From Armatimonadota bacterium (GTDB taxonomy: Bacteria; Armatimonadota; Zipacnadia; Zipacnadales; UBA11051): a stretch of 28,645 nucleotides of DNA. Position numbers and translations under genes: made by a program. How positions within the stretch are numbered: the first letter of the stretch is position 1; each line of letters starts with the position of its first letter. Below, piece after piece: positions 1-28,645 of the stretch. The DNA is taken from assembly GCA_030612305.1 (NCBI GenBank), contig JAUWOG010000001.1:1-28645 (forward strand), in the 5' to 3' direction. Below the pieces are notes generated by a model. That model had not been told where the DNA came from, searched no databases, and was given only the letters and a program-made list of their open reading frames with translations.

Positions 1-105
1 GGCCCGGTGGTCGCGCTGCAAAGCAGCGAACTCCCGATGGGCGGCGTCCTGTTTGCGCTGACGAACATCGAGCGCAGTCTGGAGAGGAAAGTCGAATGCT
101 TTCAT
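1..105 (-). CDS. fliJ: Flagellar export chaperone FliJ, 5' part (runs off the left edge)
   Basis: ATG at 105 reads MKAFDFPLQTALDVRQRKQDAAHREFAALQRDHRA, matching the FliJ N-terminal pattern M-x-x-F-x-F-x-L-Q-x-x-L-x-x-R ... A-x-x-E-[FL]-A. It is preceded by sigma28- and sigma54-type promoters. Not in the supplied ORF track because it is truncated. Confidence 0.8.
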   Translation of the reverse strand, partial: MKAFDFPLQTALDVRQRKQDAAHREFAALQRDHRA

Positions 106-166
106 GATTCGCCTTGGGAGACGCGCCACAAGTGACGGCCACATAGGTATTGCCGTTGTGGAGGAT

Positions 167-194
167 TTATCGGCATGACGCGCCTGTTGCTTGA
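167..194 (-). promoter_or_regulatory. sigma28 (FliA/SigD)-type promoter upstream of fliJ
   Basis: Minus strand reads TCAAG (194-190), a 15-nt spacer, then GCCGATAA (174-167). The -10 element is a perfect match, and the geometry is identical to the site upstream of cheY. Confidence 0.8.
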
Positions 195-200
195 GTAGGC

Positions 201-216
201 TGCAAAAATGGTGCCA
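201..216 (-). promoter_or_regulatory. sigma54 -24/-12 promoter upstream of fliJ
   Basis: Minus strand TGGCAC-CATTT-TTGCA is an exact match to TGGCAC-N5-TTGCW. Confidence 0.85.
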
Positions 217-252
217 AGATGGTGGGGATTTGTGGGGGAGGGCGAGGGGGGA

Positions 253-2775
253 CTAAGGGGTCTTGACGGTGACCGGGGAGGATATGTCGAGCCAGGTGAG
301 TTCGAGGTCGCCGACCTTGATTGCGCCGGCGTCCTGGGACCAGGTAATCGGCTGCTCCTCATCCTCAGGCAGGAGCGCCTGATAGACGGCTGCGAAGGCC
401 GTGCTCTGCGCGCGGCGGCGAACAATCGTGGCGTCTATCGTCTCCGTCGGCATCCAGCCGAGGCCCTTTGCGGCGAAAACCTGCGTCTGCGGGCCGCCGG
501 ACATCCACAGCTTCAGCCGCTGCTTCTCCGTCTGCCAGGTCATCTCCCAGGGCTCGTCAGTCTCGGCCATGCTCGCGTCCGTGTGCTCCGTGTAGCCATT
601 TCGCCAGCCCTTGCCGAGCTGGTCAGTCGCGGCCAGCGGAAGAGCTGTGGTCCTCTCCCCTATCGCGTGGAAAAGCCAATCCCAGGTGTGCTCGGCGTCG
701 GCCTCGACCTGGTAGAGGTCAATGACCGTCTTGCCGTCGGCGGAGAGGACGAAAGTGCGGCGGAAACGGATGTCGCCCTCGGTGTCGGTGATGGACGCGA
801 GCTTCACCGGGCCGTCCTCGAAGACGATGAGCTCGCCGGGCCGGGGGTAGCGCTTCGACGGCGCAGGAGCGGCGCTGTTGCTGTCCACGACGATGGTGTT
901 ATGCGACGAAACGTTCTTGTAGTAGGTCCAGTAGCCCTTCATGTTGTAGTCGGGGGTGTCGAGGTCGGGGATGAGGTACTCGCCATTGGCGAACATGAGG
1001 AAGGAGAGCCCGTCGGGATGGCCGTGGGCACCGAAGTGCTTGTGGAAGACGGCCATGAGATACGTCTGGTCGGCGAAGCGCTCGGCCTCGGAGCGGAGGA
1101 TCGCCCAGCCGGTGTCGCGGAGTGCGATGGAAGGCTGAGCCGAGGCGTTATCCTCGTAGATGGCGAAGATGTCGTCACCGTAGATTTCGTGGGCCTTGCG
1201 GAGCTTGGCCGTAACGCTGATACCCTTCTCGCGGGCGCGGTTGTCACCGATGGCCGGCACGCGCAGGTCCGGCATGGCGGTCTTCGCATAGGACTCCAGG
1301 ATCGTCTTCATGGACTTGTTGCCGAAGTCGTGGTTCCACAGATCAATGCCCAGGTCGCGCCTGGTCATGTCGGCGAGCACGATGAAATAGTTGAAGACGA
1401 AGTCCTGGTAGCCGAAGGTCTTCTCGTTCCAGATACCGTCGGCGTTGAAGAGGTCGTGGATATAGCGGCCCATTATGCCATTGAGCGCGTCGTCCACCAT
1501 CTCCTTGCGGCCGATGGTCATGCCGAAGCGGTAAGTTTCGTAAGCGCCCCTGCCGCCATAGTTGGAGACGCCCTCCTTGCGCCTGGGTGGCGTGCGGGGT
1601 TCCAGATAGCGGTCAACAATCGAGGTGCGCCGGTCGGCGTTCCAGCCGGGCCAGTCCCAGATGAGGTCGAGGGCATTGATGAACTGGCGATGGATCGTGC
1701 CGCCGTTCCACATCGCGTCAGAGAAATCGCCGTAGCTAATCGGGCGGATCTTGTCGTAGTAGCTGTCGGCGAAGAACTCGAGGGCGGCGGCGGCCTGCGC
1801 AGCGTACTTGTCCTCGGCGGTGTAGGCCCAGGCGTAGGCACAGGCGCGCAAGTCGCTCCCCATCCGCGCCGAAGCAGTCATCACCCAGCCATTGTCATAT
1901 ACCGCGCCCTCGTAGTTCTTGTCGCATTTGGCGCAGTAATGCCACTTGGGCCTCTCCGCGTCAAATGTCAGCGCGATGATGTGAATCGGGCAATTAGTGT
2001 GGGTCGTCTTGTTGGGATTCCCGTAGGGCAGAGAGAGCTCTTTGCCCTCCCAGCGCTGGATGAAAGCGTCCGCCTGGTCAATGTACTCCTGCGCCGCAGC
2101 AGTCGGCTTCTCGGCACATGCCTTGCGGGCATTCTCGAGACCCTCGGGGCCGCCAAGATCGAGGAAGGGATGCTGCACCTGGGGCATCTCGAACTCGATA
2201 GGAATAGGAACGGGCGGGCCCTGGTCCGGCTTCGGGAGAAGCTCGGCAAGGTGGCGGGCCTTCGGGGCCTCGAGGACGGCGATGTTGTCCAGATAGCCGC
2301 TGCGCGAGGGCGTCGGAGGGTCTTCGCGGACGTAGAGGTATATCTTTAGGGCCTGGATTTGCGTGCCGGCCTTCAGCTTGTCGAAGTGCATCGAGCGGCG
2401 CGGACCGATGAGGCGAGCATAGGTGGCCGCCCAGCCCGACCTCGTCGCCTGGACCGAGGCGTACCACCTCCCGTCAGTGTCCTGGACGGCGAGGTAGTAC
2501 GCGCCCAGGTCCTTTGCGGCGCAGGTGATGTAGGTGTCTTCGGTGACCGTGAACTCGACGGGGCGCTGAATGGCACCCGTCGGAGTACCGTTGAGCTTCA
2601 GAGCCTGCCTGCCGTCGAAGACCGGCTCAGTGACGATCTCGGCGGTGCCCTCGATGGCCTGCCACACTCCGAGGCCATCCTCGAAGGTATCGAGCAGGAT
2701 GAGTTGCTGGGTAGTGGCGACCACAGGCAGCATCCAGCAGGCAATAAGCAGCAGCAGTGCGCGTGGCTTGTGCAA
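253..2775 (-). CDS. Secreted heparinase II/III-like polysaccharide lyase (N-terminal beta-sandwich, alpha-toroid and Hepar_II_III-like C-terminal region)
   Basis: 840 aa with a TTG start and a hydrophobic signal peptide (MHKPRALLLLIACWMLPVVA). Motifs HGHPDGLSF, PDLDTPDY and SSHNTIVVD are typical of heparinase II/III and oligo-alginate-lyase C-terminal domains. A CPIH...CAKC motif is also present. Confidence 0.8.
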   Translation of the reverse strand: MHKPRALLLLIACWMLPVVATTQQLILLDTFEDGLGVWQAIEGTAEIVTEPVFDGRQALKLNGTPTGAIQRPVEFTVTEDTYITCAAKDLGAYYLAVQDTDGRWYASVQATRSGWAATYARLIGPRRSMHFDKLKAGTQIQALKIYLYVREDPPTPSRSGYLDNIAVLEAPKARHLAELLPKPDQGPPVPIPIEFEMPQVQHPFLDLGGPEGLENARKACAEKPTAAAQEYIDQADAFIQRWEGKELSLPYGNPNKTTHTNCPIHIIALTFDAERPKWHYCAKCDKNYEGAVYDNGWVMTASARMGSDLRACAYAWAYTAEDKYAAQAAAALEFFADSYYDKIRPISYGDFSDAMWNGGTIHRQFINALDLIWDWPGWNADRRTSIVDRYLEPRTPPRRKEGVSNYGGRGAYETYRFGMTIGRKEMVDDALNGIMGRYIHDLFNADGIWNEKTFGYQDFVFNYFIVLADMTRRDLGIDLWNHDFGNKSMKTILESYAKTAMPDLRVPAIGDNRAREKGISVTAKLRKAHEIYGDDIFAIYEDNASAQPSIALRDTGWAILRSEAERFADQTYLMAVFHKHFGAHGHPDGLSFLMFANGEYLIPDLDTPDYNMKGYWTYYKNVSSHNTIVVDSNSAAPAPSKRYPRPGELIVFEDGPVKLASITDTEGDIRFRRTFVLSADGKTVIDLYQVEADAEHTWDWLFHAIGERTTALPLAATDQLGKGWRNGYTEHTDASMAETDEPWEMTWQTEKQRLKLWMSGGPQTQVFAAKGLGWMPTETIDATIVRRRAQSTAFAAVYQALLPEDEEQPITWSQDAGAIKVGDLELTWLDISSPVTVKTP

Positions 2776-2838
2776 GAGACCTCGCCCCTATCGGACTCGT
2801 GGTATGGGAGTATTCTGCGCAGATGCAGGAAGGGCCTG

Positions 2839-3085
2839 CGCGAAAGGCAAAGGCGAAAGGCAAAGGCAAAAGGCGAGAAGGGTAAGGTAAACGGCAAACG
2901 GCGAAAGGCAAAAAGGGTAAGGTAAACGGCAAAGGCAAAGGCAACACCGTGGGGCTCTGCCCCACTCCCCGCTGGGGTCAGAATCCCCAGACCCCCCGCT
3001 TCGCTACGCGAAGCGCAAAGAAAGGCAAAGGCGGAAGCGAGAAGAGTAAGCTAAACGGCAAAGGCGAAAGGCAAAGGCGAACGGC
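2839..3085. repeat. REP/MITE-like element: triple-hairpin core flanked by purine-rich AAGGC(A/G)A tracts
   Basis: Hairpins: TGGGGC-TCT-GCCCCA (2950-2964), CTGGGG-N7-CCCCAG (2972-2990), GCTTCGC-TAC-GCGAAGC (2998-3014). The 21-mer AAGGGTAAGGTAAACGGCAAA occurs at 2878 and 2913, with a 2-mismatch copy at 3042. Confidence 0.75.
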
Positions 3086-3139
3086 ACGGCAGGTCGAGTT
3101 CGGCGGGGCGGGGAATATCACCGGCAAGGAGGGATACCA

Positions 3140-4378
3140 ATGAGCTTTGATGAGGTGAAAGCCGGACTGCTCGAGGAAATCACGGAGTTCGAGATAATTG
3201 ACTGCCACGAACATCTGGGGCCCGAAAGCTCCCGTACAAGTACGGAAGTGAGCGCGCTGAATCTCTTCGGCCACTACACGCACCTGGACCTGAATACCGC
3301 CGGCATGAGTGAAGCCGACTACGGAAAGCTGCATGACAGCGACTACCCGCTCGAGTATCGCTGGGGTCTCTTCCGGCCATACCTGGATGAGGTCCGGTTC
3401 GGGTCTTATGCGCGGGCCGCGTTCATTGCGGCGAAGGAACTCTACGGCTTCGATGACATCAGCGACGAGACCTACCAGGAGCTCTCAGCGGCGATGCAGG
3501 AGGCCAATACGCCCGGGATCTATGAGCGTATCCTGCGGGACAAATGCAAGATCCGCTGCAGCCTGACGCAGTGTGGCAGCACCGACCTCGACAGCGAAAT
3601 CCTCATTCCGCTGATGCCGACGACCAACTATTGCAGCATCACAGCCTGGGAGCAAGTGGTCGAGCGGGCGAGGAATCTCGGCCGCAGCGTCAGTACGCTC
3701 GATGAATATGTGGCGCTGATGGATGCCGGGCTGGCGAAGTGGTGCGCCGAGGGAGCAGTCGGCGTCAAGAGCCGCTGTAACCCCTACCCGGATGGCGACC
3801 GGCAGCAGGCAGTCGAGGCGTTCGAGGCGCTGCGGACCGGAACAGTCGCCACCATCCCCGAGTTACACCCGCTGAATACCTGGCTGATGGAGCGGCTCTT
3901 CGAGTTGGCCCCGAAGCACGATATGGTCGTCGCAGTTCATGCCGGCATGTGGGGCAACTTCACGCTGCTCGATGTCAAGCACATGATCCCGTTCTTCATG
4001 CGCCATCCGGAGACCACCTTCGACCTGTACCACCTGAGCTTCCCGTCCGTGCACGACGCGGTCATCGCCGGCAAGAACTTCGCGAACGTCTATACGAACC
4101 TGTGCTGGACGCATATCATGTCGCCGACGATGACGCGGCAGGGGATGCGGGAACTGCTGGACTTCGTGCCCGTCAATAAGGTCTTCGCGTTCGGGGCCGA
4201 CTACGGCTCGCAGGCAGTGGACAAGGTCATCGGGCACCTGCGGATGGCGCAGGACAATATCGCCCACGTGCTGGCCGAGCGCGTCACCGATGGCCTGATG
4301 ACTTCGGCGCAGGCGGTCGAGATCGCGCACAAGTGGTTCTGGGATAATCCGGTGAAGGCCTATGGGTTGGAGGTGTAG
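3140..4378 (+). CDS. Amidohydrolase family protein (TIM-barrel metallo-hydrolase, Amidohydro_2/uronate-isomerase-like)
   Basis: 412 aa with an N-terminal D-C-H-E-H metal motif, later VHAG, LYHL and FGADY motifs, and an RBS-like GGAGGG before the ATG. Confidence 0.85.
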   Translation: MSFDEVKAGLLEEITEFEIIDCHEHLGPESSRTSTEVSALNLFGHYTHLDLNTAGMSEADYGKLHDSDYPLEYRWGLFRPYLDEVRFGSYARAAFIAAKELYGFDDISDETYQELSAAMQEANTPGIYERILRDKCKIRCSLTQCGSTDLDSEILIPLMPTTNYCSITAWEQVVERARNLGRSVSTLDEYVALMDAGLAKWCAEGAVGVKSRCNPYPDGDRQQAVEAFEALRTGTVATIPELHPLNTWLMERLFELAPKHDMVVAVHAGMWGNFTLLDVKHMIPFFMRHPETTFDLYHLSFPSVHDAVIAGKNFANVYTNLCWTHIMSPTMTRQGMRELLDFVPVNKVFAFGADYGSQAVDKVIGHLRMAQDNIAHVLAERVTDGLMTSAQAVEIAHKWFWDNPVKAYGLEV

Positions 4379-4485
4379 GAGGAGGCTGAGCGGGGGCGGC
4401 GGATGGAGGGGCCGTGCATAACACAGGGCCGCCTGGTGGCCCGGCGGGAATTCGTAGTTCTTTCTGTTCGCGTGCTTTGCTGCGT

Positions 4486-4977
4486 CTATCTATCAGCTTT
4501 CTCGACGGCCCTCTCAATCCAACGTCCGAGGTTTGCGTAGCCGTCGTCGCTGAGGTAGTCGTAGGTGTCGTATAGCGCGGACAGAGGGCGATTGAGGCCA
4601 GGTGCCGGGACTTTGATCTGCTCCAGCGGGTCTGGACCCTTTCTGCCGATTCTGCCCTGCTTGTTTCCGAGATTATGGATGTGAACGCCCACAAGGCCTT
4701 TGCCGTCGCTGTAGCTTTTCTCAATTTCGTACTTGACCCATTTTCTTTCCCATGTATGCGCGCCGATCAGGACTACGGTCACAGAAGTGCCCTTGAGCCC
4801 GGCATCAATCATCCTTCGCACCGCTCCGTCGCCCCTCGTCTGGGTCTCTTCCCAAAGAGACTGGTCGCAAAACCCCGCAGCCTCCCGGTCTTGCGTTACC
4901 CAACTTAGCCTAACTTGATTCGCACGCCAAATGTCGTCTGTCTCGTAGTGAAAGCTGAAAAACACTCTTCGCACCAT
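4486..4977 (-). CDS. TIR-domain protein, ThsB/DUF1863 (MTH538)-like
   Basis: Starts RRVFFSFHY, then SLWEE, GTSVTVVLIG and WVKYEI (the position of the catalytic Glu in ThsB-type TIRs). RBS AAGGAGG precedes the ATG. Confidence 0.9.
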   Translation of the reverse strand: MVRRVFFSFHYETDDIWRANQVRLSWVTQDREAAGFCDQSLWEETQTRGDGAVRRMIDAGLKGTSVTVVLIGAHTWERKWVKYEIEKSYSDGKGLVGVHIHNLGNKQGRIGRKGPDPLEQIKVPAPGLNRPLSALYDTYDYLSDDGYANLGRWIERAVEKADR

Positions 4978-5066
4978 CAGAAACCCTCCTTGTCACTGTG
5001 CGTTTGCCGCGACCCATTCGTGACCGTGTCACACTACTCCTCGAACTCAGCTTGACCAACTTACTT

Positions 5067-5096
5067 ATTCTATAATGCCGTCTCGTTAGGTGTCAA
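5067..5096 (-). promoter_or_regulatory. sigma70-type promoter for the TIR gene
   Basis: Minus strand TTGACA (5096-5091), 18-nt spacer, TAGAAT (5072-5067), about 90 nt upstream of the TIR start codon. Confidence 0.6.
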
Positions 5097-5117
5097 GATG
5101 ATTGTGAAAAACTCTCA

Positions 5118-5549
5118 TCAGTTTACCAGAAGCGCCACCGTGTAGATAGACAATAGCAGCAATAGCGAGCCATAGAAGAGGCCCAATGTGATCGTGAACA
5201 TGACGTCGCAAACGGACGGAACCTGGTCCTGGAACCTGTGGGCATTCATGTCGAAGAGGTGCTCGTCGGTCTGCAGCCTGTTCTCTACTATCCATTCGTA
5301 CAGCTTCCTGTACATTCGTTCCTGTCTGAGGAAATAGGCGTCCAGAATCCAGAAGACAACCAGCGGCAGGTAGGCAATAAATACCTGTGTTGCTTCCCCT
5401 TTCAAGAGCAGCGTGGCTACAATCAGCGTCACGGTCCAGCCCTTTATCAGGAAGGAATTCGAAGCCATGCGCTTGATTATGGACTGCACGATGCGCACTT
5501 CTTCGAGCATGAACTCCTTGAGGGTGTCATGGTCAAGGTCCATCTTCAT
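5118..5549 (-). CDS. Small 3-TM membrane protein, candidate TIR-associated effector
   Basis: 143 aa with three hydrophobic segments (about aa 33-49, 56-74 and 116-142). The pattern RMASNSFLIKGW ... FWILDAYFLRQERMYRKLY is one I recall from uncharacterised proteins encoded beside DUF1863 TIR genes (not verified). Confidence 0.75.
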   Translation of the reverse strand: MKMDLDHDTLKEFMLEEVRIVQSIIKRMASNSFLIKGWTVTLIVATLLLKGEATQVFIAYLPLVVFWILDAYFLRQERMYRKLYEWIVENRLQTDEHLFDMNAHRFQDQVPSVCDVMFTITLGLFYGSLLLLLSIYTVALLVN

Positions 5550-5701
5550 CGCCCTACTATCCTGAAGTTGCCCACTGGGGTTGCCTGGGCCAACTTCTCA
5601 TTGTGGACAAGCCGATAGATTGCCGCAGAACAGACACTGTCATAGTTCGCAATCCGGAGGGGATAATCCTGCCTCTACCCTATGCTCTTCTTTGCCTGGG
5701 T

Positions 5702-6535
5702 TCACTCCCGGTGCTCGGTGGTGAGTTGGGGAGGGGATGCGGTGAAGAGGTCGCCCTGAAGTGGGAGGACCTTGTCGCTGATGAGGGGCGCGAAGTCGGC
5801 GTTGAGCTCGTAGCCGACCGAGTCGCGGCCCTCCAGCGCGGCGGCCAGAGAGGTCGTGCCGCTGCCGAGGAATGGGTCGAGGACCGTCTCGCCGAAGAAG
5901 CTGTACATCTTGATGAGGCGGCGCGGTAGCTCCACCGGGAACATCGCGACGTGGCTCCGCTGGCGCTCCGGGGCGATGTCATCCCAGATGCCCCGGAACC
6001 ATTTGCTGCGCTGCTCCTTGGTGAGGCGGCTCTGCTCTTTGGCCTCCAGAGAAGGCTGGGGCCACTTGCCCGGCTTGCGGAACAGCAGGATGTACTCGTG
6101 CTCGTAGGTGACATGCCCGTCGCGCGGGTAGTATATCGAGCCCATGAGTTGGCCGCCGCCGGTGGTGTTGGTGGTCGAGACCTTGCGCCAGATGATGTTG
6201 CCCATGAAGTCGAAATCGAGGCGGCGGCAGAGGATTATCAGGTCGGCGGGGATCGGCTGGACCCGGTAGCGGCCATGCTCGGAGGCGCGGAGGTACTGGT
6301 CGCCGATGTTGACGGCGAAGCGGCAGCCCTCATGCAGCACGCGGAAGGTCTCGGCGAAGACCTCGCCGAGCGCGGCGAGGTATTCGTCGTAGGACTGCTC
6401 GAAGCCGATCTGGCCCGGGTGCGCGTAGTCCTTGAGGCACCAGTACGGCGGCGAGGTGACCGCGAAATGGATGGAGGCATCGAGCAACTCCGGCATCGTT
6501 CGCGCGTCGGCGAAGATGATTCTGTGGCTCGTCAT
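5702..6535 (-). CDS. Site-specific DNA methyltransferase, beta class (N4-C or N6-A), apparently orphan
   Basis: The catalytic motif TSPPY near the N-terminus precedes the SAM-binding motif VLDPFLGSGTT near the C-terminus, which is the beta-class order. HVAMFP motif also present. Confidence 0.9.
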   Translation of the reverse strand: MTSHRIIFADARTMPELLDASIHFAVTSPPYWCLKDYAHPGQIGFEQSYDEYLAALGEVFAETFRVLHEGCRFAVNIGDQYLRASEHGRYRVQPIPADLIILCRRLDFDFMGNIIWRKVSTTNTTGGGQLMGSIYYPRDGHVTYEHEYILLFRKPGKWPQPSLEAKEQSRLTKEQRSKWFRGIWDDIAPERQRSHVAMFPVELPRRLIKMYSFFGETVLDPFLGSGTTSLAAALEGRDSVGYELNADFAPLISDKVLPLQGDLFTASPPQLTTEHRE

Positions 6536-6537
6536 TG

Positions 6538-7281
6538 CTAGTCGCCGGCGATCTCGCAGGTCACACTGACGCGGGCGGTTATCTGCACCAGGCCGGCCTC
6601 TATCGCGGTTGTAGCGCCGCCACCCGCACCAGACCCGGCGACATTCATCATCTGCATCTGCCTGCGTGGCGCGTATTGGCCGACATCCTGGACACTGACG
6701 TTGGTGAAGCCGACGAGACGGAGGTCGAGCGTCGCCGCGAGCGCATGGGCCTTGCGGCGGGCATCTTTTGCGGCCGCCAGCATCGCCTCCTCCTTGTACT
6801 TGGCCTGGTCCTTGACGAAGATCTCGAGGCCGCCGACCTCATTGGCACCATTCTGGACGGCGGTGTCAATGATAGTCGCCGCGCGCCTGCTGAGCTCCTC
6901 CGGCGGGGCATTCGTGACGCGGATGGTGAGCTCGTTCTTGACCTGGTAGCCGATGATCTTGGGCGGGATGAGGTCGCGGGAGTTTTTGTCCTCGACGATG
7001 GTGGAGACATCGAAGCCGACGCTCTTCATCGTCATGTCCTCGTACTTGAGCGCCGCGATCGCTTTGAGGACGCGGTCGAAGGTCTCCGCGTTGTTCTGGC
7101 GGGCAGCGGACAACTCCGAGGAGATGCTCCGCACGCCGACATGGACGCGCACATTGTCGGGCTTCACGTAGATCGTCGCCTCGCCGCTGATATGGAGCAG
7201 GTTCGGCGGCTGGTCCGCGGCTCCACACATCGTTGCCGCGATGAGTAACAGCACCGTCACGGGGATGAGATATCTGGTCAT
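6538..7281 (-). CDS. SIMPL/DUF541 (YggE-like) exported protein
   Basis: Start re-called at ATG 7281 (RBS GAGGAGG, signal peptide MTRYLIPVTVLLLIAA). Motifs ISGEATIYVKPD, GYQVKNELTIRV and AAKDARRKAHALA are SIMPL hallmarks. Confidence 0.88.
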   Translation of the reverse strand: MTRYLIPVTVLLLIAATMCGAADQPPNLLHISGEATIYVKPDNVRVHVGVRSISSELSAARQNNAETFDRVLKAIAALKYEDMTMKSVGFDVSTIVEDKNSRDLIPPKIIGYQVKNELTIRVTNAPPEELSRRAATIIDTAVQNGANEVGGLEIFVKDQAKYKEEAMLAAAKDARRKAHALAATLDLRLVGFTNVSVQDVGQYAPRRQMQMMNVAGSGAGGGATTAIEAGLVQITARVSVTCEIAGD

Positions 7282-7327
7282 CTTGCTGGCCTCCTCTGTC
7301 TGGTTTCGGACGGCTGATGGCGCGGAG

Positions 7328-7660
7328 CTATAGTTGCAGGGCCCACCGGAGCATCCTCTCGACTTCGGCCATGTCGAGGTCGCTGAGGCGTCCGGGGCTG
7401 CGGAGTACATTCGCGCGAGTGGTGGTGAAGGGCTTGGGCCGGACGGTGCTCGGTTTCAGCAGATGCGCGGCTTCCCAATCGCGCAAGGCCACCTCGTTGT
7501 CATTCCGAGGCGGGTCGTTCACGATCCCGGCGACGATGATATCGTTGTCCCTCTTGTGGTATTGTGAGGCGCTGATGACTACGCCGAGGCGGATCTCTGC
7601 GCCGGTCCCATTTGTGGAGGGCATGGACACGACGACGACGTCACCCCTCCTCAACGCCAT
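7328..7660 (-). CDS. Type II toxin, PemK/MazF family
   Basis: Start re-called at MALRRGDVVVV (RBS GGAGGG). EIRLGVVIS corresponds to the K-x-R-P-x-x-V motif, followed by LLKPSTVR and GRLS...VERML. Confidence 0.85.
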   Translation of the reverse strand: MALRRGDVVVVSMPSTNGTGAEIRLGVVISASQYHKRDNDIIVAGIVNDPPRNDNEVALRDWEAAHLLKPSTVRPKPFTTTRANVLRSPGRLSDLDMAEVERMLRWALQL

Positions 7661-7952
7661 AGATTTCCCTCCAGTTCTCATAGATCGCGTCTTCCTCGTC
7701 GTCCCATATCTCACTGGCCGCGGCGCCAGTCAGCCGCTGGAAGTCCTCGAGTTCATCGTCGTCCGCTTCGGGCGGTCGCGGCGCGTCGCCACCAGCCTTG
7801 ATCCAGTTGAGAAGCTGCGAGCGCGAGAAGCGCCACTGTCTCCCGACCTTCGCGGCCGGAAGCTGCCTCGCGCGAGCCTTGCGCAGTATCGTCTGGACCC
7901 CGACGCTGAGCAGTTCGGCCGCTTCGTTGGCTGTCAGAACGTCCTTAGGCAT
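7641..7952 (-). CDS. Probable antitoxin: N-terminal Xis/HTH_17-type winged HTH fused to an acidic C-terminal peptide
   Basis: VLTANEAAELL...TILRKARARQLPAAKVGRQWRFSRSQL is an excisionase-type HTH. The C-terminal SEIWDDEEDAIYENW is acidic, and the gene overlaps the toxin start by 20 nt. Confidence 0.75.
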   Translation of the reverse strand: MPKDVLTANEAAELLSVGVQTILRKARARQLPAAKVGRQWRFSRSQLLNWIKAGGDAPRPPEADDDELEDFQRLTGAAASEIWDDEEDAIYENWREIYGVEEG

Positions 7953-7969
7953 TACGTCCTCCTCTGATA

Positions 7970-8043
7970 TGTTGTGGCCTGTTGTGGTCGCCAGAATGGC
8001 CTTGGTAGTTTATATTGTAGCGCAAAAGGTGGGAGCCGAGCAA
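7970..8043 (-). promoter_or_regulatory. Putative TA promoter with a tandem direct-repeat operator
   Basis: Minus strand TTGCTC (8043-8038), N18, TACAAT (8019-8014). TGTTGTGG is repeated at 7970 and 7980 (10-bp period) between the -10 element and the RBS. Confidence 0.45.
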
Positions 8044-8103
8044 GGGGAAGCTAGATGCAAGCTGGGGCAGGCGGGTACAAGTGGCGACCAAAGAGGCGAG
8101 GGG

Positions 8104-9723
8104 TCAGGCTTCGTCCTGGTCCTCGTCCTGGTTCTCGTCTTCGGTCCAGTCGAGGCGGCCCTGGTATGGCGGGGCGAGGTTCTCCTGGCAGGCTACCTCG
8201 ACGTTGAGTTCCGTCTTGCCGCTGACCTCGCGCAGTATGTCCCCGATGAGCGGGAGAATGCGCTGGATGTACTGGCAGAAGAAGGGGACCGGGGTGACCA
8301 TGACGGCGGACTTGCCGCGGATCGGCAGGAGGTACGTCGAGAGCAGTGCGGGGGACATCTCGCCGCGCTGTTCGAGCCTCGCCTTAGCCTGCTCCCAGAT
8401 CGCCTTCGTGCTCTCCCCTATCCCGAGTTCGGTCTCGATGGAGGCGCGGATGCCGCGGTACTCCTGCTGCTCGGCCTCGCGCTGGGCCTCGAGTTCGAGT
8501 GCGCGGCTCTCGGCGAGCTCCGCTTCGCCCGGCTCGATGCCGGAGCTTTCGGTGCGCTCGCGCTCCTCGTACCATTCGGGGATGACCCAGTCCTTCGAGC
8601 GGATGGCGGCCACGAGCCATGCGGCCGGGCTCTCGTGAGGCAGCCAGCCCTGGGAGAGCTTGTACTCGCAGTAGGCGGTCCAGCGGTGGATGTGGTGGTC
8701 GGCGTAGTTGGCGACAAGCTGACGCGCCATGGTCTCAGTTACGCCGAGTGCGACGAGTTTCGCAAAGAGGCCGTTATCGGCGGCGGGAAGCGCGTCGTGC
8801 GCCACCTGACCGGGGCGGCGCTTCGGGGCAAATGTATAGACAACCAGCTCCTCGGAGCCGCGACGCCTCGGGCGATAGTAGTTGACCTCGCGGAGAAAAC
8901 CCCTCTCGATGAGTTCGTCATGGACGCGTTGTAGCTCGCGCTTGATCTGGGAGGGGTAGTAATTGCGACTCATGCCGAGCTTCTCGAAGGCCAGCTTGCT
9001 CAGCCTCATGCGGTATGTTGCCTTGCCGTCATAGCGCTTCTTGTCCAGGTATCTGAACAAGCGGCGCGCCAGCGGAGTGCTGAGAGAAAAGTACATCCCC
9101 GTGTCCAATTGTTTGATGTTTCCTGCGCGGAAGCTGTTGAAGAGCACCGGGTTCCAGACGATGTAGCTGTGCGGCGGGTTGGTGTCGCGGCCGGGCTTCT
9201 CGTCGTATAGGCGGTAGCCCTCAAGAATGTGGAAGCCCTCGTTGACGTAGCGCTTGGCCTCATTATCCCAGAAAGAGTTGTTCGCGACAATACTCACACC
9301 CATGAGCCGGTTCAGGGAATCCTGTATGCGCTTGTATGAATGACCGTCGCGCGGCCAACCCATCCGTCGCAGCAAATCATATCGCGTAATTGGTATCTTT
9401 GCGTCCTCGAAGCCGTATTCCTCGCTAATTTCCATGAGCGCGACATAGAGTTCCTCATCGCCCGCAACCGGCAGGCCATACGCCTCCGAGCCGGTAATCG
9501 TCCACACTCTCCGGACGGCCTTCCCGCCCTTGCCGCTGATTATGTCATTGAACCGAATCGTGTTCAGGCCCTCGGGCACACGGTGCGAAAGCATCGTGAA
9601 GGGAAACTCGGCGAGGTTCATTTCGTCGCGACCGATACGCACCTCAAGGCGATCCTCAGTTGCCGGATCGTCCTGCAACATGCTTGTCTGGCGCGTTTTC
9701 TCTGGTAACGGCTTGGAACCCAT
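8104..9723 (-). CDS. repA: Plasmid/chromid replication initiator RepA (RPA-type) with a C-terminal DnaA-domain-I-like region
   Basis: RDEMNLAEFPF, GLPVAGDEELYVALM, SYKRIQDSLNRL and RRLFRYLDK are motifs of RPA-family initiators. ATG 9723 has GAGG at good spacing. The gene is adjacent to an iteron-like array and parA. Confidence 0.85.
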   Translation of the reverse strand: MGSKPLPEKTRQTSMLQDDPATEDRLEVRIGRDEMNLAEFPFTMLSHRVPEGLNTIRFNDIISGKGGKAVRRVWTITGSEAYGLPVAGDEELYVALMEISEEYGFEDAKIPITRYDLLRRMGWPRDGHSYKRIQDSLNRLMGVSIVANNSFWDNEAKRYVNEGFHILEGYRLYDEKPGRDTNPPHSYIVWNPVLFNSFRAGNIKQLDTGMYFSLSTPLARRLFRYLDKKRYDGKATYRMRLSKLAFEKLGMSRNYYPSQIKRELQRVHDELIERGFLREVNYYRPRRRGSEELVVYTFAPKRRPGQVAHDALPAADNGLFAKLVALGVTETMARQLVANYADHHIHRWTAYCEYKLSQGWLPHESPAAWLVAAIRSKDWVIPEWYEERERTESSGIEPGEAELAESRALELEAQREAEQQEYRGIRASIETELGIGESTKAIWEQAKARLEQRGEMSPALLSTYLLPIRGKSAVMVTPVPFFCQYIQRILPLIGDILREVSGKTELNVEVACQENLAPPYQGRLDWTEDENQDEDQDEA

Positions 9724-9917
9724 AATCACCCTCGCTGGTCTGGCTCTACCCTTGCGTACTCCCTCCAGCGCTACATATTATCTCGAGTCTGTTGGAGTAT
9801 TCATCAGCCTGCACGGCTTTTCTCGTTTTTCGCAGATTCGATTCCAGGCACGGGTCTCTTGGAATGCAACTTCCGTGCCATTCGCCATAAGCCCCGCAGC
9901 CTCAGGGCTTCGATTAG

Positions 9918-10743
9918 CGTGTTCTGACACAAGGTGTTGCTTGTCAATTGATGTCTCTGGAGTATTGGTCGCCGACACAGAAATCCCTCTTGTCAAATGA
10001 AAAGTAGTGTTGAAATAATGATCCTGGTGTGCAAATGCCTTTTGATGAATGGATGGCAACAACAAACGAGGTGAGCTGTAGTGATGTGAGCGATTGGTGG
10101 CCAGGCCAGATTCGCTTGGTTTCTTAGTGTCTTGTTGTTGATTCCATAACAGTCTTGATTCAAGACAGGTTCTAAGACTCCAGGAGCCATTGTGGCACAG
10201 GGGCTTATGGCGCTCGATTTGTGCCAAGACACCATAGCCTTGTGTTGCTACACGTCTTTGCGTTTCGCCTACTTGTCTCACCACTCGCCATTCATTGTGC
10301 CAGTACGCGGTATTCCAGGTGCCCATCTTGTGTTGGCACACGACTTTCCCCATTGCGCGAACTGCTCCAGCGCCCCCACCGCGTCCGCCTCCAGGAGTAT
10401 AGACGCACCTGCGCCCACAATACCACATTTTCAGGTGTCCATCATGAGCTTCGAGCACATCATCAATTTCGACGAACACTGGCTCTTGGCCTTTTTCTTG
10501 TGCGAGACAACTATATTTCCGGCAACGATTGTCTCTTTACTTGAGCCGGTACACACTATTCCTTGGGTCACCACACTACTTTGCTTGCATGAGATCACTA
10601 TATGGAGCGCTTATTGGGCGCAACACTGCGGATTCTTGTGCTGGCACACGATATTGTCTGTATCGGCGCACGGTATTTCTGCAGTCGTATGCCTATAGCG
10701 TGGTCTGACACAAGATATGCCGCCAGGCACTGTGGCACAATGG
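9918..10743. repeat. Iteron-like array, candidate replication origin
   Basis: Degenerate 16-mer (C/T/A)TTG(TG)-N6-CAC(G/N) in direct copies at 10218, 10239, 10272, 10294, 10327, 10540, 10562, 10584 and 10635, with inverted copies at 9918-9933 and 10699-10714. Spacings are 21, 33, 22, 33 and 22, 22. An AT-rich tract lies at about 9990-10050. Confidence 0.75.
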
Positions 10744-10955
10744 CCGAAGACACGCAATACGAGCGGTGAAAAAGCCTCAAGAGAGGGCGGACTGATACTG
10801 GAGATGGGGCTACGAGGGAAGGGCAATACAAATGTCCCTCTCCCCTATCGGCGCGGCTCTGGTGGGGTCGTATGAGAGCGCGGCCGCGAGGAACTAAGGA
10901 GCAGCGAGAGCCGCATCAGGGGCGGGAAGCCAACAGGCTCTTGTGCTGGCGACCT

Positions 10956-11447
10956 CTATTCCTCAGCGGGCTCGCCCCACGCGCGGGCGAGTTCGAGCAG
11001 CGCCTGCGCAATCAGCTCCGGGTCATAGATGGATATCGCCATCGCCGCCTGCGCGATCTGTGAGCGGTTGGCCTTGATGCCGTGCTCGGTCAAGAGGCGC
11101 ACGCGGCAGACTTCGAGTTGCTGGAGCATCTGCGCGGGCACGTAGAATGTCACCTTTTCCGTGTCCGGCTGGGGCAGCGTCTGTGGCGGCGCCAGAGTCT
11201 GCGAGGCCGCGATGCGGGCGAGGTCGAGTTGGCGCTCTGAGAGCAATGGCTGTGAGCCGGCAAGCGAAGCAGTCGGCTGAGGCACGACCTCAGGCTGCGG
11301 CATCTCAGTCTCTGCAGGCTGCGCTTCCTCAGGCGCTCGCCTGGCTCTTCTCTTGCGCGAGGGCTTCTGTGGCTCGGCCGCCTCCTCGGCGTCCTTCACC
11401 GTGCTGAAGAAGTCCTCAGCCCCGGGCAGCTTTGGTTTTCTGGCCAC
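10956..11447 (-). CDS. ParA partner protein (RHH-type, non-ParB centromere-binding candidate)
   Basis: GTG start with RBS AGGAGG, overlapping the parA 3' end. It has an N-terminal LPGAEDFF peptide, a low-complexity linker, and a C-terminal EKVTFYV...EHGIKANRSQI. This resembles the LPGADELF...EKITVY...EHGLAVDRGRI proteins found after ParA homologues in Actinobacteria. Confidence 0.7.
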   Translation of the reverse strand: MARKPKLPGAEDFFSTVKDAEEAAEPQKPSRKRRARRAPEEAQPAETEMPQPEVVPQPTASLAGSQPLLSERQLDLARIAASQTLAPPQTLPQPDTEKVTFYVPAQMLQQLEVCRVRLLTEHGIKANRSQIAQAAMAISIYDPELIAQALLELARAWGEPAEE

Positions 11448-12210
11448 GCTGCATGACCTCCTTTGCCAGACTGCGGTACGCCTCCGCCGCCAGCCCGCCA
11501 GGATCGTACATCGTTATCGGCAAGTTGGCCGCGGCGGCCTCCTGGAGGCGTATCGTCGTCGGTATCACCGACTGCATCACATCATCGCCGAAACCTTCCC
11601 GCACCATTTCGATGACATCGCGGTTGTGTATGGTGCGGCGGTCCTGCATCGTCATCACAATACCGCAGATGCGGAGCTTGGGATTGAGTTCGGCGCGGAT
11701 ACGCTCGATGCTCTGCGCCACCTGCCGCAAGCCGTGGAGCGCGAGAAACGAGGCCTGCTGCGGCACGAGCACCTCGTCCGCGGCAACTAGAGCGCCGACG
11801 TAGAGAAGCTGGAGGCCGGGCGGATTGTCGAGAATGAGGTAGTCGTAATCGCTGCGAACACTCTGCAGCGCCTCGGCGACGACGCTGTGGCGCTGCTCGG
11901 GGGGCCGCTCCATCAGCAATATCTCCGCACCGGCGAGGTCATTGGTGGCAGGGGCTATGTCCACCCCGGCCAGGGTCGTCTCGCGTATCGCATCTTCCAT
12001 CCCCACCTCGGGGTCGAACAACGCATCATACACGCTTGCTTCGCCGGGTTCCACGCTGATGCCCAGGTATGCCGAGAGGTCGGCTCGCGGGTCGAGATCA
12101 ACGAGCAATACGGCGGCCCCGGTTTCGCCAATGGCGGCGGCGAGGTTGAGCGCAGTTGTGGTCTTGCCGACCCCGCCTTTCTGATTGCAGATGGCGATGA
12201 TACGCGGCAT
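11416..12210 (-). CDS. parA: ParA/Soj family partition ATPase
   Basis: Deviant Walker A NQKGGVGKTT, DLDPRADL, Walker B ILDNPP and LQEAAA. Start re-called at MPRII (RBS GAGGGAG). Confidence 0.95.
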   Translation of the reverse strand: MPRIIAICNQKGGVGKTTTALNLAAAIGETGAAVLLVDLDPRADLSAYLGISVEPGEASVYDALFDPEVGMEDAIRETTLAGVDIAPATNDLAGAEILLMERPPEQRHSVVAEALQSVRSDYDYLILDNPPGLQLLYVGALVAADEVLVPQQASFLALHGLRQVAQSIERIRAELNPKLRICGIVMTMQDRRTIHNRDVIEMVREGFGDDVMQSVIPTTIRLQEAAAANLPITMYDPGGLAAEAYRSLAKEVMQRGQKTKAARG

Positions 12211-12267
12211 CGCGGGTTGGCTCCCTCGGGAGTGCTTGGTAATACGACGGGCGTGCCCTTGCAAGTG

Positions 12268-12386
12268 TACCGCAAGACCGCCCGAAAGTAAAGCCGTAGA
12301 GCAGTGTTTCAGTAAGGCGGCCCAGCGTTATGGAAGGGATTACCGTAAGACTGTATAGCCGATAGGCCTGTTGAACCGCAAGGCGG
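12268..12386. repeat. Direct repeats upstream of parA (candidate centromere/operator)
   Basis: TACCGCAAGACCG (12268), TTCAGTAAGGCGG (12308), TACCGTAAGACTG (12341) and AACCGCAAGGCGG (12374). The last three are spaced exactly 33 bp apart. A related ACGGTAAGACGG lies at 12561. Confidence 0.55.
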
Positions 12387-12598
12387 TCAAAACGTATTGC
12401 GGTACAACGGCTGGAGGGGCCTCAGGAGGCGCTGAAGGGGTAGTGCGGCGTGGGTGGGATAGGGGATGGGTTTGGTGGGGGAGATGTGACGGAAGATGTG
12501 GGGGCGTTGCGGGCGAGGGGGATGTGGGAATGTGCGAAGGGATAGCGGCCTAGCGGGAAAACGGTAAGACGGTAAAGAGGCGCAGCGGCAGGTGGGGG

Positions 12599-13570
12599 CT
12601 ATGGATTGGGGATGGGCGAGGTGATGCGGGCAGCGAGGTGGGAGAGGTGGTGGCCGGGGCGCGCGTAGAATGTCGGCGTCCCCGCGATGGTGACAGTGAG
12701 AGGCTCGGCGGGGTGTTGCTGAAGTGGGAGAAGCTGGCCGGGCGCGATGTTTGAGATGGTGCGCAGAGGGAGACGGAGACGGGCGACCTCAGCAACGATG
12801 GGAATCGGGGCGGCGGCGGCGTGTTTGGAGATGGGCCCGGAGAGAGAGATGTTGCGCAGGTGCGAGGTGTGGACGCCGTCGCGTTCGAGGGGGCGGAGAA
12901 GGCGTTGGAGGGAGGCTTGCGGGAGGGCGAGGTTGGTTGATGCTGAGTGGTCTCCGATCTGGAAGCGGTAGATGGCGTGGACTATGTCCTGGGCATCAGC
13001 GGAGATGTCGAGGTTGGCAACGGTGGAGGCGATGGCGGTGACGGTGGGGGAGAGCTGAGCGAGAGCCGGCCAGGTGAGGGTCCAAGTGCGGAGGATTTCA
13101 TTGAAGAGGCGGGTCAAGAGAGCGGCCTCGATGGGGGTGGGGTCGTGAGGGAGGACGTCTTCGGTGAGAGCGGGAGCGCCGAGCATCGTGTTGATGAGGA
13201 GAACGGCGATACCGGGATCAATCTGCCAGACGCCGGGGGCGGAATGGGGATCCAGGGCGAAGATGACGAGGATGGGGTTGGACGGGAGCCCGCGGATGTA
13301 TTGGTCGAAGGTTGGATAATCGAGGCCCTCGAAGGCGACGGAAAGGGGGGCGTTGAGATAGGCGGTCAGCGTACGGGAGAGGACCTTGGAGAGGACCGTG
13401 CAGCGGTTGGCAAGCTCATGGGTCTGGTCAGGTGAGAGCTGGGTCGCATCGCGGAAGTCGTAGAGGGCCACGGTGGCAGTGGCGTCAGGGTGCGTATCAG
13501 CGCGGGCTATGGCCATGGAAGTGACCAGCACGTCGAGCTCTTCCTGGGTAATGAGCGGCTCGTCACTCAT
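12599..13570 (-). CDS. fliM: Flagellar motor switch protein FliM
   Basis: N-terminal CheY-binding peptide LITQEELDVL, LYDFRD, TFDQYIRGLP, a central CheC-like region, and a C-terminal SpoA/FliMN-like region. Confidence 0.88.
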   Translation of the reverse strand: MSDEPLITQEELDVLVTSMAIARADTHPDATATVALYDFRDATQLSPDQTHELANRCTVLSKVLSRTLTAYLNAPLSVAFEGLDYPTFDQYIRGLPSNPILVIFALDPHSAPGVWQIDPGIAVLLINTMLGAPALTEDVLPHDPTPIEAALLTRLFNEILRTWTLTWPALAQLSPTVTAIASTVANLDISADAQDIVHAIYRFQIGDHSASTNLALPQASLQRLLRPLERDGVHTSHLRNISLSGPISKHAAAAPIPIVAEVARLRLPLRTISNIAPGQLLPLQQHPAEPLTVTIAGTPTFYARPGHHLSHLAARITSPIPNP

Positions 13571-13608
13571 GGGTCTTCCCCTTTGGCCGGCAGATGAGCA
13601 CGAGGGCG

Positions 13609-14622
13609 CTATTCGACATAGGCAACGTCATCGTAGTCAATGGTTATTTCCCCTTTCTCGTCGAGTTCGCGTGCCAGGGCGGCAAGGCCTGCGCGAGCGT
13701 TTTCCACGTCGGCCACGCGGACGGGGCCGAGCGCTTCAATCTCCTCTTCGAGACCCTCTCTGCCGCGCTCGGAGAGGTTCTCGGCGATGTGGGCTTTGCT
13801 CTGGTCCTCAAGCCCCTTGACGGCCATAGCGAGATCGCGCGTCTCGGCGGCGCGGAGCACGGTCTGAAGGGCGCGATCGGGAAGGCCGAGCACGTTCTCG
13901 AAGGTGAAGAGGTTCTGCTCGATGCGGGCGGCAAGATCGGGGTCGTGCTTTCCCAGATCTTCGAGCAGACTCTGCTGCGTGGGGCGGTCGAGGTTGGTGA
14001 GCAGGTCCAACATGAATGAAAAGGTGTCGTTGGGATCGCTGTGCTTATTGTCCGTCTGGGGCGCGAAGGCCTCGTCGAGGCCCTCAGCGAGGGCCTGGAG
14101 TGCGCCGGGGGCCAGGGCATGAAGAGTCGCGGCTCTACCGACAATATCGGCGCGGCGCTCTTCGGGGATGTCCTGGAGCACCTCGGCTGCCTTGGCAGGG
14201 GACAGTTGGCTGATGAGTACGGCGGCGGTCTGTGGCAGCTCGGCCTCGAGGCGCCGGGCGATGACCGCGGCGTTCATGCCGACCATCTCGCGCAGCTGGT
14301 CGAGACCGTCGCCTTGGTGCAGCGTAAGGTCAAGGTCGTTGTCACTGCCCAGAGCCTCAGAGAGTATCTGCTGGGCCATGTCGAGACCGCCGAGGCGCTC
14401 GGTCTGCAGGCAGGATGCCGAGAACCCCTGGAGTATTGCCTTGTACTCCTCGGCGCTGATGGCATCGAGGCGAGCGACTTCCTCGGCCAGCGTGCGGACC
14501 GTCCCCTCCTTCAGGCGCTTGCACACTGCCGTTGCCAGCTCGGTCCCGAGCGAGGCGACGATGACGGCGGCTTTCTGCAGAGTCTTGTGCGAATCGATAG
14601 GCCCATCGGCCACCTGGGTCAC
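13609..14622 (-). CDS. fliG: Flagellar motor switch protein FliG
   Basis: QKAAVIVASLG, GGLDMAQQIL, ELPQTAAVLISQL, LFTFENV, ENLSERGREGLEEEI and GPVRVADVE are all FliG motifs. GTG start. Confidence 0.93.
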   Translation of the reverse strand: MTQVADGPIDSHKTLQKAAVIVASLGTELATAVCKRLKEGTVRTLAEEVARLDAISAEEYKAILQGFSASCLQTERLGGLDMAQQILSEALGSDNDLDLTLHQGDGLDQLREMVGMNAAVIARRLEAELPQTAAVLISQLSPAKAAEVLQDIPEERRADIVGRAATLHALAPGALQALAEGLDEAFAPQTDNKHSDPNDTFSFMLDLLTNLDRPTQQSLLEDLGKHDPDLAARIEQNLFTFENVLGLPDRALQTVLRAAETRDLAMAVKGLEDQSKAHIAENLSERGREGLEEEIEALGPVRVADVENARAGLAALARELDEKGEITIDYDDVAYVE

Positions 14623-14668
14623 CTTCGGTCTGGCATCGCCCTTGGGCGTCAGCTACTGTGGTGAGTGA

Positions 14669-15142
14669 CTACGCGGCCTTGCGTGTCTTGCGCAGCGCCA
14701 CATTGATGTCAATCTTGCCGAACTGGCTGGATACGGGAACCAGCAACGCGGGACAGAGGGTTGTAACCTGGATACCGGAGCCGTTGATCAGCGACGGCGG
14801 CGTGATATCGCACTGGAAGCCGGCGGTCTCGAGGTGTGTAGTCGCATTGCCTGTTATGATGTTGGCCAACTCGCTCAGCGCGCTGGAAGCCAGCTCGTCT
14901 ATCTCCTTGACGTCTTGATCAAGCATCTGCGAGGCGATCTTCAGCGCCGTCACCTGCGACATCCCGTACAGAGCCACCCCTTCGATGTCACCGCTGACAC
15001 CGAGCAGCGTCGAGAGCTCCTGAGTGGTGAAGGTGTTGCCATCCCGCAGCGTCAACTGGCCCCGCTCCGGAGAGGCGCTGACTACTTGCGACAGAACGGT
15101 GAAGGTTGCTCGGACGAAGGGCTCGATGAACTCTACTTGCAT
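14669..15142 (-). CDS. cheX: Chemotaxis phosphatase CheX
   Basis: MQVEFIEPFVRAT start (RBS GAGGAG), GVSGDIEG, SALSELANIITGNA (E-x-x-N catalytic motif) and DITPPSLI. Confidence 0.93.
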   Translation of the reverse strand: MQVEFIEPFVRATFTVLSQVVSASPERGQLTLRDGNTFTTQELSTLLGVSGDIEGVALYGMSQVTALKIASQMLDQDVKEIDELASSALSELANIITGNATTHLETAGFQCDITPPSLINGSGIQVTTLCPALLVPVSSQFGKIDINVALRKTRKAA

Positions 15143-15219
15143 TGAGCCGGCGCTCCTCAGGGATGGCATTGTCAGAATCAGCGTGCCGCCAGACGGCTAG
15201 CAGGCACCGTCGAGGTGCC

Positions 15220-15235
15220 AGCAATTTAGGTGCCA
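15220..15235 (-). promoter_or_regulatory. sigma54 -24/-12 promoter upstream of cheX-fliG-fliM
   Basis: Minus strand TGGCAC-CTAAA-TTGCT, exact consensus, in the cheY-cheX intergenic gap. Confidence 0.85.
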
Positions 15236-15297
15236 ATGCGGGGGCGCGGGGAGAAGCCGTGCCTACCGAAGTGTCGCGCAACTTAGGGGGAGTCGTC

Positions 15298-15666
15298 TCA
15301 AGCGGCCGCGGAGAGCAGGCGCTGGACTATCTCAAGGACCTTCTCCGGCTCGAACGGCTTGACCACGTATTCGCAGGCTCCGGCCTTGACCGCCTCGAGT
15401 ACCATCTGCTGCTGCCCCAGCGCCGAGCAGATGACCACCTTCGCCGAAGGGTCTTTCTCGATGATCGCTTTGGGCGCGCCGATCCCGTCAAGGCCCGGCA
15501 TCGTGATATCCATCAGCACCAGGTCGGGCTTCTCGGCCTCATAGGCGGCAACGCCGGCCTCGCCGTCCGGGGCCTCACACGTCTGATAGCCGACGCCATC
15601 GAGAATACTGCACAACATCTTGCGCATGTAGAGGGCGTCGTCAACGGTCAGTATCTTGGCAGACAT
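15298..15666 (-). CDS. cheY: Chemotaxis response regulator CheY (Bacillus/Thermotoga-like)
   Basis: Single receiver domain: VDDALYMR, LMDITMP (phospho-Asp), SALGQQ and VVKPF. Confidence 0.9.
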   Translation of the reverse strand: MSAKILTVDDALYMRKMLCSILDGVGYQTCEAPDGEAGVAAYEAEKPDLVLMDITMPGLDGIGAPKAIIEKDPSAKVVICSALGQQQMVLEAVKAGACEYVVKPFEPEKVLEIVQRLLSAAA

Positions 15667-15765
15667 CGCCGCAGTCTCCTTGCCAATATGGGCGCGAGGT
15701 CATAGTCGGGCCGCTGAGTATAGCCGAGTGCCGCGACACTCGGACCGCCACGGCTGACTGTGTGA

Positions 15766-15793
15766 TTATCGGCCTTCGCGCGCCATTCCTTGA
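15766..15793 (-). promoter_or_regulatory. sigma28-type promoter upstream of cheY
   Basis: Minus strand TCAAG (15793-15789), N15, GCCGATAA (15773-15766). Same geometry as the fliJ site. Confidence 0.8.
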
Positions 15794-16018
15794 GTTCCAA
15801 TAATCTTTACGAGCGATTTTCTAAAGCCGCCTCGGCCTCCCGCCGATACTATCTCTACGTAATCCCTTCAGACCTAGTACCAGTGCCCGCTGTCGAATGG
15901 GGGAGAGGAGGTATGCCCCGCCCCCCTTCACACTTGCACTCCCAGCCGCAATCGCGATTTCGGACAGAGCCCGGCCCTCATAACCACCGCGTTCACCCTA
16001 AGGAGCGCCTGAATCACC

Positions 16019-17377
16019 ATGTTGCGAATGGAAACTGTAGTGGCCCCGAATGCCTCCCCCGCTGTTCTCCCCCAGGTTGTTGCACAAAGCGCCCTTCTGG
16101 AACTGGCGGCCCTCGAGCTTGAAGAGAAAGTCAAGGAAGAGCTGGAGGAGAACCCCGCCCTCGAATTCAAGAACGAAACGCTGCCGCCGATTGACTACTT
16201 ACCGGCGCCGAATCTTCCGCGTGGCCCGGCCGGCCGGGACGACGCCCACGGCTCCGACGCATGGGCCAATCTGGCGGATACCTACACACTCCGGGACGAC
16301 CTCAAGCGCCAGTTCCGCGCCCAGAATCCCAGCGACCACTATCCCATCGGCGAACTTCTCATCGAGGCCATAGACGAAGACGGCTATCTGGCCATTTCTG
16401 TCGAGGAGGCCGCGGAGACCCTCTGCGTCGCCTGCGCGGAAGTCGAGCAGGCACTCGACGCCATCCACGATCTTTCTCCGTGCGGCCTTGGCGCTCGCAG
16501 CCTCGTCGAGTGTCTCCGGCTGCAACTGGAATGCCTTGAGCCATCTCGCCTCCCCGAGGGTGTAGAAGCCGTCATCGAAGCCATGCCGTACCTCAGCGAA
16601 CAGTCTCTCCGGGGCGCTGCGAATTGCATCACCGAACTGAAGGCGATGACGAGACTCTCCCCCTCCCGGCTCCGCAGCGCACTGGAATTCATCCGCAAGC
16701 ATCTCTCTCCCTATCCCGGCCGCGCCTTTCACGAGCCCTGGGAAGGAGCGAAGCACGAAACCCAGTACGTTTACCCCGATGTCGTGCTCTCGCTGGGGCT
16801 GGAAGATGACATCATCATCTCGATACCCCAGTCGGAGCGGCTCGCATTGCGCATCAGCGGCGCGTACCAGCGGCTTGACAACCAACTACGCGCTGCCTGT
16901 ATTCGCACCCGCGACGAGCGCCTCAAAGACGCCCGCAGGCAAGTGCGCGAGGCCCGCCAGTTCATCGAGAATCTCACCCGCCGATATCGCACCACCTATC
17001 AGGTCATGAGCGCGATTATTGACCGGCAGAGCGAGTTCATCCGCAGCGGCCCCGCACACCTCAAGCCGCTCAGCAAGAAGGAGATCGCACAGAGCATCAG
17101 CATCCATGAGGCCACAGTCTGCCGCGCAACTAAGGGCAAGTATGTCCTGATGCCTGACGGGCGGCTGGAAGAGATAGACATATTCTTCGATGACGCCCTG
17201 CCAGCGAGGAGCCTGATTCGCCGGCTGGTCAACTCCGAGGACAAATTGAAGCCGCTGTCGGATCGCCGCCTCCAGGACGAGCTCTGCCGGCGCGGCTTCG
17301 ACCTGGCCCGCCGCACTGTCACCAAGTACCGCCTCCAACTCGAGATCCCCTCGGCGAGCCGCCGCCGGGCGGCATAG
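16019..17377 (+). CDS. rpoN: RNA polymerase sigma-54 factor RpoN
   Basis: Region I (PQVV...ELEENPALE), HTH KPLSKKEIAQSISIHEATVCRA, PLSDRRL and RpoN box ARRTVTKYR. Confidence 0.95.
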   Translation: MLRMETVVAPNASPAVLPQVVAQSALLELAALELEEKVKEELEENPALEFKNETLPPIDYLPAPNLPRGPAGRDDAHGSDAWANLADTYTLRDDLKRQFRAQNPSDHYPIGELLIEAIDEDGYLAISVEEAAETLCVACAEVEQALDAIHDLSPCGLGARSLVECLRLQLECLEPSRLPEGVEAVIEAMPYLSEQSLRGAANCITELKAMTRLSPSRLRSALEFIRKHLSPYPGRAFHEPWEGAKHETQYVYPDVVLSLGLEDDIIISIPQSERLALRISGAYQRLDNQLRAACIRTRDERLKDARRQVREARQFIENLTRRYRTTYQVMSAIIDRQSEFIRSGPAHLKPLSKKEIAQSISIHEATVCRATKGKYVLMPDGRLEEIDIFFDDALPARSLIRRLVNSEDKLKPLSDRRLQDELCRRGFDLARRTVTKYRLQLEIPSASRRRAA

Positions 17378-17510
17378 CCCGCAGCGGGCGTCGCCTGTCA
17401 GTGCTGTTTGCCGCGATGTCGTAGTGGAGGGCCCGGCCGACGGGCGGAAACGTGGCTTCCCCAGGGAGACCGGCCCGCGCAAGAGACGACCCCACCAGGA
17501 CCCACATCAC

Positions 17511-17526
17511 TGGCACACCTATTGCA
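17511..17526 (+). promoter_or_regulatory. sigma54 -24/-12 promoter upstream of flgB
   Basis: TGGCAC-ACCTA-TTGCA, exact consensus. Confidence 0.88.
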
Positions 17527-17664
17527 GTGTATCGCATGACCAGAGTGGGGGATGGGGGAGAGCCGCGCGGGCACCCACGCCGGAGGCGTAGGTCAGGCGT
17601 CCAGCCTGACGGCGTTGGCAGCCCCACGGAATCGCAGATGCGCGCAGAAAGCGCAGGAGAAAAA

Positions 17665-18066
17665 ATGGCGCAACGAGCCATGTTGTCAGACATCACTGTT
17701 GCCGCGCTGGCAAAGGGCCTCGATGGCGCTTATGCTCGCCAGCTTGCCATCGGTGACAATCTGGCGAATGTCGAGACGCCCAACTACCAGGCGAAGCGAG
17801 TGAGCTTCGAGGCCAGTCTCCGCGCGGCCATCGGTGCCGAGAGGTCCGCCCGGGGCGCTGGACGCGGCCGCAGGCGCATCGAAGACGTCCTCCCGCACGT
17901 GCAGCGCACCACCGCCACCTGGAGGCGGGATGGCAACACGGTGGATCTCGAGACTGAGATGGTCGCGATGGCAAAAACCTCGCTGCACTACCGGATGCTG
18001 TCGCGACTGATGGCCAAGAAGTTCCGCATGATGGCGCGGACGCTGAACGGGGGCGGTGGCCAGTGA
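17665..18066 (+). CDS. flgB: Flagellar basal-body rod protein FlgB
   Basis: DNLANVETPNYQAK and RRDGNTVDLETEM motifs. Start re-called at ATG 17665 (RBS AGGAG). Confidence 0.93.
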   Translation: MAQRAMLSDITVAALAKGLDGAYARQLAIGDNLANVETPNYQAKRVSFEASLRAAIGAERSARGAGRGRRRIEDVLPHVQRTTATWRRDGNTVDLETEMVAMAKTSLHYRMLSRLMAKKFRMMARTLNGGGGQ

Positions 18067-18458
18067 GCATCTTTCGGGCTATGGACGTGAGCGGCAGCGG
18101 CCTCCGTGCGCAGCGTGTGCGCATGGACACCATCGCCGAGAATATCGCCAACGCCGAGACTACGCGCACCGCCGAGGGCGGCCCCTATCGCCGCCTGCGA
18201 GTGCTGGTAGCGCCCGCCGATGACAGCAGCGGCGGCGTCCAGCTAGTCGCCGTCATGCCCGATGAGGGCCCCCTGAAGCAGGTCTATGACCCGTCCCACC
18301 CGGATGCCGACGAGCAGGGCTACGTGCAGATGCCGAACGTGGATATCGCCACCGAGATGGTGGACATGGTGACTGCCAGCCGGGCCTACGAAGCCAATGC
18401 GAAGGCACTCGCGATGGCACGGGCGATGGTGCGGGACGCCATAGACATTCTCACCTGA
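18063..18458 (+). CDS. flgC: Flagellar basal-body rod protein FlgC
   Basis: SGSGLRAQRVRMDTIAENIANAETT, YDPSHPDAD, PNVDIATEMVDM and YEAN motifs. GTGA overlap with flgB. Confidence 0.96.
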   Translation: MSIFRAMDVSGSGLRAQRVRMDTIAENIANAETTRTAEGGPYRRLRVLVAPADDSSGGVQLVAVMPDEGPLKQVYDPSHPDADEQGYVQMPNVDIATEMVDMVTASRAYEANAKALAMARAMVRDAIDILT

Positions 18459-18464
18459 TGACAA

Positions 18465-18519
18465 CTATGCACAAGCTCACTATCCACTTCTTCCACAAAC
18501 TTATCCACAACTCACCACA
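18465..18519 (+). promoter_or_regulatory. Cluster of DnaA-box-like 9-mers in the flgC-fliE gap
   Basis: Perfect TTATCCACA at 18501, with co-oriented variants CTATGCACA (18465), CTATCCACT (18480), TCTTCCACA (18489) and a weak CTCACCACA (18511). Confidence 0.45.
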
Positions 18520-18613
18520 CGAAGCTCAAGCATCACCTCCACCGCCGTCGCCGCATCAGTAGTCTCCAGCCACCGCCACTCACCTGCCGGAATCCGGGAC
18601 CAGGAGTAAGAGC

Positions 18614-18988
18614 ATGCCGATACGCCCCGTGCAAACAGATGCCAGGCTCCTTGAGAGCGCAATGCCTGCCGGCGGTTCGGGGTCGCTTGAGAGCCGGCCC
18701 ATCAGGCCTCTGGAGCCGCTGTCTCCGGGCGGGCCGACAACTCGAACCGACAGCGCGGAGACGGGGAGCAACACCTTCGGAGACCTCCTTCACGGCGCGT
18801 TGCGGCAGGTCAATGAGCTCCAGGTCGAGGCCGATCACCAGGCGGAGCTGCTGGCCACCGGCGAGGCACAGAACCCGCATGACGCTGTCATCGCCATGGA
18901 GAAGGCTGATCTGGCGCTGCAACTGACCATCAGAATCACTGAGAAGGCCCTCTCCGCTTATCAGCAGGTCAGCCAGATACAAATCTAG
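18614..18988 (+). CDS. fliE: Flagellar hook-basal body protein FliE
   Basis: FGDLLHGALRQVN, HDAVIAMEKADLALQL and AYQQVSQIQI. RBS AGGAG. Confidence 0.93.
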   Translation: MPIRPVQTDARLLESAMPAGGSGSLESRPIRPLEPLSPGGPTTRTDSAETGSNTFGDLLHGALRQVNELQVEADHQAELLATGEAQNPHDAVIAMEKADLALQLTIRITEKALSAYQQVSQIQI

Positions 18989-19029
18989 ATAACTGACGGC
19001 GGGGGCGTACCCCGCTTTACATCAACGGC

Positions 19030-20676
19030 ATGAAAGATCAGATTTCGGAAATATGGGCGCGTTTCGATACTCGCCAGCGCTGCACCGTAGTCGCACTCGG
19101 CCTCCTGACTGCTGTAATGCTCGGATTGGTCGCGCGCCGCTCGCTGCAGCCTGATTGGGCGCTGCTTTACGGTGGCCTACAGCCTGAAAGCGCCTCTGCG
19201 ATCGTCGAAGAACTCGGCTCCCGGAATATCCCCTACAGCCTCAGCCGCCAGGGCACTGCAGTCATGGTCGAGAGGACCCGCCTCTACGAACTCCGCCTCG
19301 AACTGGCCGGCAAGGGCCTCCCCAACAGTACCGGCGTCGGCTTTGAGATATTCGACCGCACCTCTTTGCCCGGCACCGAGTTCTCCAACCACGTCAATAT
19401 GCAGCGCGCGCTGCAGGGCGAACTCAGCCGCTCCATCAACTGCATTGACGAGGTCGTCGCCTCACGCGTCCATCTCGTCCTGCCTAAGGAGTCGCTGTAC
19501 GGGGAGAACGCACAAGCCTCCGCCTCCGTGGTCTTGAGCCTCCGCCCCGGCGCCCGCCTTGCCCAGCGCCAGGTGCAGGGCCTGGTCAACCTCGTCGCCG
19601 CCGCCGTCGAGGGCCTCAAGCCTCAAGCCGTCATCGTCGTTGACGCCGGCGGCAATATCATCTCCTGCGGCGATGAAGACGGCCTCGGGCGCGGTCAGAT
19701 GACCTCCGCCCAACTGGACACCACACAGGCCTTCGAAGAAAACCTCCGCGGCGAGCTCCAGTCCATGCTCGATGCCGTCATCGGGCCCCACAAGGCCATA
19801 GTGAGAGTCCAGGCAGAACTGGATTTCGACACCGAGCAGGTGCAGTCGGAGACATACACGGAACCGCTCGGCGCGAATCAGGGCCTCACCTCGGCTCACA
19901 TCGTCGAGGAGACCTACGAGGGCGGGGGCACACCCGGCGGAGTTGGCGCAGGCATCTCGGCTAACATGCCGGGCGGGATGATGTCGGGTACGCCTTCTGC
20001 CGGCGGCAAGTACCTCTCCCGCGAGGAGACCCACAAGTACGAGCTGTCGCGGGAACTCGTCGAGAAGACTATCGCCGCGGGCACGCTCAAGCGCCTGACT
20101 GTCGCCGCCATCGTTGATCAGGAGACGGCCTCTGCAGACGTCGCCAAGGTCAAGGAACTCCTCGAAGCCGCCTCCGGATATGACGAGGCACGCGGCGACA
20201 AGCTCGTCATCCAGACCATGGCGATTGCCGCCATAAAGATTGCTGAAGAATCGGAGAAGGAGGCGGAAGAGGCTGCAGCGGCTCAGAAACGTCAGGAGCA
20301 ACTTGGCATGATGGCGCACTACGGTTCCGGGCTGCTGGCATTCATCGTGCTCGGCGCTGCGATCCTCTTCGGCTCGCGCCAGGTGCGCAACGCCGTCGCC
20401 GCCGTCAGCCTCCCCGCTCAGACGCCACCGGACGGCGCGCCTCCGCAGTCACAGCAGGCCGCCGGCGCCTCGTCCGTGCCGCACTTGCCCGCCTCAGCGC
20501 AGCAGCCTGCGGACACGGCGGCGGCCCGCCGCGTGCAGGAGGGTGCGGTCCTCGACGCGGGCAAAGCCGCCGGCCTATCCAACGAGGAGCTCACACAAAT
20601 CGTGCGCAATATGGCCACCGAGCGCCCCGAGGCCGTGGTCAAGCAGCTGGAGCTCTGGCTCAGCGGCAAGGAGTAG
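19030..20676 (+). CDS. fliF: Flagellar MS-ring protein FliF
   Basis: N-terminal TM, LRLELAGKGLP, GFEIFD, QRALQGELSRSI, ARVH-like SRVHLVLP, a second TM, and a C-terminal PEAVVKQLELWL. Confidence 0.96.
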   Translation: MKDQISEIWARFDTRQRCTVVALGLLTAVMLGLVARRSLQPDWALLYGGLQPESASAIVEELGSRNIPYSLSRQGTAVMVERTRLYELRLELAGKGLPNSTGVGFEIFDRTSLPGTEFSNHVNMQRALQGELSRSINCIDEVVASRVHLVLPKESLYGENAQASASVVLSLRPGARLAQRQVQGLVNLVAAAVEGLKPQAVIVVDAGGNIISCGDEDGLGRGQMTSAQLDTTQAFEENLRGELQSMLDAVIGPHKAIVRVQAELDFDTEQVQSETYTEPLGANQGLTSAHIVEETYEGGGTPGGVGAGISANMPGGMMSGTPSAGGKYLSREETHKYELSRELVEKTIAAGTLKRLTVAAIVDQETASADVAKVKELLEAASGYDEARGDKLVIQTMAIAAIKIAEESEKEAEEAAAAQKRQEQLGMMAHYGSGLLAFIVLGAAILFGSRQVRNAVAAVSLPAQTPPDGAPPQSQQAAGASSVPHLPASAQQPADTAAARRVQEGAVLDAGKAAGLSNEELTQIVRNMATERPEAVVKQLELWLSGKE

Positions 20677-20727
20677 CGGCGCAAGCTGGACTGTGCCCGG
20701 GCTCGGCTTACAACCAGATGGTTGATA

Positions 20728-20928
20728 ATGAATTGGCGCAGGCTGAGCAGACTGCTGGTAATTGCGTTGGCGGTATTCGGGGGCATAGCCCTGGCTGCCG
20801 TTGTGCTAATCGCACTGTGCGGTCCGACGCTGAGTACTCAGCGGCTCGTGGCGTTCTTCACGACTATGTTCGCAGTGACCGGCGCGGCAGTGACTGTTGC
20901 GGTTCTGGTTGTCACTGACCGTGGCTAG
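20728..20928 (+). CDS. Small 2-TM hypothetical protein between fliF and fliH
   Basis: 66-aa ORF MNWRRLSRLLVIALAVFGGIALAAVVLIAL...LVAFFTTMFAVTGAAVTVAVLVV with two hydrophobic helices. It fills the fliF-fliH gap in frame order with the operon. Confidence 0.55.
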   Translation: MNWRRLSRLLVIALAVFGGIALAAVVLIALCGPTLSTQRLVAFFTTMFAVTGAAVTVAVLVVTDRG

Positions 20929-20956
20929 TACCTACTGGCTTACTCAGGCCTCCAAC

Positions 20957-21754
20957 ATGCCTCGGACAACCAACATGGCAACGGACCAGCATACCACACA
21001 GAACTCGCGTGACAGCGGCGACGCGGAGCATTTCCAGCCCCGCCACCTCGCTGTCGGCGTGGACGATGCGGCCTGCGCCGAGGCGACACGCTTCCAGCCG
21101 TGCGTTCTGGGTGAGGTCATCGAGCCGGGCGCAGACCCGAGCGCGCAGCAGTCCGGCCGGCCGGGATTCCTGGAGGCGCACCAGCAGGCCGAGCACATCC
21201 TCGAAGAGGCCCGCCGGCAAGCCGACCACCTCCAGCAGGAAACCCAGGACCAGATCGAGATACTGCTGCTGCGACGCGCCGGAGAGGAAACCGAGGCCGT
21301 CCGCCGGGAGCAGACTGCGCGCTTCGAGCAGGCCGCCCATGCGCTCATCGAGCAGTTCCGCCAGGATGCCGGCGCCGCGCTCGAAGAACTCTCCGCACAG
21401 GTGGCGGAGCTGGCGGCCGGCATCACCGCAAAGATCATCCACCGCCACATCGCCGCCGATGACCGCATCGTGCTCGATATCGTCTCAGAGGCGCTCGGGC
21501 GGCTCGCTGACATCAGTCGCCTGCGAATCGTCATCAATCCCGCCGACGAGCCGGCCATCGCGGAGCACCGCGACGAGCTGCTGGCACAGGTCTCCGGCCT
21601 CGACGGGCTCGACATCGTCACTGACGCGGACGTCGAGCGCGGCGGCTGCCTCCTTGACAGCGACCGGGGCGAGGTTGACGCCCGCCTCAGCTCCCAGCTC
21701 GAGCTTATCTGGAAGCGCGTCTCGGCAAGCGATGTGCTGAGAAAGACGGCGTGA
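20957..21754 (+). CDS. fliH: Flagellar assembly protein FliH (start uncertain: 20957 or 20975)
   Basis: Coiled-coil AEHILEEARRQA, IAxKII-like ITAKII, IVINPAD and C-terminal VERGGCLLDSDRGEVDARL. It precedes fliI with a GTGA overlap. Confidence 0.88.
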   Translation: MPRTTNMATDQHTTQNSRDSGDAEHFQPRHLAVGVDDAACAEATRFQPCVLGEVIEPGADPSAQQSGRPGFLEAHQQAEHILEEARRQADHLQQETQDQIEILLLRRAGEETEAVRREQTARFEQAAHALIEQFRQDAGAALEELSAQVAELAAGITAKIIHRHIAADDRIVLDIVSEALGRLADISRLRIVINPADEPAIAEHRDELLAQVSGLDGLDIVTDADVERGGCLLDSDRGEVDARLSSQLELIWKRVSASDVLRKTA

Positions 21755-23121
21755 GCGAGGCCATGAGCGAAAACGAAATCGCTCGGCTGGTCGGCGACAT
21801 TGACACCATCCGGCGCATCGGACGCGTGAGCCAGACGATCGGCCTCGTCATCGAGTCCGACGGCCCGCCGGCGCGTATCGGCGAGCTGTGCCGCATCTTC
21901 CCCTCACCCGCCGCCACACAGAGAGCGCCGGATACCGAAGGCCGTGCGGCGACGCCGATCCTCGCCGAAGTCGTCGGCTTTCGCCATGACAAGCTGCTCA
22001 TGATGCCGTTCGGCGACACCGAGCAGATCTGCGTCAACAGTGAGGTCGTGCCCACGGGCAAGCCGATGCGCCTGGAGGTCAGCGAGGCGATGCTCGGACG
22101 AGTGCTCGACGGCCTCGGCCGCCCCATAGACGGTATGCCCCTGCCCGCCGGCGGTGAGTCGTATCCCATCACCGCACCGCCGCCGCCACCGATGACCCGC
22201 CGCGCCATCAGCGAGCCGCTGCCGCTCGGCATCCGCGCCATTGATGCGCTCATCACCTGCGGCAAGGGGCAGCGCCTCGGCATCTTCTCCGGCTCCGGCA
22301 TCGGCAAGTCAACGCTCCTGGGCATGATCGCGCGCAACACCGGACGGACCGCCTCCGCCGCCGATGTCAATGTCATCGCACTCATCGGCGAGCGCGGCCG
22401 CGAGCTCCGCGAGTTCATTGACCACTCGCTGGGACCCGAAGGTCTGCGCCGCTCGGTGGTTGTCGTCGCAACCGGGGACAGACCGCCTCTGGTACGCCTG
22501 CGCGGCGCCTATGTCGCCACTGCCATCGCCGAGTACTTCCGCGCCCGGGGGGCCGATGTCCTGCTGATGATGGACTCGGTGACGCGCTTCGCATGGGCGC
22601 AGCGGGAAGTCGGCCTCGCTGTCGGCGAGCCACCGACGCGTGGCGGCTACACGCCCTCGGTCTTCGCCAAGCTGCCGCAACTCCTGGAGCGCTCCGGCAT
22701 GGGCGAGACCGGCTCCATCACCGGCCTCTACACGGTGCTGGTGGACGGCGACGACCTCAACGAACCCGTTGCTGATGCGGTCCGCAGCACTCTCGACGGC
22801 CATGTGGTACTCTCACGCGACCTGGCGACCCGCAATCACTACCCGCCGATTGACGTGCTGGAGAGCGTGAGCCGCCTGACGCCGCGCATCTGCACTCCGG
22901 AGCAGCTTGAGGCTGCCGGCGCGGTCCGCAAGCTCATCGCCGACTACGACGAGGCGGAGGACCTCATCAACCTGGGCGCTTACGAGCATGGCTCGAACCC
23001 CGACGTGGACGCCGCAATTCGCCTCCGCCAGCCGCTCCTGGACTTCCTCCAGCAGTCCTCCGCCGACACCGCCGACTACGCCGCGACCCTCACCCGCCTG
23101 CAGCAGATCCTCGCCGCGTAG
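21751..23121 (+). CDS. fliI: Flagellum-specific export ATPase FliI
   Basis: Walker A GSGIGKST, IGERGRE, LMMDSVTRFA, GEPPTRGGY and HYPPIDVLESVSR. Confidence 0.96.
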   Translation: MSEAMSENEIARLVGDIDTIRRIGRVSQTIGLVIESDGPPARIGELCRIFPSPAATQRAPDTEGRAATPILAEVVGFRHDKLLMMPFGDTEQICVNSEVVPTGKPMRLEVSEAMLGRVLDGLGRPIDGMPLPAGGESYPITAPPPPPMTRRAISEPLPLGIRAIDALITCGKGQRLGIFSGSGIGKSTLLGMIARNTGRTASAADVNVIALIGERGRELREFIDHSLGPEGLRRSVVVVATGDRPPLVRLRGAYVATAIAEYFRARGADVLLMMDSVTRFAWAQREVGLAVGEPPTRGGYTPSVFAKLPQLLERSGMGETGSITGLYTVLVDGDDLNEPVADAVRSTLDGHVVLSRDLATRNHYPPIDVLESVSRLTPRICTPEQLEAAGAVRKLIADYDEAEDLINLGAYEHGSNPDVDAAIRLRQPLLDFLQQSSADTADYAATLTRLQQILAA

Positions 23122-23325
23122 CTCGCCGCTCTCGTCCCCGGGAAGCCATCCTCCTGCGCGCGGCCGCAAACCGTCCGCCACCCGAGTCTCTCTCGCCGTT
23201 GGCTTTGGGTCGTCCCTCTTGCTATACTGAGTCGGAAAGGGCTTTCAGGCATGACGCAGAAATGATACAATGATAATCCACTTCATGTATCGCTCTTCAG
23301 TTTGCTCTATCGAGGGGAGGGTGAA

Positions 23326-26300
23326 ATGGCTCCGCCCGACAATCCAAGTGAACTACAAGCCCCGCTAGATCTCGCCAGCGACAGGTTCAGACTTGCGCCG
23401 AGGCAACAGCGATTGTATGAGATGCTGGCAGATAAAGATTCTCGCCTGGCGAACCATTACTTCGGTGCCGCCATGGTACTAAAGGACAGATCAAATCCCG
23501 CTGGGCCATATATGGCTGCATACATCGGCCGCGACATACTCGGCCAACTTGGTCGCTACCTGCGGCTCGAGGTTCCAGGAGCAAGCGGCCCAACGCATAT
23601 TCGCCTCTCGCACAAGGGGTTCCCGGATCACTCCGCGGCACCAAGTTGGTACCGCATGCGTGATATGGTATTGAACTTAGCGCCCGCCACCACGGATATC
23701 CAGCAATTGTTGAAGACGTTGGAGAACACCCTCTACGTTGAGAGCGAAGCCCGCGCGAAGAAAAAAGACCAAGTTGCTGTCGTCTTGGGCAGTTCGCCTG
23801 ACGATCCCGCTGCAAAACAGTGGGTCGAGATCGGGAATGAGTTGTCATCGATCGCGCATCTGCGCGATCCCGACCAGGACTGGCCGACGATCGGCGAAGC
23901 GCGCTTGTCGTTCTCAAGGATGGAGGATGCCCTGATAGCGCGACTCGCGCCGTACTACGAGGGTATCGCTGCCATCGACAGGCTCCTTGAGGTACACAAG
24001 CCGACGGCAGAACACATCCAAGACCTCACGCTCGCAGCCGCAACGCGAGATGACAGAGAGTACTTCTTCAACAAGCTCGGCAACCCGGATTGGCTGCCAC
24101 TCTTGCATGAGGAGCGGTTCTTCGGGCACCCACCCCCAGCTATCCACAACGAGGAAGACAATACTATTGCATACGATATCTGGCCCGAGAGCCAATGTCT
24201 CGCGCGTCTCGCCGGGGATGCACCTGATATTGTCTTCCCCATCATCAAAGTTCTAATCGAGGAGAAAGCCATAGACAACGGACGCATATTGGGTGATTTC
24301 ATAGATGCGGCTGTGGCAATGCCTCCACAGTACGCTGCACAGATCGCGGCGCACGTTCCCAACTGGCTCAAGGACCCCCAGCCTTTCTTCTTCGGCCGCA
24401 AACTCGGGGGCCTGATCAGTAAGCTGGCAAATGAAGGCGAACCGCAGGCCGCGTTAGACTTGGCTGAGATTGTACTGCAACTGCACGGACCCCAACCGAC
24501 GACGCCAGCAACCACCCAACAAGCCCATGATAGGCCTGCTCCTGTGGGCCGAATCGACCCACATGCCTATGAGGCCCTCCTCGATGACCACTATCCGGAT
24601 GTTGTAGATGCCTGCGGGATGTCAGCGCTGGAAGTGCTATGCAGTCACCTTGAGCAGGCATTGAAGATAGAGGGGCGCGACCAAGATCCCCCCAACGACT
24701 TGTCCTACATCTGGCGGCCTGCCATCGAGGAGCATCCACAGAACCTTAAGCATTCCATCAAGGATCATCTCGTTGATGCGGTGCGGGATGCAGCTAAGCA
24801 GATCATTCGGGTAAAGCCTGCGCAGGCCGCCGCCGTACTGGACTATTTGCACGATGGGCCTTTCAATATCTTCCGTCGAATAGAGCTTCATATCCTGGCT
24901 GAGAGCCCGGACACAGATCCAGACCGCGCGGCCCAAAGGCTTTGTGACCGCTCCCTCTTCGATAATAAGCAGGTACGCCACGAATACTACATGCTCTCCC
25001 AGGCGTTCTTCGGCACACTAAGCGAGGACGACAAGCAGACCATACTCGTATGGATTGCTGCCGGGGACCCGGATAGCGAGTGGAGCAAGGAGTGGTATAA
25101 AGAGGGAACCGGAGAGGTTCCCAGCGAGGAGTTGGTTGAGCAATGGCAAGCCGACTGGAGGCTCGCACGACTACACCCCATGCGCGAGTTACTATCTTCA
25201 GATTGGCACCAGCGCTACGACCAATGGGTAGCTGAATACGGAGACCCGGACCATCCCGAGCTCCTACACTATAGGATCACATTTCGCGGCCCTACTAGCC
25301 CTAAGAACAAGGTCGAGCTACTGGCGATGACGCCGGATGAGGTTATTGCCTTCCTTGCCAGCTACACCCTCGATTCTGATGAGCACATGGGACCTTCGCC
25401 AGAGGGACTGGGCCGCGAATTGGCGGCGGCTGTGAAGGATGACCCCGCCAGCTTTGCAGAACATGCCCTGGGTTTCCGTGACCTCAACCCCACCTATGTA
25501 AGGTCCCTCCTCAGCGGCCTCCAGGATGCGTGTAAGGAAGAGAAAGCTTTCTCCTGGGAGCCCGTGCTTGAGCTCTGTCACGATGTAGCCGCAATACCCT
25601 CGCCTGAGAAAGAGGCCGACGGCCACCCTGATGAGGATCCCGATTGGACATGGTGTCAGGGCCAGATCCCTACCCTCCTGCAAGCAGGCTTCAACCAGGG
25701 AGACAGCGAGATACCCTTTGAGTATCGGGAGCAGGTTTGGGAGTGCCTGGAGCCGTTGACCCGGCACATAGAGCCGACCCCTGAATACGAAGCCCGCTAT
25801 GGCGACGATAACATGGATCCGCCAGCCCTCGCTATCAACACTGTGAGGGGCAAGACGCTGCAGGCCGTGCTCTGGTACGGCGTATGGTGTGCCCGTTATC
25901 TAGACCCAGACCATGAACGGCGGCTGGCGTCTGCCCTGCTTCAGGAGGAACTCCCTGAGGTGCGCGAGGTCCTCAACGAGCACCTGGAGTTCGCGACAGA
26001 ACCATCGCTCGCAGTGCATTCGCTCTATGGCATGCACTTCCGACTGCTGCTGTGGCTGGACCGTCGCTGGACTGAAGAGAATATGGACCAAATATTCCCC
26101 AAGAGTCCCGAGCGCTCAGACAAGCGACAAGCCGCGTGGGAAGCGTATATTAGCTTCAACCGCGTCTATTCCGATATCGCAATAATGCTCCATGACGAAT
26201 ACCAATTCGCATTGGGCGTAGCCGAGCAGCGTGTTGTCCAAGGATTAGATCCCTCTGACGCAGACAACAAGCTCGTTGAGCGCATAATGGTGCTTTACTT

Positions 26301-26901
26301 AGTCGGACAGCAAGAGATCAACGGCGAGCTCGTGTCGCGCGTTTTCCAGAATCTGTCCGAGAAACTGCGTGCCCACGCCGTGCAGCTTGTTGGCAGGTTC
26401 TTTGGCGACGTCGGCTCCACCATTCCCAAGGATCAGGAGTATCAGTTGGAGCGCGTGCTCGCGCTATGGGAATGGCGACTAGAGCAACTAGGTGACAGAC
26501 AGGAGGACCCCAACGCCCAGGAGGAATTGGAGGCGTTCGGCTGGGTGTTCACGATACATGTACTGGCCCCGAAGCGTTCATTGGACTTGATGCTGCGCAC
26601 ATTGACGATGACTTCTGGCAAGACGGAATGGGATAATGGCGTGGTAGAGAGACTTGTCCATATGGCAGACAAGTACCCTCTGTCAGCAGTCAAGATTCTC
26701 TACATGATGGTGGCGCGGGACGTAGACGGGTCGGATCTCTGGGCTGCTTACTTCGACGGCCGCCCCTTACTGGAAGCGGCCTTGAAATCCGGAAATGATG
26801 AAGCCAAAGAAGTAGCATGTCGGTGCATCAACGAGCTTGGCAAGAAGGGCATTCACGAATTCCGTGGCCTGTACGAGTTCTACTGCAAGGCAGAGGCATA
26901 G
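23326..26901 (+). CDS. 1191-aa hypothetical protein: putative HEPN-like N-terminal domain plus long alpha-helical repeat region (defence candidate)
   Basis: Long uninterrupted ORF, RBS GGGGAGGG before ATG 23326, and lower GC (29/60 in 23401-23460 versus 39/60 in 301-360). Trp-rich helical motifs include EYFFNKLGNPDWL, IWPESQCLARLA and AINTVRG. No signal peptide or P-loop seen. Confidence 0.8.
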   Translation: MAPPDNPSELQAPLDLASDRFRLAPRQQRLYEMLADKDSRLANHYFGAAMVLKDRSNPAGPYMAAYIGRDILGQLGRYLRLEVPGASGPTHIRLSHKGFPDHSAAPSWYRMRDMVLNLAPATTDIQQLLKTLENTLYVESEARAKKKDQVAVVLGSSPDDPAAKQWVEIGNELSSIAHLRDPDQDWPTIGEARLSFSRMEDALIARLAPYYEGIAAIDRLLEVHKPTAEHIQDLTLAAATRDDREYFFNKLGNPDWLPLLHEERFFGHPPPAIHNEEDNTIAYDIWPESQCLARLAGDAPDIVFPIIKVLIEEKAIDNGRILGDFIDAAVAMPPQYAAQIAAHVPNWLKDPQPFFFGRKLGGLISKLANEGEPQAALDLAEIVLQLHGPQPTTPATTQQAHDRPAPVGRIDPHAYEALLDDHYPDVVDACGMSALEVLCSHLEQALKIEGRDQDPPNDLSYIWRPAIEEHPQNLKHSIKDHLVDAVRDAAKQIIRVKPAQAAAVLDYLHDGPFNIFRRIELHILAESPDTDPDRAAQRLCDRSLFDNKQVRHEYYMLSQAFFGTLSEDDKQTILVWIAAGDPDSEWSKEWYKEGTGEVPSEELVEQWQADWRLARLHPMRELLSSDWHQRYDQWVAEYGDPDHPELLHYRITFRGPTSPKNKVELLAMTPDEVIAFLASYTLDSDEHMGPSPEGLGRELAAAVKDDPASFAEHALGFRDLNPTYVRSLLSGLQDACKEEKAFSWEPVLELCHDVAAIPSPEKEADGHPDEDPDWTWCQGQIPTLLQAGFNQGDSEIPFEYREQVWECLEPLTRHIEPTPEYEARYGDDNMDPPALAINTVRGKTLQAVLWYGVWCARYLDPDHERRLASALLQEELPEVREVLNEHLEFATEPSLAVHSLYGMHFRLLLWLDRRWTEENMDQIFPKSPERSDKRQAAWEAYISFNRVYSDIAIMLHDEYQFALGVAEQRVVQGLDPSDADNKLVERIMVLYLVGQQEINGELVSRVFQNLSEKLRAHAVQLVGRFFGDVGSTIPKDQEYQLERVLALWEWRLEQLGDRQEDPNAQEELEAFGWVFTIHVLAPKRSLDLMLRTLTMTSGKTEWDNGVVERLVHMADKYPLSAVKILYMMVARDVDGSDLWAAYFDGRPLLEAALKSGNDEAKEVACRCINELGKKGIHEFRGLYEFYCKAEA

Positions 26902-26944
26902 CCACAGCCTCCGCCATGTTCCACACTAGGGGAGGCGACCGTTC

Positions 26945-28645
26945 ATGCGCATCATCGCCGTTGGTTTGGTACTTGTGGGGTTATCTCTGCTGAGGGCCCA
27001 TGCTGATGGGCAGTACCAGTTCGAGAAGCTCGGCATTCCGTGTACGATCAAGGAACTCTCCTTCCGGCTTGTCACCCAGGACCCCGACGGCTACTACATC
27101 GCCTGGACGCGATACGAGGGGCCGCTGAGGCGCGCGCTGCTCGGCGTCCGCATTGATACCGGCGAGATGATATGGGTGGATGTAGGCAAGTACGGCTTCA
27201 CTCACTTAGTGCCGGTCGTCGGCCGCGATGGCAATATCTACATCTACGCCGGCAACCCCGCTCATTTCCTCAAGTACGACATTACCACGCGCGAGCTTGT
27301 GGACCTCGGCTGCCCGGCGAAGCCCGCCCACTATTTTGGCGGCGGCGCGCTGGGCCCTGACGGCAAGTTCTACATGGGCAGCTACCCAGCGACCCACCTG
27401 GTACGCTGCGACACCAATACCGGGGAGATCGAGAGCCTTGGCCGCATCGCGGAGGACCCGCTGGAGTGCTACATCTGGCCCAGCCTCGTCATCAGCGACG
27501 ACGGCGTCGTCTATTGCCCGGTCGGGCACCATCACGCGGAGCTATGGGCCTACGATACGAAGACTGACACCAAGCAGCAGATTCTGCCCGAGGCGTTGAC
27601 CGAGGCGCAGGGCTGCCCTACTGTCTGGCTCGGCAAAGACGGCCAGGTCTATGGCAAGGCTGGAAGCACCAGCTTCCTCTGCCGGCCCGACCGCATCGTC
27701 ACTGACGCCGAAATCCTCGGCATATCCTACCATCGGAGGCTGCCGATGACGGCCGGCGACAAGCAAGTCGGCGCCATCAACGCTGAGGGCAAGCTGGCCC
27801 TCACCGATGTCAAGACCGGCGAAGAGACGTTCCTGCAGACTGATTACGAGGGCAAGCCGTTGAAGATATACTGTGCCGGTCCGGAGCGTGATGGGAAGAT
27901 CTGGGGCGGGACGCTTTTCCCTTCCATGAGCTTCTCCTACGATATAGCCGCCGGCGAGTTGACCGACTACGGGCGCATTGCTACCGGCGCGTGCCAGGTC
28001 TATGACATCATCAACCTGCCCCAGGGGCTGCTCATGGGCAGTTACACCGGCGCGTATATGGACCTGTGGGACCCCGAAAAGCCGCTGGAAAAGGGCGTCA
28101 ATCCCTACCGCTTTCAGCGCAATCCGACCCAGGAGCGCCCCGTGCAGTGGGCGGCGGGGCCAGATGGCTGCGCTTACACGGGCACCGTCCCCATCAAGGG
28201 CCGCCTTGGCGGGGCGCTGGCGAAGGTCAATCCGCAGGATAAGTCCGTCACGTGGTTTGTCAACATCGTGGAGAGCCAGAGCATTATGTACTGCGCGCCG
28301 GTGGCGGCGACCGGGGAGCTGATTTGCGGGAGCTCGATCCAGGGCGGCTCGAGTGCAAAGCCCACGGAGAAGGAGGCATACGTTTTCCTGTGGGATTGTG
28401 CGGAAGAAGAAATCACGCATCTGGCGCAACCCGTGGCCGGGACGAGGGGTTACGGCCGGCTGGTGAGCGCCAGAAACGGTATCGTCTATGGCCTGGCAGG
28501 GGCGCAGTACTACGCCTTCGATCCGGTGAAGCGTGAAACTATCTTCGTCGGCGATCTGCCTGTCAAGGGGACATATTTCCCGAGCTTGAGCGATGAGCCG
28601 GTGGGGGAGAAGGGCCTCATCTATGGCCTCGGCGAGGATGCGGTA
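26945..28645 (+). CDS. Secreted beta-propeller repeat protein, 3' end truncated by the window edge
   Basis: ATG 26945 with RBS GGAGG and signal peptide MRIIAVGLVLVGLSLLRAHA. Repeated G-x-D-G-x-x-Y-x-G blades (GRDGNIYIY, GPDGKFYMG, GKDGQVYG, RDGKIWGG). Spot checks of the frame at the start, middle and end show no stop. Absent from the ORF track. Confidence 0.85.
   Translation, partial: MRIIAVGLVLVGLSLLRAHADGQYQFEKLGIPCTIKELSFRLVTQDPDGYYIAWTRYEGPLRRALLGVRIDTGEMIWVDVGKYGFTHLVPVVGRDGNIYIYAGNPAHFLKYDITTRELVDLGCPAKPAHYFGGGALGPDGKFYMGSYPATHLVRCDTNTGEIESLGRIAEDPLECYIWPSLVISDDGVVYCPVGHHHAELWAYDTKTDTKQQILPEALTEAQGCPTVWLGKDGQVYGKAGSTSFLCRPDRIVTDAEILGISYHRRLPMTAGDKQVGAINAEGKLALTDVKTGEETFLQTDYEGKPLKIYCAGPERDGKIWGGTLFPSMSFSYDIAAGELTDYGRIATGACQVYDIINLPQGLLMGSYTGAYMDLWDPEKPLEKGVNPYRFQRNPTQERPVQWAAGPDGCAYTGTVPIKGRLGGALAKVNPQDKSVTWFVNIVESQSIMYCAPVAATGELICGSSIQGGSSAKPTEKEAYVFLWDCAEEEITHLAQPVAGTRGYGRLVSARNGIVYGLAGAQYYAFDPVKRETIFVGDLPVKGTYFPSLSDEPVGEKGLIYGLGEDAV

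Follow-up and report, generated by a model that had tools for sequence, protein, structure and literature searches.

The stretch of DNA analysed here (the window, 28,645 nt) is one whole contig from the fragmented metagenome-assembled genome (MAG) of an uncultured cold-seep Armatimonadota bacterium (G000; 767 contigs, N50 5.2 kb, 3.7% contamination). It opens with the first 35 codons of fliJ (1..105, minus strand), truncated by the contig end and 66–73% identical over this N-terminus to the gene of its relatives; the identity rests on a comparison of the fragment with G008:C7:22449-22967 (172 aa; TIGR02473 FliJ, 59 bits against a cut-off of 50) and with the orthologue of that gene in G004. Two cargo genes recognized by Pfam follow, a heparinase/alginate-lyase-like gene (253-2775, minus strand) and an amidohydrolase (3140-4378, plus strand), and their GC3 values of 0.83–0.85 bear out the host-like codon style that the initial annotation had ascribed to the cargo. 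The lyase directly adjoins a SIMPL/DUF541 gene in the congeners G001 and G004. In the window the two are separated by a block specific to G000 (4486..6535, minus strand), missing from that position in G001 and G004, which encodes a ThsB-type TIR protein (GC3 0.65), a DUF4395 membrane protein and an N6/N4 DNA methylase, all by Pfam. The SIMPL/DUF541 gene itself (6538..7410, minus strand; PF04402, E=1e-37) is the conserved left neighbour of repA and is found beside RepA in G001, G003, G004, and G008. Also on the minus strand are a PemK/MazF toxin (7328-7714; PF02452, 34 bits, cut-off 23) and its HTH_17/excisionase-type partner (7641-7952; PF12728, E=3e-15; TIGR01764), a pair that is left only as a remnant in G008 and is missing from G001 and G004.

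The repA gene (8104..9729, minus strand) encodes an RPA-family plasmid replication initiator, matching PF10134 over residues 34–253 with 45.5 bits (cut-off 27, E=9e-12). In PLSDB, 79 plasmids carry homologues under the annotation 'replication initiator protein A', including Deinococcus megaplasmids and plasmids of Planctomycetota, where this Pfam family occurs on small plasmids as well as on large ones of up to 578 kb, usually with a ParA gene close by. However, identity between those proteins and the RepA of the window is 27–37% over residues ~20–400, and the latter carries an extra C-terminal module of ~230 aa (approximately residues 310–541) that these bacteria also have in a family of Phage_rep_O-like proteins. 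No repeats were found beside the gene for this second Rep-like protein, where a second origin was sought, and this counts against a megaplasmid. Fold and sequence searches with RepA gave no match in the PDB, and a PDB search returned no member of PF10134 with a solved structure. Among congeners RepA is 72–86% identical, and across five species its dN/dS is 0.04–0.10 with saturated dS, a constraint equal to that of FliI and CheY; judging from these substitution rates, RepA is under strong purifying selection. The gene is intact with dN/dS <0.1 in these five species and decays only in G008. An apparent in-frame stop in the RepA match of G001 was discarded, a 527-aa open reading frame being open across the match, and the match in G003, also reported to contain an in-frame stop, is cut by a contig end.

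Upstream of repA lies a non-coding region of 1226 bp (9730..10955) with a GC content of 52% compared to 62% for the genome. Allowing at most one mismatch, the core motif TTGTG-N5-ACAC occurs 12 times in the window against 3.1 expected, a number reached by none of 100 shuffled sequences (0/100), and 10 of the 12 hits fall within 9919-10713, a span of no more than 800 bp. Several of these iterons follow one another at 21–22 bp, and the outer copies, at 9919 and 10700, are inverted. The same region has AT-rich minima at ~10000-10060 and ~10120-10180 and a conserved block with the palindrome GTCTTGATTCAAGAC at ~10150-10164; no DnaA box was detected within 9730-10955. The order, spacing and flanking blocks of the iterons are conserved in five species (G000, G001, G002, G004, and G007), although their synonymous sites have diverged to dS values >0.8 or to saturation. 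We consider 9730-10955 a candidate oriV, with an iteron clustering well beyond chance.

On the far side of this region, parA (11416..12264, minus strand) encodes a short Walker-type partition ATPase of 282 aa, with AAA_31 (E=1e-48) and CbiA matches over residues 21–250 and no N-terminal DNA-binding domain; its best NCBIfam matches are plasmid-partition RepA/ParA models, with scores under their cut-offs. It overlaps by 32 bp a gene for a 163-aa partner (10956..11447, minus strand) that is linked to ParA across the order and is a candidate centromere-binding adaptor. Both genes are constrained (dN/dS 0.09–0.21 for parA). The partner protein has an invariant N-terminal LPGAxDFF peptide, a disordered linker and a C-terminal EKVTFY...RSQI domain, which the AF2 model predicts with pLDDT >90 as an extended segment followed by three helices; neither Pfam nor a sequence search of the PDB gave a match for it. 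Type Ib partition systems pair a short ParA with a small ribbon-helix-helix centromere binder, as in ParF/ParG of TP228 or delta/omega of pSM19035. The module of the window resembles them in its short Walker ParA and in a small, overlapping partner in which a flexible linker joins a conserved peptide at the N-terminus to a compact C-terminal domain. This confidently modelled domain, a putative counterpart of the ribbon-helix-helix binder, has no Foldseek match in the PDB with E <1. The module differs in that the partner gene comes after parA and not ahead of it in a known operator-controlled operon.

The flagellar genes resume 334 bp from parA by the longest open reading frame, and not ~390 bp as first described, with fliM, fliG, cheX, and cheY (12599..15666, minus strand; Pfam), whose orthologues are found in the same order in G002, G003, G007, and G008. 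Next come rpoN, flgB, flgC, fliE, fliF, fliH, and fliI (16019..23121, plus strand), identified by Pfam and NCBIfam (FlgB, for instance, by TIGR01396 with 87 bits). The rpoN gene is the sole sigma-54 gene in G000, and it is single-copy and located at the RepA/flagellar locus in G000, G002, G003, G007, and G008. Downstream of fliI, a gene of 1199 aa (23302..26901, plus strand) with a low GC3 of 0.65 and a partial match to NF041818 Dsr1 (54 bits, far under the cut-off) is missing at the equivalent position of G002 and G008 and is probably a defence-type insertion. The window closes with a conserved gene of 567+ aa with no assigned function (26945..28645, plus strand; orf567), 79% identical to G008:C7:167638-169485, which marks the far end of that contig, and 82% identical to G002:C51:14945-16789. 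Every element named in the initial annotation, from the toxin-antitoxin pair through repA, the iterons and the par partner to parA, with flagellar genes on both sides, was thus found. The accompanying picture of gene orientation diverging around a bidirectional origin did not hold, since the strand switch lies at 15.67–16.02 kb, between cheY and rpoN and 5–6 kb from the iterons, and the genes flanking the iterons on either side are on the minus strand. Nor was there a GC-skew inflection near 10 kb: cumulative skew in the window peaks near 15 kb, and both here and along G008:C7 skew tracks the coding strand. At the iterons, neither of them shows the skew or strand bias that would mark an origin, which counts against a megaplasmid and in favour of a chromosomal locus (see below). 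Skew being a coding-strand effect here, we dropped it, together with strand bias, as evidence on origins.

Since the window is a single contig of a fragmented MAG, its status as a replicon has to be inferred from relatives. The order lyase-SIMPL-RepA-partner-ParA-FliM is conserved in six congeners (G001–G004, G007, and G008); the initial annotation had proposed to look for the linkage of repA to flagellar genes in relatives. A bin as fragmented and contaminated as this one could in principle have produced the linkage as an assembly or binning artefact, either a chimeric join of plasmid and flagellar sequence or a misbinned contig. Yet the ParA-FliM and RepA-SIMPL junctions are shared by six independently assembled MAGs from different studies, repA and parA have GC3 values (0.80 and 0.77) like those of their neighbours, and one cold-seep run contains 91% of the sampled words of 7400-12600, so that we regard an artefact as extremely improbable. 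Of 41 relatives, 39 encode DnaA on other contigs, and in G000 it is on C565, away from the window contig; a DnaA-less lineage with RepA as chromosome initiator was rejected because of this distribution. RepA, rpoN, flagellin and the orthologous FliM are jointly present in seven of nine congeners, and all four are missing from the other two, G005 (96% complete) and G006 (89% complete). An order-wide co-occurrence of RepA and rpoN was also considered and rejected: family f6 has rpoN and no RepA, and in other families rpoN is found on large contigs without RepA. Within the genus the rep and flagellar genes have similar dS, and by this measure the unit appears to be vertically co-inherited and not promiscuously transferred.

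This tight linkage of RepA to the flagellar regulon in seven species might have another cause, namely co-option: RepA would now serve as a transcription factor and its repeats as operators for the par and flagellar genes, with replication lost. The inverted copies that flank the iteron array of the window are suggestive in this respect, and iteron-binding initiators commonly autoregulate via inverted repeats. However, the locus has kept its full initiator architecture together with the AT-rich stretch and the ParA/partner pair, RepA homologues outside the genus are found with ParA and without flagellar genes, and the flagellar genes of G008 persist after loss of the DNA-binding half of RepA, all of which makes co-option very unlikely.

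The most extensive view of the locus comes from G008, where it is carried by a contig of 171 kb (G008:C7). Besides the plasmid replication gene, this contig contains switch, export, rod, hook, ring, filament, cap, and regulator genes (among them FliP, FlhA, FlhB, FliK, FlgE-K, FliD, and FliJ), genes for an activator of sigma-54 and for a sigma-28-like factor, and all three flagellin-family genes of G008. Its tRNA gene count is 0, Rfam gave no match in the 120 kb of it that were searched or in the window, and no informational gene was seen among its ~87 annotated ORFs (~60% of its ORFs). The same ~60% revealed no relaxase or conjugation genes, which counts against a megaplasmid. In G000 the flagellar cluster is spread over several contigs, and the 27 contigs syntenic to G008:C7 total 167 kb. 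Their composition is indistinguishable from that of the genome (GC 61.8% vs 62.3%, tetranucleotide r=0.996), a likeness that is partly forced by binning and would fit a chromosomal region equally well, and hence counts against a megaplasmid. The two ends of G008:C7, on the fliI side and on the orf567 side, are adjacent and in matching orientation in both G000 and G002. Such an arrangement would be that of a circular permutation, although an IS-mediated rearrangement could mimic it. On both sides the contig breaks off inside one multi-copy IS, at opposite ends of it, and an inverted 20-mer present at both contig ends, initially taken for a junction hairpin, proved to be the terminal repeat of this IS, which breaks many contigs. 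By itself this 20-mer says little on circularity. A terminal overlap was sought in the window and in G008:C7 and none was found, which for the window counts against a megaplasmid. On G000:C81, homologues of two genes from the end of C7 lie beside acetate kinase, but with 25–54% identity they look like paralogues and were left out. A contig of 41.5 kb from another family (G033:C37) carries rpoN, the partner gene, ParA and a RepA that is 48% identical. Its first and last bases fall in a single 23-bp tandem array and the two ends match exactly over 98 bp; from this overlap we take the contig as circular.

These data also bear on a possible chromosomal location of the locus. In that case the ancestor of the genus would have taken up an ancient plasmid, or a large plasmid-derived flagellar island, into its main chromosome, and Rep/Par would have been retained, e.g., for regional segregation, as a back-up origin or with excision still possible. 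G008 fits such a history in that a clean deletion has removed the iterons and RepA residues 1 to ~194, a finding that counts against a megaplasmid; its unit survives regardless and is either integrated or replicated from another origin. The IS copies that bound G008:C7 at both ends resemble an IS-mediated cointegrate, and circular closure was obtained for 0 congeners. On the other hand, a silent integrated origin would hardly account for the strong, long-term purifying selection that acts in five species on RepA and the iterons as well as on ParA and its partner gene. The neighbouring C7 ends in two other species, the 171 kb without tRNA or informational gene among annotated ORFs, and the overlapping ends of the RepA contig from G033 also count against integration. 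Neither an integrase nor an att site was seen in the window, and an intact repA in five species is not what an integrated plasmid or ICE remnant would show. We consider a chromosomal location unlikely.

Taken together, synteny, selection on RepA and the iterons, dnaA on other contigs, G008:C7, G033:C37 and the all-or-none co-occurrence make a secondary replicon the best-supported explanation. With a probability of roughly 0.65, the window would be part of a conserved, low-copy motility megaplasmid of ~170 kb with host-like composition. Gene content, iteron clustering, conservation, selection and the topology across relatives are observed here, and the extrachromosomal status in G000, the mechanism of firing and the copy number are deduced. 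On this megaplasmid, RepA would bind the ~ten iterons in the 1.2-kb low-GC region immediately upstream of its own gene, open the neighbouring AT-rich stretch and recruit the host helicase, perhaps via the extra C-terminal module. Partition of the copies would fall to ParA and to the 163-aa adaptor whose gene overlaps parA, and in the G000 species the PemK toxin-antitoxin pair would add post-segregational stability. The cargo would be a self-contained motility unit, with all flagellar structural, export, and switch genes, CheY/CheX, the sole sigma-54 of the genome, its activator and a sigma-28-like factor, alongside Tad-pilus, exopolysaccharide, and carbohydrate-use genes.

The flagellum-bearing secondary replicon of the initial annotation thereby becomes the probable reading, while its orientation and skew argument does not hold, its 'chromid' label is not established and its novelty was overstated. 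Chromids, reportedly defined by Harrison et al. in 2010, share with this unit a plasmid-type replication, a chromosome-like composition, occurrence in the majority of species of a genus and the carriage of a gene usually found on the chromosome (here rpoN). The label is not supported in that no essential or informational gene was found, rpoN being the sole candidate, and in that G005 and G006 lack the whole unit, rpoN included; in other families rpoN lies on large contigs that lack RepA. As for novelty, 22 flagellar gene clusters are already described on extrachromosomal replicons of Rhodobacterales (doi 10.1101/2025.03.24.645028). In both cases a complete flagellar cluster shares one molecule with a plasmid replication/partition module (e.g., the fla2 type of Marinovum algicola), and motility is present or absent with the replicon. 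Unlike those, the window belongs to another phylum, with an RPA/PF10134 initiator and iterons in place of RepABC, DnaA-like or RepB initiators, the sole rpoN and its activator on board, an apparently vertical inheritance within the genus and an extrachromosomal status that we infer. The literature searched describes no plasmid or multipartite genome for Armatimonadota, and the paper describing Zipacnadia reports flagella and leaves plasmids unmentioned.

A broader and tentative reading, which we hold with less than even confidence, is that RPA/ParA-adaptor replicons are old, order-wide secondary replicons carrying a sigma-54 regulon (rpoN and its activator), exopolysaccharide genes and, in this genus, an entire flagellum. 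Motility and sigma-54-dependent regulation may then be gained and lost as one plasmid-borne unit, and G008 may illustrate the next step, in which the unit fused with the chromosome through an IS or came under the control of another origin, and the RepA origin was then deleted.

If the megaplasmid is real, its defined 4.5-kb replication/partition cassette could seed genetic tools for an uncultured phylum, and caution would be advisable in MAG-based trait inference, since such replicons can be binned or lost en bloc. Plasmid-borne flagella would extend beyond Proteobacteria. Flagellar motility and the sole sigma-54 of these cold-seep and sediment bacteria would be traits of a dispensable 170-kb replicon, which would explain the patchy distribution of flagella and sigma-54 among their MAGs.

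The stretch represents contig C541 in full (28,645 bp), the longest of a fragmented metagenome bin (G000; 3.56 Mb, 767 contigs, N50 5.2 kb, 85% complete, 62.3% GC), and 91% of the words sampled from window positions 7400–12600 were present in one cold-seep metagenome run. Checking the gene calls with Pfam and NCBIfam confirmed every element of the replication module that the initial annotation had placed between flagellar genes (toxin–antitoxin pair, repA, iterons, par partner and parA): the PemK toxin (7328–7714) and its HTH_17/excisionase-type partner (7641–7952), RepA (8104–9729; PF10134), a 163-aa partner gene (10956–11447) overlapping parA, and ParA (11416–12264), all on the minus strand. 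To the right of parA follow FliM, FliG, CheX and CheY, also on the minus strand, and right of cheY come RpoN, FlgB, FlgC, FliE, FliF, FliH and FliI on the plus strand, with a 1199-aa low-GC3 gene (23302–26901) and the conserved orf567, of unknown function, at the right end. Gene orientation, described as diverging around the origin, in fact switches between cheY and rpoN (15.67–16.02 kb) and not at the iterons, and the cumulative GC skew, in which an inflection near 10 kb was to be sought, merely tracks the coding strand. Between 12000 and 13600, across fliM and the spacer separating it from parA, the skew climbs to values of +0.34 to +0.45, meaning that the coding strand is very C-rich there; Pro, Thr, Leu, His and Ala are abundant in the FliM protein, and Gly, Glu and Lys are scarce.

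The left cargo consists of a heparinase/alginate-lyase-like gene (253–2775, minus), an amidohydrolase (3140–4378, plus) and, on the minus strand, a ThsB-type TIR gene (4486–4977), a DUF4395 membrane protein (5118–5549), an N6/N4 DNA methylase (5702–6535) and a SIMPL gene (6538–7410). Only 35 codons of fliJ remain at the left edge, matching the start of bona fide FliJ in relatives. The TIR, DUF4395 and methylase genes (4486–6535) are a species-specific insertion between the lyase and SIMPL genes, which directly adjoin each other in two congeners (G001 and G004), and GC3 of the TIR gene is 0.65 versus about 0.8 in its neighbours. Imperfect AAAGGC-type tandem repeats occupy the lyase-amidohydrolase spacer (2843–2944 and 3057–3086).

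The candidate origin lies in the 1226-bp, non-coding repA-partner spacer (52% GC). The motif TTGTG-N5-ACAC has 12 matches in the window (3.1 expected; 0 of 100 shuffles reached the observed count), 10 of them within this non-coding stretch, with several copies spaced 21–22 bp apart and inverted copies on both flanks. AT-rich minima fall at ~10.00–10.06 and ~10.12–10.18 kb, and no DnaA box was found in the iteron region. In all five species with an assembled spacer its GC content is 48–53%; the iterons keep their order and several blocks stay invariant, the palindrome GTCTTGATTCAAGAC among them, though synonymous sites have turned over. Judging from the behaviour of these protein families, RepA would start iteron-controlled, theta-type replication at 9.9–10.7 kb, with unwinding at the AT-rich element that separates the RepA-proximal inverted iteron from the direct array, and the short Walker ParA and the 163-aa adaptor would partition the copies. 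The invariant N-terminal LPGAxDFF peptide of the adaptor probably contacts ParA, and its confidently predicted C-terminal domain (AF2 pLDDT >90) probably binds DNA; the EKVTFY...RSQI pattern suggests a ribbon-helix-helix fold, unconfirmed by a fold search. The PemK pair would add stability, in the G000 species only.

Homologues of RepA (72–86% identity) occur in six of the eight other species of the genus, where the order lyase-SIMPL-RepA-partner-ParA-FliM-FliG-CheX-CheY-RpoN is kept. Nei-Gojobori estimates gave a dN/dS of 0.04–0.10 for RepA (dS from 1.1 up to saturation), a constraint equal to that on FliI and CheY and stronger than that on FliM, FliG and FliF; ParA (0.09–0.21) and the partner gene (0.16–0.35) are constrained too, and GC3 of repA (0.80) and parA (0.77) is at the level of the flagellar genes. 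By these sequence measures the module is neither recently integrated nor a decaying plasmid, and selection has kept it in place as long as the adjoining flagellar genes. RepA and rpoN are found in the same seven of nine genomes of the genus; the other two, G005 (96% complete) and G006 (89%), lack RepA, rpoN, flagellin and an orthologous FliM, and retain a second, FliP-containing and putatively T3SS-like system. This more divergent FliP paralogue was present in all five congeneric genomes searched, those two included (G000:C520:6494–7063, G008:C20, G005:C43, G006:C53 and G002:C99), and may be part of a separate T3SS-like system. A FliM-like gene (27–28% identity) was seen in G003 and G005. DnaA lies on contigs other than the locus in 39 of 41 relatives (on C565 in G000).

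No terminal overlap was found in the window contig, so that replicon status has to be deduced from relatives and not from G000 itself. In the congener G008 the locus is carried by contig C7 (171,468 bp), of whose 148 ORFs 70 were annotated by Pfam and 17 by orthology to the window. It holds FliP, FlhA, FlhB, an SLT-FliK fusion, FlgE/F/G/H/I/K, FliD, FliJ, three flagellin-family genes, a sigma-54 activator and a sigma-28-like factor, together with Tad pilus, Wza/Wzz/Wzy/glycosyltransferase, sulfatase, peptidase, transporter and two-component system genes. None of the 87 annotated ORFs is informational or ribosomal, C7 has no tRNA genes, and the 120 kb searched gave no Rfam matches. Contigs of G000 syntenic with C7 total 167 kb and hardly differ in composition from the remaining bin; the additional genes sampled there are either metabolic or code for transposases.

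After fliI come, in both G000 and G002, orf567 and then the orthologue of c7_164389. In G008 these two genes occupy the extreme right of C7, oriented as they would be had a circle been cut between fliI and orf567; a single inversion would have put them in the opposite orientation. The C7 ends stop inside opposite ends of one multi-copy IS (31-bp terminal repeat), which is compatible with a circle closed by a single IS copy and with a cointegrate flanked by IS copies, and both options imply a circular ancestor. An IS-mediated rearrangement could also lie behind the arrangement. The IS-like repeat, with a terminal inverted repeat of ~31 bp (AAAATCTGCATAACTACAGTTCCAGCCCGAG), has 26 matches in G008, 20 in G002, 8 in G000 and 0 in G004, and many contigs break exactly 24–25 nt inside it (in G008, e.g., C1, C7, C10, C12, C30 and C49). 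Insertions recur at the junction between fliI and orf567, making it a hot spot: it holds the 1199-aa gene, with a partial Dsr1-like match, in G000, two small genes resembling, by eye only, a HicA/HicB pair in G002 (C51, 13.9–14.4 kb), and four additional genes and an IS in G008 (both C7 ends).

A chromosomal, plasmid-derived region is the main rival explanation. In G008 a clean deletion fuses the partner-gene stop to RepA codon ~195, taking out the iterons and the RepA N-terminal domain with its invariant DEMNLAEFPF motif, so the unit there would be integrated or replicated some other way; the remnant is still an open ORF with a dN/dS of 0.20. A second Rep-like gene on C7 (121191–122261; orthologue at G000:C116, 18–1346), with a weak Phage_rep_O N-terminus and a domain homologous to RepA ~310–510, is a candidate replication gene for the G008 unit; no repeats were found flanking it. 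The extra C-terminal module of RepA (~310–541, window 8104–8799) is homologous (27–35% identity) to the C-terminal half of this ~350–450-aa protein with its weak Phage_rep_O N-terminus. Most of the genomes searched in the family have the protein, and it was not seen in G003, G005 or G006; the shared module may recruit a host factor, or the protein may be a second initiator. No conjugation genes were seen. Overall, we favour a motility megaplasmid, with a probability of roughly 0.65, and consider the chromosomal reading clearly less likely; minor alternatives share what little is left. The earlier proposal of a flagellum-bearing secondary replicon is partly supported: the megaplasmid reading is the favoured one, and the chromid label is unjustified, since no gene found on the unit is essential and G005 and G006 do without it.

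Both termini of the 41.5-kb contig G033:C37, from another family, lie in a single 23-bp tandem array and overlap exactly over 98 bp; elsewhere on the contig the array is absent. Besides RepA (48% identical), ParA and the partner gene, this contig carries rpoN and a gene for a sigma-54 activator, as well as Wza/Wzz/GT genes and a PEPCK-like gene. The array, composed of GTTCAGAAACAGGATAGGGACAG and a variant, lies across the point where the presumed circle would close (L126:1–115; last 200 nt of L016) and could be a centromere or second iteron set of this plasmid. A 612-aa PEPCK_ATP-like gene, 62–70% identical across families, is recurrently linked to the RepA/ParA module (G033:C37 4047–5822, G018:C65 32533–34308, L046 14402–15682 and G008:C7 72337–74175), as are Wza/Wzz/glycosyltransferase genes.

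RPA-family proteins, to which RepA belongs, are annotated as the initiators of megaplasmids in Deinococcus and of plasmids in planctomycetes. The combination had been thought undescribed, which needs narrowing, as plasmid-borne flagellar clusters are well documented in Rhodobacterales, where extrachromosomal replicons carry 22 of them, 21 of the 43 fla2 clusters among these (doi 10.1101/2025.03.24.645028). In the description of Zipacnadia, flagellar genes are reported for these MAGs and plasmids go unmentioned (PMC10290634), and we found no literature on Armatimonadota plasmids. Unlike the Rhodobacterales clusters, the unit described here belongs to another phylum and uses another initiator family, carries the only sigma-54 gene of the genome and looks vertically inherited within the genus, and the recurrent linkages suggest that PEPCK_ATP-like and Wza/Wzz/glycosyltransferase genes may belong to a core of cargo that these replicons have conserved order-wide.

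Follow-up and report, generated by a model that had tools for sequence, protein, structure and literature searches.

Gene content and surroundings of the locus

The window, by which we mean the whole stretch of 28,645 nucleotides that was analysed, carries two co-oriented genes on its minus strand, in which an ORF for a small membrane protein precedes an ORF for a TIR protein across a 140-bp gap (Table 1). The promoter-like site between the two genes was a pattern match only, with one site found against 0.6 expected in shuffled sequences. The hairpin downstream of the TIR gene had a weak T tail, and the count of such hairpins was no higher than in shuffles. The G+C content of the module was 52.5% (0.525), compared with 61.6% (0.616) for the window; a value this low occurs in just 2.7% of stretches of equal size.

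Table 1. Features of the candidate defence pair and its surroundings in the window.
Feature	Position (direction of reading)	Strand	Basis and description
Candidate thsF-like effector gene, first of the pair	5118-5549 (5549->5118)	-	ORF; 143-aa protein, three membrane helices, PADLOC PDC-M50A family
thsB gene (as assigned)	4486-4977 (4977->4486)	-	ORF; 163-aa ThsB-type TIR, catalytic Glu E84 in WVKYEI
Sigma-70-like promoter match, TTGACA-18-TAGAAT	5067-5096 (5096->5067)	-	Consensus scan, 11/12 positions; between the two genes
Terminator-like GC-rich hairpin	4426-4442	-	Consensus scan; 44 bp past the thsB stop codon
Amidohydrolase	3140-4378	+	
N6/N4 DNA methylase	5702-6535	-	
SIMPL protein	6538-7410	-	
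MazF/PemK toxin with HTH_17 protein	7328-7952	-	
RepA-like protein, 541 aa, PF10134	8104-9729	-	
MinD/ParA-type ATPase	11416-12264	-	
Flagellar cluster: FliM, FliG, CheX, RpoN, rod protein, FliF, FliH, flagellar ATPase	12599-23121		

Pfam annotation of the neighbours found no SIR2, Macro or caspase gene adjoining the pair, and there was no SIR2_2 match anywhere in the 85%-complete assembly. The surroundings, which include the flagellar cluster, indicate that the contig is chromosomal. The pair adjoins a short stretch that looks like mobile DNA: at 7328-9729 the MazF/PemK toxin gene overlaps the HTH_17 gene, with the RepA-like gene beside them, and this region looks like an integrated mobile element next to the candidate defence pair. 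G+C falls to 0.50-0.56 at 9000-11000, where two ORFs had no Pfam match. The MinD/ParA-type ATPase may be FlhG rather than a protein of plasmid partition. At the far end of the window (23302-28645, G+C 0.55-0.60) there are two long ORFs, one of 1199 aa and one of 567 aa that runs off the end, neither of which had a Pfam match.

Within the first 14 kb, only the DNA methylase gene matched a same-genus and a same-family genome at the DNA level (75-76%), and in the former it has different neighbours. This gene seems to travel, or to be retained, independently of the TIR pair. Synteny with these two genomes defined no insertion borders for the pair. Elsewhere in the window's own genome, on contig C78 (L002:1477-2738), lies a second TIR pair, in which 35 bp separate the gene for a 180-aa ThsB-type TIR (PF08937, E = 1.2e-17) from a following gene, whose 227-aa product has a membrane helix at its N-terminus. 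The 227-aa protein had no match in Pfam or PADLOC and may be another Thoeris-like effector.

The TIR protein and its membrane partner

The window TIR matched the Pfam family ThsB_TIR (PF08937) at 6e-24 and, in PADLOC, both the ThsB model (3.6e-60) and the PDC-M50B model PDLC04688 (1.3e-57, residues 1-160). Against the structures of ThsB from B. cereus MSX-D12 (6LHY/9B7D) it scored 1.2e-36, with approximately 48% identity over 121 residues. The window motif WVKYEI aligns with WVRYEI of these structures, and the catalytic glutamate is therefore E84, which is intact. A ThsB-type TIR with an intact catalytic glutamate is a feature of type V Thoeris, and it is present in the window pair.

The membrane protein matched all four PDC-M50A models of PADLOC-DB v2, the best being PDLC04684 (1.4e-50, residues 12-142). 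PDC-M50 is defined there by adjacent PDC-M50A and PDC-M50B genes, and the window has both. No mention of PDC-M50 by name was found in the literature, and the PADLOC candidate papers do not treat M50.

Hydropathy placed three hydrophobic segments in the 143-aa membrane protein, at approximately residues 33-50, 55-74 and 120-142. AlphaFold2, given an alignment of 93 diverse relatives, returned a model with pLDDT 96.1 and pTM 0.86, in which two long helices (7-48 and 53-90) form a hairpin reaching from the soluble side into the membrane, followed by two short helices and then by the third membrane helix (120-142). A small adjacent effector with three membrane-spanning helices is likewise a type V Thoeris feature that the pair possesses. 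The near-invariant residues of the family are Q22, R27, N31, S32, K36 and W38 in helix 1, and F66, W67, D70, E77 and R81 in helix 2. In the model, a conserved polar and basic cluster occupies the membrane-proximal parts of these two helices, at a common height on the hairpin and close to the membrane surface. We propose that this cluster is a putative signal-binding or gating site; such a site on the hairpin would explain why no separate ligand-binding domain is needed. A four-copy complex prediction of the protein scored 0.30 against a mark of 0.42, which counts neither for nor against self-assembly.

The original prediction for this locus had described a ThsB-like TIR with its catalytic glutamate intact, co-oriented with a 143-aa protein of three transmembrane helices, in a module poorer in G+C than its neighbours that gives the TIR gene its own sigma-70-like promoter and adjoins no SIR2, Macro or caspase gene. 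The description was accurate. Its two 60-base G+C counts (0.55 and 0.65) were exact, the neighbours were the amidohydrolase, methylase, SIMPL, MazF/PemK, HTH_17 and RepA-like genes, and the promoter agreed as a consensus match.

The family identity of the membrane protein was less simply settled. The preprint that describes type V Thoeris assigns its effector, ThsF, to Pfam PF10028 (DUF2270) (Yirmiya et al., bioRxiv 10.64898/2025.12.03.692087). PF10028 did not match the window membrane protein even at E ≤ 10, matched none of 93 diverse family members and none of three scanned plasmid homologues, and found nothing in the window's own genome or in three other family-carrying genomes. A genuine DUF2270 protein did not match the PADLOC models, and alignment of the membrane family with the DUF2270 alignment in hhalign gave a probability of 1.7%. 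With the PF10028 searches empty and this hhalign value, membership of DUF2270 by sequence was rejected.

SLATT families were searched for in the same way. SLATT_1 to SLATT_6 did not match the window membrane protein at E ≤ 10, and SLATT_1 (PF18181) found nothing in the window genome. A SLATT_1 search of the phylum gave two unrelated matches only, too few for a profile. Among the 93 relatives there was no SLATT Pfam match, and one weak match each to CyanoTRADDas_TM and 8xMP. In the AlphaFold DB clusters the matches were mostly unnamed homologues; a DUF3899 entry ranked 11th and a cluster named SLATT effector ranked 15th (TM 0.74, E 1.2e-3, 22% identity). The ESM Atlas returned, at TM 0.68, a cluster named 'RipA family octameric membrane protein' in which 37% of members carry Pfam 8xMP; 8xMP also came up, with a low score, in a language-model search. 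Foldseek against solved structures found nothing at E ≤ 0.001, and VIA-align found generic helical hairpins only, e.g. ESCRT-III; their Z scores, which reached 8.7, are no higher than helical models are expected to give. As modelled, the window protein may resemble SLATT-type effectors in architecture, but it matches none of the SLATT sequence families.

TIR linkage and mobility of the membrane family

The membrane family comprised 810 clusters at 90% identity and 3524 clusters at 50% identity (E ≤ 0.001). A pattern scan located it in 444 species genomes from a wide range of bacterial and archaeal phyla, where its members share 50-65% identity with the window protein. Among the best 80 genome loci, a ThsB-like TIR gene lay immediately downstream on the same strand at 43 and was convergent at two, and six more loci carried other TIR types. 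After removal of the three loci that end at the family gene, a TIR neighbour was present at 51 of 77 usable loci. Divergent TIRs that Pfam detected were missed by a local iterative HMM and were recovered with extra queries. In most relatives the two genes overlap or abut, in contrast to the 140-bp gap in the window.

At approximately 26 of the 77 loci (L005-L081), about a third, no TIR lies nearby and the family gene adjoins housekeeping-type genes, for example those for HSP70, a tRNA synthetase, glucose-6-phosphate isomerase and an M23 peptidase. These family genes may be orphans whose TIR is encoded elsewhere, or they may be remnants.

The family also occurs on 129 plasmid records (Klebsiella 40, Escherichia 36, Campylobacter 10, and others). 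A TIR gene was found within two genes in eight of the nine plasmid genera inspected (Campylobacter, E. coli, Priestia, Halorhabdus, Vibrio, Klebsiella, Streptomyces and Rhodococcus); in the ninth, the exception, the family copy adjoins IS30. The plasmid membrane proteins that were scanned, from Priestia, Campylobacter and E. coli, all matched PDC-M50A. A strong linkage of the membrane family to TIR genes was observed in genome loci and plasmid genera alike; the original prediction had made enrichment beside TIR genes a test of its reading.

Partner TIRs ranged from 163 to 510 aa and belonged to various subtypes, while the membrane family was constant, and some loci had two TIR genes beside one membrane gene. 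Varied TIR partners beside a constant membrane family are what Thoeris shows, where the sensor varies and the effector stays the same. In the window's phylum, 4 of 151 genomes carried the family, and it was not found in the same-genus and same-family genomes, a distribution that fits an accessory, horizontally moved module.

On a Streptomyces plasmid (L091, NZ_CP108986) and a Rhodococcus plasmid (L092, NZ_CP016822), a ThsF-family gene lies beside a HIT-domain gene and a TIR gene. TIR with HIT is the type XI Thoeris configuration, and at these two loci one TIR locus may serve two different effectors.

Relation to type V Thoeris

In December 2025, Yirmiya et al. described 29 putative Thoeris types, of which seven new ones were validated (bioRxiv 10.64898/2025.12.03.692087). 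Type V consists of ThsB and 'ThsF', a protein with three membrane helices, and type V systems from B. thuringiensis DAR 81934 and Bacillus sp. 1NLA3E defend B. subtilis (bioRxiv 10.64898/2025.12.03.692087). The signal of the B. thuringiensis system is 3'cADPR, and its effector is toxic when 3'cADPR is supplied, whereas the 1NLA3E variant was not activated by added 3'cADPR. The authors modelled ThsF as a ring-shaped homo-oligomer, with heptamers in the supplementary models, and predict that the signal binds in positively charged pockets between ThsF protomers (bioRxiv 10.64898/2025.12.03.692087). A survey of E. coli TIRs also includes a TM-containing system (PMC11350192).

Two TIRs listed as 'DUF2270 - Type V' in Table S1 of the preprint could be traced to plasmids that carry the membrane family. 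Row 2618333924 matches the TIR of the E. coli IncC plasmid NZ_LT985249 (9/10 fragments from start to end, with one A/V change), and the gene beside it encodes a homologue of the window membrane protein (1e-13, 42.6% identity) that matches PDC-M50A at 8.3e-32. Row 2620964761 matches a Klebsiella plasmid TIR (8/8 fragments), also with a window-protein homologue beside it (5e-19). Table S1 places both TIRs in cluster 2734579397, which is the cluster of the validated B. thuringiensis ThsB. In B. thuringiensis GCA_002566715 and on a Priestia plasmid, a 198-aa TIR is directly followed by a 135-aa member of the membrane family; counted by eye, the TIR domains are approximately 76% and 67% identical, respectively, to the validated 1NLA3E ThsB, and the gene order is the same. 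Table S1 also gives the type V label to TIRs that share both the subtype and the full-length architecture of the window TIR. The '3TM' class of that table was considered and set aside: the TIRs in its 100 rows fall into two other clusters (FISHSW type), and such a TIR occurs only at L020 of the 80 loci.

Given the Table S1 TIRs with membrane-family neighbours and the B. thuringiensis pair, the window pair is best read as a type V Thoeris (thsF-thsB) anti-phage system, a reading from sequence to which we assign a probability of about 0.8. We also think it likely that the authors' ThsF cluster is the window's membrane family and that the PF10028 label fails with current models; the placing of the window effector in that cluster is supported indirectly, through TIR partners and Table S1 labels. 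The PF10028 mismatch is read here as a labelling discrepancy in the source, not as exclusion from type V. PADLOC PDC-M50 and type V Thoeris are very probably the same system. The points against the type V reading are the absence of PF10028 and the low hhalign probability, the third of family loci that have no TIR nearby, the failure of added 3'cADPR to activate the 1NLA3E variant, and the effector-first order with its 140-bp gap.

The mismatch could also mean that the pair is a separate TIR and three-helix system, PDC-M50, which the table lumps with true DUF2270 effectors, the validated Bacillus ThsF being an unrelated PF10028 protein. PF10028 and the membrane family have no detectable relation, a single TIR cluster occurs with effectors of several kinds according to the preprint (bioRxiv 10.64898/2025.12.03.692087), and PDC-M50 was not named in the literature found, all of which speak for such a separation. 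However, the 'DUF2270 - Type V' TIRs on the E. coli and Klebsiella plasmids have only this membrane family as neighbour, the Priestia and B. thuringiensis TIRs that are close to a validated type V ThsB carry it in the same order, and the 120 closest Bacillaceae relatives have no Pfam domain on record. We therefore consider a separate system improbable. It is very unlikely that the roles are reversed, with the TIR as an NAD+-depleting killer and the membrane protein as its sensor, anchor or regulator. Some bacterial TIRs are indeed NAD+-depleting effectors (bioRxiv 10.64898/2025.12.03.692087), and the TIR gene here has its own promoter-like site, but one conserved membrane family pairs with many unrelated TIRs of 163 to 510 aa, sometimes with two TIR genes per membrane gene, and the window TIR is approximately 48% identical to a ThsB that produces a signal. 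That the locus is an inactive remnant from a mobile element, with no present function, would agree with a GC-poor insert adjoining MazF/HTH and RepA-like genes and with the unusual 140-bp intergenic gap. Yet both reading frames are full length and keep all residues that are invariant or near-invariant in their families, among them D70 of the membrane protein and E84 of the TIR, and we regard this as extremely unlikely.

If the pair works as type V Thoeris does, ThsB would sense phage infection and convert NAD+ to a cyclic ADP-ribose isomer. [quoted passage not shown] This signal would bind the cytoplasmic face of the three-helix membrane protein (the ThsF family, equated with PDC-M50A), which is thought to form a ring-shaped homo-oligomer. 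Binding would open or rearrange the ring and so breach the membrane, and the infected cell would stop growing or die before phage release. Defence, the 3'cADPR signal and the oligomer model are taken from what the preprint gives for relatives, and it is by analogy that we infer the identity of the signal, its binding site and the activity of the window locus.

The signal for this branch is uncertain, because the 1NLA3E variant did not respond to added 3'cADPR. The window branch has features of its own: the effector gene leads, thsB may have a separate promoter, and the TIR is closest to type I ThsB. We hold it as a tentative and somewhat unlikely variant that the type V effector family is not DUF2270 but an unmodelled family with a fold of the SLATT/8xMP kind, which would give the effectors of types V and VII and those of CBASS a common origin, and that the window branch might use a cADPR isomer other than 3'cADPR, or a second cue, as 1NLA3E seems to.

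The route originally predicted, from the TIR to a small membrane effector that replaces ThsA, fits the published logic of type V Thoeris. The novelty claimed for the pair as a non-canonical system did not survive, since it is already catalogued as PDC-M50 in PADLOC and corresponds to type V Thoeris, the very finding that the prediction had named as counting against it. Its argument that the lack of a ligand-binding domain implied a different signal or direct activation was not supported: B. thuringiensis type V uses ordinary 3'cADPR, with pockets predicted between protomers, and the window protein has the conserved polar and basic cluster on its first two helices.

The locus itself reveals no new biology. 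The assignment would add this MAG to the known hosts of type V Thoeris, and it connects the unnamed PADLOC candidate PDC-M50 to a named and tested system. The effector family has no working Pfam model yet is common (3524 clusters at 50% identity and 129 plasmid records, in bacteria and archaea), so annotation that relies on PF10028 will miss it.

Comparison with known systems

The window proteins match both PDC-M50 models of PADLOC-DB v2 over nearly their full length, and the genes are adjacent. PDC-M50 differs in being a computational candidate with no described function, and its B model covers one TIR subtype only, whereas the A family pairs with many. Type I Thoeris of B. cereus MSX-D12, in which ThsB acts with the SIR2-SLOG protein ThsA, shares the approximately 48% TIR identity and the same catalytic glutamate; the window has no SIR2-SLOG effector beside the TIR or in the assembly, and a membrane effector stands in its place. 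The Macro domain, a feature of type II Thoeris effectors, had no match in the 143-aa window protein, whose five helices make up the whole chain.

A fold of a possibly similar kind is found in type VII Thoeris (ThsB with the SLATT effector ThsH), in CBASS SLATT effectors and in Pfam 8xMP (PF24838), which appear to share with the window protein a long hairpin of helices that reaches from the cytoplasm into the membrane and a further membrane helix. No SLATT Pfam model matches the window protein or the 93 relatives, and canonical cADPR is the signal in those type VII systems that were tested (Yirmiya et al., bioRxiv 10.64898/2025.12.03.692087).

Type V Thoeris has in common with the window pair a ThsB-type TIR beside a small three-helix effector, with no ThsA, and the effector beside listed type V TIRs, on the E. 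coli and Klebsiella plasmids and in the B. thuringiensis genome, is of the window's family. The window pair differs from type V in its effector-first order, 140-bp gap and promoter-like site, in its host, a high-GC MAG of a different phylum, and in that the preprint's PF10028 label is not reproducible on the window protein. The locus is a new example of a catalogued and tested system, not a new system.
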